From an uncultured Eubacteriales bacterium (GTDB lineage Bacteria; Bacillota; Clostridia; Christensenellales; UBA1242): a stretch of 64,000 nt of DNA. The notes under the pieces were generated by a model, which was given only the letters and a program-made list of their open reading frames with translations, did not search any database and was not told the DNA's origin. The position numbers were made by a program, and so were the translations under genes. The stretch is from positions 1,877 through 65,876 of the forward strand of contig CATKYT010000003.1 in NCBI GenBank assembly GCA_949841245.1. The letters run 5' to 3'. Positions within the stretch are counted from its first letter, which is position 1, and each line of letters begins with the position of its first letter. Shown here piece after piece: positions 1-64,000 of this stretch.

Positions 1-613
1 TTAAAACTGAAATGAAGTCTGGCATGGAAGAAGGAAGAACAAGTTTGAAAAATATCTGCCATTTGTTGGCATGCATGGATTTAAGAAGAAGAATTTTTCC
101 GTCATCCACTGACATAAATGCTGACAGCATGCTCATGGTGGTGATTACAATGCAAATTAAAACACACATCAAAATTATGGCACTTGTTCCTGCACCAACC
201 CAAAGAATGATGATTGGACCAAGAGCAATTTTTGGAAGTGAGTTTAAAACCACAATATATGGTTCAAAAACTTTGCGAACATTCTCGTTCCACCAAAGTG
301 CAACTGCTATTAAATAACCAAGCACAGTGGCTATGCCAAAACCGATAAGGGTTTCATAAAGTGTGACCCAACTGTTATATAAAAGCGTTCCGTTTTGTGC
401 CATGGAAACAATTTGCATGACGATTCTTGATGGTGAACTTATGAAGAAGGGGTCAAGCACTCCTACATATGTCAAAAGTTCCCATAAGCCTATAAACGCT
501 GCTAGAACAAAAATGCGGAAGAAAATTATGGCAAATTTGTTTCTTTTAAGTCTTTTTACATAATCTTTATGAGCCTTTGAAAAGTTAGTCGTTTTTATTT
601 GAGTTTTTTTCAT
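1..613 (-). CDS. ABC transporter permease, NitT/TauT (SsuC/TauC-like) family; partial, C-terminus lies beyond the window edge
   Basis: Hand translation of the minus strand from the ATG at 613 gives MKKTQIKTTNFSKAHKDYVKRLKRNKFAIIFFRIFVLAAFIGLWELL...YETLIGFGIATVLGYLIA...LNSLPKIALGPIIILWVGAG. It has several TM helices, and its start overlaps the stop of the upstream ATPase gene by 29 nt. It is missing from the ORF track only because it has no stop in the window. The + ORFs 12..317 and 363..563 are antisense shadows of it. Confidence 0.8.
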   Translation of the reverse strand, partial: MKKTQIKTTNFSKAHKDYVKRLKRNKFAIIFFRIFVLAAFIGLWELLTYVGVLDPFFISSPSRIVMQIVSMAQNGTLLYNSWVTLYETLIGFGIATVLGYLIAVALWWNENVRKVFEPYIVVLNSLPKIALGPIIILWVGAGTSAIILMCVLICIVITTMSMLSAFMSVDDGKILLLKSMHANKWQIFFKLVLPSSMPDFISVL

Positions 614-1364
614 TTGTAAGTTCACTCCAAATTTTATTAAACAAATCAGAAAAATTTTTGTCTTTGCGTTTTTTAAGCGGAGTAACACCTTCAAGGTCAA
701 GGAAAATGTTGTCTTTTATGGTTGCTGGTCTTGATGTTAAAACCAAAATCTTATCAGACATTGAAAGCGCTTCTGATATGTCGTGTGTCACAAGAAGTGC
801 TGATTTTTTTTCTGTCTTTATTATGGAATAGACATCATCACAGACAGAAAGTCTGGTTTGATAGTCCAGTGCTGAAAATGGTTCATCAAGCAAAAGCAAT
901 TTTGGTTCTAAAACCAAAGTTCGAATCAATGCCACTCTTTGACGCATTCCACCTGAAAGTTGTCTTGGCTTTTGATTTTTAAAACCATAAAGGTCATATT
1001 TTTTAAGCAAATCTTCTGCTTTGGCAAGTTTTTCATCCTTATTGTCTGGTTTTTGAATTTCAATGCCTAATGTGATGTTTTTCCATACACTTCGCCATTC
1101 AAGAAGATGGTCTTTTTGAAACATATATCCAATCTTTGTTCGGTCTATTTTATTTTCTCCGTCAAGTAAAATTTCTCCGCTGGAAGGCTTTAAAAGTCCG
1201 GCTGTAAGGGAAAGAATGGTTGTTTTTCCACAACCACTTGGTCCAACAAGCGAAGCAAAAGATTCTTCTTCAACATTGAAATTTACATTGTTTAAAGCAA
1301 AAATTTCGTCAGTTTTTGTTTGATAGAAATAATTGACATTTTTAAAAGTTAGTATGTTTTTCAT
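585..1364 (-). CDS. ABC transporter ATP-binding protein (nitrate/sulfonate/taurine type)
   Basis: Walker A GPSGCGKTT, ABC signature LSGGMRQRVALIRT, Walker B LLLLDEPFSALD and H-loop VTHD. Confidence 0.92.
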   Translation of the reverse strand: MKNILTFKNVNYFYQTKTDEIFALNNVNFNVEEESFASLVGPSGCGKTTILSLTAGLLKPSSGEILLDGENKIDRTKIGYMFQKDHLLEWRSVWKNITLGIEIQKPDNKDEKLAKAEDLLKKYDLYGFKNQKPRQLSGGMRQRVALIRTLVLEPKLLLLDEPFSALDYQTRLSVCDDVYSIIKTEKKSALLVTHDISEALSMSDKILVLTSRPATIKDNIFLDLEGVTPLKKRKDKNFSDLFNKIWSELTNEKNSNKND

Positions 1365-1457
1365 AAGTTTTCCTAAGTTTGTAAGAAATTACTCCTTACA
1401 ATTACATTCTATTTTGATTGCAAATTTTTGTTCCTTAAAAATTTTTGTCACGGTTTG

Positions 1458-1486
1458 TTGAATTTGCAAAAATTACAGGATAAAAT
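1458..1486 (+). promoter_or_regulatory. sigma-A-type promoter of the capsid cassette
   Basis: TTGAAT (1458-1463), 17 nt spacer, TAAAAT (1481-1486), lying 24 nt upstream of the first ATG. Confidence 0.4.
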
Positions 1487-1509
1487 GTCAGCAAAAGTTG
1501 AAGGTGAAC

Positions 1510-1800
1510 ATGGACGAAGAAGAAATTAAAAGGGCGTTGCTTAAAAAGGCTATTGGATTTGAATGTGATGAAGTGGTGGAAGAATACACCACTGACGAAA
1601 ATGGCAATGCCGTTTTAAGCAAACGAAAAATCACAAAAAAGTTTAATCCGCCTGATATTTCGGCACTTCGTTTTTTGTTGGAACAAGAAAGTTTGACAGA
1701 TGACGAGATTTCTAAGATGACGGACGAACAACTTTTGTTGGAAAAACAACGCCTTTTGCAACTTTTAAAAGAAAAGGAGAAAGAAGATGAAAATGTCTGA
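1510..1800 (+). CDS. Small acidic coiled-coil protein with weak resemblance to the C-terminal part of Firmicute phage small-terminase proteins; no N-terminal HTH
   Basis: ATG at 1510 follows GAAGGTG; the ORF-track TTG start at 1498 is less likely. KKAIGFECDEVVEEYTTDENG...KRKITKKFNPPDISALRFLLEQ resembles the KKALGYE...K.IPPD..A..F.L motif I associate with TerS-type proteins. This rests on recollection only. Confidence 0.35.
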   Translation: MDEEEIKRALLKKAIGFECDEVVEEYTTDENGNAVLSKRKITKKFNPPDISALRFLLEQESLTDDEISKMTDEQLLLEKQRLLQLLKEKEKEDENV

Positions 1801-2002
1801 TTGCAATGGTCAAATTAAATGTGATTTTTATGGATGCACAAATTTGGCAAAATACAGTTTTTCCACAAAAGGGTTTTTAAAAAGAGAACTTAATTTTTGT
1901 GATGGCTGTATGAAAGAAATGTTTGAATGTTTTTCTAAGGCATGTGTTCCAAAACCAGTTGAAGCACCTTTCAAAAGAAAAACTAAAAAGGAGACAAAAT
2001 GA
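1787..2002 (+). CDS. Cys-rich small protein (putative zinc ribbon), basic C-terminus
   Basis: AAGGAG lies 7 nt upstream of the ATG. The 71 aa include 8 Cys (C6, C12, C17, then CDGC...C...C). It overlaps the previous gene, and its stop overlaps the portal start (ATGA). Confidence 0.5.
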   Translation: MKMSDCNGQIKCDFYGCTNLAKYSFSTKGFLKRELNFCDGCMKEMFECFSKACVPKPVEAPFKRKTKKETK

Positions 2003-3843
2003 AGAAAATAATGGAAAATGATTTGGTAAGACAAACTTTGGAAGATTTTGAAGCAAGGGTTAAAGAAAGAAAAAGTTTTGACAGCCAATGGCAATTAAAT
2101 ATTAATTTCTATATGGGAAATCAATATTGTGATGTTGGATATGGTGGATTTGTCAGAGAAACAGATAAACAGTTTTTCTGGCAAGAAAGAGAAGTTTTTA
2201 ACCACATTGCGCCAATTGTAGATATGCGTCTTTCCAAACTTTATAAAATAAAGCCTAAGATGCATGTTTTGCCATCAACAAATGAAGAACAGGACATTTA
2301 CACGGCAAAGGTTGGTAAGAAGATTTTAAGTTCGATTACTTCAAAGTTGAATTTATACGACAAAATCAATCAAGCAACCAAGTGGAGCGAAATTTGTGGA
2401 ACAAGTTTTTATAAAATTTCATGGAATGCTGAACTTGGGCAAGTTGTTGCGATAAGTGATGATGGAAAAACAGTTAAAACAGGTGAAGTTCAAATAAGTG
2501 TTTGCAGTCCTTTTGAAATATATCCTGACAATGTTACTCATGAAAATTTAAGTGAATGTCAAAGCATTATTCATGCCAAGGCCTACACAGTGGATCAAAT
2601 AAAGCAAATTTATGGCGTGGAAGTGGCTGGCAAGGAAACGAAAGTTTATTCTCTTGACAGTGTTACTTCTGCTCTTGGCGGGCTTGGTTTGGGTGGTTTT
2701 GCCACAAAGTTGGAAGAAACCACTTTAAAAAACAGTGCTATTGTAATTGAAAAATATGTCAGACCATCGAGTGAATATCCAGACGGCAGATTTATTGTTA
2801 TTGCGGGAGATGTGCTTGTGCATGATGGAGAACTTCCTTATGTTAATGGTTTTGATGGACAAAGAGATTTTCCTTTTGTTATGCAGGTGTGCAGTGATGA
2901 AGTTGGTTGCTTCTGGGGTGTAAGCATGATTAACAGGCTTATTCCAATTCAAAGAGCGTATAATGCTGTTAAAAATCGTAAGCATGAATATCTTAATCGT
3001 CTTACTATGGGTGTTTTGACAGTTGAAGATGGAAGTGTCGACATTGACGACCTTGAAGATGAAGGACTTGCTCCTGGAAAAATTTTGGTTTACAGACAAG
3101 GAGCAAATGCTCCTAAATATTTAGGTGGCGAGAATGTTCCAACCGATTTTGAAAAGGAAGAAGAAAGATTATTGAAAGAATTTTCTTCTTTGGCAAGTGT
3201 AAGTGAAATGGGTAATATGGACAGTGTTTCAAGCATGAGTGGTGTGGCTTTGGAACTTTTGCTTGATGAAAATGAAAGCAGGCTTAGATATGCCACAGAC
3301 AGCGTGAAAAATTCCATTAAAGATTTGGCCAAGCAGGTTTTAAGACTTTACAGACAATTTGCCACTTTTCCAAGGTTGGTGAAAATTGTTGGAGAAAATG
3401 GAGAACTTGACATCTTCTATTTCAGAAGCAGTGATATTTCCAGTGATGATGTTCAGTTTGACATTGAAAATGAAAGCAATGACACTATGACTCAACGCAG
3501 AGATATGATATTCTCTTTGCTTGATAAAGGGCTTTTCTATGACGAAAATGGCAAAATATCCAATTCTTTAAAAACAAAAATATTGGAAGATATTGGTTTT
3601 GGCACATGGGAAAACAAAATTGATTTGGAAGACTTACACATTAAAAATGCTGACAATGAAAACAAAAGAATGCTTGCAGGGGAAGATGTAGTTGTTAAGG
3701 AGATTGACGACCATCAAATTCACATCAAGCAACATGTTGCTTCTATGCTCAACAATGTCTATAATGGCGACACAGACAAAGTTGTTGAAAAAAACTTTTT
3801 AAAACATATAAACACCCATAAAGAGAATTTGAAAGGAGAATAA
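1999..3843 (+). CDS. Phage portal protein
   Basis: 614 aa with no Walker A motif. The N-terminal ...WQLNINFYMGNQY... motif is typical of portal families. It sits immediately upstream of the scaffold and capsid genes and has an acidic C-terminal region. Confidence 0.7.
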   Translation: MKKIMENDLVRQTLEDFEARVKERKSFDSQWQLNINFYMGNQYCDVGYGGFVRETDKQFFWQEREVFNHIAPIVDMRLSKLYKIKPKMHVLPSTNEEQDIYTAKVGKKILSSITSKLNLYDKINQATKWSEICGTSFYKISWNAELGQVVAISDDGKTVKTGEVQISVCSPFEIYPDNVTHENLSECQSIIHAKAYTVDQIKQIYGVEVAGKETKVYSLDSVTSALGGLGLGGFATKLEETTLKNSAIVIEKYVRPSSEYPDGRFIVIAGDVLVHDGELPYVNGFDGQRDFPFVMQVCSDEVGCFWGVSMINRLIPIQRAYNAVKNRKHEYLNRLTMGVLTVEDGSVDIDDLEDEGLAPGKILVYRQGANAPKYLGGENVPTDFEKEEERLLKEFSSLASVSEMGNMDSVSSMSGVALELLLDENESRLRYATDSVKNSIKDLAKQVLRLYRQFATFPRLVKIVGENGELDIFYFRSSDISSDDVQFDIENESNDTMTQRRDMIFSLLDKGLFYDENGKISNSLKTKILEDIGFGTWENKIDLEDLHIKNADNENKRMLAGEDVVVKEIDDHQIHIKQHVASMLNNVYNGDTDKVVEKNFLKHINTHKENLKGE

Positions 3844-3845
3844 AT

Positions 3846-4484
3846 ATGGAAGAAATAATAAACGGAGAACAACCAGAAATGCTTGAAACCTTGGAAAAGG
3901 ACGAGAATATGGGCTCTCCAACGGTGACAGAAGAAGATAATGCTGAAAGCAAGTTAAGTGAAGCTGAAAGGGGCGTTCCCATTGGAAAATTTAAGAGTGT
4001 TGAAGACTTATACGATGCTTACAACAATCTTCAATCTGAGTTCACCAGAAAATGTCAAAGACTTTCCGAACTTGAAAAAGACAAAACTGCCATAACCGCG
4101 GAAGATAAGTTGGAAGCGGATTTTAAACAGTTCCTTTTAGATAATCAAGAAGCCTTTGCTTATGCGGATGAAATTAAATCCAAAGTTATGCAAAACGAAA
4201 GTCTTAAAAAACAGGCTCAACCGTTTGAAAAAGTTTGGGCGGAAATGGTGCTTGGGAAAATAAATGCCAAAGACCGAGCAAATGAGCCTTTAATTCAAAA
4301 TCTTGTCTTAAAAGATGAAGATTTAAAAAATTTGGTAATTGAAAACTATATGAAACAACTTCAAGAACATAAAACTCCTTTTATAATGTCTTCTGGGTCT
4401 GGTGAAAGGGTGACCAAAGCGGTTGCCCCTAAACCGGATTCTTTTGAACAAGCTAAAAAGGTGGTTCTGGATTTGCTTTCATAA
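3846..4484 (+). CDS. Phage capsid scaffolding protein
   Basis: 212 aa, acidic and predicted coiled coil. GKFKSVEDLYDAYNNLQSEFTRKCQRLSELE resembles Firmicute phage scaffold proteins. It lies between the portal and major capsid genes. Confidence 0.6.
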   Translation: MEEIINGEQPEMLETLEKDENMGSPTVTEEDNAESKLSEAERGVPIGKFKSVEDLYDAYNNLQSEFTRKCQRLSELEKDKTAITAEDKLEADFKQFLLDNQEAFAYADEIKSKVMQNESLKKQAQPFEKVWAEMVLGKINAKDRANEPLIQNLVLKDEDLKNLVIENYMKQLQEHKTPFIMSSGSGERVTKAVAPKPDSFEQAKKVVLDLLS

Positions 4485-4504
4485 ATCAAAAGGAGAAAAA
4501 TTAA

Positions 4505-5671
4505 ATGGTAACATTATCTAGTGCAGAAAATGTGCTTAAAGATGTCTATTTGGGTGTTATTGCTGACCAAATAAACACAAAAACAAATCCACTTTTTTCA
4601 AAAATTAAAAAATCAGCAAGAAATATTGTTGGAAAAGAAATAAGAGTAGTTGCACCAATTGGAATTAATGGTGGAATTATGGCTGGAACAGAAACAAGTG
4701 TTCTTCCAGAAGGGGTTGACACACCTTATCTTTCTTTCGTGGCTCCACTTAAAAACCTTTATGGTCGCTTTGAAATCAGTGATAAAGCAATAAGATGTTC
4801 TTCAAGCGATGTGAATTCTTTTGTTAATCTTCTTCAAGATGGCATGGATTCTCTTTTGAAAGCAAGCATCTTCAATTTAAGCAGAATGATTTATGGTGAC
4901 GGAAGCGGCTGTCTTGCAACTTTAACCGTTGCTTCTGATGTTGTGACAGTTTCAAATACTGACGCTGTTGCACCAGGTATGTATGTTGACATCTATTCAA
5001 CAACTGATCTTAGAAAAGCAAATGTATTTGTTAAAAATGTTGACAAAGCATCTAAAACAATCACTTTTGGTGAAACTGTGACAGGACTTGCAACAGGTGA
5101 CAAGATTTATGTTCACAATTCTAAAGACAATGAAATCATCGGTTTGAAAGGAATTGTTTCAAATGATTCTTTATACGGTGTAAAAAAATCTGATTACCCA
5201 ATCATGAATGCAAAAACTTACACAAAAACAGGCGTTGCATTTGATGAAGATTTTGTTCAAGAAATCATTGACAATCTTGAAATGAATGGAACTGTTGTAA
5301 ACTTTATCAACTGTTCTTATGAACTTAAAAGAATGTATCAAAAATATTTAACAATCTATCAAAAGAACATCAACTACACCACTTTGGAAGATGGAATGAA
5401 AGTTTTAACTCATTTTGGAACTCCAATTGTTCCTACAAACCAAATTGGTGCTGACGAATGTTATTTCCTTAACACTGACGACTTTACTTTCTATGAACTT
5501 GGCGATTGGAAATGGTTGGAAGATGAAAGCGGAAGAATTTTGAAGCAAGATGCAAGCAAGCCTGCTTTCTCTGCAACTTTGGTTAAATATACCGAACTTC
5601 TTTGTCAAAAACCATCTGGTGTTGGTTTTGTTTCTGGTTTGGCAACAAGCCTTCCAACATCTGATAAGTAA
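4505..5671 (+). CDS. Phage major capsid protein (probable HK97 fold)
   Basis: 388 aa with strong RBS AAAGGAG. Motifs ...LKNLYGRFEISDKAI... and ...RMIYGDGSG... are reminiscent of major capsid families. It follows the scaffold gene. Confidence 0.65.
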   Translation: MVTLSSAENVLKDVYLGVIADQINTKTNPLFSKIKKSARNIVGKEIRVVAPIGINGGIMAGTETSVLPEGVDTPYLSFVAPLKNLYGRFEISDKAIRCSSSDVNSFVNLLQDGMDSLLKASIFNLSRMIYGDGSGCLATLTVASDVVTVSNTDAVAPGMYVDIYSTTDLRKANVFVKNVDKASKTITFGETVTGLATGDKIYVHNSKDNEIIGLKGIVSNDSLYGVKKSDYPIMNAKTYTKTGVAFDEDFVQEIIDNLEMNGTVVNFINCSYELKRMYQKYLTIYQKNINYTTLEDGMKVLTHFGTPIVPTNQIGADECYFLNTDDFTFYELGDWKWLEDESGRILKQDASKPAFSATLVKYTELLCQKPSGVGFVSGLATSLPTSDK

Positions 5672-5689
5672 TAATTAAGGAAAAACTGT

Positions 5690-6010
5690 ATGGAAAAGTT
5701 GTTTAAAATTGACAGTGATTGTCTTGACATAGTTTCAAGAATTAAAGCGATTGACAAAGATTATTTTCTTGTTTACAACGAAGAAAATCAAAAATTTGAA
5801 GTCCACAATTCTTCACAAACCAAACACACTCTTTGTCTGATTTTGCCATTTGATGTTCTGGATGAAAGAACAATTGATTTGGTTTTAAAAACTCGAGTTC
5901 AAAATGCGGATAAGTTGTTTAAGGAAATGGAAGAAGAAAACAAGAAACTTGAAAAGGCAAAAATTAAGCAAGTTTTAAACGACTTTGAGGAGAAATTTTA
6001 TGACAGTTAA
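5690..6010 (+). CDS. Hypothetical phage head-associated protein
   Basis: 106 aa with RBS AAGGAAAAA and a Lys/Glu-rich C-terminal helix. No recognisable motif. Confidence 0.45.
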   Translation: MEKLFKIDSDCLDIVSRIKAIDKDYFLVYNEENQKFEVHNSSQTKHTLCLILPFDVLDERTIDLVLKTRVQNADKLFKEMEEENKKLEKAKIKQVLNDFEEKFYDS

Positions 6011-6554
6011 AGAAATTTTAAAATTGGTTTGTGAATATGTAGGCGAAAGAGAAATTTTGTCTAAACTTGACGATGAAGAAGCAGATTTTACTGATTATGA
6101 ACAAGAAAAACTTGATGTGATGGTAAAGTGTTTTAATCTGGTAAACCAAGAAATTGCAACAGACTATTTGCCACTTTTAATAAAAGAAGATGTCAGAGAT
6201 GAGAAAATTCTTTTCTCATCTCTTTCAAAAACTTTGGTGAATGTCTATGAAGTTAAAAACAGATTTGGAATGAACTTAAAATTTAAGTTGTTTCCAGAAT
6301 TTGTAGAAGTGGAAGGTAAACCTAAAACTATTGTTTACAGTTATTTGCCAGAAAACTTGTCTTTAAACGACAATGTGTGTTGCAATTTAAGAATCAATGC
6401 AAGGGTCTATGCTTATGGTGTGGCAAGTGAATTTTTGCTTATTTATGGATTAAGTGGAAATGCTGAGATTTGGGAAGAAAGATTTAAAACAAGTTTGTTT
6501 ATTCTCAGTAAGAAAAACAATTCATGTGTTTTACCAAAAAGGAGATGGCGTTGA
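6000..6554 (+). CDS. Putative head-tail adaptor / head-completion protein
   Basis: ATG at 6000 follows GAGGAG; the ORF-track start at 5985 is less likely. Size (~184 aa), position after the capsid gene and the N-terminal helical MTVKEILKLVCEYVG...EEADFTDYEQEKLDVMVKCFNLV are typical of gp6/gp15-like connector proteins. This is inference only. Confidence 0.35.
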   Translation: MTVKEILKLVCEYVGEREILSKLDDEEADFTDYEQEKLDVMVKCFNLVNQEIATDYLPLLIKEDVRDEKILFSSLSKTLVNVYEVKNRFGMNLKFKLFPEFVEVEGKPKTIVYSYLPENLSLNDNVCCNLRINARVYAYGVASEFLLIYGLSGNAEIWEERFKTSLFILSKKNNSCVLPKRRWR

Positions 6555-8050
6555 TATTCTATAAAAATTTAAAAAAACATCAATCAACAGAAGAAAAAAA
6601 TTTAGTTTTTTCGCTTTTTGATGATGGAATGAAATCAGAGATTGACGACTCTGTTGCTAAACCGAACATTTGTAAAAACTTTTATAATGTTACTTACAGC
6701 GATGGGGCATTAAAGACTGGTCTTGGATTTAAGGATTTGGAAGTTCCTTCAAACACTGAAGATCTGGAAACATGTCACACTTATTACTGCATGCCAGACT
6801 TTGTTGATGAAATTGAAGGGCTGTGGCTGGACAGTTATTACAGTAAAGATGAAGGGCGCTATGAGTATATGCTTTATTTTTACGCTTCTGATAAATTGCT
6901 TTATGAAGCATATTTAATTGACACATTTTATGGAATGGTGTTTTCAACAACTCATGCTTTGACATCTTATCCTTTTTTTCAATGTCATCATAAAGTTGGA
7001 AATCAAGACTGTATTGTGTTTTTTGCAGATGATATAATGGTCAGTTTCTGTGGACCAGTGGAATATAATCACACTGGCACGCCAGCACTTATTTCTTGTG
7101 TGGAATATTATGACAAACTCTTTGGAATTGCAAAAACAAACCGCAATCAACTTATTTATACAACAATTAAAAATCTTAATGAATGGACAGAAGCCAAAAG
7201 TACCAAAATTGATTTTATGGATGAAAAGGGTTTCTTTACAACTCTTGTTTCATTTAAAGATTATGTATATTTATTCAGAGAATATGGAATAACCAGACTT
7301 TCTGTTTTCAGTTCTAAGGATGACTTTTCTTACACTCATCTTTATACATCAACTTCCAAAATTTATGAAAAGTCAGTTTGTGTTTGTGGGGATTCAATTT
7401 TCTTTATGACACGAAACGGACTTTATTCTTTTAATGGGTCTTCGGTGACAAAACGATGTTCTGACTATGATGATTATTTCAAAAATCTTGACAACACAAA
7501 TTGTCGCAGTGCTTGCTTAAATGGTAAATATTATTTTGCCACAAGATGCAAGTTTGAAGATGATGAAAAAATGGGTTGTGAGAATGGTGAATATGTAAAC
7601 AATGTTCTTTTCGAAATTGATATTCACACTTTTGTGCTGAATGTTTATCGTGGTGTAGATGTTCGAGATATGGTGGCTATTGACAATCCTTACATGTGCA
7701 AATTGTGTGCTTGTTTTTATAATGAATATAAACAACACCTTGGGCAATTGGAATTTAGTGGAAAGACATTTACTGATGTAAACAAAAAATCTTGGACATC
7801 ATATTTCACCGATTTAAACTGTTATGGCAAGCGTAAAAAAATCAAAAAAATTGTTTTAAAAACACTTGGAAACATTCAAATGCAAATAATTTCTGACGAA
7901 GAGACAAAAACGATTAATTTCAGTGGAAGTGATAAAGAACAAGAAAAAAGTGTGTGTGTTTATGGAAAATCCTTTCAATTTTGCTTTAAAACAGATGAAG
8001 CGCAATGTGAAATTTGCAAACCTATGATTGTTTTTGATGTTGTGTCATGA
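6524..8050 (+). CDS. Large Cys/Tyr-rich structural-type protein of unknown function (possible beta-propeller)
   Basis: 508 aa with about 23 Cys counted by eye. Repeated strand-like motifs (GLYSFNGS, NGKYYFATR, SVCVCGD / SVCVYGK). The start is uncertain: 6524, ATG 6545 or TTG 6551 after AAGGAG. It is the last large gene of the head block. Confidence 0.4.
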   Translation: MCFTKKEMALIFYKNLKKHQSTEEKNLVFSLFDDGMKSEIDDSVAKPNICKNFYNVTYSDGALKTGLGFKDLEVPSNTEDLETCHTYYCMPDFVDEIEGLWLDSYYSKDEGRYEYMLYFYASDKLLYEAYLIDTFYGMVFSTTHALTSYPFFQCHHKVGNQDCIVFFADDIMVSFCGPVEYNHTGTPALISCVEYYDKLFGIAKTNRNQLIYTTIKNLNEWTEAKSTKIDFMDEKGFFTTLVSFKDYVYLFREYGITRLSVFSSKDDFSYTHLYTSTSKIYEKSVCVCGDSIFFMTRNGLYSFNGSSVTKRCSDYDDYFKNLDNTNCRSACLNGKYYFATRCKFEDDEKMGCENGEYVNNVLFEIDIHTFVLNVYRGVDVRDMVAIDNPYMCKLCACFYNEYKQHLGQLEFSGKTFTDVNKKSWTSYFTDLNCYGKRKKIKKIVLKTLGNIQMQIISDEETKTINFSGSDKEQEKSVCVYGKSFQFCFKTDEAQCEICKPMIVFDVVS

Positions 8051-8169
8051 AGAAAAAATATTTCAATTTAATCAAAATTTACAATGAAGAATATTTAAAA
8101 AATGACAATGATTTATTTAAAAATTTGCTGAAAATCAATAAGGAGTGCAAGCATGGAAGTTTGGAATGA
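8047..8169 (+). CDS. Possible 40-aa ORF translationally coupled to the 508-aa gene
   Basis: Hand translation gives MKKKYFNLIKIYNEEYLKNDNDLFKNLLKINKECKHGSLE. Its ATG overlaps the upstream stop (ATGA at 8047-8050). It is too short for the ORF track. Confidence 0.25.
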   Translation: MKKKYFNLIKIYNEEYLKNDNDLFKNLLKINKECKHGSLE

Positions 8170-8386
8170 GATAATCAGCATTATAGTAGGGAATGGGGTT
8201 TTTGCAATTTTGTTTGTGTGGTTGTTTGTTTATCAATTGAAGGACAGTTCTAAACGCGAAGAAAAATATCAACACACAATTGAAGAATTGACAACTCATC
8301 TGAAAACTTTGGATGAAGTCAAAGATGACTTACTTGAAATTAAAGATATATTAAAACTTGGAGATGAAAATGAAAAACTTTTTTAA
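8153..8386 (+). CDS. bhlA: BhlA/UviB-family holin-like peptide
   Basis: RBS AAGGAG. GVFAILFVWLFVYQLKDSSKREEKYQHTIEEL aligns by eye with Bacillus BhlA (GPFAVLFCWLLFYVMKTSKERESKLYNQI). It has a single N-terminal TM helix followed by a coiled coil. Confidence 0.75.
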   Translation: MEVWNEIISIIVGNGVFAILFVWLFVYQLKDSSKREEKYQHTIEELTTHLKTLDEVKDDLLEIKDILKLGDENEKLF

Positions 8387-8642
8387 AAAATTTCGCTCTT
8401 ACAATTTTTGGATTTCCTTTTCAGGTGTTTTGATAATTGCGTTGAATGCATTTGGAAAAATTTTTGGTTTTTCAATTGAAAATCAAGCAGTTGAAGAATG
8501 TATTCTTTCTTTTGCAGGTGTTTTGGTTGTGCTTGGCATTGTGGTTAAGGACGACACTAAAAAAGATGTTGAAAACAAAGAAGAAAATCTGGAAGAAATT
8601 AAAGAAAACTTTGATGAGTCTGATAAAAATGAAGATGAATAA
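8370..8642 (+). CDS. Phage holin, XhlB/SPP1-holin-like
   Basis: ATG at 8370 lies 6 nt after GGAG. It has two TM helices (FWISFSGVLIIALNAFGKIFGF, ILSFAGVLVVLGIVV) and a charged tail, an architecture like XhlB/BhlB. It directly follows bhlA, as in the SPbeta and PBSX lysis cassettes. Confidence 0.6.
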   Translation: MKNFFKKFRSYNFWISFSGVLIIALNAFGKIFGFSIENQAVEECILSFAGVLVVLGIVVKDDTKKDVENKEENLEEIKENFDESDKNEDE

Positions 8643-8674
8643 TAAAACATAATTATGTATAAATATACAATTAA

Positions 8675-8703
8675 ACCGCATTTTTGAAAGTGCGGTTTTT
8701 TTG
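8675..8703 (+). terminator. rho-independent terminator ending the cassette
   Basis: ACCGCA-tttttgaaag-TGCGGT followed by a T run. Confidence 0.8.
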
Positions 8704-8791
8704 TTGTAAAGTGAAAAATGTTTATTAAAATACTTGAAATCTGTTTTGTTATATGATATGATGTATTTAAGCGTAAAAAAGGAGGAGAGAT

Positions 8792-9112
8792 ATGAAAAAA
8801 ATTCTTTACACAATTTTGTCGGTTTTGTCTATTGCATACATTGCTTTTTTGATTGTGGATATAATTGGAGAACAAGACATTATAAACTTAAACTTAGGTG
8901 AATTCCAAAAAATATTCGACATCATTGTTAAGTTTGGTGGTGTGGCAATTATTTTCTGTTTTGCACTTGTAAACTTTGCAGGAAGCCCACTTAAAACAGT
9001 GTTCTTCATTTTGCTTATTTTGGCAATAGTGCTTTACATTGTTGTGCTTATTGTTCCTGATTTCTTTGCAAATTTGTTCGCTCCAAAAGCATTTATTAAC
9101 TTATTGTTTTAA
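8792..9112 (+). CDS. Small integral membrane protein (3 TM), unknown function
   Basis: Strong RBS AAAGGAGGAG. It has its own promoter-like TTGAAA...TATGAT upstream. The 106 aa are hydrophobic. Confidence 0.6.
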   Translation: MKKILYTILSVLSIAYIAFLIVDIIGEQDIINLNLGEFQKIFDIIVKFGGVAIIFCFALVNFAGSPLKTVFFILLILAIVLYIVVLIVPDFFANLFAPKAFINLLF

Positions 9113-9146
9113 TGATTTTTAAATTGAACATAATTTAAGGGAATTA

Positions 9147-11642
9147 ATGGAAAAGTTTATTATTATTGATGGTAACAGTTTAGCAAATAGGGCATTTTAT
9201 GCAATGCCCTATTTATCTAATCATGAACAAAAGCCGTCTGGGGCGGTGTTTGGTTTTGCAAACTTGATTACAAAACTTATAACAGAACAAAAACCAGATT
9301 ATATTGCAGTGGCATTTGACCATGCACGAAAAACTTTTCGAAATGAAATTTATGCAGACTATAAGGGAACTCGAAAGGAAACTCCTTCTGACCTTTTGGC
9401 TCAGTTTCCTGTTATTAAGCAGATGCTTGATGTGATGAAAATAAAAGTGTTTGAATTTGCTGGAATTGAAGCAGACGACATTATTGGAACCATTGCAAAA
9501 CATTCGGGTTTGAACAATATTTTGGTTTCTGGTGACAGAGATTTGTTGCAACTTATTGATGACAACACTCATGTTTGGTTAACTAAAAAAGGTGTAACAG
9601 ATGTTGAAGTTAATGACGAAAAAGTTTTAATGGAAAAGTTTTCTTTGCCACCATCAGGCATAATCGAATTGAAAGCGCTTATGGGTGACAGTTCAGACAA
9701 CATACCTGGTGTTATGGGGGTTGGAGAGAAAACTGCGCTTTCACTTTTACAGACTTATGGCACAATTAAAAATCTTTATTCTCATCTTGATGAAATTAAG
9801 GGTAAACTTAAAGAAAAACTGGAAACAGATAAAGTTAATGCTTTCATGTCAAAAGAACTTGCCACAATCAAAACGGATTGTGACATTGATTTTAATTTGT
9901 CTGATTGTAAATATGAATTTCCATTTTCACAAGATGTAAAAAACTTTTTTGAAAAGTGGGATTTCAGAAGTCTTGCTAACAGGAAAGACATTTTTGCGGA
10001 AGGTGTGCATTCAGAGAAAAAAGATGTCAAAAAAATTGCATTAAACAATGTTGATGATTTTATAAATTTCAGAAATAAAATTAAAAACTATTTTTGTTTC
10101 GATTTAGATAAAATGGAATTTGCTTGTGGTGGCGAAGAAATTTATTTTGTAGAAAAAGAGATAAGTCTTTTTGTGGAAACTATGGACTTAGACCAAATTT
10201 TAGAAATTTTGAAACCAGTTTTTGAAAATAAAAACATTATCAAAATTACTTATTCTTCGAAATCAGACATGAAGATTTTAAATAAATTGAACATTAAACT
10301 TGAAAATTTCTTTGATTTGGACATTGCAGAATATATGCTTTATGCTGGCATGCAAAGGGTGGAAAAACAAAGTGTTTGTGATTACATCAATTTGATGACT
10401 TCGCTTACAAGTAAAATGTCAAATGAAAAAGTTTTAAAAATTTATAATGAAATTGAAATTCCACTTGTCAGCGTTTTGGTTGACATGGAAGAAGAAGGTT
10501 TTAAAATTGATTCAGCAATTTTAAACCAATTAAGTGAAAAGTTTGATGCAGAACTCTCTGAATTGGTGCAAAAGATTTATGAGTTGGCAGGAGAAGAATT
10601 TAACATCAATTCTCCTAAACAAGTTGCAGGAATTCTTTTTGATAAATTAAAATTGAAATCGTATAACAACAAAAAACAATCTACAAATTTTGCAGTTTTG
10701 GATGATATGCGATGGCAACACGAGATTGTTGACTTGATTATTCGACACAGAAAATTGAGTAAACTTATAAGCACATATATAAAAGTCTATGAAAATATAT
10801 GTGAAAAGAGTGGTCCTGTAATTCATACTGTTTTTAATCAAACTTTAACTTCAACCGGCAGACTTTCAAGTTCCGAACCAAACATGCAAAACATTCCAAC
10901 TCGTGATGAAGAAGGCAGAAATTTAAGAAAAATTTTTGTTTCTAAATATGACCAAGGGGAAATTATTTCTGCTGATTACAGTCAAATTGAATTGCGACTT
11001 CTTGCAAATATGGCGGAAGAAGAAAGCATGATTCACGCTTATCAAAATGGAATTGATATTCATACAAAGACAGCAAGCGAGATTTTTGGTGTTCCTGTTG
11101 AAAAGGTTACACAATCTCAAAGACAAGATGCAAAAGCGGTTAATTTTGGAATTATATATGGAATAAGTGACTATGGACTTTCACAGAATATAAAAACTTC
11201 TCGTTTTAAAGCAAAGCAATATATGGACAGTTATTTTGACCGTTATCCTAAGATTAAGTCTTACATGGAACAAAACATTGAATTTGCCAAAGAAAATGGT
11301 TTTATAAAGTCTTATTTTGGAAGAACAAGACATGTTCCTGAAATTAAATCGTCAAATTACACTGTAAGAAAGTTTGGGGAAAGGGTGGCAATGAATATGC
11401 CATTACAAGGAACTGCATCTGATATAATCAAAATTGCAATGGTAAGGGTGGCAAAAAGGCTGAAAGGTATGAAAAGCCATATTATATTGCAAATTCATGA
11501 CGAACTTATTGTGGATGCTGTAAAAGATGAAATTCAGCAAGTTAAAGAAATTCTTAAACAAGAAATGGAAAATGTTTGTGATTTCCAAGTTTCACTTAAA
11601 GTTTCAGTTTCGAGTGGCAAAAATTTGTTTGATTGCAAGTAA
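9147..11642 (+). CDS. polA: DNA polymerase I
   Basis: N-terminal 5'-nuclease (IIDGNSLANRAFYA). Pol A motifs are DYSQIELR, RQDAKAVNFGIIYG and QIHDELIV. Confidence 0.95.
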   Translation: MEKFIIIDGNSLANRAFYAMPYLSNHEQKPSGAVFGFANLITKLITEQKPDYIAVAFDHARKTFRNEIYADYKGTRKETPSDLLAQFPVIKQMLDVMKIKVFEFAGIEADDIIGTIAKHSGLNNILVSGDRDLLQLIDDNTHVWLTKKGVTDVEVNDEKVLMEKFSLPPSGIIELKALMGDSSDNIPGVMGVGEKTALSLLQTYGTIKNLYSHLDEIKGKLKEKLETDKVNAFMSKELATIKTDCDIDFNLSDCKYEFPFSQDVKNFFEKWDFRSLANRKDIFAEGVHSEKKDVKKIALNNVDDFINFRNKIKNYFCFDLDKMEFACGGEEIYFVEKEISLFVETMDLDQILEILKPVFENKNIIKITYSSKSDMKILNKLNIKLENFFDLDIAEYMLYAGMQRVEKQSVCDYINLMTSLTSKMSNEKVLKIYNEIEIPLVSVLVDMEEEGFKIDSAILNQLSEKFDAELSELVQKIYELAGEEFNINSPKQVAGILFDKLKLKSYNNKKQSTNFAVLDDMRWQHEIVDLIIRHRKLSKLISTYIKVYENICEKSGPVIHTVFNQTLTSTGRLSSSEPNMQNIPTRDEEGRNLRKIFVSKYDQGEIISADYSQIELRLLANMAEEESMIHAYQNGIDIHTKTASEIFGVPVEKVTQSQRQDAKAVNFGIIYGISDYGLSQNIKTSRFKAKQYMDSYFDRYPKIKSYMEQNIEFAKENGFIKSYFGRTRHVPEIKSSNYTVRKFGERVAMNMPLQGTASDIIKIAMVRVAKRLKGMKSHIILQIHDELIVDAVKDEIQQVKEILKQEMENVCDFQVSLKVSVSSGKNLFDCK

Positions 11643-11727
11643 TGTTTGGAATTATTGCTAATTTATTTGACTATTTTTCCAAATTTAGTTAAAATAATTA
11701 TGGTGATATATGCAATATTCAAGAAAA

Positions 11728-12135
11728 ATGGGTTTGGATTATGGGAAAGCAAGAATAGGTGTGGCATTTTCAGATTTGTCATCAACTATTGCCAGTGCAG
11801 ACCATATTTACAAAACCGTTTCACAAGAGAAAGACTTGCAATATTTTGCGGAGCTTATTAAAGAAAAACTTGTTGACACGGTTGTTTTTGGGCTTCCACT
11901 AAACGCAGATGGCACAGAAAGTGAAATGTCTGCTGTTGTAAGGGATTTCGCATCAAAACTTCAACAAATTTCAAATGTTAAAATGGTTTTTCAAGATGAG
12001 CGTTACACTTCGTTTGAAGCGGAAGAATACTTAAAAGAAGCGGGAATTAAGTGGGAAAAACGCAAAGAATTGTTGGATAAAATCTCTGCACAAATTATAT
12101 TGCAAAATTACATGGATGAAAATCCAAAAAATTAA
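11728..12135 (+). CDS. ruvX: Holliday-junction-resolvase-like pre-16S rRNA nuclease YqgF/RuvX
   Basis: MGLDYGKARIGVAFSD N-terminus. The start is taken at the in-frame ATG 11728. Confidence 0.85.
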   Translation: MGLDYGKARIGVAFSDLSSTIASADHIYKTVSQEKDLQYFAELIKEKLVDTVVFGLPLNADGTESEMSAVVRDFASKLQQISNVKMVFQDERYTSFEAEEYLKEAGIKWEKRKELLDKISAQIILQNYMDENPKN

Positions 12136-12146
12136 AGGAGAAAATT

Positions 12147-12539
12147 ATGGATAAGAAGAAAATTCAAAAAATCGAAGAAGTTTCAAAAAAAATTGAAGAA
12201 GAAGAAAATGAGCTTGATTTGGTTGATGTGCTTTTAGATATGGACAATAAAGACCCAATCGTTCTTATTGATGGAAATGGAAAAAAGATTTCTTTCGAAC
12301 AAATCGCTGTAATTCCTTACAACGAAAAAATCTATTGCGTTTTAAAACCAATTGACAAAATTGATAATGTTCAAGACGATGAAGCAATTGTTTTCTATGT
12401 AGATGAAAAAGACGGTCAAAAAGTTCTTATGGTTGAAACAGATGAAAAGGTTGCTATCAGTGTGTTTGATGAATATTACAATCTGCTTGATAAAGAAGAT
12501 GCAAAAAACAAAAAGGGAACAAAGGCTTCTAAAAAATAA
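12147..12539 (+). CDS. DUF1292 (YrzB-like) protein
   Basis: The core ...ISFEQIAVIPYNEKIYCVLKPID...DEAIVFYVDE... is typical of DUF1292. It follows ruvX, as in Bacillus. Confidence 0.7.
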   Translation: MDKKKIQKIEEVSKKIEEEENELDLVDVLLDMDNKDPIVLIDGNGKKISFEQIAVIPYNEKIYCVLKPIDKIDNVQDDEAIVFYVDEKDGQKVLMVETDEKVAISVFDEYYNLLDKEDAKNKKGTKASKK

Positions 12540-12620
12540 TTTCTTCTTTGATTAAACAAAGTGATTGAGATGTTCTCATATTATTTTGTTGTGTAATTTT
12601 TGGAAATTATAATATTTAAA

Positions 12621-12648
12621 AGACATCTAAAACTTAGGTGTCTTTTTT
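12621..12648 (+). terminator. rho-independent terminator
   Basis: AGACATCTA-aaact-TAGGTGTCT followed by TTTTTT. Confidence 0.7.
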
Positions 12649-12727
12649 ATAAATTTATGTATAATTTAACAGAAATTAAGCAAAATAGAATTACAAGGCT
12701 TATGTGTCTTGAAAAGGGAGGAAGACT

Positions 12728-12919
12728 ATGTTCGGTAGAAAAAAGAAGGAAAACTGCAAGGATTGTGCTAGGGGTTGTGGTAAGAACTCCACAGAAGCTG
12801 CAAAAGAAAGCACTTCTTCAAAGCAATCAAAAGCAAAACAATCCACTTCTTCAAAACAATCAACTAAGGGTGGTTGTTGCGGAAAGAAAAGTGGAACTTC
12901 TGCAAAATCTTGCAAATAG
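12728..12919 (+). CDS. Small Lys/Ser/Cys-rich protein, unknown function
   Basis: Strong RBS AAGGGAGGAAG 5 nt upstream. It is bracketed by a promoter-like TATAAT upstream and a terminator downstream. The 63 aa include 7 Cys (CxxCxxxC...CC...C) and an internal SSKQS(K/T) repeat. Confidence 0.55.
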   Translation: MFGRKKKENCKDCARGCGKNSTEAAKESTSSKQSKAKQSTSSKQSTKGGCCGKKSGTSAKSCK

Positions 12920-12935
12920 TTAAACTGACCAATAG

Positions 12936-12966
12936 AAAACTCGCTTGTTAAGTGAGTTTTTTATTT
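12936..12966 (+). terminator. rho-independent terminator
   Basis: AAAACTC-gcttgttaagt-GAGTTTT followed by a T-rich tail. Confidence 0.6.
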
Positions 12967-12967
12967 T

Positions 12968-13023
12968 ATGCATAATACACAATTAAGAGTGTGATATGTG
13001 TCATATTACTCTATATATTGTGT
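12968..13023. repeat. Intergenic palindromic repeat, copy R1 (3-4 units)
   Basis: ATGCATAATACACAAT..TGTGATATGTGTCATATTACTCTATATATTGTGT. It lies between convergent genes and abuts the stop of the pseudouridine synthase gene. Confidence 0.7.
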
Positions 13024-13896
13024 TTATAAATACTTTTTCCAATCAAGTGGATAATCAACTTGAATGAAAATTTTTTGATTTGTTCTGAAATGAATAAACG
13101 AAATTTCTTTTAAAAGCAGAAAGGTATGTGTTTCATTTGGATTTTCTGAATAGATTGAATCGCCAATTAAACTGTTGCCAATGTGACTTAAATGGACTCG
13201 AATTTGATGTGTTCTTCCAGTTTCAAGGGTAACTCTAATCAGTGAATAATTGTTGTAAATTTGTTCTGTGATGACATGAGTTATTGCTTTTTTGCCGTTT
13301 TCTGAAACGACCCTTTTTAATTGGTTGATTCCATTTTCATTTTTTGTCAATATTGGCTGGTTTATGGTAAACTGTTTTTCTGTCAATTTGCCATTACATA
13401 AAGCCATATAGACTTTGTTTATTTTGTTGGTGTTGTTATATGCCAATAAATTTTTGACTATAACAACAATTCCGGCAGTTTCTCTGTCCAGACGATTTAA
13501 AATCCTTAAAACAAAATTGGGTTGTTTGTCATTCATATAATGGCAAACTTGACCGCCAAGATTGTCGCAGTAATGAGATTTTGATGGGGTGCAGGACAAA
13601 TTGTGTGGTTTGTTTACTATTAAATAATCATCATCTTCAAATAGAATATCTAATTTCCCTTCACACAGGTGAATATTGGTTTTTATATTGGGGTTTTTGT
13701 GGATTTCTAAAACATCGCCATTTTTCAATTTTTGATTTATTTTTACATATTCGCCATTTAATTTCATGGAGTTTGGAAAAGTTCTTAAATTTTTTATATA
13801 ATGCTCGGAAAAATTATTATTTTTCAAAAAGAAAAATATGGTGGGTTGTTTAAGCGATGAGATGTTTTCTATTAGGAATTTTTCATATTCTATCAT
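13024..13896 (-). CDS. RluA-family pseudouridine synthase
   Basis: NRLDRETAGIVVI catalytic Asp motif and GRTHQIRVHLSHIG motif, with an N-terminal S4-like region. Confidence 0.85.
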   Translation of the reverse strand: MIEYEKFLIENISSLKQPTIFFFLKNNNFSEHYIKNLRTFPNSMKLNGEYVKINQKLKNGDVLEIHKNPNIKTNIHLCEGKLDILFEDDDYLIVNKPHNLSCTPSKSHYCDNLGGQVCHYMNDKQPNFVLRILNRLDRETAGIVVIVKNLLAYNNTNKINKVYMALCNGKLTEKQFTINQPILTKNENGINQLKRVVSENGKKAITHVITEQIYNNYSLIRVTLETGRTHQIRVHLSHIGNSLIGDSIYSENPNETHTFLLLKEISFIHFRTNQKIFIQVDYPLDWKKYL

Positions 13897-13951
13897 TTGA
13901 ATAATAGTAACATATTTGGCGGTTTTATGGCAAATTATTTGGTTAATTTGC

Positions 13952-13980
13952 TTGACTATAATTTTTTACTATGTTAAAAT
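13952..13980 (+). promoter_or_regulatory. pheST promoter
   Basis: TTGACT (13952-13957), 17 nt spacer, TAAAAT (13975-13980). Confidence 0.55.
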
Positions 13981-13989
13981 TACTGCATA

Positions 13990-14232
13990 TTTAAAGACTA
14001 TGATGAAAGAGCAGTAAGTTTTGATGTTTTCCACAGAGAGCCTAAGTTTGCTGAGATTAGGCGAAAATGAAATTCTGAATTCACTTTCTAGTTGCTTCTT
14101 GAAGGATTTGTTTGAATTTGTGTAGGGAATGCCGTTTGACATGCGTTAAGTGTTTGAATGAGGTGTTTTAAACACGAAATTAGGTGGTACCACGGTTATA
14201 TAAATCGTCCTAATGTTTGGGCGATTTTTTTG
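13990..14232 (+). promoter_or_regulatory. T-box riboswitch leader (Phe specifier expected) with terminator
   Basis: AGAGA box at ~14034. UUC-A candidate specifier in GAATTCACT (~14076). Conserved T-box sequence AAATTAGGTGGTACCACGG (14177-14195). Terminator AATCGTCC..GGGCGATTTTTTT (14203-14231). It lies directly upstream of pheS. Confidence 0.85.
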
Positions 14233-14260
14233 TTGCTTAAAGATTTTTAAAGGAGAGATT

Positions 14261-15280
14261 ATGAAAGATAAACTTAAAGAAATTTTGAAAAATGGCTTAC
14301 AAAAAGTGGAAGAACTTGTTGATTTAAAGGCTTTGGATGAAGTCAGAGTTAAATTTCTTGGAAAAACGGGTGAACTTACTCAAATTTTGCGTGGAATGAA
14401 AGATGTTCCTGCGGAAGACAGAAAAGAAGTTGGCTCAATTGCCAATAATGTCAGAGTTAAACTTGAAGAAGCGATAACCAACAAATTGTGCGAACTTGAA
14501 AATGCTAAACTTTTGGCTGACATGGAAAAAGAAAAGGTGGATATAACAGAACCAAGCAAAGGAACAAAAAAAGGTGCTTTGCATCCTTTAACTCGTTTTA
14601 ATAACAAGTTTATGCAGTTGTGTGTTGAAATGGGCTTCACGGTTATTCAAACCCCTGAAATTGAAACTGATTATTATAATTTTGAAGCGTTGAATGTTCC
14701 AAAAAACCATCCTGCAAGAGATATGCAAGATAGTTTATATATTACAGACACAATTTTGATGAGAACTCACACTTCTCCTGCACAGGTTAGGGCAATGGAA
14801 ACTTTGAAACCACCTTTTAAAATTGTTTGTCCAGGCAGAGTTTACAGAAATGATAATGACAGTTCGCATTCTCCAATTTTTAACCAGTTCGAAGCGCTTG
14901 TTATCGATGAAAACATTGGTTTGAAAGATTTTATGACTATGGTTAAAGAAATGGCTGTTCGTTTGTATGGTGAAGATGTTAAGATGAGAGTAAGACCATC
15001 TTATTTTCCGTTTACTGAGCCAAGCATTGAAATTGATGCAACTTGCCAGTTGTGTAAAGGCAAGGGTTGTTCGCTTTGTAAAGGAACGGGTTTTTCTGAA
15101 TTCTTTGGGGGTGGAATTGTAAATCCTGTCATTTTGGAAATGTCTGGAATTGACAGCAACAAATATAGCGGTTTTGCCTTTGGTCCTGGAATTGACAGAA
15201 GTGTTATGGTGACCAACAAAATTCCAAATATTAAATATTTGTTTAGAAACGATTTAAGATTTTTGAAACAAATGAAATGA
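14261..15280 (+). CDS. pheS: Phenylalanine--tRNA ligase alpha subunit
   Basis: ATG 14261 follows AAGGAGAG. The ORF-track start at 14213 would include the T-box terminator. Class II motifs RTHTSPAQVR, GRVYRND and FGPGIDR are present. Confidence 0.95.
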   Translation: MKDKLKEILKNGLQKVEELVDLKALDEVRVKFLGKTGELTQILRGMKDVPAEDRKEVGSIANNVRVKLEEAITNKLCELENAKLLADMEKEKVDITEPSKGTKKGALHPLTRFNNKFMQLCVEMGFTVIQTPEIETDYYNFEALNVPKNHPARDMQDSLYITDTILMRTHTSPAQVRAMETLKPPFKIVCPGRVYRNDNDSSHSPIFNQFEALVIDENIGLKDFMTMVKEMAVRLYGEDVKMRVRPSYFPFTEPSIEIDATCQLCKGKGCSLCKGTGFSEFFGGGIVNPVILEMSGIDSNKYSGFAFGPGIDRSVMVTNKIPNIKYLFRNDLRFLKQMK

Positions 15281-15323
15281 TATGTTGATGTGTTATGCGT
15301 GAATACTACGCAATATTTTGTGT
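15281..15323. repeat. Intergenic palindromic repeat, copy R2
   Basis: TATGTTGATGTGTTATGCGTGAATACTACGCAATATTTTGTGT, immediately after the pheS stop and inside the pheS-pheT spacer. Confidence 0.55.
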
Positions 15324-15346
15324 TTTGATTTTTAAAGGAGAAGAAA

Positions 15347-17755
15347 ATGAAAATTTCTTATAATTGGTTGAAAGACTTTGTTGACATTACAGAAAGTGCA
15401 GAAGAAGTTGCACAAAAGTTGACTGTTTCAGGATTTGAAGTTGAAGATTTAATTTATGTTAATAAATATCTTCATGATGTTTATGTGGGGCATATTGAAA
15501 AAATTGAAAGACATCCACAGGCTGACAGACTTGTGGTTTGCCAAGTTAATGTTGGAGATAAAAATGTTCAGATTGTGACATCTGCCACAAATGTGTTTGA
15601 AGGTGCTTATGTTCCTGTTTCTTTGGATGGTGCATCACTTGCAAATGGGGTTGAGATTAAACCAACAAATTTTCGTGGTGTAAAAAGTGATGGGATGTTT
15701 TGTTCTGGTGAAGAACTTGGAATTGATGATAACTATTTTGAAGGTGCAAGTGTCAATGGAATTTTGATTTTGCCAAAAGATTTTAAGGCTGGGCAAAAGA
15801 TTGAAGATGCTTTGATGCTTAATGATGTTGTTTATGATGTCAATGTAACTCCAAACAGACCAGATTGCAACAGTGTTGTTGGAATTGCTCGTGAAGTGTG
15901 TGCAATTTATGGTAAGAAGTTTAAAAATCCAGATTATAACTTTGAAACTGTAAGTGATAATGTTGAGAATTACATCAGTGTAGAAGTTAAAACAAAAGAA
16001 TGTCCAAGATATATGGGTGCTTATATTAAAGACATAAAGTTGGAGCGTTCTCCACTTTGGTTGAGAAGCAGATTGCATGCTGTTGGAATTAAACCTATTA
16101 ATAATATGGTTGACATAACAAATTATGTTTTGGTTGAACAAGGGCAACCAATGCATGCTTTTGATTATAGATATTTGGATGGTAAGAAAATTGAAGTAAG
16201 GCAGGCTGAAAAAGGTGAAAAAATTGCCGTTTTAAACGGAAACACTTATGATTTGGATGAAAGCGTGATGGTTATTGCTGACGCTAAGAAACCGGTTGTA
16301 ATTGCTGGTGTTATTGGTGGTGTGAATTCTTGCATCAGCGAACAAACAACAGAAACTGTTTTTGAATGTGCAGTTTTTGATTTAAAAAGTGTGCGTTTAA
16401 CAGCAAGAAAATTTGGTTTGTCCACAGATTCTTCGGCAAGATATTCAAAAGGTGTAAACATAAACAGTCCTACTTTTGCAATGAAGCGTGCTTTGAACTT
16501 GGTTTATCAGTTGAAATGTGGCAAAATTGTTGATGGTATTATTGATAAATGTTCTGTTAAAATTGCAGAAGAAAAGATAATTAAAGTTTCTTATGCTAAG
16601 ATAAGTAAAATTTTGGGAATTGAAATTCCAAAAGAAAAAATGCTTCAAATATTAAGTGATTTGGGTGTTGAAAGTTCTGTTCAGGGAGATGTGATTACTT
16701 GTGTTTTGCCATATTTAAGGGAAGATCTTAAAAATGATAACGATATTGCAGAAGAAATTATCAGAATTTATGGTTATGATGTTTATAACAATGTTGAAGG
16801 AAAGCCTTTTGAAGGTGCAAATGTAACGGTTGGAAAATTTAATGAAAGACTTTCTTTTGAAAATGGTTTGAAAAACATTTTGGTTGACAATGGTTTTTAT
16901 GAAACATTAAACTATTCACTTTATTCTGCAAGTGCATGTGATAAATTGCTTTTGGCTTCTGATGATGAAAGAAGAAAGGTTATTAAGATTGCAAATCCAA
17001 TAAGTGAAGATTTGTCGACAGTAAGAACTGTTATGGCTCATGCTTTGCTGTTGGATGTTGCATATAATTTGTCAGTTGGAAATAAAGATTTAAGATTTTT
17101 TGAAGTGGGCAGGGTATATCAGGCAAAGGATTTGCCTTTGAAAGAACTTCCTGTTGAAAAGAATAAAATTTCATTGGCAGTTTGTGAAAATGGTTTTGAT
17201 TTCTTTGAATTGAAAGGTATTGTTGAAAATCTGCTTCTTGGAACATCTTTGGAATATAAACTTGAACGATCTAAAGAACCTTATCTTCACAGTGGTGTAA
17301 GTGCTGATATAATCGCAAAAGACGGAACATTGGTTGGAAGTTTTGGAAAAGTTCATAAAACAGTTTTGAAAAACTATGAAATAAATCAAGATGTATATTA
17401 TGCTGAACTTGATACGGACTTTTTATCAAGTTTACCTGAAAAACAATTTGCAACAAAAGAAATTTCTAAATATCCAACAGTTGAGCGTGATTTGGCAGTT
17501 GTAGTTGATGAAAAGGTGACAAATGCTGAACTTGAAAGTGCAATAAAATCTGCCTGTGGAAAAATTTTCTTTGAAGTTAGATTGTTTGATGTTTATCGTA
17601 ATGTGCTTCTTGGAAAAGACAAAAAGAGTATGGCTTATAAGATTGTCTTTATGTCAGATGATAAAACTTTGACAAGTGAAGAAATAAATTTGGCTGTAAA
17701 CAAAGTTTTAAAAAGTTTGGAATTCAGATTTGGTGCAAAATTAAGACAAGTTTAA
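15347..17755 (+). CDS. pheT: Phenylalanine--tRNA ligase beta subunit
   Basis: 802 aa with N-terminal MKISYNWLKDFV and a tRNA-binding domain, plus B3/4, B5 and FDX-ACB-like regions. It follows pheS. Confidence 0.95.
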   Translation: MKISYNWLKDFVDITESAEEVAQKLTVSGFEVEDLIYVNKYLHDVYVGHIEKIERHPQADRLVVCQVNVGDKNVQIVTSATNVFEGAYVPVSLDGASLANGVEIKPTNFRGVKSDGMFCSGEELGIDDNYFEGASVNGILILPKDFKAGQKIEDALMLNDVVYDVNVTPNRPDCNSVVGIAREVCAIYGKKFKNPDYNFETVSDNVENYISVEVKTKECPRYMGAYIKDIKLERSPLWLRSRLHAVGIKPINNMVDITNYVLVEQGQPMHAFDYRYLDGKKIEVRQAEKGEKIAVLNGNTYDLDESVMVIADAKKPVVIAGVIGGVNSCISEQTTETVFECAVFDLKSVRLTARKFGLSTDSSARYSKGVNINSPTFAMKRALNLVYQLKCGKIVDGIIDKCSVKIAEEKIIKVSYAKISKILGIEIPKEKMLQILSDLGVESSVQGDVITCVLPYLREDLKNDNDIAEEIIRIYGYDVYNNVEGKPFEGANVTVGKFNERLSFENGLKNILVDNGFYETLNYSLYSASACDKLLLASDDERRKVIKIANPISEDLSTVRTVMAHALLLDVAYNLSVGNKDLRFFEVGRVYQAKDLPLKELPVEKNKISLAVCENGFDFFELKGIVENLLLGTSLEYKLERSKEPYLHSGVSADIIAKDGTLVGSFGKVHKTVLKNYEINQDVYYAELDTDFLSSLPEKQFATKEISKYPTVERDLAVVVDEKVTNAELESAIKSACGKIFFEVRLFDVYRNVLLGKDKKSMAYKIVFMSDDKTLTSEEINLAVNKVLKSLEFRFGAKLRQV

Positions 17756-17756
17756 A

Positions 17757-17817
17757 ATTGTAAGTATTATGCAAATTTTATTGACATAATACACAATATA
17801 TTGTGGTATTATGTAAC
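17757..17817. repeat. Intergenic palindromic repeat, copy R3 (3 units, best-preserved copy)
   Basis: ATTGTAAGTATTATGCA-aattttattg-ACATAATACACAATATATTGTGGTATTATGTAAC. The units alternate in orientation. Confidence 0.8.
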
Positions 17818-17828
17818 CTTGGAGTGCT

Positions 17829-18950
17829 ATGATTTATTTAGATAATGCTGGAACTACAAAAATGTTTGATGAATGTGTTGAAGTTGGTCGCAAGTTTTCT
17901 TGTGAAAACTTTTTCAATCCGTCTGCACTTTCTGTGGAAGCATTGGAAATTTCTCGACTTTTGAATGAAACTGAAAAATTCTTTTTAAATAAACTTGGTG
18001 CTTTGCAAGGGAATGTTATTTTTACGGGTTGTGCAACAGAAAGTAATAATTTGGCAGTGCGTGGAAGTTTAAGAACAGGGGATTGGGAATATGTTTTTTC
18101 TGCTGGGGAACATCCGTCTGTTTATAATCAAGCGAAAAAATTTGAACTGGAAGGATTTAAAGTTCATGTTGTGCCATTAAATGAAGATGGGCAAATAGAT
18201 TTGCAGAAATTGCAGTCAGTTTTAAATGAAAAAACAAGGCTTATCAGTGTGATTCATGTCAGCAATGAAACAGGTGCTGTTAATGATTTGCATAAGATAT
18301 GCCAAATTAAAAAGAAAATTTGCCCGAAAGCAATTATTCATGTTGATGGTGTTCAATCTTTTATGAAAATTCCATTTTCTCTTGCTGGATTGGATGTTGA
18401 TTTATATTCTTTTAGTGGTCATAAATTGCATGCACCAAAGGGTGTTGCGGGTTTGTATGTTAAAAATAAATCTGCTTTGAAAGAGTTGTTTTATGGTGGT
18501 GGACAGCAATATGGATTGCGTTCTGGAACGGAAAATGTGGCTGGAATAATGCAGTTTAAGAAAGCAGTGGAACTTATTGATGTCAGATTAAATTTTGATA
18601 AAGTAAAACTTATGAAAGAGAAAATGATTTGCCAGTTATCAAAAGTTAATGGGGTTAAAATTTTTGATTTTGCCGGTTCTCCTTACATATTGAATGTTGT
18701 TTTTGATGGGGTTAAAGGGGAAACAATGCTTCATGCGCTTAATGAAAAAGGTGTGATTGTGGGGCTTGGGAGTGCTTGTTCATCTAAAAAAGCAGGTAAT
18801 CGTGTTTTGGAAAACATAGGGTTTGATAAAGATGTGATTATTTCAAGCGTCAGGATAAGTTTTAATGCTTATCAAACGCTGGAAGAAATTGAAAAAGCGT
18901 GCGAAATAATTGAAGAAGTTTATAAAAATATTAAGGAAAGGGTTTCGTGA
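17829..18950 (+). CDS. Cysteine desulfurase (class V aminotransferase, NifZ/IscS-like) paired with ThiI
   Basis: IYLDNAGTT N-terminus, SFSGHKLHAPKGVAGLYV PLP-Lys motif, and RSGTEN and GSACSS active-site loop. Its stop overlaps the thiI start. Confidence 0.88.
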   Translation: MIYLDNAGTTKMFDECVEVGRKFSCENFFNPSALSVEALEISRLLNETEKFFLNKLGALQGNVIFTGCATESNNLAVRGSLRTGDWEYVFSAGEHPSVYNQAKKFELEGFKVHVVPLNEDGQIDLQKLQSVLNEKTRLISVIHVSNETGAVNDLHKICQIKKKICPKAIIHVDGVQSFMKIPFSLAGLDVDLYSFSGHKLHAPKGVAGLYVKNKSALKELFYGGGQQYGLRSGTENVAGIMQFKKAVELIDVRLNFDKVKLMKEKMICQLSKVNGVKIFDFAGSPYILNVVFDGVKGETMLHALNEKGVIVGLGSACSSKKAGNRVLENIGFDKDVIISSVRISFNAYQTLEEIEKACEIIEEVYKNIKERVS

Positions 18951-20113
18951 TGAGAAATGTTTTGTTGTTGAAATTTGGAGAATTGTTTTTGAAAGGTAAA
19001 AATCGACATGATTTTATTAAACTTCTTAAAACAAATATAACTTATAAATTAAGAGATTTTGTTTTTAAATTGCATGAAACTCAGGGAAGGTTGATTGTAA
19101 GTGATTATGATGAATCTTTTGAAGAAATTATTATTGCTAAATTGCAACAAGTTTTTGGTTTAATTGGTGTTGTGGTTGCTTGTGAATTTGACACAAGTTA
19201 TGAAACCATTCAAGAAAATATAAAAAAATTGGATTTAAGTTTGGTGAAAACTTTTAAAGTGGAAGTTAAGCGCGCAGATAAAAGTTTTCCAATTAAATCT
19301 ATGGATATGGAAAAAGAACTTGGTGGAATTTTATTGGAAGAATTTCCAAATTTAAAGGTGGATTTATATAATCCAGAAATTGTTGTTCATGTGGAAATTC
19401 GAATTAACAACAAAACTTATATATATAGTAAGGTGTATGAATGTGTAGGTGGTTTGCCACTTGGAAGTGGGGGAAAGGCTTTACTTTTGCTTTCTGGTGG
19501 GATTGACAGTCCAGTTGCTGGTTATATGATGGCAAAGCGTGGGTTGAAATTGGAAGCAGTGCATTTTCACTCCTATCCTTACACGAGTGTGCAAGCAAAA
19601 GAAAAGGTTATTGAACTTGCAAAAGAAATTTCGGAGTTTTGTGGTGAGATTAAATTGCACATAGTTTCTTTTACAGAAATTCAAGAACAGATTCATAAAA
19701 ATTGTGATGCAGAATATATGATAACGATTATGCGCAGAATTATGATGAGAATTGCGGAAAGGATTTGTCAGCAAAACAATCTTGGGGCGATTGTAACAGG
19801 TGAAAGTTTAGGGCAGGTGGCAAGTCAAACTATGCAAAGTATGAATGTGACAAACAGTGTTGTTTCACTTCCAGTGTTCAGACCTTTAATCGCTTTTGAT
19901 AAAGAAGATATAATGTCTGTGGCAAGAAAAATTAATACTTATGAAACTTCAATTCTTCCATATGAAGATTGTTGCACTGTCTTTCTTCCAAAATATCCAG
20001 TTATTAAGCCGACCATCAAGCGGGCGGAATATTTGGAAACTAAATTGGATTTGGAGCAATTGATTGAAAAAGCAATTGCAAGTCAAGAAATTTTGGAAAT
20101 AACAAATTTTTAA
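18947..20113 (+). CDS. thiI: tRNA 4-thiouridine synthase ThiI
   Basis: THUMP-type N-terminus, PP-loop LLLSGGIDSPVAGY, and ITGESLGQVASQT. Confidence 0.92.
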   Translation: MMRNVLLLKFGELFLKGKNRHDFIKLLKTNITYKLRDFVFKLHETQGRLIVSDYDESFEEIIIAKLQQVFGLIGVVVACEFDTSYETIQENIKKLDLSLVKTFKVEVKRADKSFPIKSMDMEKELGGILLEEFPNLKVDLYNPEIVVHVEIRINNKTYIYSKVYECVGGLPLGSGGKALLLLSGGIDSPVAGYMMAKRGLKLEAVHFHSYPYTSVQAKEKVIELAKEISEFCGEIKLHIVSFTEIQEQIHKNCDAEYMITIMRRIMMRIAERICQQNNLGAIVTGESLGQVASQTMQSMNVTNSVVSLPVFRPLIAFDKEDIMSVARKINTYETSILPYEDCCTVFLPKYPVIKPTIKRAEYLETKLDLEQLIEKAIASQEILEITNF

Positions 20114-20119
20114 TTTATT

Positions 20120-20148
20120 AAGATATGCTTTAAGTATATCTTTTTTTT
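20120..20148 (+). terminator. rho-independent terminator of thiI
   Basis: AAGATAT-gctttaagt-ATATCTT followed by T8. Confidence 0.7.
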
Positions 20149-20178
20149 ATTTGGTTTTTGCTTAGGTGGCGGTAGGTG

Positions 20179-20353
20179 AAATGTATATTCATTTATAATT
20201 ATAAATTTGAAATTTATAAAATTGCAAAAATTGCAATTTTTATAAAAAATTAGTGAATAAATATACAAAAATCACTTGCATATTTATAAATTTTATTGTA
20301 TAATAATCAAAATTGCATGAATAAACATAAATTTATATTTATGCATAAATCGC
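20179..20353 (+). promoter_or_regulatory. Cluster of ARG-box-like operators overlapping the argR promoter
   Basis: Five 18-mers resemble the ArgR/AhrC box (TGAATAAAAATNCA-like): AAATGTATATTCATTTAT (20179), AGTGAATAAATATACAAA (20252), CTTGCATATTTATAAATT (20275), ATTGCATGAATAAACATA (20312) and ATTTATGCATAAATCGC (20337). An extended -10 TGTATAAT sits at 20297-20304. Confidence 0.6.
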
Positions 20354-20398
20354 TATAAGCCCCTAATTTAGCGGTGTGTAGCAGTTAAGGAGTTGTAT

Positions 20399-20851
20399 AT
20401 GGCACGCAGTTCAAGACAATCTAAAATTTTGGAATTGATTTCAACAAAAGAGATTGAAACCCAAGAAGAATTGGCAAAAGAACTTAAAAATGCAAACTTT
20501 GATATTACACAAGCGACAATTTCTCGTGATATTAAAGAACTTGGTTTGACAAAAATCTTGAGCAGTTCAGGAAAATATAAATATGCCATTTTAGGCTCTG
20601 AACAACAGGTTATTTCAAATAAATACATATCTATTTTTAAAGAATGTGTCATTTCTGTGAAACCTGCCCTTAACTTGGCTGTGGTTAAAACCATTAAAGG
20701 AATGGGTGCTGGTGTTTCTTCTTTTATTGACAAATTGAATCTAAATGAACTTTTGGGCTCTACTTATGGCGATGACACTGTTATGTTGATTTTTCCAACA
20801 ACTTCTCTTGCCAGTGAAGCAGTTGCAACTTTAAATGAAATTATGTTATAA
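20399..20851 (+). CDS. argR: Arginine repressor
   Basis: ATG 20399 lies 6 nt after AAGGAG. SRQSKILELISTKEIETQEELAKELKNANFDITQATISRDIKELGL is the ArgR wHTH. The C-terminal GDDTVMLI oligomerisation motif is present. Confidence 0.92.
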   Translation: MARSSRQSKILELISTKEIETQEELAKELKNANFDITQATISRDIKELGLTKILSSSGKYKYAILGSEQQVISNKYISIFKECVISVKPALNLAVVKTIKGMGAGVSSFIDKLNLNELLGSTYGDDTVMLIFPTTSLASEAVATLNEIML

Positions 20852-20872
20852 TTGTTTCGGAGGGGTAAGTTA

Positions 20873-22525
20873 ATGCTGTCAACACTTACATTATCTAATG
20901 TTGCTTTAATAAAAAAAGAAACTGTTGAGTTCAAGAAAGGTTTTAATTGTTTGCTTGGACAATCAGGTGCAGGTAAAAGCATTATTATTGATGCTTTAAG
21001 TTTTTTGCTTGGTGCAAAAGCAGATAAGGACTTAATTCGCAGTGGTGAAACAAATCTTCGTGTTGATGGCGTGTTTTCACAATTGTCAGAAGAAGAAAAA
21101 AACTTTTTAAATGAAAATGAAGTTGATTTTGAAGATGAAATCATTATTACTCGAACTTTAAACACTGATGGAAAATCCACTTGCAAAATAAATGGTTATC
21201 CTGTAACGGCAAAAATGTTGAAAGATTTTGCTTTAAGTATGGCTGATTTTTGTGGGCAGCATGACAGCGTGGGGTTGCTTGATGTTAAAAATCATCTTTC
21301 ACTTTTGGATAAATTTGCTGGGAATGATGTAGAAGATTTGAAAAATCAATGCGCTGTAATTTTTGATGAACTTACAGAAATTGAAAGAAAGATAAAGTTG
21401 CTTGGTGGAAATGATGCAGAGCGTGAAAGAACAAAAGATTTGCTTAGATTTCAAATTCAAGAAATTGAAAATGCTGATTTAAAGATTGGCGAACAAGAAG
21501 AATTGAAAGAGAGATTGGATTTTATTTCTTCGGCAGAGAAGATTTTTGAAACAATGCAAATTTGTTTGGAAAAATTGGACGGACAACAAGATAATGTAAC
21601 GACTTTGTTATATGATGTTAAGTCAACTCTTTCTGGATTTTCAGAATTTAAAGATGTTGAAGGTTGCCGTGAGCGAGTTGAAAACTGCTATTATGAACTA
21701 AAAGATGTGGTTGATGTTTTAGAACAGATTAAACAAAATGCTGAGTTTGACCCTAAGGAACTGGAAAGAATAGATGGCAGGCTTGATTTGATTAAGTCAC
21801 TTTCCAAAAAATATGGCAGAACTGTTGAAGAAATTTTGAAATATTTGGATAAAACAAAATTGCAACTGGAAGAATTGGAAAATAATCAAGAGATTATTGG
21901 TCAACTTAATGAAAGTAAAATTAAAACTGAAAATAAACTTTTGGATGTTTGCAAAGTTTTAAGCGAAAAACGAAAAAGATTTGCCTTAAACTTGGAAAAG
22001 AAACTTACAGAAGAACTTGATGACCTTGAAATGAAAGGCACTTATTTTAAAGTTGATTTTCAACAGGTTGAATGTTCGAAAAAAGGTTTTGATGCAGTCA
22101 AATTTATGTTTTCGGCAAATCAGGGACAAGAACTCAAAGATTTACATAAAACTGCTTCTGGTGGGGAACTTTCAAGGTTATTGTTGGCTTTCAAAAATGT
22201 TATGCTGGATAAAGAAAAAGTTCAAACGGTTGTGTTTGATGAAATCGACTCTGGCATAAGTGGCAGAACTGCTGGTAAACTTGCTGAGAAACTTTCCAAT
22301 ATTGCTAAGTTTACTCAGGTAATTTGTATTACTCACACACCAGTTGTGGCATCTAAATCTGATGCATTTTTGCTTGTTGAAAAGAAAGTTGTGGATGGAA
22401 ACACGGTTTCTAGTGTTCGTTCTTTAAACGATGAAGAAGCAATTTATGAAGTTGCAAGACTTATTGATGGCGGTAATGAAGTTTCAAATACTGCGGTTGA
22501 ACATGCAAGAAAATTGTTTGCTTAA
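20873..22525 (+). CDS. recN: DNA repair protein RecN
   Basis: ATG 20873 follows GGAGGGG. Walker A GQSGAGKSI, long coiled coil, signature ASGGELSRLLLA and Walker B VVFDEIDSGISG. The argR-recN-spoIVB order matches Bacillus. Confidence 0.93.
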   Translation: MLSTLTLSNVALIKKETVEFKKGFNCLLGQSGAGKSIIIDALSFLLGAKADKDLIRSGETNLRVDGVFSQLSEEEKNFLNENEVDFEDEIIITRTLNTDGKSTCKINGYPVTAKMLKDFALSMADFCGQHDSVGLLDVKNHLSLLDKFAGNDVEDLKNQCAVIFDELTEIERKIKLLGGNDAERERTKDLLRFQIQEIENADLKIGEQEELKERLDFISSAEKIFETMQICLEKLDGQQDNVTTLLYDVKSTLSGFSEFKDVEGCRERVENCYYELKDVVDVLEQIKQNAEFDPKELERIDGRLDLIKSLSKKYGRTVEEILKYLDKTKLQLEELENNQEIIGQLNESKIKTENKLLDVCKVLSEKRKRFALNLEKKLTEELDDLEMKGTYFKVDFQQVECSKKGFDAVKFMFSANQGQELKDLHKTASGGELSRLLLAFKNVMLDKEKVQTVVFDEIDSGISGRTAGKLAEKLSNIAKFTQVICITHTPVVASKSDAFLLVEKKVVDGNTVSSVRSLNDEEAIYEVARLIDGGNEVSNTAVEHARKLFA

Positions 22526-22537
22526 ATTAATAAAACA

Positions 22538-22568
22538 AAAAGGCAATCTTAAAGAAGATTGCCTTTTC
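22538..22568 (+). terminator. rho-independent terminator of recN
   Basis: AAGGCAATCTT-aaag-AAGATTGCCTT followed by TTT. Confidence 0.7.
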
Positions 22569-22712
22569 TATTTGAAAAAATTCTAAAAAAAAGAAAAGAG
22601 ATGCTCTATTTGTTCCTCACGAACTAATTTATCTCTTTTCGATTTAAAGTTAAGTTTTCTTTTGGAATCTTAACTTGTTTTTAATATGTGTCGCAATTTT
22701 TGTTTTATTCAT

Positions 22713-24500
22713 TTATTTTGAAAATTTTTTGTAAACATATTTTGTGATGTAATAATTGAAAGGAAGGGCAATTAAAAGTCCAAAAATTGGAACTGTTAAG
22801 GATGTAATAAATTTTGCCATTGTTTCCACTTGCATTCCGCAAGCAATGTTTACAACAAAAACAATTAAAACGGCAAGAAGTAAAATAATCCAAATGTGCC
22901 AATCGTTATATTTTAAAACTGCTTTTTTATTTGGTAACATTTTAAAGGCGACAAATGAATAGATTGTGTAAACAAGGAAGACGAGTGGAACGGTGTAAAA
23001 CAAGAAGTTTGTTCCGTTTAAAAGCAATCCTGCGCCATTAATTATTCCGTATAAAATTGCACAGCCAATTCCGCAAACAAGTAAAAGTATGCAAGAATTG
23101 ATAAGGTTGAGAAAATTGGTGTTGTGATTAATGTTTACTGATGACTTTTTATATTCTTTAAAATCAATTCCATGTCCAGCGTAATATCTTTTAAGGCTGT
23201 TGTAATCTGTGAAACTGCTGGCTGTGTTTGTTTGTGTTATTTCCACTTGTTTTTGTGGTGCTGATTTAACGGTGACAGGTTTTTCTTTCTTTCTTTCAAA
23301 CAACTTAGACATCATATCTTTATAAGTTGGCTCTAAGTTACTGTCGCGTTTTGGAGCAGGAAGGTTGTCGTCATAGATGTTAACTTCAATGTTTGCAGGA
23401 CTAATTTTTCTTTGAATAGGAATTTCTTCATCGCGAAGTTTTGGGTTAGTGATGAAAATTGCATCATCTTGTTCGCGTTCTTCGTTTAATATGTCAACTT
23501 TTTCTGTTTGAACTGTTGATTGTTGTGGGGTGTAAGTTGATTGACGATTATTGACTACAGCTTGTTGTTGAATTTGTTGTTGATTTGTCTGTCTTGTTGA
23601 AAGCAAAGATTCTTTAAGTTGTCTTATGCGTTCTCTTTCAAGTTCATCATCTTCTTCTTTTTGATATACAACAGACATTTCAATTTGATTTTCAGAAAAA
23701 CTTTTACGCTTGCGGTATTTTTTAAGTTCGCTTGAAGTGTCATAAAGTCTTTGGTTTTGTTCTTCTTGTGATGCTGTAAGTGATTTAGGTTCGTCTAAGA
23801 ATTTGCCGTCATCAAAAATTTCTTCTTTAATTGTTTCAATTTCTTGTTCTTCGGTGACAGGTGGCAAATCTTGTTGTTCAAGCATGCTTTGATAACGATC
23901 GATTTTTTCTTGTTCTTTTGTTTCTATGTGATCAGTTATAAAAATTCCGCCATCAATAAACTCAGGTTCTTCTTCTGATTCAACGGACAATTCTTCTTCA
24001 ATTTCTTCTTGATTGTTTTGAAAACTGAAAATATCAATTTGGTTTTCAAGAATGTCAGATTTTGTTTCTGTTATGCTTTCTGATTGTGGTTTTTCTTCAT
24101 TTTTAACCATGTCAAAAATGTTGCCTTGTTGCAGGAAAACAGGTTTTTCTTCTGAAACAGTTTCTGCTTGTTCATCATTTTCCGAAAGGTTGGCAGAAAA
24201 ATCAGAGAATGAAATGTTCTCAAATTCTTTTTCAAGTTCTTGCAAAGTGCTTTTGCCAAGGGCTGTTATTGAATAATAATGGCGTTTGCCACCAAGTTCA
24301 CTTTCACTCCAATAAGATGAAGAAATCCAGCCTTTCTTTTCCATGCGTGTAAGGCAAGAATAAAGGGTAGGTTTTTTCAAAATATATTGACCATTTGTTT
24401 GTTTTGAAATGCTTTCAATGATTTCTAAACCATATTTTGAACCGCTTGTAAGACTGTTTAAAACTAAATAAGAAATTTGACTGTTTGAATTAAACGCCAT
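22713..24500 (-). CDS. Membrane-anchored PadR-family transcriptional regulator (wHTH + long acidic/Gln-rich linker + 4 TM)
   Basis: The N-terminus YLVLNSLTSGSKYGLEIIESI...PTLYSCLTRMEKKGWISSSYW...GGKRHYYSITALG is a PadR signature. About 300 aa of E/Q/D-rich low-complexity sequence follow. The C-terminus has four hydrophobic helices (e.g. FLNLINSCILLLVCGIGCAILYGII, WHIWIILLLAVLIVFVVNIACG). Confidence 0.7.
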   Translation of the reverse strand: MAFNSNSQISYLVLNSLTSGSKYGLEIIESISKQTNGQYILKKPTLYSCLTRMEKKGWISSSYWSESELGGKRHYYSITALGKSTLQELEKEFENISFSDFSANLSENDEQAETVSEEKPVFLQQGNIFDMVKNEEKPQSESITETKSDILENQIDIFSFQNNQEEIEEELSVESEEEPEFIDGGIFITDHIETKEQEKIDRYQSMLEQQDLPPVTEEQEIETIKEEIFDDGKFLDEPKSLTASQEEQNQRLYDTSSELKKYRKRKSFSENQIEMSVVYQKEEDDELERERIRQLKESLLSTRQTNQQQIQQQAVVNNRQSTYTPQQSTVQTEKVDILNEEREQDDAIFITNPKLRDEEIPIQRKISPANIEVNIYDDNLPAPKRDSNLEPTYKDMMSKLFERKKEKPVTVKSAPQKQVEITQTNTASSFTDYNSLKRYYAGHGIDFKEYKKSSVNINHNTNFLNLINSCILLLVCGIGCAILYGIINGAGLLLNGTNFLFYTVPLVFLVYTIYSFVAFKMLPNKKAVLKYNDWHIWIILLLAVLIVFVVNIACGMQVETMAKFITSLTVPIFGLLIALPFNYYITKYVYKKFSK

Positions 24501-24565
24501 GACAAATCACTCCTTTTATATATCACGATTATAGAAAAAGAAGAAAATTTTGTCAAATAAATTTA

Positions 24566-24650
24566 GGTATTATGCAAAAAAATTTGAATAATACACCACA
24601 TAGAAATGGTTGTATGCGTTGCATAACACTATATATTGTGGTAATATGTA
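24566..24650. repeat. Intergenic palindromic repeat, copy R4 (about 5 units, longest array)
   Basis: GGTATTATGCA-aaaaaatttg-AATAATACACCACAT..TTGTATGCGTTGCATAACACTATATATTGTGGTAATATGTA. It lies in the divergent promoter region between the PadR-TM gene and the DUF45 peptidase gene. Confidence 0.75.
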
Positions 24651-24710
24651 AAAAATAATCAATTTATGAAATTATTTGGAGTTGCGAAAATAAAGTGTTA
24701 TTATAAATTT

Positions 24711-25340
24711 ATGGAAGTAAAAATAATCAGACAGAAACGCAAAACTATGGTTTTAAAGGTTTTAAATTCGCAAGTGGCTGAACTTCATGTTCCAATAAAG
24801 ATGTCGGCATATAAAATTGAAGAATTTTTGGAATCAAAGCGTAATTGGTTGAATAAAGCACAAAAAAGAATGTTGGAAAATGAAAATTTTTCGAATTATT
24901 TTGATTTGCAAAAATATGTCTATGTCAATGGAGAAAAGGTGTATAATGTCAACTGTCTTGCAATGGATTATGATAATTTTACAGATGAAAAGAAGCATAA
25001 AGTTTTAAGAAAACATTATCTTTCTTTGTTTCAGCAAATGGAAAAACTTGCATATGAATTGTCTGAAAAAACTGGACTTACTTTTAAGCAACTTAAATCT
25101 TGTGATTCAACTCGAATTTGGGGAAGTTATAATTCTGACAGGATTATGAAATTAAACTGGAAATTGGTTGTTTTGCCTAAAAGGTTGGCTTATTATGTGG
25201 TATGCCATGAACTGTGCCACAGTTTACATTTCAATCATAAACCACAATTTTGGAAGGATGTGGAAAAAATTTGCCCTGATTATAAAAAATTGAAAGGGGA
25301 ATTGAAAAAATATTCCTTTGTTTTAAGAACCAAATTCTAA
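24711..25340 (+). CDS. YgjP-like (DUF45 / M48-related) zinc metallopeptidase
   Basis: HELCHSLHFNH (HExxH) near the C-terminus. The N-terminal IIRQKRKTMVLKV is typical of DUF45. The start is taken at ATG 24711 (MEVKII...). Confidence 0.7.
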   Translation: MEVKIIRQKRKTMVLKVLNSQVAELHVPIKMSAYKIEEFLESKRNWLNKAQKRMLENENFSNYFDLQKYVYVNGEKVYNVNCLAMDYDNFTDEKKHKVLRKHYLSLFQQMEKLAYELSEKTGLTFKQLKSCDSTRIWGSYNSDRIMKLNWKLVVLPKRLAYYVVCHELCHSLHFNHKPQFWKDVEKICPDYKKLKGELKKYSFVLRTKF

Positions 25341-25385
25341 TTGTTGAACGAATAATTTAAACAAATCGACAAACACTAAAAGAGC

Positions 25386-26570
25386 ATGAAAAAGTTTTAT
25401 ATGTCTCTTTTTTGTTTGGTTTTGATGTGTGCATTGACTTTGTCAATATTGTTGCCAATGCAAGCCTTAAACCAGTTGGACGGCGGTTTTATGGCTAGTT
25501 ATGAAGATGTTGATTCAGCAAACAAGAACAAAATTTTTGGCAGTTTAATTAAATCAGAGTTGACAGAAAAAGAAAAAAGTGTAGATGGCCAGAAAACTAA
25601 GCAAGGTGAAATTGTTTTTAAATTATTTGGTTTAATTCCGATTAAAAAGGTTGGTGTTGTCATGGCAAATGATGACGACTATTTTGTCGGTGGAAAGCCA
25701 ATTGGTTTATCTATTTTAACTGATGGTGCAATTGTTATAAGTGATGAAAATGATGACAAAACAACGCTTAAAGAAGGTGACATAATCACTAAAATTGATG
25801 GAAAGAATGTGAAGGGTCTTGGTGAAGTGCAAGATTATTTGCAAAATGAAGTAAAAGATGAAGTTGAAGTGGAATATATGCGAAAAAATAAACCACTTAA
25901 AACTTTAATTAAAGTAAAAAAAGATGATTTAACAGGAAAATTGAAGTTGGGATTGTGGGTAAAAGATGATGTTACAGGCGTTGGAACATTGACATTCGTA
26001 AATAAAAATAATCACAAATACAGCGCTTTGGGGCATCCAATCACGGAAGGAAATGGCGGAAATATGATTCCTATTGCTGATGGAGACATTTATGAATGTA
26101 ATTTGATTGGCATAAACAAGGGGGTTAAAAATGACCCTGGGGAATTGAAATGTGTATTTTCTTCCAATTCAAAAAGTAAAGGCACGATTGAAAGTAATTC
26201 CAAATATGGAATAAATGGCGTGTTAAACAACATTGAAGGTCTTGTTGATGAAAATGTCACTGCCAAACTTGGTGGTCGATTAAGTGTGAAAATGGGTGAT
26301 GCAAAGATTGTTTCTTGTGTAAGTGGAATCAGAGAAGAATATGACATTGAAATAATTAAAGCAAACTATCAAAGAAAAGCAAATGATAAAAGTATAATTT
26401 TTCGAGTGAAAGATAAAAGGCTTTTGGAACTTACTGGTGGAATAGTTCAGGGGATGAGTGGCTCTCCTATATTGCAAAATGGAAAAATTATTGGTGCTGT
26501 TACTCATGTTTTCTTAAATGACCCAACAAAAGGTTATGCAGTTTACAGTGATTGGATGTTGGCTGAATAA
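25386..26570 (+). CDS. spoIVB: SpoIVB signalling serine peptidase (S55)
   Basis: N-terminal TM helix, PDZ-like region (LKEGDIITKIDGKNV), LGHPI His motif and catalytic GMSGSPI. It sits downstream of recN, as in Bacillus. Confidence 0.9.
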   Translation: MKKFYMSLFCLVLMCALTLSILLPMQALNQLDGGFMASYEDVDSANKNKIFGSLIKSELTEKEKSVDGQKTKQGEIVFKLFGLIPIKKVGVVMANDDDYFVGGKPIGLSILTDGAIVISDENDDKTTLKEGDIITKIDGKNVKGLGEVQDYLQNEVKDEVEVEYMRKNKPLKTLIKVKKDDLTGKLKLGLWVKDDVTGVGTLTFVNKNNHKYSALGHPITEGNGGNMIPIADGDIYECNLIGINKGVKNDPGELKCVFSSNSKSKGTIESNSKYGINGVLNNIEGLVDENVTAKLGGRLSVKMGDAKIVSCVSGIREEYDIEIIKANYQRKANDKSIIFRVKDKRLLELTGGIVQGMSGSPILQNGKIIGAVTHVFLNDPTKGYAVYSDWMLAE

Positions 26571-26575
26571 TAAAA

Positions 26576-26634
26576 AATACTACACAAGATTTTGTGTAGT
26601 ATTTATCATAATACGGCAGATATATGGTGTTATG
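26576..26634. repeat. Intergenic palindromic repeat, copy R5 (about 4 units)
   Basis: AATACTACACAAG-at-TTTGTGTAGTATTTATCATAATACGGCAGATATATGGTGTTATG. It lies between the convergent spoIVB and SDR genes, and the first hairpin may double as a terminator. Confidence 0.65.
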
Positions 26635-26637
26635 TTG

Positions 26638-27360
26638 TTATTCAAGAATTAAACCACCATCAACATAAAGCGTTTGACCTGTAATGAATGACGCTTTTTC
26701 ACTGGACAGAAAATAAATTGCATTTGCAACATCTTGACAAGTTCCAAGTCTTTTAAGCGGAGTCATGTTTGCGATTTCTTCTTTTTCTTCACAAGTCAGA
26801 TTGTTGTTCATTTTAGTGTCAATAAATCCAGGGGCAACTACATTGCAACGAACATCTAAATTGCCAAGTTCACTTGAAATGGAACGGCAAAGCCCTGAAA
26901 GTCCACTTTTTGTTGCTGTGTAGATGCTTTCGCATGAACAGCCGTTTTTTTCCACAAAAGAGCCAACAAGAACAATGTTTGAAGGGTGTTTGTTTGCAGT
27001 TATTTTGGTGAATTCTCGTATACATTTAATCACTGAAATGATGTTTACATCAAAAAGATTTTCAATTTCTTCATTTGTTACATCTAAAATTAATTTTCTT
27101 TGTTGAGCGATTCCAGAACAAAAAACCAGAGTGTCAATATAATCAAAATCTGATGACACTTTTTTAAAAAAGTCTTCAATTTCCGATGCTTTTGTAAGAT
27201 CTAGTTTATAACTTTTAAAGTCTGTTGTGGATTTATCAAAATCAACTTGATTTTTGTTGAAGGTGACAGCAACGGAAAAATTATTTTTTGAAAAAGTTTT
27301 TGCTGTTGCTTTTCCTATATCACCAGATGCTCCTATGATTATGGCAGTTTTTTTAATCAT
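26638..27360 (-). CDS. SDR-family oxidoreductase (FabG-like)
   Basis: GASGDIGKA cofactor motif, YTATKSG catalytic Tyr/Lys and C-terminal SSEKASFITGQTLYVDGG. Confidence 0.85.
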   Translation of the reverse strand: MIKKTAIIIGASGDIGKATAKTFSKNNFSVAVTFNKNQVDFDKSTTDFKSYKLDLTKASEIEDFFKKVSSDFDYIDTLVFCSGIAQQRKLILDVTNEEIENLFDVNIISVIKCIREFTKITANKHPSNIVLVGSFVEKNGCSCESIYTATKSGLSGLCRSISSELGNLDVRCNVVAPGFIDTKMNNNLTCEEKEEIANMTPLKRLGTCQDVANAIYFLSSEKASFITGQTLYVDGGLILE

Positions 27361-27441
27361 TAATTTTCTCCTTTTTTAAATAAAAAACCCATTTTCATGG
27401 GCAAATTATTATTTTAAAATAACATTTATTTAACAAGACTT

Positions 27442-28287
27442 TTATTCAGTTGTCCAAGCCATTCCAACTGCTGGGCCAGCATGAGTGGACACCACAGGAC
27501 CAACTTCGCCTTCATAAATTTCAATTTCATCTTTATCTTCACGGCTTTCAATGTGTTTATAAAGCATGTTTTTCCAAGTTTCATAAAGTGTTGAATTTGC
27601 AATATGAAGAATAAATAATCTTTTTAATTTATGTGGTTGCGGAATCATGTTTATCATATCTCTCATGGCTCTTTGCATGCCAAAACTGTTTTTGTTTTTA
27701 AGGTCGCCTTTATTGAAATAAACGATTGGTTTAATTTGCAAAATAGAACCTATTGTGGCGGTTACTTTTCCAATTCTGCCACCTTTATAGATGTATTCCA
27801 AAGTGTCAGGAACGAAAACTATTTGGCTGTTTTCTCTTAAAACTTCCAACCTTTCAATGATTTCTTGGCAAGTTTTTCCTGCATCACGCATGTTGACTGC
27901 TTCCATGATATAGCCCCAAATTGTTTGAGCAAGTGCCATGCTGTCAAAGACATAAACCTTACTTGGGTCTTTGCTTTGATTCTTTGCAAGGTTTGCGGTG
28001 CTGTATGTTCCTGAAACGGTGCTGCTTATTGTGAAAATTAAAACTTCATCGCCGTTATCAATGCCTTTGTTTATTTCTTCAATGAAAAGTTCCAAAGAAG
28101 GTTGGCTTGTCTTTGGACAAATTTTTGTTTTTGTGAAATCTTCAAAAAATTTGTCAAAAGTTCCTGGAAAGCCTTCTTCAAATTCTGTGTCTTGATAAAG
28201 CACACGAAGGGGAACAATGGAAATGTCATGTTTTTCTGCATATTCTTTTGTCATGTAAGAAGTGCTGTCGCTTATTATTTTAATCAT
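27442..28287 (-). CDS. DegV-family fatty-acid-binding protein
   Basis: MIKIISDSTSYMT N-terminus, SSTVSGTYSTA and GGRIGK motifs, 281 aa. Confidence 0.88.
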   Translation of the reverse strand: MIKIISDSTSYMTKEYAEKHDISIVPLRVLYQDTEFEEGFPGTFDKFFEDFTKTKICPKTSQPSLELFIEEINKGIDNGDEVLIFTISSTVSGTYSTANLAKNQSKDPSKVYVFDSMALAQTIWGYIMEAVNMRDAGKTCQEIIERLEVLRENSQIVFVPDTLEYIYKGGRIGKVTATIGSILQIKPIVYFNKGDLKNKNSFGMQRAMRDMINMIPQPHKLKRLFILHIANSTLYETWKNMLYKHIESREDKDEIEIYEGEVGPVVSTHAGPAVGMAWTTE

Positions 28288-28487
28288 ATTTTAAACTCCT
28301 TAAAAGAGATTTGTTTAAAGTTTTCATTTTATTATAACATGTTAAGTCTGTTTTACAAAATGTTTTAATCAAATTTTTATTGACAATAAATTGCATTATT
28401 TAAACCATTTGTTTGATTTTGTTGACTTAGTTATTTATATATGTTATATTTTTTATGATATTCTATTAACCTTGGAGGGACTGTAAA

Positions 28488-29945
28488 ATGGAAGAAATTT
28501 TGTCAAATGAAATTGATATAAGAAGACAAAAAATTGAAGAAATTAAGAAAATGGGGGAAATCCCTTATAAAGACAAATTTGAAAGAACTTGCACCATAAA
28601 AGAGGCTCGCACTAAACTTGGAGAACATGTTAAAATTGCTGGTCGAATTGTTTTTCGCCGTGTGATGGGAAAATTTGGTTTCTGCCAAATCAGAGATATA
28701 TACGACAAAATTCAAATTTCAGTTGGAAGAAATGAATTCAGTGAAGAAGACTATAACTTTTATAAAAAGATGATTGACATTGCTGACTTCATTGGTGTTG
28801 AAGGGGAAGTTTATGAAACACAAACTGGTGAAGTGACTGTTAAGGCAGAAAAAATCACTTTGCTTTCAAAAACATTAAGACCGCTTCCTGAAAAATTCCA
28901 TGGAATTAGCGACACAGAAATCAGATATAGACAACGCTATCTTGACCTTATTACAAATGAAGAAACAAGAGAAATCTTTTTGACAAGAAGCAAAATGGTT
29001 TCATTCATTCGCCGTTTCCTTGAAGATAACGGTTTCTTGGAAGTGGAAACTCCTATTTTGCAAACAAATGTTTCTGGTGCAAGTGCTAAACCATTCTTTA
29101 CTCATCATAATGCTTTGGATTTGCAATGTAATTTGCGTATTGCATTTGAATGTGCATTGAAAGAATGTATTGCTGCTGGCATTGACAGAGTTTTTGAACT
29201 TGGCAAAGACTTCCGAAACGAAGGAATGGATCCTTTCCATTTGCAGGAATTTACACAAGTTGAATGGTATGCTTCATATTGGGATTTTGAAGACAACATC
29301 AAGTTTTTCAAAAAGTTTATAGTTGACCTTATGAAAACATGTCTTGGAAAAACCAAGGTCAATTATCAAGGGCAAGAAGTGGAATTTGACATTGAATGGG
29401 ACAGAATTGATTATGTTGCAAGAATGACCGAACTTTTGGGTTGTGATTTCCTTGACATTACCGACCTTGAAACATTGAAAAAAATTGCTGTGGAACGCGG
29501 ACTTTTCAAATATTCTGACCTTGAAGAATGCAAATCAGTGCGCACTCTTATTGACTACATTTACAAGCGTAAAATTCGTGCTGTGATTGTAAAGCCAACA
29601 ATTTTGTTTAACTATCCTGCTTCTCTTAAACCACTTGCAAGACGCAATGATAAAGATGAAAGAATTGTTGATGTATTCCAAATTGTTGCTGGCGGTCAAG
29701 AATTGGTAAACGCTTATTCAGAATTGGTTGACCCATATATTCAAAGACAAACTTTGGAATCTCAGTTGGCTGAAAAGAATGCGGGTGATGAAGAAACTAT
29801 GGATGTTGATGAAGATTTCTTGCTTGCTATGGAACATGGTATGCCACCAATTTCTGGACTTGGCTTTGGAATTGACAGATTCTTGCAATTTGTTTTTGAC
29901 TGTCCAAACATCCGCGATGTAGTGCTTTTCCCACTTATGAAATAA
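28488..29945 (+). CDS. lysS: Lysine--tRNA ligase (class II)
   Basis: OB-fold N-terminus, RQRYLDLI, ELGKDFRNEGMD (motif 2) and GLGFGIDRFL (motif 3). Confidence 0.93.
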   Translation: MEEILSNEIDIRRQKIEEIKKMGEIPYKDKFERTCTIKEARTKLGEHVKIAGRIVFRRVMGKFGFCQIRDIYDKIQISVGRNEFSEEDYNFYKKMIDIADFIGVEGEVYETQTGEVTVKAEKITLLSKTLRPLPEKFHGISDTEIRYRQRYLDLITNEETREIFLTRSKMVSFIRRFLEDNGFLEVETPILQTNVSGASAKPFFTHHNALDLQCNLRIAFECALKECIAAGIDRVFELGKDFRNEGMDPFHLQEFTQVEWYASYWDFEDNIKFFKKFIVDLMKTCLGKTKVNYQGQEVEFDIEWDRIDYVARMTELLGCDFLDITDLETLKKIAVERGLFKYSDLEECKSVRTLIDYIYKRKIRAVIVKPTILFNYPASLKPLARRNDKDERIVDVFQIVAGGQELVNAYSELVDPYIQRQTLESQLAEKNAGDEETMDVDEDFLLAMEHGMPPISGLGFGIDRFLQFVFDCPNIRDVVLFPLMK

Positions 29946-29970
29946 TTTTTTCAAAACTAAGGAGAATAAA

Positions 29971-30594
29971 ATGGATTCAAATGTAATTATGAATGGGCTT
30001 GATGCGATGTATCAAGATGCAGAATGTGAGTTGAAAAGCAACACTCCATTTGAAACTTTGGTGGCAGTTATTTTGTCAGCACAATGCACAGACAAGCGTG
30101 TAAACATAGTTACACAAGAACTTTTTAAGACACACAATAAACCAGAAGATTTTGCTTCTATGCCAATTGAAGAATTGGAACAAAGAATACACTCTTGTGG
30201 TTTCTATCATAATAAAGCAAAGTCAATCAAGTCTGCAAGCCGTGATATAATTGACAGGTTCGGTGGAGTTGTGCCAAATAATTTTGATGATTTGGTTTCT
30301 CTTGCAGGGGTGGGAAGAAAAACCGCTAATGTAGTGATTGCTGTTGCTTTTAAAGGTGATGCTTTGGCGGTTGACACTCATGTGCTTAGAGTTTCCAATA
30401 GGCTTGGGCTTGTTAAGACGGAAAATCCAAATGTTTGTGAAGATAATTTAAAATTGTTATTTCCAAAAGAAAAATGGTCAAAATTACATTATCAGATGGT
30501 TCTGTTTGGAAGATATACTTGCAAGGCAATTAAACCTGAATGCGAAAAGTGCGTTTTTAACAGAGAATGTCCAAACAGTCGTGACTTGCATTAA
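29971..30594 (+). CDS. nth: Endonuclease III
   Basis: HhH-GPD LAGVGRKTANVV, catalytic Lys/Asp region and C-terminal 4Fe-4S ligands CKAIKPECEKCVFNRECP. Confidence 0.92.
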   Translation: MDSNVIMNGLDAMYQDAECELKSNTPFETLVAVILSAQCTDKRVNIVTQELFKTHNKPEDFASMPIEELEQRIHSCGFYHNKAKSIKSASRDIIDRFGGVVPNNFDDLVSLAGVGRKTANVVIAVAFKGDALAVDTHVLRVSNRLGLVKTENPNVCEDNLKLLFPKEKWSKLHYQMVLFGRYTCKAIKPECEKCVFNRECPNSRDLH

Positions 30595-30738
30595 AACTTG
30601 GCTTGCAATAGCAAAAGAAAAAAGTTTAATTCAACTTTTTTGATTTTAAAATTAATTGTCAGCAAGGCAGAACATTTTGTGTAAATTAGTGTCGAAGTTA
30701 AAAGTTGAAATTTAATTAAAAATAAAAAGGAAGTTTGA

Positions 30739-32010
30739 ATGTTTTTAGACAGAGTTAAAATTTTTATAAAGGCTGGAAATGGTGGAAAGGGTTCTGCTTC
30801 TTTTTTGCGTAATGCGATGACTGCCAATGGTGGACCTGATGGTGGTGATGGTGGTCGTGGTGGGAATGTTGTTTTTAAAGCGACTGACGACATTAACACA
30901 CTTTACAGTTTCAGATTTAAAAAGAAATTTGTTGCTGAAAATGGTGAAGATGGACATCAAAAAAATCAGACTGGTAAAAGCGGTAAAGATGAAATAATCA
31001 AAGTTCCAACTGGAACGGTGTTAATCAACCCAAAAACTGATAAAATAATTGCTGACCTTAACGAAAATGGAGCAGAATTTATCGCTCTTAAAGGTGGTTA
31101 TGGTGGGCATGGAAATGCTTTTTATAAATCATCTACAAGACAAGCACCAACTTTCTCTCAACTTGGAGAAGTTGTTGAAGGGAAAGAAGTTATTTTAGAA
31201 CTTAAAACAATCGCTGATGTTGGGCTTGTAGGGTTTCCAAATGTTGGGAAATCCACACTTTTGTCAATAATTTCAAATGCCAATCCAAAAATTGCCAACT
31301 ATCATTTTACAACAATTTTTCCAAATCTTGGCGTTTGTGAAGTTTTGGGAGAAACATTTGTTGTTGCTGACATTCCAGGGCTTATTGAAGGGGCAAGTGC
31401 GGGTTTAGGCTTGGGACATTATTTTTTGAAACATGTCGAAAGAGTAAGACTTATTGTTCATTTGGTGGACATTTCGGAATGCGAAGGTCGAAATGCTGTT
31501 GAAGATTTTAAAATTATCAACAAAGAATTGGGTGATTACAGCAAAGAACTTGTTAAAACAAAACAAATTTTGGTTTTTTCAAAGTGTGACTTATTGGAAA
31601 AAGATGTTTTGGAAGAAAAGATTAAAAATTTCACAGAAAAAGTTGGTGTAAAAGATTATTTATGTCTTTCTTCTTACACTCATCAAGGTGTGGAAGACTT
31701 GAAAAAGAAAGTTTTGGAAGAATTAAAGAAAATTCCTAAAAAACCACCACTTGAAGTGGAAGAATTTGACTTTGACAAAAAAGATTTTTCTTCTATGGAA
31801 ATCAAGCGTCATGATGACGGAAGTTTTGAGGTTTATGGTGGAAGAATTGAATCTTTGGCAAGAGGAGTTGTGGTTTCAGACCCAAGGTCTTTTGCATATT
31901 TCCAGAGTAAATTGCAAGAAATGGGTGTCATAGATATGCTTAAACAGCGTGGTTTAAAACAAGGCGACATAGTTATTATAAAAGATATAACTTTTGAATA
32001 TATCGATTAA
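30739..32010 (+). CDS. obg: GTPase Obg/CgtA
   Basis: MFLDRVKIFIKAGNGGKG N-terminus, Gly-rich Obg fold, G1 GFPNVGKST, G3 DIPGLIEGA and a C-terminal OCT domain. Confidence 0.95.
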   Translation: MFLDRVKIFIKAGNGGKGSASFLRNAMTANGGPDGGDGGRGGNVVFKATDDINTLYSFRFKKKFVAENGEDGHQKNQTGKSGKDEIIKVPTGTVLINPKTDKIIADLNENGAEFIALKGGYGGHGNAFYKSSTRQAPTFSQLGEVVEGKEVILELKTIADVGLVGFPNVGKSTLLSIISNANPKIANYHFTTIFPNLGVCEVLGETFVVADIPGLIEGASAGLGLGHYFLKHVERVRLIVHLVDISECEGRNAVEDFKIINKELGDYSKELVKTKQILVFSKCDLLEKDVLEEKIKNFTEKVGVKDYLCLSSYTHQGVEDLKKKVLEELKKIPKKPPLEVEEFDFDKKDFSSMEIKRHDDGSFEVYGGRIESLARGVVVSDPRSFAYFQSKLQEMGVIDMLKQRGLKQGDIVIIKDITFEYID

Positions 32011-32058
32011 ACGAATTCTTATTTGTTTATTTTGATAAGGATTAAAAAATAAATTTAA

Positions 32059-32105
32059 AATATGTTGTAGTATTATGTAAGCATAACACCACAATATGTA
32101 GTATA
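32059..32105. repeat. Intergenic palindromic repeat, copy R6
   Basis: AATATGTTGTAGTATTATG-taag-CATAACACCACAATATGTAGTATA, between obg and yhbY. Confidence 0.75.
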
Positions 32106-32116
32106 AAAGGAAAAAT

Positions 32117-32413
32117 ATGATTACAACAAAACAAAGAGCGTTTTTAAGAGCAATGGGCAATGCACTTGACCCAGTAATGCAAATTGGCAAAGAAGGTTTA
32201 ACAGAAAATGTTTTGGAAAGCATCAATCTTTTGTTGGAAGCAAGAGAACTTGCCAAGTTTAAGATGTTGAAAAACTGTGATGAAGACCCAAAAATGCTTG
32301 CAAATGAGATTGCAAAACAAATTAATGCAGAAGTTGTGCAAGTTATTGGAAATATTTTTATTTTGTATAAAAAGTCTACACGAAAAAATTTCAAACATAT
32401 TGAATTGCCATAA
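32117..32413 (+). CDS. yhbY: YhbY-family (CRM domain) RNA-binding protein
   Basis: [29 protein letters not shown]... matches the YhbY/YqeI pattern; 98 aa. Confidence 0.85.
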
Positions 32414-32428
32414 TTAAGGGGAATATTG

Positions 32429-32969
32429 ATGAAAGTTATTTTGTTTTATGGAACAGAGTGTAATAAAAACACTGCTTGGCTTCCTTGGCTTAAAACAAAA
32501 TTGGAAGAAAATGGCATAAGTTGCATTATTCCTGATTTGCCAACGCCTGAAAACCAAACTTATAAGAATTGGGCGAAAATTGCAGAGCAAATTGAAATAA
32601 ATGCGGATGATGTAGTGGTAGGTTGGTCAACTGGTGCTATTTTTGCAGTAAAATTTTTGTTTTTGCATAAATTGAAAGTGAAAAAACTGCTTTTAGTCAG
32701 CGGTTTCAATAATTATGTAGGCAATGTTCCACAAGTGGACACCATCAATAAAGATTTCTTTGTGCCAACACTTGAAAATGCAAATTTGGTGGCAAATGAA
32801 ATTGTTTGTTTTAAAAGTGATAATGACCCATTTATAACTCAATATGCATTAAATTCATTTGCAAAAAATTTGAAAGCACAACTTAAAAACATAGCGGGGG
32901 GGGGGACACTTCAATCTTTCATCAGGCTTTTTAAAATTTGAAGAATTATTTGAAGAAATATTAAAATGA
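32429..32969 (+). pseudogene. YdeN/RBBP9-type serine hydrolase interrupted by a +1 frameshift in a G10 tract (32896-32905)
   Basis: Nucleophile elbow GWSTG and acid motif KSDNDPF are in frame. After the G10 run the annotated frame reads IAGGGTLQSFIRLFKI*. Removing one G gives IAGGGHFNLSSGFLKFEELFEEILK*, which restores the family's GGHF catalytic-His motif. Confidence 0.7.
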
Positions 32970-32978
32970 AAACTAAAC

Positions 32979-33842
32979 TTACAATATTTGTGTGTTGTGT
33001 TTAACATTGAAATAAGGATTAAATTGTGACAGAATTGCAAAGACAACAAGAAGTGATGCAATTATGCAATAATAAAGACTTGCTCGAACGAACAGACTGG
33101 CAAACACAAGAATAAAGGCAGAGAAAAGATAGCCCTTTGTTCTTTTTTTATTGAACGAATAAGCCAAAAAATCTTTAAACATCATCTTTTTTTCTTTGCT
33201 GTATTCAATGGTAATTTCTGGAAAATATTCATATTCTTTATAAAGTTTTTCATAAGTGTCATATTGATTTAAAAGCAAAAATTTTTCTTTAAAATTGTTG
33301 CAAAAAACACTTAAATTTTTGTCGGAAATTTCTTTGCAACAAATTATGATTTTGCCAGCTTTTTCAGACTTTATTTTGTTGTAAATTTCCATAAATCTTG
33401 CTTCTGTTAGTCCAGCAAAAGAAAGGTCTAACCAAAGCAATGTTTTGGTGTGATTTTCTGTTTCGTTGATGACTATATAATTTTTGTGTTTTACAATGTT
33501 TTTATGTCGTTTTGACGCCATTTTGACGAAATCATCAATGGGGTTATTTTTACAAGCCAATGAAAAGAATATGTTTTCGGCATCTTCTTTTTCTTTAAGT
33601 TTTAAACCAACCTTTTTTGTTTTGCTTCTTTTAAAAAGAAAAATTGCAAGGCTTATGAAAGCACTTATTAAAACCGCCAAAATAATAGACATGACAAATT
33701 TTCTGGTGAAATATCTCAGCCAAACAAATGAAATTAAAAACAATAGACAAAATTTTAAAAGTTCTTGGAAAACTAAACTTATTTTTCTCATATGAAGATT
33801 ATTGCCAAATGTTTGTTGTTTAGACATAAAATATCTTGACAA
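32979..33842 (-). CDS. Membrane protein of unknown function (2 N-terminal and 2 C-terminal TM helices flanking a soluble core)
   Basis: 287 aa; the start is ambiguous, with several in-frame Met codons near the N-terminus. TM helices include FCLLFLISFVWLRYF, SIILAVLISAFISLAIFLF, LFSAFILVFASLFV and YCIIASLLVVFAILS. Confidence 0.55.
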   Translation of the reverse strand: MSRYFMSKQQTFGNNLHMRKISLVFQELLKFCLLFLISFVWLRYFTRKFVMSIILAVLISAFISLAIFLFKRSKTKKVGLKLKEKEDAENIFFSLACKNNPIDDFVKMASKRHKNIVKHKNYIVINETENHTKTLLWLDLSFAGLTEARFMEIYNKIKSEKAGKIIICCKEISDKNLSVFCNNFKEKFLLLNQYDTYEKLYKEYEYFPEITIEYSKEKKMMFKDFLAYSFNKKRTKGYLFSAFILVFASLFVRASLYYCIIASLLVVFAILSQFNPYFNVKHNTQIL

Positions 33843-33871
33843 ATATAATAAGGGTTTGATAAAATTTATTT

Positions 33872-34186
33872 ATGAACGAAAATGTGCAAGCACTTGTGAA
33901 ACTTTTGCAAGACAACAAAATTAAAAACATCTCGGTTTATGAAGTGTCTTCTGATGTAGAAGGCAGATATATCATTTTGTCAACTTCCAATAAGGTGACT
34001 GACAGCAAAAAAGTGGCTGACATTATTGTGGAAAAATATAACTATACTGGAAAGGTAGAGGGATATTTTAAAGGCGAATGGATCGTTTTTGATTTTTTGA
34101 ATGTTACACTTCACATTTTCTTGCCAAAAGTAAGAGAAAAATATAATCTTGACAAACTTTATAAGCCAAGCAAAATTTCAATTTAA
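33872..34186 (+). CDS. rsfS: Ribosome silencing factor RsfS
   Basis: GEWIVFDFLNVTLHIFLPKVREKYNLDKLY matches the RsfS/iojap C-terminal signature. Confidence 0.85.
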   Translation: MNENVQALVKLLQDNKIKNISVYEVSSDVEGRYIILSTSNKVTDSKKVADIIVEKYNYTGKVEGYFKGEWIVFDFLNVTLHIFLPKVREKYNLDKLYKPSKISI

Positions 34187-34260
34187 CTATTTTTTTAAAA
34201 AACAAAGAAATTTACTTTGTTTTTTTTTATTTTTGGGTTATAATTTCATTAGGTGAAAGT

Positions 34261-34689
34261 ATGATTGAAATTTGCTTTATTTGCACTGGAAACACTTGTC
34301 GCTCTGTAATGGCAGAACGCATCGCAAAAAAGATGGCAAAAACAAAAAAAATTAAAGATGTAAAGTTTTCATCGGCAGGAGTTCGGGCAAATGGTGAAAA
34401 TATAACTAAGGGTGCTGTCTATGCTTTGAAAAGCCTGGGTTATGATTCACGCAAAAGAAAAAGTGTTCAATTGAAAAATGTCAAGCCAAATGTGGTTTAT
34501 GTCACGGTGACAAATGATCATAAAAAATTTGTGGATTCGAAAAGAGTTTTAAGTTTTGAAGATTTGGCAGGAAAAGTTTGTGACCCTTATGGTCAGGGCT
34601 TTGATGTTTATGAAACTACGGCAAAACAAATTGAAAAGAATGTTGAAATGTTGTTAAATAAAATTGAAAATTTGAGAGGTGTGGAATGA
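34261..34689 (+). CDS. Low-molecular-weight protein phosphatase (YwlE-like arginine/tyrosine phosphatase)
   Basis: Active-site P-loop CFICTGNTCRS and a DP motif (VCDPYG). It lies upstream of rpiB, as ywlE-ywlF do in Bacillus. Confidence 0.85.
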   Translation: MIEICFICTGNTCRSVMAERIAKKMAKTKKIKDVKFSSAGVRANGENITKGAVYALKSLGYDSRKRKSVQLKNVKPNVVYVTVTNDHKKFVDSKRVLSFEDLAGKVCDPYGQGFDVYETTAKQIEKNVEMLLNKIENLRGVE

Positions 34690-35113
34690 TTATTATGGCA
34701 AGTGACCACAGAGGTTACACATTAAAAGAAGAATTGAAAACATTTTTCAATCAAGAAAACATAATTACAATTGATGTAGGCACTTACAGCAAAGAGCCTG
34801 TTGATTATCCAGATTTTGCCAAACTTGGAATTGATAAAATTTTGAAAGATAAAAACAATGTGGGAATTTTCATTTGCGGAACTGGCAATGGAATGGCTAT
34901 GGCGTGCAACAGAAACTCTAAAATTCGTGCTGCTCTTTGTTTTAATGAAAAAATTGCCATGCTTACTCGAAAAGATAATGATGCCAATGTTTGCTGTTTG
35001 CCAGCAACAACAAAAAAACATAAGGCAATAAAAATAGTTAAAGTTTTTCTTACAACAAGTTTTGAAGGTGGCAGACACGCAAGAAGAATTAAGAAAATTT
35101 CAGGAGATGACAA

Positions 35114-35117
<4 letters not shown>
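34686..35117 (+). CDS. rpiB: Ribose-5-phosphate isomerase B
   Basis: ASDHRGY, ICGTGNGMAMACNR and GGRHARRI motifs. Confidence 0.9.
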
Positions 35118-36915
<1,798 letters not shown>

Positions 36916-36937
36916 AAATTTTTAAAAAGGATAAACA

Positions 36938-37900
36938 ATGAAAAATCAATTAAACAGAGAATTGATAACAGGCTTGGACGAAAGTTCGAATGATGAATTT
37001 TTAACTCGCACAAACGATTTGGTTTATGATATTGTTGCAAGTGCTGTTTCTGACATTTCTTTCAAATCTCCATTTGTAAGACTTGATAAGTGCAGCCTTA
37101 TTCCAGCAAACGAAATAGTTACAGGTGCGGTTTCTCAGTTGTCTGAATACACTTATTTTTTGGGTGTTGATAACACACAAATTGAACTTAATTCCAAAAA
37201 TAAAAAGCATTTTTGGAAATTTATTTGGCGAGAATTTCGTGCATCTTGGAGAATAAGCAACAAAAAGAAATATAAAAAACAAAAGAAAAACACAAATCCA
37301 AATGAAATTCAAATTAAAGAAATTGAAAAATATGGCATTGGTGATTTTAAACATGACCTTATGTTGAAAGTTGCAGATTATTTACAAGAAAGTTCCATTG
37401 TATATGAATTTCCAAGATACATTTCCTTGATTGGAAACGAAGATTTTGGAACTAATGTGAAAGTCAACATTTTTGTTTGTTCATATGATTCTAAACGCAA
37501 TGTTTATAAACTTTTTAAAGAAAATCGAAATAAGTTTTTTGAAGTTGATTTTGGTAAGCGTTTAGAAAACATTGAAGCCAAAATCAAGAGTTGCGGTGGT
37601 GCTTATTTAAGCATGATGAGAATTTTTAACGCTTTATATTCCAAGTCTTACAACAAAATTCCAAATCAGATTTTGCTTGAAAGTTTGATTTACAATTGTC
37701 CTGATGCTCTGTTTAATAATGAAGATGTTTATAAAACATTTATCAATGTGGCAAACTTTATCAGAATGACAATTCCACAAAAGTTTGTTTCTATTTGTGA
37801 TGAAACAAAAAAGATTTTCGATGAACCTTTGATTATTGAAAGTTCTTCACAAATTGATTTTGGAAAAATTATAAACATGCTTGACAGATTTCAATATTAA
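36938..37900 (+). CDS. Hypothetical protein, possibly a degenerate nucleotidyltransferase-fold (SMODS/cGAS-like) protein
   Basis: 320 aa, starting 22 nt after gap with a weak RBS. The C-terminal IPNQILLESLIYNCPDALF resembles the P..hLE.Lhh..P motif of SMODS-type NTases. The expected GS...D.D region (TGAVSQLSEYTYFLGVDNTQIE) is not canonical. A Lys-rich insert KKKYKKQKKN is present. Confidence 0.3.
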   Translation: MKNQLNRELITGLDESSNDEFLTRTNDLVYDIVASAVSDISFKSPFVRLDKCSLIPANEIVTGAVSQLSEYTYFLGVDNTQIELNSKNKKHFWKFIWREFRASWRISNKKKYKKQKKNTNPNEIQIKEIEKYGIGDFKHDLMLKVADYLQESSIVYEFPRYISLIGNEDFGTNVKVNIFVCSYDSKRNVYKLFKENRNKFFEVDFGKRLENIEAKIKSCGGAYLSMMRIFNALYSKSYNKIPNQILLESLIYNCPDALFNNEDVYKTFINVANFIRMTIPQKFVSICDETKKIFDEPLIIESSSQIDFGKIINMLDRFQY

Positions 37901-38134
37901 AAAGTTAAGTTTTTCAAAACGAGTTTCAAAATAACAGCAATTTTTTGCTGTTTTTTTATTCTTTATCACAAAGGGTTTACTGTTTTAATTAAAAATAAGT
38001 CTGAATTAATTGAAAGTAAATAGGACTTTTTTGCAAAATAATTGATCAAATTTAAGCAAAATAACTTGCTTGTTTTAAGTGTATATAGAATAATTTTTCA
38101 AATTTTGCACAGCCTAATTGTAAGGGAGGGACAA

Positions 38135-38344
38135 ATGAAAGAAATTTGGATGGTCGTAGGTTTTGGTGCTGGTCTTGTTGCAGGTGCACTTTTGTATAAG
38201 CATTGTGAAGATGCAAAGAAACTTGTAAACAAAGGCGAAAAAGCCGTTAAACAAGAAGTTGAAAACTTGAAAGAAGTTGTTAAAACTGAAACCAAGAAAA
38301 AGCCTAAACAAACTAAAAATAAAACCGCTTCAAAACAAGCGTAG
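38135..38344 (+). CDS. Small YtxH-like membrane-anchored protein
   Basis: ATG 38135 follows AAGGGAGGGA. It has an N-terminal TM helix IWMVVGFGAGLVAGALLY, then a Lys/Glu-rich helix. A terminator follows at 38355-38382. Confidence 0.6.
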   Translation: MKEIWMVVGFGAGLVAGALLYKHCEDAKKLVNKGEKAVKQEVENLKEVVKTETKKKPKQTKNKTASKQA

Positions 38345-38435
38345 TCAAAATTAAAAGCAAGTCCATATGGGCTTGTTTTTTTGATATTGACTTATCGGCT
38401 AAGGTGTGTTATTATATACTTGAAAGGAAAATAAA

Positions 38436-39152
38436 ATGAATTACAAATTATATGATGAAAGCAATAAAAGTGATGATATATCCACAGAAAGAGATGCAGA
38501 AATCGCAAGATTATTACGAATTGGAGAATATGAAGAATTACAAGCATTTTTAAAAGAAGGAGAAGTTCTCAGACTTGCCAAAGTGGAACTGTTTAAAATA
38601 ATAAATGTTTTTAATTCATCATATCGTCAACCAAACATTCAATTGCTTAATTTAAAAGCGTTGGAAAACGATGGTCTAACCAAACATGAAATTTATGGGG
38701 AAAGTTTGAAATTAAATTTTTTAGGTGCAGAAAGTTTTGTTCACCCAATTAAATTGTTTTTTCAACCTTCGGATGATCAGTTTATAAACAGTTTAAACGA
38801 TTATGATTCTCGTAATAATAAATGCCGTGTCAACAGTTTTAAAATTGCCAACAATTTTGCAGATGAAAGTTCTGTTTTAACAGGTTTTATGTATGGGTAT
38901 TCAAATAAGAACAAATATTTGCATTCTGTTGTAAAAGTCAATGTTGATGGTAAGCAGGGAATTATAGATTCAACAATCAATTCTTTGATGTCAAAAGAAT
39001 TATATGACAAAATTACAGATTTTGAAGTTGTGACTGAAATTCCTTCTTCCACAATAAAAAAAGATTTTGATTTGGTAAAAGGAAAGGAGATTGATTATAA
39101 AAATTATTTTCTTAACAGAGATGAATATATTGAAGAATTGAGAAGTAAATAA
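38436..39152 (+). CDS. Hypothetical protein with a possible transglutaminase-like Cys-His-Asp core
   Basis: 238 aa with RBS GAAAGGAAA. In CRVNSFKIANNF...YLHSVVKVNVDGKQGIIDSTIN, the order and spacing of C...H...D resemble transglutaminase-like peptidase cores. Confidence 0.3.
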   Translation: MNYKLYDESNKSDDISTERDAEIARLLRIGEYEELQAFLKEGEVLRLAKVELFKIINVFNSSYRQPNIQLLNLKALENDGLTKHEIYGESLKLNFLGAESFVHPIKLFFQPSDDQFINSLNDYDSRNNKCRVNSFKIANNFADESSVLTGFMYGYSNKNKYLHSVVKVNVDGKQGIIDSTINSLMSKELYDKITDFEVVTEIPSSTIKKDFDLVKGKEIDYKNYFLNRDEYIEELRSK

Positions 39153-39270
39153 TCAAACTTGTTTCGAAGCACTTTTGCAGACTGATGTAATTTTGAGTTA
39201 TAAAATTTCATAACGATGCACAACAAAAATAAAAAATCAAAAAAGCAAGGCGTTTACCTTGCTTTTTTCA

Positions 39271-39541
39271 TTACTGGGCGGATGCTTCGTCACAATAACA
39301 CCGATTGCCTTACAAATTTTCAACTCCATCAAAGTTTCCTTATGGCACATCAACCGATCTCCTTAATGATGCTTCCGTCAGGACCTGACATGGTTCGAAG
39401 GGGATGATTGCATAAGACCTTAATTTCAACATTAAAAATTTGCACACATCTTCGACATAATTGTGCCTAAGACAACTGTTCGACCTTGCTAAGCGGGTTG
39501 CAAGTTACAGGGCACCGCTAACTCCCCATCTAGCCCAGTAT
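39271..39541 (-). ncRNA. ffs: Signal recognition particle RNA, long Bacillus type (scRNA with Alu domain)
   Basis: The minus-strand sequence ...GGGGAGTTAGCGGTGCCCTGTAACTTGCAACCCGCTTAGCAAGGTCGAA... closely parallels the B. subtilis scRNA 5' domain. The domain IV motif CATGTCAGGTCCTGACGGAAGCATCATTAAG is present. The 5' TACTGGGC pairs with the 3' GCCCAGTA. Length is ~271 nt. A terminator lies at 39240-39268 and a consensus promoter upstream. Confidence 0.9.
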
Positions 39542-39545
39542 TACA

Positions 39546-39574
39546 ATTATAGACATTTAAAAGTGCTTTGTCAA
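39546..39574 (-). promoter_or_regulatory. Consensus sigma-A promoter of the SRP RNA
   Basis: On the minus strand: TTGACA (39574-39569), 17 nt spacer, TATAAT (39551-39546). The predicted start coincides with the RNA 5' end. Confidence 0.75.
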
Positions 39575-39644
39575 GCGTAATAAGAAAAAAGTGAGTCTTG
39601 CTTTTAAACTCTCGACAAAAAAGAACATTATCTGTCGCGATTTT

Positions 39645-39675
39645 TCATTGTAGGCAAAAAGTGCGTTCATACAAT
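39645..39675 (+). promoter_or_regulatory. Putative sigma-E-type promoter of the spoIIIA operon
   Basis: -10 CATACAAT (39668-39675) matches the sigma-E consensus CATACA-T. TCATTG lies 17 nt upstream. spoIIIA is sigma-E dependent in B. subtilis. Confidence 0.5.
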
Positions 39676-39694
39676 ACCTTAAAAGGAGAATGCT

Positions 39695-40591
39695 ATGCTG
39701 GAAAAAGTTTTGCCTGATAAGTTCCACAAAATTTTAAATGAAAAAGTCAACATGAAAGCCGTGAATGAAATTCGTTTGCGTGTGGACAAACCTGTGGTTG
39801 TCAATGTCAGTGGAAGAAATTATTTTCTTGGCGAAAATGGAGTGACATCAAGTATAACCAACAGTTTATACGCCAGCAAAATTATTGTAGAAGATGTAAT
39901 ATTTCGAGCAAGTGAATGTTCCATATATTCGGTTAACGAACAAATAAAAAGGGGCTTTATTGTAACTGATGAAGCGGTAAGAATTGGAATTGGTGGAAAT
40001 TTGATTGAAGAAAATGGTCACATCAAAACCATGAATAATTTTTGTTCTTGTAATATAAGGGTGCCACATGTTGTTAAAAACTGTTCTCTTTCTGCTTATG
40101 CTTATATTGTGCATGATGACACTGTTGAAAACACTTTGGTGGTTTCTCCGCCTGCTTGTGGAAAGACGACATTTCTGCGCGATTTTGCTTACCAGTTGTC
40201 GCAACGAAATTTATCTTATAATGTCTTGCTTTTGGATGAGCGTGGCGAACTTGATTGTGGAGTAAATTCCAATTTCACTGACAAAATTGCTTTTGCTACA
40301 AAAAAGATTGGTTTTGAAAATGGCATTCGTTCACTTTCGCCAGACATTATTATTACAGATGAAATTGGGCAGGAAGAAGATGTTGAAGCAATTATGTATG
40401 CCAGTTCTTGTGGGGTCAAAGTTATGGCTTCAGTGCATTCTGACAGCATTGAAACACTTTCTAAAAAAGCCATTTTTTCACAAATTTTAAAAGATAAAAT
40501 CTTTAAGCGATTTGTGGTGTTGTCTAAACGGAATGGACCAGGGACTTTTGAAGGTGTTTACAATGAAAATTTTTCCAGAATTTATCGTTAA
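39695..40591 (+). CDS. spoIIIAA: Stage III sporulation protein AA (ATPase)
   Basis: Walker A SPPACGKTT and Walker B IIITDEIG. It is the first gene of an eight-gene operon of canonical sizes. Confidence 0.9.
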   Translation: MLEKVLPDKFHKILNEKVNMKAVNEIRLRVDKPVVVNVSGRNYFLGENGVTSSITNSLYASKIIVEDVIFRASECSIYSVNEQIKRGFIVTDEAVRIGIGGNLIEENGHIKTMNNFCSCNIRVPHVVKNCSLSAYAYIVHDDTVENTLVVSPPACGKTTFLRDFAYQLSQRNLSYNVLLLDERGELDCGVNSNFTDKIAFATKKIGFENGIRSLSPDIIITDEIGQEEDVEAIMYASSCGVKVMASVHSDSIETLSKKAIFSQILKDKIFKRFVVLSKRNGPGTFEGVYNENFSRIYR

Positions 40592-40600
40592 GGAGTTTTT

Positions 40601-41095
40601 ATGAAATATGTTTTAATTTTAATCATTTTTGGTTTATGCACTTTTGTTGGTTATCTGTTTTCATTGAAATATTTAAGACGCAAAAAGTTTTTTAATTCGC
40701 TTATTGCTTTTGCAGATAAGTTGTCTTTAGAAATAAATTTTTCAAGAGAAAGGCTTAAAATTTTGATTATGAATTTTGATGAAAACAACAAAAAAAATCT
40801 GTTGGATATTGACAAGAAGTTTGTGGACTTTCTTGACAAAAAATGTGAACTTAATGAAGAAGAAGTTTTCAAAAAAGCAAACATTCTTACTGCCGAAGAA
40901 AAAAATATGGTATTTATGTTTTTAAAAACTTTGGGGCGAAGTGATGTGGAAAACCAAACAAAAGAAATTCAAAATTTTTTAACTCGCTTTCAAGATTTGA
41001 AAAACAAATGTGATGAAGAACAAAAAAAGTATGGTTCACTTTCTCTTAAACTTGGAATTGTTGTTGGCTTGTTTTGTGCAATCATAATGTTTTAG
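40601..41095 (+). CDS. spoIIIAB: Stage III sporulation protein AB
   Basis: 164 aa with N- and C-terminal TM helices. Position and size match SpoIIIAB. Confidence 0.8.
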   Translation: MKYVLILIIFGLCTFVGYLFSLKYLRRKKFFNSLIAFADKLSLEINFSRERLKILIMNFDENNKKNLLDIDKKFVDFLDKKCELNEEEVFKKANILTAEEKNMVFMFLKTLGRSDVENQTKEIQNFLTRFQDLKNKCDEEQKKYGSLSLKLGIVVGLFCAIIMF

Positions 41096-41104
41096 GGGTG
41101 GCTT

Positions 41105-41299
41105 ATGAACATTGACATCATTTTTAAAATTGCCGCGGTTGGCATATTGACGGCTGTGGTGGGACAAATTTTGAAGAACAGCGGAAAAGAAGATATTTCC
41201 ACTTTGGCAACACTTGCTGGTGTGATTATTGTGCTTTTTATGGTGCTTGGAATGATTTCCGAACTGTTTACTTCAATAAGGGGAATGTTTAATTTTTAA
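41105..41299 (+). CDS. spoIIIAC: Stage III sporulation protein AC
   Basis: 64 aa with two TM helices. IFKIAAVGILTAVVGQILKNSGKEDI matches the SpoIIIAC pattern. Confidence 0.85.
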   Translation: MNIDIIFKIAAVGILTAVVGQILKNSGKEDISTLATLAGVIIVLFMVLGMISELFTSIRGMFNF

Positions 41300-41314
41300 A
41301 ACAGGAGGTGGCTG

Positions 41315-41707
41315 GTGGATACTCTATACAAGATTTTGGCTGTGGCAATCGTCACTTGCATAGCGTGTCTTATTGTCAAGCCTGTTCGAAGTGATTTTGC
41401 AATTTTGATTTCCATTGTGGGTGGAATTATCATCATCTTTTATGCACTTTCTTACTTGTCATCTATCTTTAATGTTTTTAACAACATTTTTCACATAACA
41501 AATGTTAATGCGTCTTTATATGCGGTTATTTTAAAGATTATCGGAATTGGCTATCTAACCGAGTTCACAGCAGGTATTTGCAATGACACAGGCAATGGTG
41601 GTCTTGCTGATAAAGTTTTACTTGGCGGCAAAATTGTAATTTTGGTTATGGCACTTCCAATTGTAACCAGCATTTTAAACATCGTAATGGAGTTGTTGCC
41701 GTTATGA
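41315..41707 (+). CDS. spoIIIAD: Stage III sporulation protein AD
   Basis: GTG start 6 nt after AGGAGG. The 130 aa are hydrophobic and paralogous in style to AC (IIGIGYLTEFTAGICNDTGNGGLA). Confidence 0.85.
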   Translation: MDTLYKILAVAIVTCIACLIVKPVRSDFAILISIVGGIIIIFYALSYLSSIFNVFNNIFHITNVNASLYAVILKIIGIGYLTEFTAGICNDTGNGGLADKVLLGGKIVILVMALPIVTSILNIVMELLPL

Positions 41708-42939
41708 AAAAAGAAAAGAAAAAACGAAAAATATGGGTCTATGTTTTAATTGCAATGATTTTTGTTTCTTGTTTTTATGGCAGATTTGACATATGCAAAG
41801 GTTTTGTTGTGAATGTGGCTTATGCAGAAACAGAACAGGAATCCATTGAAACACAACTTCAAGACGAAATTACAGACCAATTAAGCAAACTTGATTTGGC
41901 AGAAGTGGAACAGGTGGTTGACCGGCTTTCTGCCGATGCAAAAAAACTTTTTTCTTCAAATTCATTTGGGGAGAAAGTGGTAAACATTATTACAGGAAAT
42001 TATGAAGAAAGTTCGGAAAGTTTCTTTTCAGCGATTTCAGCGATTTTTCTGGGTGGAATAAAAAATTATCTTCCACTTATTGCCAGCATTATAGCGGTGG
42101 CAATTTTGGGTGGAATGGTGGCAAGTTTAAAGCCGTCTGTCAGTGGAAAATCAATAGGAAACATTGTTCATTTTGTTACTTATGGGGTTGTCTTGATTTT
42201 CTTGGGAACATCCATCGTTGAAATTATAAAAGCTACTACAACAACTTTGACCACTGTTAAAGGAATTTTTGACGGCATTTTTCCTGTTCTTTTGACACTT
42301 CTTACAGCAGTTGGTGGAACGGTTTCAGTTGGAATTTATCAGCCTGCTATTGCACTTTTGAGTAATGTTGTTATTTCTTTCATAACTTATATTTTGCTTC
42401 CACTTTTCATATTCTCAATGGTCTTTTCCATTGTCGGCAATCTTTCCACAAATGTCAATCTGGGGCATTTTGTTTCGTTCTTGCAAGGTGCTTTTAAGTG
42501 GATGATTGGTTTGTGTTTCACAATTTTCTTAGGGTTTGTCAGCATTCAGGGTGTAATGGCTGGCGCGGTTGATGGATTGTCAATCAGAACTGCTAAATAT
42601 GCCATTAAAAGTTACATTCCAATTGTTGGTGGTTATGTTTCGGATGGCATGTCCATCATTTTGGCAAGCAGTATGCTTATCAAAAATGCCATTGGGGGAG
42701 TTGGGCTTTTACTTCTGTTCATTACAGTGGTATCGCCAGCAATCAATTTGATTGTTTTCATGTTGTCACTGAAATTCATGGCTGGGATTATTGAGCCGAT
42801 TGGTGATAAGAAAATTGCCAATTTCATAAGTGAAATTTCTAAAAGTCTTTCGCTTTTGATTGCTCTTTTGGTGGCGGTTTCATTTATGTATTTGGTTTTA
42901 ACTGGGCTTATTATGTGCAGTGCAAATTTGGTTGTTTAA
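41704..42939 (+). CDS. spoIIIAE: Stage III sporulation protein AE
   Basis: 411 aa: signal/TM helix, an extracytoplasmic segment, then a polytopic membrane domain. ATGA coupling to AD. Confidence 0.85.
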   Translation: MKKEKKKRKIWVYVLIAMIFVSCFYGRFDICKGFVVNVAYAETEQESIETQLQDEITDQLSKLDLAEVEQVVDRLSADAKKLFSSNSFGEKVVNIITGNYEESSESFFSAISAIFLGGIKNYLPLIASIIAVAILGGMVASLKPSVSGKSIGNIVHFVTYGVVLIFLGTSIVEIIKATTTTLTTVKGIFDGIFPVLLTLLTAVGGTVSVGIYQPAIALLSNVVISFITYILLPLFIFSMVFSIVGNLSTNVNLGHFVSFLQGAFKWMIGLCFTIFLGFVSIQGVMAGAVDGLSIRTAKYAIKSYIPIVGGYVSDGMSIILASSMLIKNAIGGVGLLLLFITVVSPAINLIVFMLSLKFMAGIIEPIGDKKIANFISEISKSLSLLIALLVAVSFMYLVLTGLIMCSANLVV

Positions 42940-42952
42940 AAGGAGAAAAAGT

Positions 42953-43453
42953 GTGAGTGCAGTTTCTGGGTGGCTTTTGTCAATCACTGGTGTAATTCTT
43001 TTAAGCGTGCTTGCTGAGTTTATTTTGCCAGAAGGTCAGATTAACAAATATATTAAAGTGATTTTTTCTTTCATAATTTTGCTTGTGGTTATCATGCCAA
43101 TTCCAAAACTTTTTGGCAAAGGTTTTGACATTTCAAAATTTTTTGGCAACGAGTCAATTTTGCAAGAAGATTATCTTTATCAACTTAATGCCGACAAACT
43201 GACAGCCATAAATTCTGAATTGGCAGAAAAAATTCAGCAGGCGGGTTTAAGGAATGTTGAAGTTTCCATAAATGCAAATGTGCTGGAAAAAGATATGGAA
43301 ATTTTTGGAGTTTATGTCGATTTATGCGATATTGAATATGCTGAAAATTTTGGCAGTAAAGATATTACAAAAGCCAAAGCAAAAATTAAGGAAATTATAA
43401 AAGGCGTTTCGCTTTTGGAAAATGTGGAGGTAAGTTTTAATGAGTTTAAATAA
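42953..43453 (+). CDS. spoIIIAF: Stage III sporulation protein AF
   Basis: GTG 42953 lies 5 nt after AAGGAG. The N-terminus SGWLLSITGVILLSVLAEFILPEG parallels B. subtilis SpoIIIAF (EWLTTIVLFILFAIVIDMLLP). Confidence 0.8.
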   Translation: MSAVSGWLLSITGVILLSVLAEFILPEGQINKYIKVIFSFIILLVVIMPIPKLFGKGFDISKFFGNESILQEDYLYQLNADKLTAINSELAEKIQQAGLRNVEVSINANVLEKDMEIFGVYVDLCDIEYAENFGSKDITKAKAKIKEIIKGVSLLENVEVSFNEFK

Positions 43454-43961
43454 AATTTGGTCAAAGTTGAAAAGTGTAAAACATATTGAAATAATTATTG
43501 CTGTTGTAATTGCACTTTTGGTGTGTCTAATTTATTTTTCTTTCTTTGGTTCGGCAAAAAAAAGTGACGACAAAATAAGTCAAAATCCGACACAAGAATT
43601 TTCCACTATTACGGAATATGTGGACATGCTTGAAAATAAATTATGTAATGTATTGTCAAAGATTTCTGGTGTCGGAAATGTCAATGTCATTCTTACTGTT
43701 GAAAGCGGATTCTCTTACGAATATGCAACAGACACTGAAACCAAGACAACAGTGTCGGGTTCAACGGAAACAACAATTACAACACAGACCATCATTTTGG
43801 TTTCTGGTGAACCGTTGATTTCCAAAGAAATCTATCCAACAATAAAGGGGGTGGTAGTGGTTGCCGAAGGCGCAGAGAATATTGCAGTTAAACTTAACAT
43901 TTTGACTGCGGTTGAGACAGTGTTAGATGTTGACGAAAACAATATCACAATTTTAGCATAA
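43440..43961 (+). CDS. spoIIIAG: Stage III sporulation protein AG
   Basis: N-terminal TM helix. The C-terminal IKGVVVVAEGAENIAVKLNILTAVETVLDV matches the SpoIIIAG ring-forming domain. Confidence 0.88.
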   Translation: MSLNKIWSKLKSVKHIEIIIAVVIALLVCLIYFSFFGSAKKSDDKISQNPTQEFSTITEYVDMLENKLCNVLSKISGVGNVNVILTVESGFSYEYATDTETKTTVSGSTETTITTQTIILVSGEPLISKEIYPTIKGVVVVAEGAENIAVKLNILTAVETVLDVDENNITILA

Positions 43962-43974
43962 AAGGAGAATTTAT

Positions 43975-44439
43975 ATGAAAAAAAGAACAAAAATTATAAT
44001 ACTTTCACTTATGGTTGTTTTGCTTGGTGTGACAGGTTGGCTTAATATTGCGCTCAACAATTCTGCAACTGAGACAAACACACAAGTTACCAATTCAAGT
44101 TATTTTGCAACTTACAGAAGTGACAGACAAAGCACTCGTGACCAAGAAATTTTATATTATGATGCCATCATCGACAATGGCGACCCAACAGATGCAGCAG
44201 TAATTTCAGCAAAGGCTGCAAAACTTGAACTTATTTCAAACATGGAAAAAGAACTTGCAGTTGAAGGACTTATTAAAGCACAAGGTTTTGAAGATTGCGT
44301 TATTTCACTTACAGGCTCAAAAATCAATGTAGTTGTTAAGGCAGCAGAACTTTCTGAAACAGAAGTTGCACAAATTTCTTCAATTGTTACTGAACAACTT
44401 AAAGTTGCTTTAAAAAATATTGTTATAATTCCAGCGTAA
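43975..44439 (+). CDS. spoIIIAH: Stage III sporulation protein AH
   Basis: N-terminal TM helix, SYFATYRSDRQSTRDQEI (the YFA..RL.REQ.R-type motif), and its position as the last gene of the operon. Confidence 0.8.
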   Translation: MKKRTKIIILSLMVVLLGVTGWLNIALNNSATETNTQVTNSSYFATYRSDRQSTRDQEILYYDAIIDNGDPTDAAVISAKAAKLELISNMEKELAVEGLIKAQGFEDCVISLTGSKINVVVKAAELSETEVAQISSIVTEQLKVALKNIVIIPA

Positions 44440-44500
44440 TAAGTTGCAAAAAGTAAATCACATATGATAAAATGTATTTGTATTAACATAAGGAGAAGTT

Positions 44501-44869
44501 ATGGCAGTGAAAAATCAAGACACAAACAGTGGAAAAATAACTTTGGACAGAAAAATTTTGGTGTCCATCATCAATTTGGCGGCAAAAGAAATTAATGGCG
44601 TTAAAAGTGTTACAAATTCTGCTAGGCCGTGGATTAAGCGTCTTTTCAACCGCTATGACGATGGTGTTGAAATTAAATTTGAAAAAAACGGAGCATTGAC
44701 AATTGATGTTTACATCAACATCTTTGTGGGTTACAGTGTGCCAGACATTGCATACAGAGTTCAAGAAAATATTCGCAATTCTTTGGCAACAATGGTGGCA
44801 CTTAAACCGCTTAAAATCAACATTCATGTAATTAATGTTGATTGTGATCAAGAGGTGTCAAATGCGTAA
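44501..44869 (+). CDS. Asp23/Gls24-family (alkaline shock) protein
   Basis: GKITLDRKILVSIINLAAKEINGV and a typical Asp23 layout. It lies upstream of nusB, as yqhY does in Bacillus. Confidence 0.8.
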   Translation: MAVKNQDTNSGKITLDRKILVSIINLAAKEINGVKSVTNSARPWIKRLFNRYDDGVEIKFEKNGALTIDVYINIFVGYSVPDIAYRVQENIRNSLATMVALKPLKINIHVINVDCDQEVSNA

Positions 44870-45242
44870 TGATGCTCGCGAAAACGCTTTTAAATTAATT
44901 TTTGAAGGTTTGTTTCATGATTGCGATTTAGAACTTTCTAAGGAAAGTTTGACAGAACTTAAAAAAGATGAAGATGAAAAATTCTTTCAACAAATAATGC
45001 AAGAATTTAACAGCCATCAAGAAGAAATTAAAGAGAAAATTGAAAGCCATTTAAAGAATTTTGAATATTCAAGGCTTTTCAAAATTGATTTAGCGCTTGT
45101 AAATTTGTGTTTAACAGAAGTTTTATATTGTGGCACACCTAAGGCAGTTGCAATGAATGAAACAATTGAACTTTCCAAAAAATACAGTACAGAAAAATCA
45201 TCCAAATTTATTAATGGTTTGATTTCTGCCATTTTAAACTGA
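44862..45242 (+). CDS. nusB: Transcription antitermination factor NusB
   Basis: ATG 44862 follows AGAGGTG. MRNDARENAFKLIFE N-terminus and FINGLISAIL near the C-terminus. Confidence 0.85.
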   Translation: MRNDARENAFKLIFEGLFHDCDLELSKESLTELKKDEDEKFFQQIMQEFNSHQEEIKEKIESHLKNFEYSRLFKIDLALVNLCLTEVLYCGTPKAVAMNETIELSKKYSTEKSSKFINGLISAILN

Positions 45243-45244
45243 TT

Positions 45245-46426
45245 ATGACAAATTCCAATTTTACCTTATCGGTAACAAAATTTAATAATTATATTAAAGA
45301 CATCTTTAACAGCGAAGAACTTCTCCATAACATCAAAATTGTTGGAGAAGTTTTTGGCATTTCTGTTTCCAAAACTGCCATTTATTTTTCGCTTAAAGAT
45401 GAAGACAGCACACTTCCGTGTGTGACTTTTGTTTCCAGCAATTTAGAACAAATTAAAGAAGGTGACATGGTTGCTGTCACAGGTTCACCCAATTTTTATA
45501 CTAAAAGTGGTCGATTTAATTTTATTGTAAATTCTGTTGAACCTTTTGGGCTTGGGATTTTATTTCAAAGATTTTTGGAATTGAAGGAAAAACTGGAAAA
45601 AGAAGGCTTATTTGATGTTTCTCATAAAAAAACAATTCCAAGCACAATAAAAAGAATTGGGGTTGTGACATCAAAAGAAGGGGCTGTTATACAAGACATA
45701 AAAAATGTTTCTTGGCGAAGAAACAAATCTGTTGATTTGGTGCTTTATGATGTAAAAGTGCAAGGGAATGACGCTGAAAAAGAAATTGCTAAGGGCATTG
45801 AATTTTTTTCGGAATATGATGGAGTTGATGTTGTTGTGGTTGCAAGGGGTGGTGGAAGCATGGAAGACCTTTCTGCATTCAACACAGAACTTGTGGCTCG
45901 TGCAACTTATAATTGTAAAAAACCGATTGTGTCAGCAGTTGGTCATGAAACAGATTTCACAATCATTGATTTCGTTTCTGATTTGCGTGCGCCGACACCC
46001 AGTGCGGCAGCAGAACTTTTGACAAAAGACACCAAGCATTCTTATGAAGATTTAAAGAAACAAACTTTTCGGTTGTCAAGAATGATTGAAAATTATGTTG
46101 CAGACTTAAATTTTTCATTTCAAAATTTAAAAAATAATGTTATGTCTTTGTTTGAAGATGATTTGATTGCCAAGAAATTAAGACTTAATAAAATCATTCA
46201 AAATATTTCCAACAATCTTTCAAACTTTGTTACAAAAACAGAACATGAATTTAAATTAAAAACTGTTGAGTTAAGCAAATTAAATCCACTTGACATTTTG
46301 GCACTTGGTTATGCTAAAATAGAACAAAATGGAAAGGTGCTTGCAAGTGTGAATGAAGTTGATTTAAAAAACCAACTTGAAATAAATTTTATAGATGGCA
46401 CAGTTTCGGCTTTGCCTAAGGAGTAG
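45245..46426 (+). CDS. xseA: Exodeoxyribonuclease VII large subunit
   Basis: OB-fold N-terminus (LSVTKFNNYIKDIF...IVGEV). IGVVTSKEGAVIQDI, ARGGGSMEDL and GHETDFTI motifs. Confidence 0.92.
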   Translation: MTNSNFTLSVTKFNNYIKDIFNSEELLHNIKIVGEVFGISVSKTAIYFSLKDEDSTLPCVTFVSSNLEQIKEGDMVAVTGSPNFYTKSGRFNFIVNSVEPFGLGILFQRFLELKEKLEKEGLFDVSHKKTIPSTIKRIGVVTSKEGAVIQDIKNVSWRRNKSVDLVLYDVKVQGNDAEKEIAKGIEFFSEYDGVDVVVVARGGGSMEDLSAFNTELVARATYNCKKPIVSAVGHETDFTIIDFVSDLRAPTPSAAAELLTKDTKHSYEDLKKQTFRLSRMIENYVADLNFSFQNLKNNVMSLFEDDLIAKKLRLNKIIQNISNNLSNFVTKTEHEFKLKTVELSKLNPLDILALGYAKIEQNGKVLASVNEVDLKNQLEINFIDGTVSALPKE

Positions 46427-46431
46427 GAATT

Positions 46432-46635
46432 ATGAATTACGAAGATGCAATTAAAGAACTTGAAGAAATTACAGAAAAATTGGAAACGCAAAAACTTCCG
46501 CTTAAACAAGCACAAGAACTTTTTGAAAGAGCAAGTGTTCTTTCAAAATTTGCTCAGGAAGAACTTTCTAAAACAAATGGAAAACTTTATCAGATAAAAA
46601 AGGAATTAGATGAAATTTCAGAGGAGGAATTATGA
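46432..46635 (+). CDS. xseB: Exodeoxyribonuclease VII small subunit
   Basis: 67 aa. YEDAIKELEEITEKLE...L.L..A..LFE matches the XseB pattern. Confidence 0.88.
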   Translation: MNYEDAIKELEEITEKLETQKLPLKQAQELFERASVLSKFAQEELSKTNGKLYQIKKELDEISEEEL

Positions 46636-48359
46636 GAATAAGTAAACTCGTAGGTGAAAGAATTAAAGAAGTGCCAAATGGTGCAACTATAAAAAGTCAT
46701 ATTTTGCTGTTGCGTGCTGGCTACATAAAGCAAGTCAGTGCGGGCATTTTTTCACTTATGCCACCTGCTCAAAAAGTCAGTTTAAAAATTCAGAACATAA
46801 TTCGTGAAGAAATGAATAAAGTTGGTGGGCAAGAAGTTTTGTTTCCAGTAGTTATGCCACGCGAACTGTGGGAAAAAAGTGGAAGATATTCTTCAATTAA
46901 AGATGAAATGGTGCGTTTTAAAGACAGAACAAATCATGATATGGTGCTTGGAATGACTCATGAAGAAGCAGCCGTGCATATGGCTTTAAACACCATTAAA
47001 AGCCACGAACAATTGCCATTTATGATTTACCAAATTCAAACTAAATTTCGTGATGAACCAAGGGCAAGAGGTGGGCTTATCAGAGTAAGAGAATTTACAA
47101 TGAAAGATGCTTATTCTTTTCACTTAACCCAAGAAGATTTAGATGTTTATTACAAAAAAGTTTATGACGCTTATGTCAGAATATATAAACGAATTGGTTT
47201 TAAGAATTTCACGGTTGTTGAAGGCGACAATGGCATGATGGGTGGCAAAGTGTCACACGAATATATGGCAGTCACTCCTGCTGGGGAAGACAGTTTGGTT
47301 GTTTGCCCAAATTGTCATTACAGCAGCAACATGGAAGTGGCGATTTCAGAAAAAGATGAAAATGACCACAATTTTGCAGGAGAAATGGAAGAAGTGTTCA
47401 CAGGGAACGCTCATACCATTGAAGAAGTTTGTGCTTTTCTTGAAACCGATGCTAAACATACTGCAAAAGCAGTTTGTTATAAAACAGAAATCGATGGTAA
47501 ACTTGTTGTTGTTTTCTTGCGCGGAGATTGTGATGTCAATGAAATGAAACTTCAAAAGTTTGTAAAAAGTGAACTTTTGCCAGTTGATGTTGAAGAATTT
47601 GGATTGTTTGCTGGAAATATTGGCTGTGTAAACTTTAAACCTGAAAATGCCTATGTTTTCTTTGATAAGTCGCTTAAAGGCTTGGAAAATTTTGTAACAG
47701 GTGCAAATAAAAAAGATTTTCACATTAAGAATGTAAGCATGTCAAGAGATTTGGCTGATGTTGAATTTGTTGATGTTTCTCTTGTAAAAGCAGGTGAAAA
47801 ATGTGTTCATTGTGGCAGTGAATTAAATCTTACACGCGGTATTGAAATTGGAAACATCTTCCAACTTGGAACAAAATACACTCAAACAATGGGCATGAAA
47901 ATCAATTTGCCAGACGGAACATCAAAAGAACCAATTATGGGTTGTTATGGAATAGGAGTTGGCAGGTCGCTCGCCAGCATTTGCGAAGAAAAAGCAGATG
48001 ATAAGGGGCTTGTTTGGCCAATGACAATTGCACCATGGCATATACACTTCTGTCCACTTCGTTTGGATGACGAAAATGTAAGTGCTGTTGCTGATGAACT
48101 TTATAATCAAATGGTTTCAGAAGGAATTGAAGTGTTGTATGACGACAGAAACATCTCTGCTGGAATAAAACTTACAGACAGTGAACTTATGGGTATGCCA
48201 ATCAGAGTGCTTATAAGTCCAAAAACAATGGCAAATATGGAAGCAGAAATCACAATGCGTGAAACAGGGGAAAGATTTAATATTTCCATAAAACAACTTG
48301 TGTCCGAACTTAAATCTTTAATAAGTTATGAAATTGAAGAAATAAACAAAAGTTTATAA
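46632..48359 (+). CDS. proS: Proline--tRNA ligase (bacterial type with INS editing domain)
   Basis: 575 aa. Motif 2 FRDEPRARGGLIRVREFTMKDAYSF and motif 3 GCYGIGVGR. ATGA coupling with xseB. Confidence 0.93.
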   Translation: MRISKLVGERIKEVPNGATIKSHILLLRAGYIKQVSAGIFSLMPPAQKVSLKIQNIIREEMNKVGGQEVLFPVVMPRELWEKSGRYSSIKDEMVRFKDRTNHDMVLGMTHEEAAVHMALNTIKSHEQLPFMIYQIQTKFRDEPRARGGLIRVREFTMKDAYSFHLTQEDLDVYYKKVYDAYVRIYKRIGFKNFTVVEGDNGMMGGKVSHEYMAVTPAGEDSLVVCPNCHYSSNMEVAISEKDENDHNFAGEMEEVFTGNAHTIEEVCAFLETDAKHTAKAVCYKTEIDGKLVVVFLRGDCDVNEMKLQKFVKSELLPVDVEEFGLFAGNIGCVNFKPENAYVFFDKSLKGLENFVTGANKKDFHIKNVSMSRDLADVEFVDVSLVKAGEKCVHCGSELNLTRGIEIGNIFQLGTKYTQTMGMKINLPDGTSKEPIMGCYGIGVGRSLASICEEKADDKGLVWPMTIAPWHIHFCPLRLDDENVSAVADELYNQMVSEGIEVLYDDRNISAGIKLTDSELMGMPIRVLISPKTMANMEAEITMRETGERFNISIKQLVSELKSLISYEIEEINKSL

Positions 48360-48368
48360 ATACTGTTG

Positions 48369-48406
48369 ATTGTGGTGTTATGCTGGCATACTTCCACAAT
48401 ATATTG
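48369..48406. repeat. Intergenic palindromic repeat, copy R7
   Basis: ATTGTGGTGTTATGC-tg-GCATACTTCCACAATATATTG, just after the proS stop. A canonical terminator follows at 48409-48432. Confidence 0.75.
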
Positions 48407-48477
48407 AAAAACTAGGGCTAGACCTAGTTTTTTCTTATGCTTGTCCTAAAATTGGAAATTGATAAATATAATATTAC

Positions 48478-49026
48478 ATGGGGAAAAATAGTTTTCGTTG
48501 GGCATTTAAAATTTTGGTTTTATCTGTGTCACTTTCAATTGTTTTCAGTTTGGCATCTCAGAGCTTATTTCCAAGCATTCCGACTTTCTTTTCTGTGTTT
48601 ATAATTTTGTTTTTTATTGTGCTTAGCACAGTTTTTGACATGCTTGGAATTGCTGTTGCGTCCATTAATTCAGAAAAATTGGAAAAATTGAAAGATGAAA
48701 AAGGTTATGAAACCGCTAAAAAGTTGTATAAAAACACTGAAAAAGTTTCATCTTTTTGTGGAGATGTTGTTGGCGATATATGTGGCATATTGAGTGGTGC
48801 AGGTGGTGTCAGTCTTGTGGTAAATATGAATATAACTGACCCAACGCTTTATTACATCGTTACATGTCTTGTAAGTTCGTTAATTGCAGGGCTTACAATT
48901 TTTAGTAAAGCCATAATGAAAGGCTACGCCATCAAGAACGCCGAACAATTAAGCATAAAAGTAGGGCATGTAATCGAATTTTCTCCAAAAGAGTGGTTTA
49001 AGAAAAGAAAGAACAGAGAGAAATGA
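48478..49026 (+). CDS. Membrane protein of unknown function (possibly leaderless)
   Basis: 182 aa with 4 TM helices and a basic tail KEWFKKRKNREK. There is no Shine-Dalgarno sequence. TATAAT at 48466-48471 ends 6 nt before the ATG. Confidence 0.5.
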   Translation: MGKNSFRWAFKILVLSVSLSIVFSLASQSLFPSIPTFFSVFIILFFIVLSTVFDMLGIAVASINSEKLEKLKDEKGYETAKKLYKNTEKVSSFCGDVVGDICGILSGAGGVSLVVNMNITDPTLYYIVTCLVSSLIAGLTIFSKAIMKGYAIKNAEQLSIKVGHVIEFSPKEWFKKRKNREK

Positions 49027-49195
49027 TTATAGATATAAGTGTTAAACAAAGGTTGACGAAAGTTAATAAAGCAAAGAAAAAGAGAGAATGAGCCATAGAT
49101 GCCAAACTTTTGGTTCTAGATATTTCTAATTTTTCTTTATATTGGTCATCGTTTATATTAACAGAAGTTTCTAAATTATTTTTATTTTTTGCCAT
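48998..49195 (-). CDS. Small tail-anchored membrane protein, unknown function
   Basis: GGAG lies 5 nt upstream of the ATG. The 65 aa have a hydrophilic N-terminal half and a C-terminal hydrophobic stretch SLFFFALLTFVNLCLTLISIIISLC. Its 3' end overlaps the convergent gene by 29 nt. Confidence 0.45.
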   Translation of the reverse strand: MAKNKNNLETSVNINDDQYKEKLEISRTKSLASMAHSLFFFALLTFVNLCLTLISIIISLCSFFS

Positions 49196-49216
49196 TTTTT
49201 CTCCATTTATATTTGA

Positions 49217-49243
49217 ATTCTAGCATATTGGGGGGGGAGTCAA
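49217..49243 (-). promoter_or_regulatory. Promoter with a C8 homopolymer in the -35/-10 spacer
   Basis: On the minus strand: TTGACT (49243-49238), CCCCCCCCAATATGC (15 nt; C run = 49237-49230), TAGAAT (49222-49217), preceded by a TGn extended -10. Confidence 0.5.
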
Positions 49244-49290
49244 GCGAATTTGCAAATTTTTAAAATTGTTGAAAAATGTTGGAAAAATAC

Positions 49291-49470
49291 TTGACAGGTG
49301 GATTTGTTGTATGTTAATATAAGGCAGTAAGAAAGCAGAAGTCCACCTTCTCACCCGCCGAATTTCGTTTTGGTGTGGTCAAAAATTTTGAATATTTTAT
49401 TCTTGTTTTTGATTTTTAGGTAGGGCTTTTATGCGTCCTACCTTTTGTTTTATTTTTAAAATAAAACTCA
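49291..49470 (+). promoter_or_regulatory. infC-rpmI-rplT promoter and putative L20-leader attenuator
   Basis: TTGACA (49291-49296), 18 nt spacer, TAATAT. A ~150-nt structured leader ends in the terminator GGTAGGGC-ttttatgc-GTCCTACC plus a T run (~49420-49450). The position matches the Firmicute L20 leader. Confidence 0.5.
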
Positions 49471-49498
49471 AAAATCTATTAAAAAGGAGATTACGACA

Positions 49499-50014
49499 AT
49501 TTTTAAGGAACTTTTAATCAATGACCAAATCACTGCAAATGAAGTTAGAGTGATTGGCGAAGAAGGAGAACAACTTGGAGTTTTGACAAAATCACAAGCA
49601 CAAGATCTTGCTGACAAAAGTGGTTTAGATTTGGTGCTTATGTCACCAAACGGAAATCCACCAGTATGCAAACTTATGGATTATGGCAAATATAAGTTTG
49701 ACACAATCAAAAAAGAAAAGGAAATTCGCAAAAATCAAAAGGTGGTTGAAATTAAAGAAATTCAACTTTCCATGAGAATTGACGATTACCACATCAGTTT
49801 CAAACTTAAAAATGCCAAGAAAATTTTGCAAGATGGTGACAAAGTTAAAGTGTCACTTCGTATGAGAGGCAGAGAACAGGCTTATGCAAAAAATGCTGTT
49901 GAAATTGTGAAAAAGTTTGTTGAAGACCTTTCAGATGTTGGCTCTATTGATAAAGAACCAGCCATTATGGGAAGAAATGTTTTTGTCGTAATCAACCCTA
50001 AGAAAGCAAACTAA
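49499..50014 (+). CDS. infC: Translation initiation factor IF-3, probable ATT start
   Basis: The in-frame extension of ORF 49550.. reads I-FKELLINDQITANEVRVIGEEGEQLGV. ATT at 49499 lies 9 nt after AAGGAG. IF-3 genes classically use AUU. Confidence 0.85.
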   Translation: MFKELLINDQITANEVRVIGEEGEQLGVLTKSQAQDLADKSGLDLVLMSPNGNPPVCKLMDYGKYKFDTIKKEKEIRKNQKVVEIKEIQLSMRIDDYHISFKLKNAKKILQDGDKVKVSLRMRGREQAYAKNAVEIVKKFVEDLSDVGSIDKEPAIMGRNVFVVINPKKAN

Positions 50015-50029
50015 AAGGAGAAAAAGAAA

Positions 50030-50224
50030 ATGCCTAAACAAAAAACACATAGCGGTGTGAAGAAAAGATTTTCACTTACTGCAACAGGAAAAGTTAAGTA
50101 TGCAAGACCAGGAAAAGGTCACTTCTTAACAGCAAAATCACAAGGTCGTAAAAGAAAACTCAGAAAGGGGTCTTATATTGCTGGAAAAAATGCCAAGAAT
50201 ATTAAGACTATGCTTTGCAAGTAA
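50030..50224 (+). CDS. rpmI: 50S ribosomal protein L35
   Basis: MPKQKTHSGVKKRF... in canonical position; 64 aa. Confidence 0.95.
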   Translation: MPKQKTHSGVKKRFSLTATGKVKYARPGKGHFLTAKSQGRKRKLRKGSYIAGKNAKNIKTMLCK

Positions 50225-50238
50225 GTTAGGAGGGAAAA

Positions 50239-50586
50239 ATGAGAGTTAAAAGAGGCGTAAACGCAGTTAAAAAGCGTAGAAAAATTTTGAAGCAATCAAA
50301 AGGTTACTTCGGAGCAAGAGGTAAACTTTACAGAGTTGCCAGAGAACAAGTGATGAAAAGCGGACAATATGCTTACATCGGAAGAAAACAAAAGAAAAGA
50401 GATTTCCGTTCTCTTTGGATTACAAGAATCAATGCTGCTTGCAGACTTAACGACATTTCTTACAGCAGATTTGTTTCTGGTCTTAAAAAAGCAAATGTAA
50501 CACTTAACAGAAAAGTTCTTGCAGACATGGCAGTTAGAGAACCAGATGCTTTCTCTAAACTTGTTGAAGTTGCTAAGAAGGCTTAA
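50239..50586 (+). CDS. rplT: 50S ribosomal protein L20
   Basis: [27 protein letters not shown]... and RINAACR motifs. Confidence 0.96.
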
Positions 50587-51360
50587 ATGCAGAAGGCAAG
50601 CAAAGGTTTTATATCTGATTTAAAAAAGCAAAAACGCACAAGTTCTTTGCTTTTTTTGGATAACCTTAAAATAATTAAAGATGCCATTTCCAATAAGTCT
50701 ATTCAAATTGAGTGTGTTTTAACTTCAATGGAACAACTGCCATTTTTTTGTGATGAACAACTTATTTTCAAAGTTGATGACAAAACCATAGAACAACTTG
50801 CAGACACAAAAACTCCACAAAAAGTGTTGTGCATTGCAAGTTATAAACAACATGTTGTGACGAAACCAAACACCAACTTTTTGGTTTTAGATGGCTTGCA
50901 AGACCCTGGAAATGTCGGAACGCTTATCAGAACAGCCAAGGCATGTGGTTTTGAATTTGTATATTTGGTGGATTGCGTTAAAAGAAACAATCCAAAACTT
51001 ATAAGAAGTTCAGTTGGTGCTGTTTTTGATGAAAAGATTATGGAACTTTCAAGAGAAGATTTTTTGAAACTTTCTGAAAAAGAAAATTTCAACTTGATTA
51101 TGTGTGACATGGAAGGGGAAAATATTTTCGAATTTGCTGATTCAATTTCTCAAAAAGAAAGACAGATTTTTGGCAAAAATAAAAATTGCATACAGTGGCT
51201 GGGAGTTGTGGTTGGAAGCGAAGGACAAGGTGTCAGTAAAGAAATGGAAAAACTTTGTAAGTTTAGGGTTAAAATTCCTATGAAAGCAGGAATCGAAAGT
51301 CTCAATGCTGGTGTCAGTGGTTCAATTATTATGTATGAATTGCAAAAAAGGAGTTTTTAA
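50587..51360 (+). CDS. TrmH/SpoU-family RNA 2'-O-methyltransferase
   Basis: QDPGNVGTLIRTAKACG, VVGSEGQGVS and ESLNAGVSGSIIMYE motifs. Confidence 0.85.
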   Translation: MQKASKGFISDLKKQKRTSSLLFLDNLKIIKDAISNKSIQIECVLTSMEQLPFFCDEQLIFKVDDKTIEQLADTKTPQKVLCIASYKQHVVTKPNTNFLVLDGLQDPGNVGTLIRTAKACGFEFVYLVDCVKRNNPKLIRSSVGAVFDEKIMELSREDFLKLSEKENFNLIMCDMEGENIFEFADSISQKERQIFGKNKNCIQWLGVVVGSEGQGVSKEMEKLCKFRVKIPMKAGIESLNAGVSGSIIMYELQKRSF

Positions 51361-51372
51361 AAACTTCTTTTT

Positions 51373-51483
51373 TTAATGTTTATAAGTTCCATAAGTATAA
51401 ACTTGACCAGTTAGATAATTTGCTTTTTCACTAAATAAAAACATTACAAAATTATTTATTAATGAATTGTTATTACTTTTCAT
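51373..51483 (-). pseudogene. 36-codon relic resembling the C-terminus of an SDR oxidoreductase
   Basis: Hand translation gives MKSNNNSLINNFVMFLFSEKANYLTGQVYTYGTYKH*. Compare the C-terminus of the intact SDR at 26638..27360, AIYFLSSEKASFITGQTLYVDGG. Confidence 0.3.
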
Positions 51484-51561
51484 ATCTTTCCATAATCATT
51501 TGACAAAATAGTATGATTTGGTTTATTATATTAAAGTAATATTTAATTTTAAGGAGATTTT

Positions 51562-52287
51562 ATGTCTGGACATTCAAAATGGCATAACATTCAAGCCAAA
51601 AAAGGTAAGAGTGATGCTGCAAGGGGAAAAATTTTTACTAAGATTGGAAGAGAACTGGCTGTTTGTGTAAAAACTGGTGGTGCTGACCCAAACACCAACA
51701 GTAAATTGAGAGATATTATTTCAAAGGCTAAACAGAACAACATGCCAAACGACAACATTGACAGAGCAATTAAAAAAGCGTCTGGTGAACTTGGTTCTGT
51801 TAATTATGAAGCCATCACTTATGAAGGTTACGGTGTTGGTGGCTCGGCTGTTATTGTAGAGTGTTTAACTGACAATAAAAACAGAACAGCAGGCGATGTT
51901 CGTCATGCTTTTGATAAGCACGGCGGAAGTTTAGGCTCGCTTGGTTGCGTTTCTTATCTTTTCAAAAGAAAAGGTGTTGTGGTTGTTGTTGATGTCAAAG
52001 ATGCAGAAACTTTAATGCTTGATGCCATTGAAGAAGGTGCTGTGGATGTTGTGGAAGACGAAGACAGTGTGGAAATTGTTACAGAACCAAACGAACACAA
52101 TAAGATGCATGAAGCGCTTACAAAAAAAGGTTATAATGTGGTTTCTTCTGAAACTGCACTTGTTCCTGACTTATATGTTGATTTGTCTGCTGAACAAATG
52201 GTTAAATTTCAACGCATGATAGACGACCTTGAAGATTTGGACGATGTTCAAGAAGTTTTTCATAATGTAAACTTAGACGAAGAATAA
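51562..52287 (+). CDS. yebC: YebC/PmpR-family transcriptional regulator
   Basis: MSGHSKWHNIQAKKGKSDAARGKIFTK N-terminus. Confidence 0.93.
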   Translation: MSGHSKWHNIQAKKGKSDAARGKIFTKIGRELAVCVKTGGADPNTNSKLRDIISKAKQNNMPNDNIDRAIKKASGELGSVNYEAITYEGYGVGGSAVIVECLTDNKNRTAGDVRHAFDKHGGSLGSLGCVSYLFKRKGVVVVVDVKDAETLMLDAIEEGAVDVVEDEDSVEIVTEPNEHNKMHEALTKKGYNVVSSETALVPDLYVDLSAEQMVKFQRMIDDLEDLDDVQEVFHNVNLDEE

Positions 52288-52363
52288 ACATAATAAAAAT
52301 ATCGTTGCTTGTAAATACTCTGTTTTATTTGACAAAACAGAGTATTTTTATTAAAATAAACCT

Positions 52364-52852
52364 ATGAGAATATTAGGAATTGACCCAGGTTATGGGATTG
52401 TAGGTTTTGGCATTATTGACACAGACAGAAACAATGAAGTTGTCGACTTTGGAGTTATTGAAACTCCAAAAGAAGACACTTTGCCTGTCAGACTTATGAG
52501 AATTGAAGAAGCATTAAGAGTTTTGTTTGAAAGATACAGGCCAGATGAAGTTGCAGTTGAAGAATTATTTTATTTTCATAACCAAACAACTGTAATACCT
52601 GTTGCAGAAGCACGCGGAGTTATTATTTTGACTGCTCAGAAATATTGTGAAAGACTGTTTGAATATACACCAATGCAAATTAAACAGGCTTTAACAGGAA
52701 ATGGTCGTGCTGATAAAAAACAAATGCAGTTTATGGTTAAGGCGGTGCTTGGGCTGGAAAAAATTCCGAAACCAGATGACGCAGCGGACGCTTTGGCAGT
52801 GGCATTATGTCACAGTCAAATTAATCCGACTTTAAATGTTAACAGAATATAA
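52364..52852 (+). CDS. ruvC: Crossover junction endodeoxyribonuclease RuvC
   Basis: MRILGIDPGYGIVGFGII, EE(L)F and DAADALAVALCH catalytic acidic motifs. Confidence 0.92.
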   Translation: MRILGIDPGYGIVGFGIIDTDRNNEVVDFGVIETPKEDTLPVRLMRIEEALRVLFERYRPDEVAVEELFYFHNQTTVIPVAEARGVIILTAQKYCERLFEYTPMQIKQALTGNGRADKKQMQFMVKAVLGLEKIPKPDDAADALAVALCHSQINPTLNVNRI

Positions 52853-52872
52853 ATACATAAAAAGGATATGTT

Positions 52873-53466
52873 ATGATTGCTTATTTAGTTGGTGTTATTG
52901 AAGAAAAAAATGAAAACACTGTTGTTGTAGATGTCAATGGTGTTGGATATGAACTTTGTGTTTCAAACAATACGCTTGTTTCTTTGCCAATGGTTAATGA
53001 AACTGCAAAGATTTTGACTTATATGCAAGTTAAAGAAGATGGAATTGCACTTTTTGGATTTGCAAATGCAGAAGAAAAGTCTTTGTTTTTAAAACTTATC
53101 ACTGTTTCAGGAATTGGTCCTAAAATGGCAATTACAATTCTTTCTGGCATAAGAATGTCAGACTTAGTTGTGGCAATTTTAAGTGACGATGTGAATTTAC
53201 TTTCAAAAATCAAAGGTTTAGGCAAGAAATCTGCGGAACGAATTTGTTTGGAACTTAAAGATAAAGTTTCTGCTGGAAACATTGTTGGTGAAGATACATT
53301 GCTTTCTGTAAATTACAACGAAAATGCTTTGAATGATGCAGTTGACACACTTATTAATCTTGGAATCAACAAAAATGAAGCATACAGACTGGCAAGAAGC
53401 AAGGCGACAGATGATGTGACAGCGGAAGAAATCATTTTGAAAGTTTTAAGAGAAATTGGAAGATGA
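52873..53466 (+). CDS. ruvA: Holliday junction DNA helicase RuvA
   Basis: MIAYLVGVI N-terminus. HhH motifs SGIGPKMA and GLGKKSAERI. Confidence 0.92.
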   Translation: MIAYLVGVIEEKNENTVVVDVNGVGYELCVSNNTLVSLPMVNETAKILTYMQVKEDGIALFGFANAEEKSLFLKLITVSGIGPKMAITILSGIRMSDLVVAILSDDVNLLSKIKGLGKKSAERICLELKDKVSAGNIVGEDTLLSVNYNENALNDAVDTLINLGINKNEAYRLARSKATDDVTAEEIILKVLREIGR

Positions 53467-53518
53467 CAATATGTTGTGTATTATGCATTTAGTAAAACGG
53501 CATACTACACTAAATATA
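53467..53518. repeat. Intergenic palindromic repeat, copy R8
   Basis: CAATATGTTGTGTATTATGCA-tttagtaaaacg-GCATACTACACTAAATATA. It begins at the first base after the ruvA stop, within the ruvA-ruvB spacer. Confidence 0.7.
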
Positions 53519-53649
53519 ACCTGCGAAAATAAATCTTATTTTAGATTCGCCAAATTAAAGAAAGGAGATTGGGACAGAAAATCAAGTTTAAGAAGATTAT
53601 GAAAAATGCTTTTTATGGAAGAAAAATTTGATTTAATCCCAAAATGTTT

Positions 53650-54651
53650 ATGGAAGATAGATTTATAACAAGCACAAAAAATTGGACAGACACTGAAATT
53701 GAAAATTCGCTTCGTCCAACAAGTTTAGATCAATATGTGGGACAAGACAAAATTAAACAAAGTCTTGAAATTTATATAAAAGCAGCCAAGTCAAGAAAAG
53801 ATGCTCTTGACCATGTTTTGTTATATGGTCCACCAGGACTTGGGAAAACCACACTTTCTCATATTATTGCAAATGAACTTGGTTCGCAAATCAAGATTAC
53901 ATCAGGGCCAGCAATTGAACATGCAGCGGACCTTGCAGCAATACTTACAAATTTAAATAAAAATGATGTGCTTTTTATTGATGAAATTCACAGACTTAAC
54001 AAAAGTGTGGAAGAAATTTTATATCCAGCCATGGAAGATTTTGCTTTGGATTTTATTGTTGGAAAAGGCCCATCTGCTAAGAGTATGCGCCTTAAAATTC
54101 AACCTTTTACACTTATTGGTGCAACTACAAGGGCGGGAATGCTTACAAGCCCACTTCGTGACCGATTTGGTGTTATTTGTCGCTTAGAACTTTACGGAGA
54201 TGAAGAACTTAAAGTGATTGTTAAGCGTTCTGCAAAGATTTTAAACATAGACATTGATGAAACTGCAAGTTTAGATATTGCTAAGCGTTCTCGTGGAACT
54301 CCTAGAATTGCCAACAGACTTTTAAAGCGTGTGCGAGATTATGCGGAAGTTATGGGAACAGGAAAAATCACAAAAGAAATTACAGACCAAGCACTTGCTA
54401 AGATGGAAATTGATGACCTTGGACTTGACTTTATTGACCGTAAAATTTTGGAAAATATCATTCATAAGTTTGGTGGTGGACCAGTTGGTCTGGAAACTTT
54501 GGCGGCATCAATAAGTGAAGATGCGGGAACGATTGAAGATGTTTATGAACCTTATCTTCTTCAACTTGGCTTTGTTGCCAGAACACCAAGAGGACGAGTT
54601 GTTTTAGAAAACGGCTATCGTCATTTAGGATTGGAATACACAGAGAAATAG
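53650..54651 (+). CDS. ruvB: Holliday junction DNA helicase RuvB
   Basis: [12 protein letters not shown], Walker [10 protein letters not shown], Walker B FIDEIHRL and sensor regions. The start is ATG 53650 (or 53644). Confidence 0.95.
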
Positions 54652-54659
54652 GAGGAATT

Positions 54660-55370
54660 ATGAAACTAATTTTAAGTGGTGGTGGCTCAGGAGAACAAGT
54701 AAAAGAAAGTTATAAAGTTTTCAGTAATCTTGTTGGCAATGGTAAAGTTTTATATGTTCCATTAGCATGGAATCATGGTGGGTATGATGGTTGCTTAGAT
54801 TGGTTTAAAAGTGAGATGAAATCATTTGGCATTGTTGATATTGATATGATAACTAATGCAAATGAAATCTCCGAAGAACGATTGAAGAAAGTTAAAGGTA
54901 TTTTTATAGGAGGTGGTAACACTTACAAATTATTGAAAATGTTGAAAGAATCACCAGCATACGAAAATATCAAAACTTTTATGAAGCGAAAAGATAGTGT
55001 TATAATGGGTGGAAGTGCTGGTGCGTTGATATTTGGCAGAAGTATTGATACTTGCTTAAATGATGGACTTGTGTTAAAATCTTGTGTTGATGAAAATCAA
55101 GTAGGTTTGAAAGACACAACAGGGTTTGATTGTTTGAATGGTTACAGCATTTTACCACATTATAAAAAATTGCCTGAGCAATATGAGATATTTAAAATTA
55201 GAATAAATAGATTGCTTGAAGAAGGTTTTAAATTGATATGTATTCCAGAAGAAACAAGTATTTATGTTGATGATAGAAAATATAAAGTCATAGGCCGGAG
55301 ACCAGTAGAGATCTTTACAAAACAAAATCAAATTTCAAAAAATGTAAAAGAAGAAATTATTTTAAAATAA
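54660..55370 (+). CDS. Peptidase S51 (PepE-like) family protein
   Basis: FIGGGNTYKLL and nucleophile region MGGSAGALIFG; 236 aa. Confidence 0.7.
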   Translation: MKLILSGGGSGEQVKESYKVFSNLVGNGKVLYVPLAWNHGGYDGCLDWFKSEMKSFGIVDIDMITNANEISEERLKKVKGIFIGGGNTYKLLKMLKESPAYENIKTFMKRKDSVIMGGSAGALIFGRSIDTCLNDGLVLKSCVDENQVGLKDTTGFDCLNGYSILPHYKKLPEQYEIFKIRINRLLEEGFKLICIPEETSIYVDDRKYKVIGRRPVEIFTKQNQISKNVKEEIILK

Positions 55371-55400
55371 TTTTCTTTTTAACATTAAAAGGGTTATATT

Positions 55401-56020
55401 ATGAAAAGAATTTTATGCTATGGAGATTCTAATACATGGGGTACAATTCCTAATACTTGGAATGGGAGATATGATGAGAATACTCGTTGGACAAAACTCC
55501 TTGCAAAAAAATTAGGGAGAAATTTTGAAATTATTGAAGAAGGATTCAGAGGAAGGAATACGGGCTTTGATGATATTGTTTTTCCTCGTGGTAATCGTAA
55601 TGGTGCGATTACATTTCCATCTTGTATAGTAACACATGATCCGATAGACTATTGTATAATAATGCTTGGAACAAATGATATGAAACAAGAGTTTAATGTT
55701 ACAACTCAGATTTCTGCAAAAAATATTGAAGATAATTTTATAAAGTTTTTGAAAGAAAATCTTGTTGTTGATTTAATAAAACTTCCTAAAATTATAATTG
55801 TTGCACCAAATGTTATGAAAGATAAAGTAGAAAAGTTTAAAGGTGCACAGGAAAAGTCGAAAAACTTTAACAAAGATTATGAAGAAATAACTAAAAGAAA
55901 TGAGTGCTGGTTTATTGATAATACTGGTTTATGTCCAGGAGATGACGGTATTCATTTAACTGCAGAAAGCCATGCAATTTTAGCAAGAAAATTGGCTGAT
56001 TTAATTAAGAGGATTGACTA

Positions 56021-56021
<1 letters not shown>
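55401..56021 (+). CDS. SGNH/GDSL hydrolase
   Basis: Block I ILCYGDSNTWG, block III MLGTNDM and block V DGIHLT. Confidence 0.8.
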
Positions 56022-58188
<2,167 letters not shown>

Positions 58189-58200
58189 TGGAGAAAATTA

Positions 58201-58692
58201 ATGAAATATTTTTGGAGAGAGAAAAATGCAATAAAGTGTATTGGAAAATTTCAAGTTTTTGAGCCAACAGTGCAAGAGTTAGAGAAAGAACTTATATTAA
58301 AGTTTGAACAAAAATTAAATAGAATAAATATTATATTTGACAAAAATGCAAGAAAGGCGTATTACCAACAAGATAAAAAGCCTAAACAAGATATAACTGG
58401 ACTTACAGAAAAACAAATTCAACAAAAATTAGGTCTAAGAGTAGTAGTTGATTTTTTTCAACTTATTAAAGATTTATGCAACTTCTATGAAATTGATATA
58501 AAAACTGAAAAAATTGACTATTATTTATCAAATGATGAGATTAAAACTAAAAAATGCTTAGAAAACATATATTACTGTATAGTCTCTTTGACGAAACTTA
58601 TTGATATTGATATGGAAACAGCTGAAAATGAGCGCAAAGAAAAAGAAAATGAAGAAGGTAACTTTCTTCATGGTAAATATGTAATTTGGTAA
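58201..58692 (+). CDS. Hypothetical soluble protein (163 aa)
   Basis: RBS GGAGAAAA. No recognisable motif. It occupies the position where yajC follows tgt in many Firmicutes but has no TM helix. Confidence 0.5.
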   Translation: MKYFWREKNAIKCIGKFQVFEPTVQELEKELILKFEQKLNRINIIFDKNARKAYYQQDKKPKQDITGLTEKQIQQKLGLRVVVDFFQLIKDLCNFYEIDIKTEKIDYYLSNDEIKTKKCLENIYYCIVSLTKLIDIDMETAENERKEKENEEGNFLHGKYVIW

Positions 58693-58819
58693 AAAGAAAA
58701 TTTTTAAATAAAAAATATAGGGCAGGTTTGTAAGATTTTTGATATTTTTTGTATGTGATTTTATTAATTGTTAAGCAAAAATATTGAAAGGTGATTAATT
58801 TTTTGAAAAAATAATAAAA

Positions 58820-58861
58820 GCGTATCTATTCGGAAAAGACAGGTTTTCCGAATAGATACGC
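58820..58861. terminator. Perfect 18-bp hairpin, probable bidirectional terminator
   Basis: GCGTATCTATTCGGAAAA-gacagg-TTTTCCGAATAGATACGC. It is flanked by an A-rich 5' side and a T-containing 3' side, between convergent transcription units. Confidence 0.6.
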
Positions 58862-58914
58862 TATATATTGCGCATAGAATTAAATAACACTTACAATATA
58901 TTGTATTATGCAAT
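58861..58914. repeat. Intergenic palindromic repeat, copy R9
   Basis: CTATATATTGCGCATAGAATTAAATAACACTTACAATATATTGTATTATGCAATA, adjacent to the 18-bp hairpin. Confidence 0.6.
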
Positions 58915-59013
58915 AAAATTTGTGTTTTTTTATATTCAATAAATTATCAAATTTTAATAAATTTTTTTATAAAAATTTTAATTATGTTTAATAAAAAAAC
59001 TAAGATGTTTCTC

Positions 59014-59415
59014 TTAGTTTTGTTTATTTGCTTTTTTCAGTTCTTTTTCTTTTTTCTTATAATAGTTTTCTATTGCTGCTCTGATTGATTCTTCTGCCAA
59101 AATTGAGCAGTGAATTTTATGTGCTGGAAGTTCTCCAAGAAGTGAAACAACATCTTTATTTGTGACTTTCAATGCTTCATCAATTGTTTTTCCTTTAATC
59201 AAATCACAAGCAATATCAGTTGAAGCAATGGCAGCACAGCAACCAAAAGTTTTAAATTTTGCATTTTCAATAACTCCATTGTCATTGATTTTTAAATACA
59301 TTTTCATAATGTCGCCACATGCTGCATTTCCAACTTGTCCAACAGCATTTGCTCCATGCATTGAACCAGCATTTTTTGGATTTTGAAATCTTTCTAAAAC
59401 TGTTTTGCTATACAT
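59014..59415 (-). CDS. nifU: Fe-S cluster assembly scaffold NifU/IscU
   Basis: NPKNAGSM, GNAACGD, FKTFGCCAAIAS and HCS motifs. A terminator overlaps the stop. Confidence 0.93.
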   Translation of the reverse strand: MYSKTVLERFQNPKNAGSMHGANAVGQVGNAACGDIMKMYLKINDNGVIENAKFKTFGCCAAIASTDIACDLIKGKTIDEALKVTNKDVVSLLGELPAHKIHCSILAEESIRAAIENYYKKKEKELKKANKQN

Positions 59416-59417
59416 AA

Positions 59418-60593
59418 TTAAAACCTCCCTGGTTGAACTGGTGAAATTGCTCTGAGTTTGTTTATTGCTTTGCGAATTTCTTCAACAACATAGTCAATAT
59501 CAGATTTTGAAGTGTTTATACCAAAAGAAAATCTTATTGAACCTTGTGCAATTTCGTCAGGAACTTTCATTGCTTTCAAAACATGTGATGGAAGAAGAGA
59601 TTTTGATGTGCATGCAGATGAAGTTGAAACACAAATTCCAGCCAAATCCAAAAGCATAAGTAAAGATTCTCCTTCAACTCCATAGAAAGATACATTAAGA
59701 ATAGCGTTTGATTTTTGGTGTTTATGCCCGTTAATTTGGAAATATTCCACCTTTTCAGACAGTTTTTCAACAAAATAATCTCTTGTTGATTTCAATTTTC
59801 TGCTTGTCAATGCTTGATTTCTGCAAGCTGTTTCAACTGCTTTGCCAAGTCCAGCGATTCCAGCAACATTTTCTGTTCCTGCTCGTTTTCCTCTTTCTTG
59901 GCTGTCTCCACCAAAAGTTATTGGATCGATTTTAACTCCGCTTTTAACATACAAAGCGCCAACGCCCTTTGGTCCATGAATTTTATGTCCTGAAATTGAT
60001 AAAGCATCGATTTCCATATCTTGAACATTAATGTTAAGATTTCCGATTGCTTGAACAGCGTCAGAGTGGAAAACCACATCATAATCATGAGCAATTTTTG
60101 CGATTGTTTTGATGTTTTGAATTGTTCCGACTTCGTTGTTTACTGCCATGATTGAAATTAAAGTTGTTCCTTTTTTAATGGCATGTAAAAGTTCTGTGAT
60201 GTTTACAAGACCTGTTTCATCAACTGGCAAATATGTCACTTGATAACCTTCTTTTTCAAGATAATGACAAGCATTTAACACAGCATGATGTTCGATTTGG
60301 CTTGTAATGATGTGTTTACCCTTGTTTGCATAAGCATGAGCAATTCCAATAACAGCCCAATTATCTGCTTCTGTTCCGCCACTTGTGAAGTAAATTTCGC
60401 TTGATTTTTTTGCGTTGATTGCTTCTTTAATTCTATCTCTTGCCTTATCTAAAACTGCAACAGAACTACGACCAAAACTGTGGAGTGAACCAGCGTTTCC
60501 GTAGATGGTGTTGAAACATGGCAACATTTCGTTTAAAACTTCATTTGAGACATAAGTTGTTGAAGCGTTGTCTAAATAAATCTTTCTATCCAT
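59418..60593 (-). CDS. nifS: Cysteine desulfurase NifS
   Basis: ATG 60593 follows AAAGGA (MDRKIYLDNASTT). PLP-Lys SISGHKIHGPKGVGALYV and active-site SSACTS. The ORF-track extension to 60656 covers the promoter. Confidence 0.93.
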   Translation of the reverse strand: MDRKIYLDNASTTYVSNEVLNEMLPCFNTIYGNAGSLHSFGRSSVAVLDKARDRIKEAINAKKSSEIYFTSGGTEADNWAVIGIAHAYANKGKHIITSQIEHHAVLNACHYLEKEGYQVTYLPVDETGLVNITELLHAIKKGTTLISIMAVNNEVGTIQNIKTIAKIAHDYDVVFHSDAVQAIGNLNINVQDMEIDALSISGHKIHGPKGVGALYVKSGVKIDPITFGGDSQERGKRAGTENVAGIAGLGKAVETACRNQALTSRKLKSTRDYFVEKLSEKVEYFQINGHKHQKSNAILNVSFYGVEGESLLMLLDLAGICVSTSSACTSKSLLPSHVLKAMKVPDEIAQGSIRFSFGINTSKSDIDYVVEEIRKAINKLRAISPVQPGRF

Positions 60594-60627
60594 TTTTGTT
60601 CCTTTTAATATAAAATTTAACAACTTT

Positions 60628-60656
60628 ATTGTAACACTAAAAAAAGTTATTGTCAA
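60628..60656 (-). promoter_or_regulatory. nifSU promoter
   Basis: On the minus strand: TTGACA (60656-60651), 17 nt spacer, TACAAT (60633-60628). Confidence 0.55.
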
Positions 60657-60684
60657 TACTTATTTTAAAAAGCAAAACAAGTTT

Positions 60685-60993
60685 TTATAAATATTTTTCC
60701 ACTGTTTCAACCAAATCATCTTTGTTCCAAAGGCCTATATGTTTTTCCACTTCTTCGCCATTTACAAAAACTATTATAGTAGGAATGCTCACAATGCCAA
60801 ATTTGCGAGCCAAATTTTGACTTTCATCAACATCAACTTTGTAGATTTTGGCTTTTTCTCCCAAAGTTTCTTGGCAATCTTCCAAGATTGGAGACATCAT
60901 TCTGCAAGGTCCACACCAAGTTGCAAAAAAGTCGATTACAACAACTCCATCTTTAATTTTTTCTTCAAATTCTTTGTCTTTTAAAATTTCCAT
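60685..60993 (-). CDS. trxA: Thioredoxin
   Basis: Active site WCGPC; 102 aa. Confidence 0.94.
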   Translation of the reverse strand: MEILKDKEFEEKIKDGVVVIDFFATWCGPCRMMSPILEDCQETLGEKAKIYKVDVDESQNLARKFGIVSIPTIIVFVNGEEVEKHIGLWNKDDLVETVEKYL

Positions 60994-61006
60994 AAAATCC
61001 CCCTAT

Positions 61007-61693
61007 TTATTTTATTATTTTTGTCACAATAAAAGCACTTAATACACAGCCACACATTGCTGGATAATATGCTATACTGCCGATTTCTTTGTTTTCTGTT
61101 TTGATTGGCAAATGTTCGCTTATAACAACATCCAAAGAAATAATGTTATTTTCACGAAGTTTTTTTCGCATAATTTTTGCCAATCCATCGTTGCATGTTT
61201 TGTAAATATCCATAATTTTGAATGATGGAACATCAATTCTGTTTCCTGCTCCCATGGCTGAAACGATGTTTATGTTTTTTTCTTTGCAATGCTTAATCAA
61301 ATTTACTTTATTTGAAATGTCATCAATGGCATCAACAACATAATCAAAGTTTTTCGTAATTATTTGTTCAATATTTTCACTGCAAAGTCTTTCATCGTAT
61401 GTTGTCACTTTGCATTTTGGGTTTATTTCCAAAATTTGCTGTTTCATAATTTGGGTTTTAAATTGACCAACAGTTTTGGTGTTTGCAACCACTTGTCTAT
61501 TTATGTTTGTTTCGTCAACTTTGTCAAAATCAACAAGTGTAAGATTTTCAATTCCACAACGAGCAAGCATTAAGCAAACATATCCGCCAACTCCACCAAT
61601 TCCTACAACAGCAACTTGACTTTTTTTAAGTTTGTTAATTCCTTCTTTACCAACCAATATTTCAGTTCTGTCTGTCCACATTTGTTTCTCCAT
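61007..61693 (-). CDS. tcdA: tRNA threonylcarbamoyladenosine dehydratase (ThiF-family, TcdA/YgdL-like)
   Basis: VAVVGIGGVGGY nucleotide loop and LVDFDKVDETNINRQ; 228 aa. Confidence 0.8.
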   Translation of the reverse strand: MEKQMWTDRTEILVGKEGINKLKKSQVAVVGIGGVGGYVCLMLARCGIENLTLVDFDKVDETNINRQVVANTKTVGQFKTQIMKQQILEINPKCKVTTYDERLCSENIEQIITKNFDYVVDAIDDISNKVNLIKHCKEKNINIVSAMGAGNRIDVPSFKIMDIYKTCNDGLAKIMRKKLRENNIISLDVVISEHLPIKTENKEIGSIAYYPAMCGCVLSAFIVTKIIK

Positions 61694-61698
61694 TATTT

Positions 61699-61745
61699 CA
61701 ATATATTGTGGTGTTATGCAATATAAATATTACATAATACACAAC
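61699..61745. repeat. Intergenic palindromic repeat, copy R10
   Basis: CAATATATTGTGGTGTTATGCA-atataaatatta-CATAATACACAAC, between hslU and tcdA (co-directional, minus strand). Confidence 0.75.
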
Positions 61746-61747
61746 AT

Positions 61748-63046
61748 TTACAAAACATATTTCTTTAAGTCAAACTTCTTCTGTTGGTCTTTAAACACTG
61801 AGTTTACATAGTTTTTGTCAATAACAACATCCACCATTGGGTGTTTGCCTGTTGCATTGAATGAAACTTCTTCCAACAACGATTCCATAATTGTGTGAAG
61901 TCGTCTTGCCCCAAGGTCTTCACTTGTTTCGTTTTCTTTTTCTGCCATATCAGCAATTTCGTCAAGTGCATCATCTTTAAACACCAAATTGATGTTGTCA
62001 ACTTTTAAAAGATTGGTGTATTGAAGTGTCACCGCGTTTTTAGGAGTTGCCAAAATTTGTTTAAAGTCTTCTTTTGTCAGGCTTTCAAGTTCCACTCTGA
62101 TTGGAAATCTTCCTTGAAGTTCTGGAATCATATCTTCAATTTTTGCAATATGGAACGCCCCTGCTGCAATAAACAAAATGAAATCTGTTTTAACATTGCC
62201 GTATTTAGTTGTTACTGTGCTTCCTTCAACTATTGGAAGAATGTCCCTTTGCACACCTTCGCGAGAAACATCAGCACTGTTTGTAGATTGGCTTTTTCCA
62301 ATGATTTTGTCAATTTCATCAATGAAAATAATGCCTTGTTCTTCTGCCAAAGTGATTGCTTCATCATTAACATTGTCCATATCGATGATTTTGTCGCTTT
62401 CTTCTTGCAAAATAGCTTCTCTGGCATGTCTAACTGTCATTTTTTTCTTTTTATATTTAGGTGGTGTAAGACCATCAAACATAGAGCCTAAATTAATCTC
62501 ATTTCCACCAAATGATGCCATCATAGGTTTTGTGTTTTCCAAAACATTTATTTCAATTGTTTCATCTTCACATTTCCCACTGTGTAATTCTTCAAATATT
62601 TTGTTTCTGTCAACATCAACAGTTGTCACCCTTCTGTTTTGAAAAATTGCGTCCACAATTCTGTTTTCAACTGCTGGCATAACCTTTGATTCAACTTCTT
62701 TTTTCTTTTTGTCTTTAACCATACGAACAGAAACTTCAACAAGATCTCTGACCATGCTTTCAACATCACGACCAACATAACCAACTTCAGTGTATTTTGT
62801 GGCTTCAACTTTAACAAATGGTGCGACAACCAATTTGGCAAGTCTTCTTGAAATTTCTGTTTTACCAACACCAGTTGGACCTTTTAATATGATGTTTTTA
62901 GGTGTGATTTCATCTCTTACTTCATCAGAAAGTTGACTTCTTCTGTAACGATTTCTCAAAGCAACAGCCACTGCTTTTTTTGCTTTTGCTTGACCTACGA
63001 TGTATTTGTCAAGTTCGGTTACAATTTGTTTTGGTGATAAATCCAT
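61748..63046 (-). CDS. hslU: ATP-dependent protease ATPase subunit HslU
   Basis: ATG 63046 follows AAGGAGG (MDLSPKQIVTELDKYIVGQ). Walker A GPTGVGKTE, Walker B IIFIDEIDKI and FIAAGAF. Confidence 0.94.
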   Translation of the reverse strand: MDLSPKQIVTELDKYIVGQAKAKKAVAVALRNRYRRSQLSDEVRDEITPKNIILKGPTGVGKTEISRRLAKLVVAPFVKVEATKYTEVGYVGRDVESMVRDLVEVSVRMVKDKKKKEVESKVMPAVENRIVDAIFQNRRVTTVDVDRNKIFEELHSGKCEDETIEINVLENTKPMMASFGGNEINLGSMFDGLTPPKYKKKKMTVRHAREAILQEESDKIIDMDNVNDEAITLAEEQGIIFIDEIDKIIGKSQSTNSADVSREGVQRDILPIVEGSTVTTKYGNVKTDFILFIAAGAFHIAKIEDMIPELQGRFPIRVELESLTKEDFKQILATPKNAVTLQYTNLLKVDNINLVFKDDALDEIADMAEKENETSEDLGARRLHTIMESLLEEVSFNATGKHPMVDVVIDKNYVNSVFKDQQKKFDLKKYVL

Positions 63047-63056
63047 TATTTCCTCC

Positions 63057-63596
63057 TTAAACTTCTTCAACAATGATGTTGTCGTTTGTGAAAACACAAA
63101 TTTCACTGGCTATTTTAAGTGATTTAAAGGCAATTTCTTTTGCTGTGTAATTTGTGTTTTGAACCAAGGCTCTTGCCGCTGCAAGTGCATAATTTCCACC
63201 TGAACCGATTGCACAGATGTCATCTTGTGGTTCAATTACATCGCCTGAGCCATCCAAAATTAAAAGTTGGTTTTTGTCAGCCACGATTAAAAGTGCTTCC
63301 AGTTGACGCATGCCTTTGTCACTGCGCCATGTTTGAGCAAGTTCAACAGCACTGCGCATAAGATTTCCAGAAAACTTATTCAGCATTGCTTCAAATTTTT
63401 CACTTAATGTAAAAGCATCTGCAACAGAACCAGCAAAGCCAATAACAACAGTGTTGTTGTAAAGTCTTCTTACTTTCTTTGCGTTGCTTTTAAATATGAT
63501 GCTGTTTGACATTGTTACTTGTCCGTCACCAGCAATGGCAATTTTACCATCTTTTTTTACGGCACAAATAGTCGTTCCTTTAAACATATTTTCCAT
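63057..63596 (-). CDS. hslV: ATP-dependent protease subunit HslV
   Basis: ATG 63596 lies 7 nt after AAGGAG ([17 protein letters not shown], with the catalytic Thr in GTT). [14 protein letters not shown] is present. Confidence 0.92.
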
Positions 63597-64000
63597 AATA
63601 TTTCTCCTTAAATTTATCCGTTTGAGTTTTTGAACTATCCAAAAGATTGGAAACAAATTTTTCATAATTTTTGGATTCTAAACTATTCATAATAATTATA
63701 TCATATTTCAAATTGAATAACCTAAAATTTATAACACTTTTTTTAAACAAATTTTCGTATATTTTGCCGATGCAACATTTCTCTTTTAAATATTTTGTTC
63801 CTATATAGTGATCAAGTTGTTCAATCACGCTGTATGCACATAAATTTGCCATTAAAAGGCTTTCAAAACTTCCATTAGTGCCAAGAAGTCCGCCACACAC
63901 ATAGATGTTTTCATGATCCAAAACCTGCAAATTTTCATTTAAACATGCAGGTGTAAGAAGATAAGTCTTTCTTCTTATTACGCTTGGTTTTTCAATCTTA
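63580..64000 (-). CDS. C-terminal part of a divergent TrmFO/MnmG-like flavoprotein; partial, N-terminus beyond window
   Basis: The reading frame stays open to the window edge (…[58 protein letters not shown]…). The pattern resembles the TrmFO ..[25 protein letters not shown].. segment. trmFO lies upstream of hslVU (clpQY) in Bacillus. Confidence 0.35.

Follow-up and report, generated by a model that had tools for sequence, protein, structure and literature searches.

The GTA of Rhodobacter capsulatus (RcGTA) and related alphaproteobacterial GTAs are inherited vertically under purifying selection and are encoded by a multi-locus "genome." RcGTA itself is of the siphovirus type, and its HK97-type head-tail cluster spans about 15 kb. 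Its particles are released by lysis, its TerS lacks a DNA-binding domain, and its expression is under the control of CtrA, GafA, and quorum sensing, with a direct activator dedicated to the element. PBSX of Bacillus subtilis is a chromosomally fixed defective phage of a Gram-positive bacterium and packages host DNA. It is contiguous, roughly 28 kb long, and myovirus-like, and acts via a contractile tail. A sigma-like late activator switches it on, and two holin genes adjoin its structural genes. Capsid-forming satellites (cf-PICIs) integrate at att sites by means of an integrase, replicate, are induced by helper phages, and package themselves. FpGTA, a GTA-like element in Faecalibacterium prausnitzii, is podovirus-like and organized in two operons; its TerS is without DNA-binding domain, and its 40-nm particles contain 8.5 to 9 kb of host DNA (Borodovich et al., Nat Commun 2026, PMC12946183). 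In the same study, GTA-like packaging was seen in Christensenellaceae MAGs, and the gene cluster was not assigned (PMC12946183).

Here, we describe a gene block at positions 1443-8708 of a 64-kb stretch of DNA (the window). The host clade of the block is the Caccovivens lineage (order Christensenellales; GTDB family UBA1242 for that genus). The block is not a broken prophage. It is probably one half of an old phage-derived particle machine, namely the locus for structure and lysis within a GTA-like particle system that derives from a podovirus, is spread over several loci, and is chromosomally fixed and vertically inherited.

Results

Organization of the gene block

The block comprises eleven intact, co-directional ORFs on the plus strand. 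A previous reading made without database searches (the sequence-only reading) had listed about ten. All of these were found where it had placed them and in the shared orientation, and a conserved small ORF at 8047-8169 has to be added as the eleventh. The 4-nt ATGA overlaps it had described at 1999-2002 and 8047-8050 were also evident from the ORF coordinates. The features are as follows:

1443-1486, plus strand: cassette promoter (consensus scan), with the box TGTCAC-N6-TTGAAT (1445-1463), a 17-nt spacer, and the -10 element TAAAAT (1481-1486)
1510-1800, plus strand: short TerS-like protein, 96 aa when read from the ATG at 1510 (a TTG at 1498 opens the ORF); phrog_309 match
1787-2002, plus strand: 71-aa Cys-rich (Zn-ribbon-like) protein, overlapping the portal start by ATGA (ORF listing)
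1999-3843, plus strand: portal protein, P22 type, 614 aa (PF16510 P22_portal, E = 6.7e-18; phrog_156, E = 1.5e-40)
3846-4484, plus strand: scaffolding protein candidate, 212 aa (position only)
4505-5671, plus strand: major capsid protein, podovirus type, 388 aa (NCBIfam NF033394 capsid_maj_Podo, E = 1.5e-58, 198 bits at a cut-off of 80; phrog_14242, E = 6e-48)
5690-6010, plus strand: 106-aa conserved protein in the P22 orf69 position (position, conservation)
6000-6554, plus strand: probable head-to-tail adaptor, 184 aa (position only; the ORF opens at 5985)
6524-8050, plus strand: predicted tail nozzle/hub, P22 gp10-like, 508 aa, also called as 501 aa by gene callers (structure prediction)
8047-8169, plus strand: conserved small ORF, 40 aa (conserved pattern in relatives)
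8153-8386, plus strand: BhlA-family holin or bacteriocin-like membrane peptide, 77 aa (PF10960, E = 1e-15; phrog_2429, E = 5.5e-15)
8358-8642, plus strand: phage holin, 92-94 aa (PF04531, E = 1.7e-4; phrog_297, E = 1e-10)
8673-8708, plus strand: intrinsic terminator at the operon end, with an 11-bp stem, a 4-nt loop, and a T-run (hairpin 8673-8698)
8792-9112, plus strand: 106-aa membrane protein, membership in the system uncertain (own promoter-like site; between holin and polA)

That the block has its own promoter and terminator, as proposed earlier, was borne out. The promoter-like site (1458-1486) scores 9/12 against the consensus, but its box is conserved: TGnCAY-N6-TTGA plus a -10 element is kept in 52 of 54 species, 57 to 92 nt upstream of the first gene, with 0.03 occurrences expected per 139 nt. 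The only exact match to this box within the 64-kb window is the cassette promoter. Downstream of the terminator, the 106-aa membrane protein is located between the holin gene and polA in nearly all clade species. It is preceded by the promoter-like site TTGAAA-17-TATGAT with TG (8734-8762) and has no family match.

The portal and capsid assignments of the sequence-only reading were supported by the profile matches listed above. Portal dN/dS was 0.02 between the window and relative L002, and the capsid protein had no match to TIGR04387 at E < 0.01. The scaffold candidate is placed between portal and capsid, like P22 gp8. Every species has this protein, which ranks with the most weakly conserved products of the cassette (mean identity, 0.50; dN/dS in close pairs, 0.10-0.31), and it had no match in Pfam, PHROG, and NCBIfam profile searches.

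The TerS-like protein is without an N-terminal DNA-binding domain. In its family, 42 of 49 members match the C-terminal part of the phrog_309 terminase small subunit (best E = 1e-7; window copy, E = 9e-4), and Pfam and PDB searches gave no match. It had been considered a TerS-like fragment; "TerS-like" holds, but "fragment" does not, since 88 to 129 aa is the native size among aligned family members. Short TerS is also found in phage-like relatives, and thus its shortness by itself is no GTA adaptation. The dN/dS was 0.04 for this gene and 0.07 for the 71-aa gene, the product of which (69 to 78 aa) was found in every clade species with contig coverage there and was without match in profile searches (Pfam, PHROG).

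Downstream of the capsid gene, the 106-aa conserved protein (102 to 114 aa in nearly all clade species, with one ORF call of 159 aa; dN/dS, 0.03-0.20) yielded nothing informative in PDB and PHROG searches. The 184-aa gene (dN/dS, 0.07) runs into the start of the nozzle gene directly behind it, an overlap also seen between P22 gp4 and gp10. Its single-sequence structure model had a pLDDT of 36, and comparison with the P22 gp4 profile was null, the nozzle-versus-gp10 control being equally null. The AlphaFold2 model of the 508-aa protein (88-sequence alignment; pLDDT, 88.5; pTM, 0.88) matched the Pa223 tail in a Foldseek search of the PDB (9nwi_Y; E = 6e-20; TM, 0.68). Other PDB matches were VP1, GP4, P22 gp10 (9jg6_a, 8u10_1), SU10, and T7 gp12, and "P22 Gp10 DNA-stabilising" proteins were matched in BFVD. 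By structure prediction, this protein is a podovirus tail nozzle with the gp10 fold, which makes the earlier description of the block as tailless inaccurate.

In at least 42 of 56 loci, the nozzle gene is followed, ahead of the BhlA gene, by an ORF of 33 to 51 aa with the shared pattern KFFDK.KFF.K..FY..GD...K.LL....G.LE; public annotation of relatives likewise calls the 40-aa ORF as a gene. PF10960 confirmed the BhlA-like peptide of the sequence-only reading. The next gene, which it had named an XhlB-like holin, matches holin families (PF04531, phrog_297) but none specific to XhlB, and its dN/dS (0.12-0.38) includes the block maximum. The cassette has no gene for a tail needle, a fiber or spike, an ejection protein, or an endolysin. 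In line with the earlier note, integrase, repressor, and lysin, and also replication protein, had zero Pfam or PHROG matches in ten of the eleven ORFs (all except the 40-aa ORF), and no att-like direct repeats were found at the block flanks.

Conservation and descent

Via the capsid protein, 61 species-level genomes were found, all of them MAGs or metagenome contigs; clade members without the cassette would be missed by such a search. In 57 of them, the whole block is located between the same ABC-transporter genes and polA. Its ORFs are intact and length-conserved, with few truncated calls, mostly at contig ends. The dN/dS was 0.02-0.2 for nearly all cassette genes, reaching 0.31-0.38 for the scaffold candidate and the second holin, and 0.03-0.06 for polA in the same comparisons, including the pair of the window and L002. 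These 57 species are diverse: their PolA proteins have a mean identity of 68%, down to about 60% with the window. Cassette distances follow those of the housekeeping flanks (Mantel r = 0.90; none of 2,000 permutations was as high). Comparison of the ABC-transporter/polA interval across relatives, a check proposed with the sequence-only reading, thus revealed a present, syntenic block with polA-like dN/dS, and the view that it is not decaying is supported by the intact genes, the housekeeping-like dN/dS, and the co-divergence with the flanks. Judged from these comparisons, the block appears to be chromosomally fixed and vertically inherited.

TerL and the second locus

As noted earlier for the block, no TerL could be detected across the 64-kb window, nor in the 10 kb that precede it in the same species, which together cover -10 kb to +62 kb relative to the block. 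Activator, receptor-binding, and wall-hydrolase genes were not found in this region either. In seven close species, TerL is encoded 5 to 8 kb upstream of the cassette, and on one 173-kb metagenome scaffold the two are 144 kb apart. The displaced TerL of relatives always adjoins a phage-type transcriptional activator, the gene of which is preceded by the same TGnCAY-N6-TTGA box as the cassette. TerL is 82-86% identical among aligned clade members, with invariant Walker A and other motifs, and 60-66% identical to TerL of elements with the ancestral contiguous order. This order (activator, SH3 protein, TerL, TerS-like, portal) is present in L058, L060-62, L068-70, and dozens of metagenome loci. 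In distant relatives, TerL is directly upstream of the TerS-like gene; ancestrally, TerL occupied the left side of the block, a position now taken by the ABC-transporter genes. Additional tail genes (in L058, of 807 and 671 aa) are found in phage-like relatives and are absent from the Caccovivens clade.

These sequence relationships indicate that TerL is part of the system and is located at a second site in relatives, and it is presumably also present in the window's own genome. The second locus is best read as encoding TerL, a phage-type late activator (sigma-70 region-4 HTH), and two envelope-anchored proteins. The sequence-only reading had considered TerL precisely absent and replaced in its slot by the Zn-ribbon ORF. 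The system of the relatives, however, keeps TerL, displaced by 5 to 144 kb, and wherever the ancestral order is kept, TerL sits upstream of the TerS-like gene. A swap is also contradicted by some relatives with adjacent TerL that have the 71-aa gene between the TerS-like and portal genes; more distant elements with adjacent TerL have weak homologues or same-size ORFs in the equivalent position.

Discussion

Among the alternatives offered by the sequence-only reading, the best fit is a locus domesticated to form particles, such as a GTA-like head, because the site is fixed in 57 species, the genes are intact, dN/dS is housekeeping-like, and the block co-diverges with its flanks. We propose that an insertion of host genes parted TerL from the TerS-like gene and that later rearrangements then separated the TerL and cassette halves. 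The activator would turn on its own and the cassette promoters via the common TGnCAY-N6-TTGA box in a subpopulation of cells. Procapsids would assemble at the portal, and the heads would be filled with chromosomal DNA, without sequence specificity, by TerL and the DNA-binding-deficient TerS. After closure of the head by the adaptor and nozzle, particles would be released by the holins and an unspecified or host wall hydrolase, and could transfer the randomly packaged DNA.

Conservation and selection fit any beneficial function, and a domesticated particle that serves some purpose different from gene transfer is conceivable, albeit unlikely. It may be a PBSX-like killer or bacteriocin particle, or a device for programmed lysis that depends chiefly on the BhlA-type peptide and the holin, packaged DNA being incidental. 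Consistent with this, phrog_2429 annotates the BhlA family as bacteriocin production/immunity, receptor-binding and ejection proteins were not seen in the cassette (Pfam, PHROG), and a PBSX-like function was left open for FpGTA by its authors (PMC12946183). A purely killing or lytic device would not need portal, TerS-like protein, and TerL, yet all are strongly constrained. Tail-like bacteriocins are generally described as killing via a contractile or flexible tail, whereas the cassette has a short nozzle only. Should the species have no TerL, as its absence from -10 kb to +62 kb of the block might suggest, the block could encode a protein shell without DNA, either a secreted nanoparticle or an encapsulin-like compartment. 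Such a compartment, also raised by the sequence-only reading, is very unlikely because the portal and the TerS-like protein are conserved, as is TerL, whose catalytic motifs are intact: between the window and L002, portal and TerS-like protein are as constrained as PolA (dN/dS, 0.02-0.04), and TerL is intact in every relative with sufficient contiguity. Moreover, there is no evident cargo-like gene.

Another suggestion was a capsid-forming satellite lacking an integration module, either through loss or from the outset, and obtaining TerL and tails from a helper phage. The underlying statement that cf-PICIs borrow TerL appears to be inexact, since they are described as stealing tails only. Like cf-PICIs, the block is a small element with its own capsid, portal, TerS-like, and connector genes, it is without TerL, and capsid-forming satellites and GTA candidates are readily mistaken for each other (2026 preprint). 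However, none of the cf-PICI features (integrase/att, replication, helper induction, self-packaging) is present: the scanned ORFs gave no integrase, repressor, or replication match in Pfam or PHROG, and att repeats are missing. The element also has its own nozzle, occupies the identical chromosomal site in 57 species with co-divergence, and has a cognate TerL of the same phage lineage in the host chromosome of relatives. A satellite is contradicted by this fixed, vertically inherited locus and is highly improbable. Distant relatives (L058, L140) that carry the module with TerL and additional tail genes look like complete phages, and the block could in principle be a decaying prophage remnant after recent deletion of TerL, tail, lysin, and lysogeny genes. 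Selection and synteny make this scarcely credible: none of the eleven genes is disrupted across species with a mean PolA identity of 68%, nearly all are at a dN/dS of 0.02-0.2, and the promoter is conserved. Intact genes, polA-like dN/dS, and divergence tracking the flanks argue decisively against both decay and a mobile satellite.

Comparison with known systems

The P22-style morphogenesis module recognized by the sequence-only reading was confirmed by colinearity with P22 portal-scaffold-coat-orf69-gp4-gp10. The block resembles P22 (Lederbergvirus) in its PF16510 portal, in the order of portal, scaffold, coat, small ORF, adaptor-size gene, and nozzle, in the adaptor/nozzle gene overlap, and in the predicted gp10 fold of the nozzle; except for the portal, no sequence similarity of its proteins to P22 was detectable. 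It differs in having no needle (gp26), ejection proteins (gp7, gp20, gp16), or tailspike, and in its TerS of about 96 aa, which is encoded after TerL and not before it as in P22. The nearest sequenced phages are Jasminevirus and related actinobacterial podophages (Arthrobacter phages Brad, Adat, and Jasmine; Microbacterium phage Shocker), with 25-27% identity in the capsid and 22-23% in the portal over >90% of the length, and 28% in TerL over roughly 85% of the length. They share the order of portal, intervening gene, capsid, and then a gene of about 520 aa, but are complete 45-kb lytic actinobacterial phages with tail, lysin, and replication genes.

The system shares with RcGTA vertical descent, purifying selection, multiple loci, a TerS without DNA-binding domain, an activator, and probably release by lysis. 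However, RcGTA is siphovirus-like and unrelated in sequence, whereas the block is podovirus-like, with an activator of the sigma-70 region-4 type. Like PBSX, it is a fixed Gram-positive chromosomal element with a late activator and a holin pair near the structural genes, but it is split and podovirus-like, in contrast to the contiguous, myovirus-like PBSX of about 28 kb with its contractile tail.

FpGTA and the Caccovivens-lineage system are both found in gut Clostridia, near-ubiquitous in their host lineage, and podovirus-like in TerL, portal, capsid, short-tail parts, and a TerS without DNA-binding domain. Both have holin genes, both are without replication and integration genes, and both are split, with loci 125 kb apart in FpGTA and 5 to 144 kb apart in the relatives analyzed here. 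They differ in the capsid ("N4-gp56 family" in FpGTA, NF033394 capsid_maj_Podo here), in the gene between portal and capsid (Prp-like versus the 212-aa scaffold candidate), in the position of the putative TerS (upstream versus downstream of TerL), and in that of the holins (operon II versus the structural locus). FpGTA is known from particles, proteomics, and packaged DNA, the Caccovivens-lineage system from its gene sequences. By this indirect evidence, with FpGTA set apart by its published description, the system described here appears to be analogous to FpGTA but to belong to a different family.

Composition of the particle-gene cassette

In the window's ORF list, eleven co-directional plus-strand ORFs fill the interval between the ABC-transporter ATPase gene and polA.

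Features of the cassette and its flanks
585-1364, minus strand: ABC-transporter ATPase gene, left flank, divergent to the cassette (ORF list)
1445-1486: promoter-like site ahead of the cassette
1498/1510-1800, plus strand: TerS-like gene, 96 aa from ATG (ORF list)
1787-2002, plus strand: 71-aa gene (ORF list)
1999-3843, plus strand: portal, 614 aa (PF16510, phrog_156)
3846-4484, plus strand: scaffold candidate, 212 aa (position only)
4505-5671, plus strand: major capsid protein, 388 aa (NF033394, phrog_14242)
5690-6010, plus strand: 106-aa gene, in the place of P22 orf69
5985/6000-6554, plus strand: candidate adaptor, 184 aa (position only)
6524-8050, plus strand: predicted tail nozzle/hub, 508 aa (AlphaFold2 model and structure matches)
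8047-8169, plus strand: 40-aa ORF, a conserved small ORF
8153-8386, plus strand: BhlA-family holin (PF10960, E = 1e-15)
8358-8642, plus strand: phage holin (phrog_297, E = 1e-10)
8673-8698: strong intrinsic terminator, 11-bp stem and T-run
9147-11642: polA, right flank

The ORF coordinates confirmed the tight or overlapping junctions described in the sequence-only reading, including both ATGA overlaps. The block's own promoter-like site and terminator were also present, and att-like direct repeats were absent around the cassette, as that reading had stated.

The portal matched PF16510 (P22_portal; E = 6.7e-18, 65 bits against a cut-off of 26.1) and phrog_156 (E = 1.5e-40). The capsid protein matched NCBIfam NF033394 (capsid_maj_Podo; E = 1.5e-58) and phrog_14242 (E = 6e-48). 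The closest sequenced phages were actinobacterial podoviruses (Jasminevirus and relatives), with 22-27% identity. In the family of the first gene, 42 of 49 members matched the C-terminal part of the small-terminase profile phrog_309 (best E = 1e-7), indicating that the 96-aa product is a short TerS-like protein that lacks the N-terminal DNA-binding domain. It had been taken for a fragment, but its length is the native size among aligned relatives.

The 508-aa protein gave no sequence-level match in Pfam, PHROG and PDB-sequence searches. Its AlphaFold2 model, built on 88 homologues (pLDDT 88.5, pTM 0.88), matched podovirus nozzle or hub proteins (Pa223, VP1, GP4, P22 gp10, SU10 and T7 gp12; E = 6e-20 to 1e-10, TM up to 0.68) and, in a viral structure library, proteins named 'P22 Gp10'. 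On this high-confidence model, the protein is predicted to be a gp10-type tail nozzle or hub. The 212-aa and 184-aa products are candidates for scaffold and adaptor, called from position only. The position and size of the 184-aa gene and its overlap with the nozzle gene agree with a gp4-type adaptor. The single-sequence AlphaFold model of its product was unusable (pLDDT 36), and hhalign of its family against P22 gp4 gave no match, as did the positive control, the 508-aa family against gp10. No meaningful similarity to PDB sequences emerged from profile searches with the 508-, 184-, 106- and 96-aa families. When every member of the 184-aa and 106-aa families was scanned against PHROG, only single weak matches to function-unknown families resulted. 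Between the nozzle and BhlA genes, a small ORF with a common residue pattern, here of 40 aa, was found in at least 42 of 56 loci. Taken together, the protein identities show that the cassette encodes a head, a short tail stub and holins, and thus more than a head alone. Of the proposed head cassette without a tail, the head stood and the lack of a tail did not.

The cassette is fixed at one site and under purifying selection

One genome per GTDB species was scanned with the capsid protein, yielding 61 loci. The complete block was present at the same site in 57 of them, a set recruited via the capsid gene, which clade members without the cassette would escape. All 57 genomes are MAGs that carry the label Candidatus Caccovivens or uncultured Clostridia; in GTDB, Caccovivens corresponds to genus UBA11517 of family UBA1242, order Christensenellales. 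The shared order is two membrane-protein genes, ABC permease and ATPase, cassette, 106-aa membrane protein, polA and ruvX. The four genes on the left were always attached to the cassette (window 1-1364; 10001-13154 in L064, a locus reaching farther upstream). The gene for the 106-aa membrane protein (8792-9112), which has a promoter-like site to itself, separates the cassette terminator from polA in nearly all 57 species; the protein had no family match.

Capsid identity to the window ranged from 97% down to approximately 45%, and polA identity fell to 60-65%. Wherever the contig allowed, the cassette ORFs were full length with conserved sizes; the few truncated calls were mostly at contig ends. 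In close pairs, dN/dS (Nei-Gojobori) was 0.02-0.2 for nearly all cassette genes, with scaffold and second holin reaching 0.31-0.38. Between the window and its close relative L002, the values were 0.02 for portal, 0.04 for the TerS-like gene, 0.06 for capsid and for nozzle, and 0.07 for the 71-aa and 184-aa genes; the flanking genes polA and ruvX gave 0.05 and 0.10. Cassette proteins diverged in step with the products of polA, ruvX and the ABC gene: the pairwise distances correlated at r = 0.90 (Pearson and Mantel; 0 of 2000 permutations as high). Compared across relatives in synteny and dN/dS, the ABC-transporter/polA interval thus holds a block that is fixed, intact, under purifying selection and not decaying; that it was not decaying had been suspected in the sequence-only reading. 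We regard the domestication and selection of the cassette as practically certain.

A mosaic of dS values was seen within the cassette. In the pair L015/L047, dS was approximately 0-0.05 on the left (ABC gene through capsid gene) and 0.25-0.5 on the right (184-aa gene through polA); the L042/L045 values were 0.37 for portal and 0.9-1.4 for the genes capsid through nozzle. Such a pattern suggests that related species have recombined inside the locus.

TerL belongs to the system and is displaced in relatives

The usual order in distant relatives (L058 and L060-L062), in three IMG/VR contigs and in most of 80 metagenome loci found with a TerL profile is activator, SH3 protein, TerL, TerS-like gene, portal. 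Onward from the TerS-like gene, the distant loci continue with (a 63-74-aa ORF), portal, scaffold, capsid, (a 106-aa-type gene), a 184-aa-type gene and nozzle. Their TerL is a Terminase_6N/6C protein. The SH3 protein is signal-anchored and encoded on the minus strand, and the activator is a small, sigma-70 region-4-type protein matching the phage transcriptional-activator families phrog_36 (E = 1e-8) and phrog_248 (E = 8e-8). This common order puts the TerL slot upstream of the TerS-like gene, not in the gap between that gene and the portal. The proposal that the 71-aa gene, read as a Zn-ribbon ORF, occupies the TerL slot was therefore not upheld: the relatives' TerL lies where the ABC genes now abut the cassette.

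Upstream of the activator, approximately a quarter of the distant loci (approximately 20 metagenome loci) carry a minus-strand gene for a protein of approximately 850 aa (780-930 aa; L060, 1242-3791) with weak beta-propeller matches. Its gene is divergently transcribed and absent from the window's clade; the protein is a possible fibre or receptor-binding component.

In seven species of the clade, 5-8 kb separate the cassette from an upstream TerL (476 aa); after TerL come a signal-anchored surface protein of 776-827 aa and then inserted host genes. An intermediate state was found in L080, L087 and L102, where the large surface protein alone separates TerL from the TerS-like gene. On one 173-kb scaffold, the activator-SH3-TerL-surface-protein locus, beside mgsA, was 144 kb from a complete polA-adjacent cassette and in the opposite orientation. 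The synteny breakpoint is upstream of four inserted genes and differs between species; in another relative, TerL adjoins homologues of window genes 32979-37900. Among aligned clade members TerL was 82-86% identical, exceeding polA conservation, and its Walker A (GKT), Walker B-like and nuclease-region residues were invariant, even when compared with the distant elements.

The 776-827-aa protein has an N-terminal signal peptide, a repeat-rich middle and a C-terminal membrane anchor (L063, 11519-13849; L017, 1296-3635; L153, 11654-14137). It follows TerL in at least 15 loci of the lineage. It evolves very fast: species with 80-86% TerL identity share 30-38% in this protein. On the scaffold with the split loci, an NMT1-type substrate-binding protein gene adjoins the TerL locus (L153, 14268-15299), which hints that one transporter operon entered the element and was later broken by rearrangement.

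Family TerLs used in tblastn against the window and 10 kb upstream of it (L064-L067) gave no match; the species' own TerL is not within -10 to +62 kb. Those 10 kb contain pcrA, ligA and other host genes, and mgsA, valS, the NMT1-type gene and the 776-aa protein, neighbours of TerL in relatives, were absent from the window. Among the best 120 TerL homologues listed per search, none was tied to the window's species. The earlier claim of TerL absence thus holds for the 64-kb window and 10 kb upstream, but not for the system, which in relatives has a TerL displaced by 5-144 kb. Given this pattern, and the strong window-L002 constraint on portal and the TerS-like gene, TerL is very probably encoded elsewhere in the window's own genome.

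Both loci carry a common promoter box

A box, TGnCAY-N6-TTGA, was found upstream of the first cassette gene in 52 of 54 species, 57-92 nt before the start codon (chance expectation, 0.03 per 139 nt), and exactly once in the window. In the examples read, a TAnAAT -10 element follows 17 nt beyond it. At the TerL locus, the activator gene has this box upstream too, and the scaffold bearing both loci is among the examples. Its presence at both promoters suggests that the activator would coordinately control the cassette and TerL loci. A sigma-54 promoter was considered for the box and rejected: the spacing is one base too long, the end is TTGA and not TTGC, and a sigma-A-type -10 element lies 17 nt downstream.

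In most species (L002-L059), the stretch from the -10 element to the first gene's ribosome-binding site (window 1487-1509) contains another conserved non-coding motif, RAAAGTTGC, a possible operator or 5'-UTR element.

A probable domesticated GTA-like element and its alternatives

Of the alternatives that the sequence-only reading had left standing, a domesticated, gene transfer agent (GTA)-like particle locus fits best, on fixed site, selection and co-divergence. The cassette is probably the structural and lysis locus of a multi-locus, podovirus-derived element of this kind. As in GTAs, chromosomal phage structural and packaging genes occur here without replication, integration or lysogeny control: portal, capsid, nozzle, TerS-like protein and holins are all in the cassette, and no Pfam or PHROG match to an integrase, repressor or replication protein was found among the cassette ORFs scanned. 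Inheritance is vertical under long-term purifying selection (57 species, intact ORFs, Mantel r = 0.90), and in relatives the genes are dispersed over loci (TerL and activator at 5-8 kb in seven species and at 144 kb on one scaffold). A GTA with dispersed loci cannot package and transfer itself as a unit; GTA particles take up host DNA essentially at random, as fragments that could not accommodate the genes of the whole system, and deliver it to recipient cells. For the window's system, we give actual packaging and transfer of random host DNA an even chance. The TerS-like protein without a DNA-binding domain and the packaging reported for Christensenellaceae may point, indirectly, to random packaging.

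The strongest competing explanation is that the domesticated particle serves another purpose, for example PBSX-like killing or programmed lysis. The window showed no identifiable receptor-binding or ejection proteins. The other explanations are unlikely. A capsid-forming satellite, which the sequence-only reading had entertained on the model of cf-PICIs, would bring an integrase, att sites and replication and regulatory modules, and neither the block nor its flanks contained any of these; instead of patchy distribution and variable insertion, among genomes recruited via the capsid gene, we observed one fixed site and co-divergence with polA, ruvX and the ABC gene. Against a decaying prophage stand the intact ORFs, the low dN/dS of nearly all cassette genes and the same co-divergence. 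Within this capsid-recruited set, fixed site, selection and co-divergence together exclude recent decay and a mobile satellite or prophage. A DNA-free shell is likewise improbable; the proteins encoded include a portal and a TerS-like protein besides the capsid.

A wider family in gut Clostridia

For an Acutalibacteraceae member, 5980 capsid homologues were found at E below 1e-30, and loci of the family span 29 to 64% G+C. Two loci, L058 and L140, have extra tail genes and look like true phages. Scans of IMG/VR with TerL and the capsid protein returned four short contigs only, and thus no complete free phage. A cultured host was looked for through the cluster of a related capsid protein, whose members were all MAGs. 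In an Acutalibacteraceae branch of the family, the capsid protein has a C-terminal Flg_new (PF09479) repeat domain, a built-in decoration (L132, 14277-15668; matches P0121-P0240).

To our knowledge, genes for GTA-like packaging in gut Clostridia are known for Faecalibacterium only. The capsid/portal/nozzle cassette, the displaced TerL and activator, and the promoter box make up a recognisable and testable candidate gene set for such packaging outside that genus, in the Caccovivens lineage and in related elements of many Clostridia. We tentatively propose, as a possibility short of an expectation, that the cassette and the TerL-activator locus represent an undescribed, ancient podovirus-derived GTA family across gut Clostridia, that it is the gene cluster behind the packaging in Christensenellaceae and other non-Faecalibacterium taxa, and that TGnCAY-N6-TTGA and the activator form its dedicated regulon. 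If it works as proposed, it would offer a route of gene flow in small-genome, yet-uncultured gut anaerobes. The split-locus architecture resolves the puzzle of a terminase-less head instructively: host genes can divide a domesticated phage that nonetheless remains under selection, and a 'prophage without terminase' in a single window need not mean decay or a satellite.

Comparison with FpGTA and P22

A full-text literature search found no paper describing the window's gene family and one directly relevant paper (PMC12946183). In this work, gut virus-like particles were sequenced with long reads, and packaging of host DNA in the manner of GTAs proved common among gut Clostridia (2026; PMC12946183). 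FpGTA of Faecalibacterium prausnitzii is encoded by a 10.5-kb operon of ten genes, including TerS without a DNA-binding domain, TerL, portal, capsid and short-tail parts, and by a second operon 125 kb away with tail fibre, receptor-binding protein, holin and endolysin (Borodovich et al. 2026; PMC12946183). Its particles measure 40 nm, the host DNA is 8.4-8.9 kb long, and lysis occurs in late stationary phase (PMC12946183). GTA-like packaging was also detected in Gemmiger, CAG-115, Onthomonas, R. callidus and Christensenellaceae MAGs, with 4-10 kb of host DNA packaged in Christensenellaceae and further gut taxa outside Faecalibacterium; in the reference genomes of Gemmiger and Subdoligranulum, the authors found no FpGTA operon homologues (PMC12946183).

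The window's system and FpGTA have the same plan. They differ in capsid and gene order. The FpGTA capsid (RCH50849.1) is named as N4-gp56 family, and a Prp-like gene lies between portal and capsid, whereas the window's capsid matches NF033394 only, with no TIGR04387 match, and is preceded by the 212-aa scaffold candidate, with no Prp match. In FpGTA, the putative TerS is directly upstream of TerL, which is directly followed by portal; in the window's family, the TerS-like gene follows TerL, and the (71-aa gene) and portal come next. By the available proxies, depositors' names and gene order for RCH50844-RCH50852, the window's system lies outside the FpGTA family.

Counterparts of the P22 needle/plug, tailspikes and ejection proteins are missing, the nozzle gene being followed only by the 40-aa ORF and the holins, and the tail proteins of the distant relative L058 have no homologue in the window. 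A P22-family portal and a predicted gp10-type nozzle are present, and P22 genes 1, 8, 5, orf69, 4 and 10 are colinear with the portal, 212-aa, capsid, 106-aa, 184-aa and 508-aa genes, including the overlap of the last two.

Follow-up and report, generated by a model that had tools for sequence, protein, structure and literature searches.

What is the short palindromic sequence that recurs in the intergenic spacers of this uncultured Eubacteriales bacterium, and is it read as RNA or as DNA? In the 64-kb stretch analyzed here (the window), the original prediction described a dispersed family built from a ~16-nt unit at ten intergenic sites, and likened its behavior to that of REP/BIME elements. 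We asked whether the family is real, what its architecture is, and which explanation best accounts for it.

A family of extragenic palindromic units

Searching the window for the predicted 16-mer with up to 3 mismatches gave 11 matches against 1.5 expected, a count that none of 100 shuffled sequences reached. A profile made from 10 seed units returned 13 matches at E < 0.7, all 13 of them intergenic, although intergenic DNA makes up only ~6.5 kb of the 64 kb (~10%). Across 325 kb, of which 12.9% is non-coding, 70 of 77 matches were in non-coding DNA, a count that rises to as many as 76 if crude gene calls in the loci are discounted. Within the coding DNA of the window, box-like matches scoring 12 bits or more occurred just twice, at positions 250 and 50845, both without the flanking motif. 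The repeated intergenic palindromes are real, and their intergenic location is borne out by the best model matches.

The unit consists of the palindromic box ACACAATATATTGTGG, 16 bp long, and an adjoining TATTATGCA. Direct reading found it at all ten predicted sites, each of which has a strong 16-bp box with six of six key positions (Table 1), at a density of approximately one element per 5 to 6 kb. The majority of sites combine one full box with a partner that is partly degenerate. The TATGCA part of the unit is absent at 26576 and in part of 58861, and the predicted total of about 27 units varies with how degenerate a copy is admitted. Other details of the prediction were reproduced: the hairpin at 61705-61744, the 29-bp palindrome at 17785-17813, and the mixture of spacers, which are convergent at 12968, 26576, and 58861, divergent at 24566, and co-directional at the remaining six. 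Units begin at or adjoin stop codons, as proposed, at 15281, 17757, and 53467, with the unit at 48369 lying 9 nt off. No RNA family in Rfam matched the units, in agreement with the view that they are not a described family, and the picture of dispersed extragenic palindromes in alternating orientation, with a BIME-like layout, was correct.

Table 1. Sites of the repeat family and an adjoining promoter, numbered from the first letter of the window
Feature	Coordinates	Strand	Strong-box start	Location	Boxes and spacing
Site 1	12967..13023	.	13008	Convergent spacer, hypothetical gene/RluD-like gene; array between stop codon of - strand gene and shared terminator ~12940-12965	Weak 12977-12992, strong 13008-13023; centers 31 bp apart
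Site 2	15275..15323	.	15308	pheS/pheT spacer; degenerate box overlapping pheS stop codon	Strong box ACGCAATATTTTGTGT 15308-15323; centers 33 bp apart
Site 3	17748..17817	.	17791	pheT/iscS spacer; half-box over pheT stop codon, then 27-bp linker	Perfect box ACACAATATATTGTGG 17791-17806; TATTATG flanking both sides
Site 4	24551..24651	.	24626	Divergent spacer, PadR-like/YgjP-like genes; three-box array	~24551-24566, 24596-24611, 24626-24641; outermost overlaps -35 of PadR-like promoter
PadR-like gene sigma-A promoter	24528..24556	-		Adjoins site 4 array	TTGACA-17-TATAAT, 12/12 positions
Site 5	26575..26630	.	26582	Convergent spacer, spoIVB/YmfI-like gene	ACACAAGATTTTGTGT 26582-26597 within 30-bp palindrome, T-run after it on - strand; degenerate partner 26615-26630
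Site 6	32055..32104	.	32089	obg/yhbY spacer	32055-32070 (weak), 32089-32104; centers 34 bp apart; 12 nt from end of box 2 to yhbY ATG
Site 7	48360..48409	.	48394	After proS, between proS stop codon and intrinsic terminator	48360-48375 (weak), 48394-48409; centers 34 bp apart
Site 8	53464..53522	.	53464	ruvA/ruvB spacer; first box over ruvA stop codon	TGACAATATGTTGTGT 53464-53479; 27-bp linker; partner 53507-53522
Site 9	58858..58913	.	58858/58891	Convergent spacer adjoining nifU	Two full boxes, 58858-58873 and 58891-58906; centers 33 bp apart; linker without TATGCA
Site 10	61696..61754	.	61696	hslU/tcdA spacer on - strand	61696-61711 abutting tcdA start; 27-bp linker; partner 61739-61754

Architecture, spacing, and conservation of the element

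From their sequence and arrangement, the units are best explained as halves of a ~48-bp palindromic DNA element, with the layout 16-bp box ACACAATATATTGTGK, linker ATTATGCA.TGCATAAT (with or without ~11 extra bp), and second 16-bp box. Where two units meet tail to tail they form a canonical NrdR box, a point that the original prediction overlooked together with the NrdR operator-like spacing of the boxes. NrdR, a Zn-ribbon/ATP-cone protein, represses ribonucleotide reductase (RNR) genes and contacts DNA as a tetramer carrying dATP and ATP. Its operators at RNR promoters, reportedly described by Rodionov and Gelfand in 2005, consist of two 16-bp boxes with a 15- to 16-bp spacer (PMC13584703; PMC12051234). 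We found no paper that ties NrdR to repeat elements.

The six conserved positions of NrdR boxes, C4, A6, A8, T9, T11, and G13 (PMC13584703), are all present in the consensus ACACAATATATTGTGG. This consensus is identical at 15 of 16 positions to ACACAATATATAGTGG, which binds ScoNrdR at 45 nM and EcoNrdR at 41 nM (PMC13584703), and the sole difference is at a non-conserved position. The AT content from C4 to G13, which is at least 63% in the criterion for NrdR boxes (PMC13584703), is 88 to 100% here, with cores such as AATATATT, TATATATT, and AAGATTTT. In 58 terminal units, detected from the inner half and linker alone, the outer half of the box shows C4 at 0.52 (background, 0.17), A6 at 0.69, and A8 at 0.74; since the outer half played no part in detection, its conservation is independent of it. 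The 45 units without a detected abutting partner have C4 at 0.78, A6 at 0.80, and A8 at 0.98, with positions 5 and 7 at just 0.44 and 0.53, respectively. The conserved and free positions of the box track the NrdR logo, and between species the non-key positions vary while the key positions hold. Outside the box, 58 of 73 intergenic boxes carry a TRTTATGCA-like flank on one or both sides, and in the alignment the linker positions are near-invariant, TATGCA being no less conserved than the box itself.

Box pairs bound by NrdR have spacers of 14 to 17 or 24 to 27 bp, corresponding to three or four helical turns (PMC12051234). We found center-to-center distances of 31 to 33 bp in 23 box pairs and of 43 to 45 bp in 5, while only three other pairs, at 23, 30, and 76 bp, occurred within the range of 17 to 80 bp. 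The best partner of the 75 strong boxes is 30 to 34 bp away in 49 cases and 41 to 46 bp away in 15, so that 64 of 75 fall in these two intervals, and extra linker length is added in ~11-bp steps. This spacing matches NrdR operator geometry in both the three- and four-turn classes, with the spacers of the long class (27 to 29 bp) at or past the top of the tested NrdR range of 24 to 27 bp. It is also retained where the linker palindrome is unusual, at 58858/58891 in the window and at 15733/15764 in locus L001. A constant short spacing would, however, also be expected from any repeat unit of fixed length, which counts against assigning the elements to NrdR.

Elements are present in the same orthologous spacers (pheS/pheT, pheT/iscS, the divergent padR/ygjP spacer, and the convergent spacer at spoIVB) in 13 of 13 related uncultured gut Clostridia, with RecN identities of 60 to 90% and GC contents of 32 to 43%. 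The pheS/pheT box pair has an orthologue in 12 of 13 RecN loci, the thirteenth (L005) not including that spacer; the pheT/iscS architecture of site 3 is likewise seen in relatives, and the site 4 array is kept in all 10 relatives checked. The obg/yhbY site recurs in the few relatives where it is checkable, and a metagenome contig (L099) has orthologous sites downstream of nifU and upstream of a ThiF/TcdA gene. The boxes and TATGCA persist at orthologous sites whose loop sequences have diverged. This same-spacer occupancy across 13 relatives argues against recent mobility.

Candidate binding protein and alternative explanations

Taking these sequence features together, we hold with slightly better than even confidence that the elements are conserved DNA-level protein-binding sites, most likely bound by NrdR at loci other than RNR genes. 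NrdR, or a protein of the same specificity, would bind them on double-stranded DNA at many intergenic positions, and purifying selection would have maintained the sites from the clade's common ancestor onward. Their occupancy would vary with dATP/ATP. A bound tetramer could form a roadblock at pheT, iscS, yhbY, and tcdA, where box 2 adjoins a ribosome-binding site, and the array over the -35 of the PadR-like gene, the sole site that overlaps a promoter, could occlude that promoter; the whole set of sites could also titrate NrdR as a chromosome-wide reservoir. Box 2 here lies 12 to 23 bp from the start codon, and the 13 bp from the end of box 2 to the ATG in the Listeria nrdDG operator (PMC12051234) is a precedent for this placement that favors NrdR.

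Several observations count against NrdR. Instead of the promoters of RNR operons, the sites occupy intercistronic, 3', or convergent spacers, and at the 3 of 10 sites in convergent spacers there is no promoter to repress. Box pairs in E. coli and P. aeruginosa are found at RNR operons only, so a genome-wide set of them would lack precedent. The linkers of known NrdR sites are not conserved in sequence (PMC13584703), whereas TATGCA is almost invariant here, which NrdR binding as now understood does not account for. The combination of one full and one degenerate box at most window sites also weighs against NrdR. Gene annotation of the window and of the retrieved loci revealed neither nrdR nor nrd genes, and a tblastn search with an E. 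coli NrdR query found nothing, either in the ~0.33 Mb of DNA from the clade or in the remaining retrieved loci.

The strength of TATGCA conservation, a sequence that NrdR is not known to read, could instead point to a different sequence-specific DNA-binding protein, such as a nucleoid-associated or domain-boundary protein peculiar to the clade, that reads the whole half-element ATATTGTGG-TATTATGCA, with the likeness to NrdR boxes being convergent or ancestral. The adjacent genes have no common function and convergent spacers are well represented, as such a protein would allow, and whole-turn spacing suits any protein spanning two sites along a single face of the DNA. We nevertheless regard this as unlikely: the box is a near-copy of a validated NrdR binder, its position pattern is that of the NrdR logo, the preferred spacings are NrdR spacings, and there is no known candidate protein.

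The original prediction, that the repeats are REP/BIME-like RNA hairpins acting in mRNA stabilization, processing, or termination and perhaps spread by RAYT transposases, is improbable in our judgment. Its extragenic, palindromic, and alternating layout stands, as does the location of most sites in transcribed DNA, either between stop codon and terminator or between co-transcribed genes; good folds of -15 to -18 kcal/mol are predicted in L008, L009, and L011, and the palindrome at 26575-26604 with its following T-run is terminator-like. An RNA hairpin and RAYT-driven mobility are not supported. Predicted folding was better in sense at 9 sites and in antisense at 6, with means of -7.1 and -6.7 kcal/mol, respectively, and hence without strand asymmetry. 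The elements are AT-rich and many conserved pairs fold weakly (0 to -5 kcal/mol); arms are as complementary between sites as within a site (P = 0.18 and 0.49), with no within-site covariation. A mismatch, AGTATG opposite CATAAT, is conserved in six species, half-boxes beyond any stem are still conserved, and the ~11-bp steps in linker length also count against a hairpin. The site 4 array, upstream of the -35 of a perfect sigma-A promoter, probably occupies untranscribed DNA. Selection on pairing in a stable stem-loop is thus not supported. The unit is not species-specific, its occupancy does not vary between the relatives, and a GTAG-type 5' motif is absent. The window genes (Pfam/NCBIfam) and the retrieved loci yielded no RAYT/Y1 transposase, and neither did tblastn with an IS200 TnpA query against the DNA analyzed, a search whose reach is weak for distant RAYTs. 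Ordinary intrinsic terminators were also considered and rejected: separate canonical terminators lie beside sites 1, 7, and 9, and only the palindrome of site 5 has a T-run.

Copying could explain why the whole 48-bp unit, linker included, is common to the sites, and many partner boxes in the window are decaying, as they might if an ancestral nrd operator or small MITE had been copied around an ancestral genome and left copies without present function. We consider such fossil amplification highly improbable, as neutral copies would not hold key positions and spacing at 32 to 43% GC while similarity of the surrounding spacer is lost (by eye), nor would boxes and TATGCA outlast the loops at orthologous sites; by eye, there are no target-site duplications and no terminal inverted repeats beyond the element. 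That the units are promoters is barely credible. The variant TGGTATTAT matches the TGnTATAAT pattern of an extended -10 element and has TTGACA upstream, at 17781, but site 3 has a 20-bp spacer, A and G are about equally common at position 2 of the putative hexamer, a G insertion/deletion disrupts the TG register, some units lie in convergent spacers, and a consensus promoter scan did not single them out.

Binding by NrdR could extend to a wider role, which we put forward tentatively and think is rather doubtful. NrdR would be a global dATP/ATP-sensing DNA-binding protein, and each genome in this gut Clostridia lineage would carry hundreds of conserved two-box sites for it. Stalled replication with a rise in dATP would place tetramers on intergenic sites across the chromosome and block read-through into housekeeping genes such as pheT, iscS-thiI, yhbY, ruvB, and tcdA; by buffering free NrdR, the sites would make RNR expression follow DNA content, and the linker TATGCATGCATA, conserved and flexible, would have adapted in this lineage to a strongly bent NrdR-DNA complex. 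If so, NrdR in this lineage would not be an RNR-specific repressor.

Comparison with known systems

Like the uptake sequences of Neisseria (DUS) and Haemophilus (USS), the elements are short motifs kept across relatives, often as inverted pairs downstream of genes; unlike them, they are not common within genes, and uptake sequences have no counterpart of the box and spacing logic. By analogy with DnaA-box clusters (datA), many non-promoter sites could buffer the free pool of a regulator whose DNA binding depends on its bound adenine nucleotide. The likeness is purely one of analogy, and datA is a single locus, not a dispersed family. With the REP/BIME elements of enterobacteria, including the RIB/RIP subclass with an IHF site, they share an extragenic location, high copy number, alternating units, discrete linker lengths, embedding in transcription units, and a proposed role as a platform for a host DNA-binding protein. 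They differ in being AT-rich, often weakly folding, without the GTAG-type motif or a RAYT that we could find, and conserved in occupancy across genera, and their recognizable protein site is the NrdR box and not an IHF or gyrase site. Compared with NrdR operators, they are located in 3', intercistronic, and convergent spacers and not at RNR genes, number ~10 per 64 kb against three operators per E. coli genome, have the conserved palindrome TATGCA.TGCATA as their linker, and can form three-box arrays. In common with those operators, they have a 16-bp partial palindrome with six key positions and an AT-rich core, boxes paired with centers three, less often four, helical turns apart, and a second box that is sometimes directly upstream of a start codon.

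A conserved extragenic family and its setting

The original prediction described a dispersed family of REP-like palindromic repeats in intergenic DNA, and this description was borne out. The unit that it quoted has 11 matches in the window at ≤3 mismatches, compared with 1.5 expected and a count of 11 in none of 100 shuffles, and all ten sites were inspected directly in the sequence. Using a profile made from ten seed units, we found 13 hits with E < 0.7 in the window, all 13 of them intergenic, with only ~6.5 kb of the 64 kb lying between genes. A hairpin and a 29-bp palindrome that had been quoted were also recovered (see the table). In a scan of 325 kb of clade DNA, comprising the window and loci from 13 related uncultured Clostridia gathered via RecN, 70 of 77 hits (at most 76 once the crude gene calls made for the loci are set aside) fell in the non-coding 12.9%. 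The elements are a real, conserved extragenic family.

The window has a GC content of 33%, with a strong strand bias, and its genes, of housekeeping and sporulation type, are those of a Clostridium-like bacterium (polA, pheST behind a T-box, iscS-thiI, argR-recN, a PadR-like gene, spoIVB, lysS, obg-yhbY, the spoIIIA operon, nusB, xseA, proS, infC-rplT, ruvCAB, queA-tgt, nifU-nifS, tcdA, and hslUV). The RecN relatives are uncultured Clostridia/Eubacteriales MAGs with 60 to 90% RecN identity and 32 to 43% GC, some of them labeled Candidatus Caccovivens, Catabacter, or Christensenella. A look-up of the exact PheT protein of the window gave no record. The GC skew keeps its sign across minus-strand genes in the rest of the window, so the flip at 58500-59500 may mark a terminus of replication or the breakpoint of an inversion; a search for dif-like sites with ≤6 mismatches to the B. 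subtilis or E. coli dif came back empty.

Coordinates of elements and other features (window positions unless a contig is named)
Position	Strand	Feature	Observation
1498-8050	+	Gene block, mostly without family matches	Apparent insertion of a prophage or phage remnant upstream of polA; repeat family absent
1999-3843	+	P22-like portal protein	Within the block at 1498-8050
13991-14215	+	T-box leader upstream of pheS	Ordinary feature
17748-17817		Site 3, pheT/iscS spacer	
17785-17813		29-bp palindrome	Quoted in the original prediction
22713-24500	-	595-aa protein	PadR domain confined to first ~100 residues, remainder without family match; promoter a perfect TTGACA-17-TATAAT; gene and promoter conserved in relatives
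26575-26604		Palindrome with T-run	
39274-39538	-	SRP RNA gene, large (Bacillus-type)	Ordinary feature
49327-49454	+	Ribosomal protein L20 leader match upstream of infC-rplT	Spans the model's full length; 47.7 bits, under the Rfam gathering threshold of 58.7; E = 2e-6
58500-59500		GC skew flip, ~+0.2 to ~-0.15	Gene orientation changes from + to -; coincides with an AT-rich 320-bp spacer (GC ~25%)
58858/58891		Box pair, convergent spacer next to nifU	Linker departs from the usual palindrome
61705-61744		Hairpin	Quoted in the original prediction
L091, 4714-5915		pheS-pheT region of a metagenome contig	Gap only ~12 nt, without element; box pair upstream of pheS instead; one of few cases of differing occupancy among relatives
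L136, 73-90		ATATTGTGTAGTTATGCAAATTTTATTGCAC at the extreme edge of an IMG/VR contig (GC 42%)	Closely similar to left unit and loop of site 3; could be flanking host DNA of a prophage from the same clade

The unit is present in 13 of 13 RecN relatives, where the same spacers are occupied (pheS/pheT, pheT/iscS, padR<>ygjP, and spoIVB><, as well as obg/yhbY in the relatives checked for it). Loop sequences drift between orthologous sites while the unit is kept, and in one metagenome contig (L099) with a changed gene order, the ThiF/TcdA gene still has elements upstream of it and nifU has them downstream. We conclude that the elements are inherited vertically under selection. Mobile REP behavior, for which variable occupancy would be expected, does not fit the same orthologous spacers being held in 13 relatives, and the search for a RAYT/IS200-like transposase found no Y1-transposase gene in the window or the fetched loci. 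A metagenome scan with ATATTGTGTATTATGCA yielded 120 loci, most of which were single matches due to chance, with only seven clade-like loci among them (L064, L078, L089, L091, L099, L111, and L112), and a scan of viral contigs gave four matches, each single and uninformative.

Box anatomy, spacing, and candidate binders

When units were aligned by gapless anchoring, each was found to consist of a 16-bp palindromic box, ACACAATATATTGTG(G/T), followed by (T)RTTATGCA(A). A tail-to-tail pair of units has one box in common, while a head-to-head pair produces a box-linker-box arrangement; at most sites in the window, a full box is accompanied by a degraded partner. The box consensus fits that of NrdR, the repressor of ribonucleotide reductase (RNR, nrd) genes, whose conserved positions are C4, A6, A8, T9, T11, and G13 (PMC13584703). 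Its single difference from an experimentally validated NrdR-binding box is at position 12, which is not conserved and at which box 1 of E. coli nrdEF likewise has T.

In 45 units without a detected abutting partner, the outer half-box retains C4 (0.78), A6 (0.80), and A8 (0.98), compared with only 0.44 at position 5 and 0.53 at position 7. As a control, units were detected from the inner half and linker alone, and in the resulting 58 terminal outer halves C4 still stood at 0.52 (background, 0.17), A6 at 0.69, and A8 at 0.74. These conserved bases fall outside any possible stem, and the conserved unit is a box rather than a hairpin arm.

Spacing between boxes is also constrained. Centers lie 31 to 33 bp (23 pairs) or 43 to 45 bp (5 pairs) apart, with only three other pairs in the 17- to 80-bp range (23, 30, and 76 bp), and the best partner of 75 strong boxes lies at 30 to 34 bp for 49 and at 41 to 46 bp for 15. 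The spacing is held even where the linker departs from the usual palindrome, as at 58858/58891. NrdR requires two boxes, with preferred spacers of 14 to 17 bp and a second optimum of 24 to 27 bp, corresponding to three or four helical turns (PMC12051234). The elements also resemble the Listeria nrdDG operator in placing a box close before a start codon: 13 bp separate the end of box 2 from the ATG in Listeria, and the distance here is 12 to 23 bp at yhbY, iscS, and pheT and 2 to 14 bp at tcdA.

On these grounds, the elements most probably function as pairs of protein-binding sites in DNA, of the NrdR-operator type, and NrdR itself is, with modest confidence, the likeliest binder. The main rival is another protein that would read a longer half-site. 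The TATGCA linker is near-invariant in the elements; linkers of known NrdR operators lack sequence conservation, so that this feature has no explanation from known NrdR biology. In addition, no nrdR or nrd genes were found in the window, the fetched clade loci, or the seven clade-like metagenome loci. Set against the fit of box and spacing to NrdR, we consider a different reader rather doubtful.

RNA hairpins and other identities

An RNA-hairpin role of the REP type is less probable still, and we regard it as unlikely. One palindrome with a T-run (26575-26604) may double as a terminator. Predicted folds showed no difference between sense and antisense (9 versus 6 sites, mean of -7.1 versus -6.7 kcal/mol), several conserved box pairs fold at just 0 to -5 kcal/mol, and arm complementarity was not higher within than between sites (P = 0.18 for box halves and P = 0.49 for linker halves). 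A mismatch, AGTATG opposite CATAAT, is retained in six species. Rfam searches at the gathering threshold and at E ≤ 1 placed no family over the elements. The array at the divergent site directly adjoins the -35 element of a perfect TTGACA-17-TATAAT promoter and therefore lies upstream of that promoter.

Reading the units themselves as promoters (an extended -10, or TTGCAT/TTGACA as -35) was rejected because the spacers are 18 to 20 bp long, the base expected to be -11A is a mixture of A and G, and the promoter scan passes over them. The motifs of DnaA box, Rex/CRP, Fur/PerR/Zur, ARG box, CIRCE, CtsR, parS, NBS, dif/Xer, and sporulation sigma -10 are unlike the elements in orientation or spacing.

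Implications and comparison with known NrdR regulation

NrdR is found in ~77% of bacterial genomes and is regarded as a dedicated repressor of RNR genes. If it binds the elements, they could act as transcription roadblocks, the array could occlude the PadR-like promoter, and the set as a whole could titrate NrdR. The conservation of NrdR-type box pairs at non-RNR loci in this clade might mean that the role of NrdR is greatly widened, so that nucleotide pools are coupled to transcription globally or to the structure of the chromosome, or else that copies of an operator were later domesticated into a repeat family. For annotation, the lesson is that REP-like repeats can be disguised transcription factor sites. 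We found no paper tying NrdR to repeat elements, and a dispersed set of NrdR-type box pairs would be new. In vitro, NrdR proteins also bind heterologous boxes. Genome-wide searches of two species, E. coli and P. aeruginosa, place box pairs at RNR operons only; in contrast, the elements described here occur at non-RNR loci, at a density of ~1 site per 5 to 6 kb.
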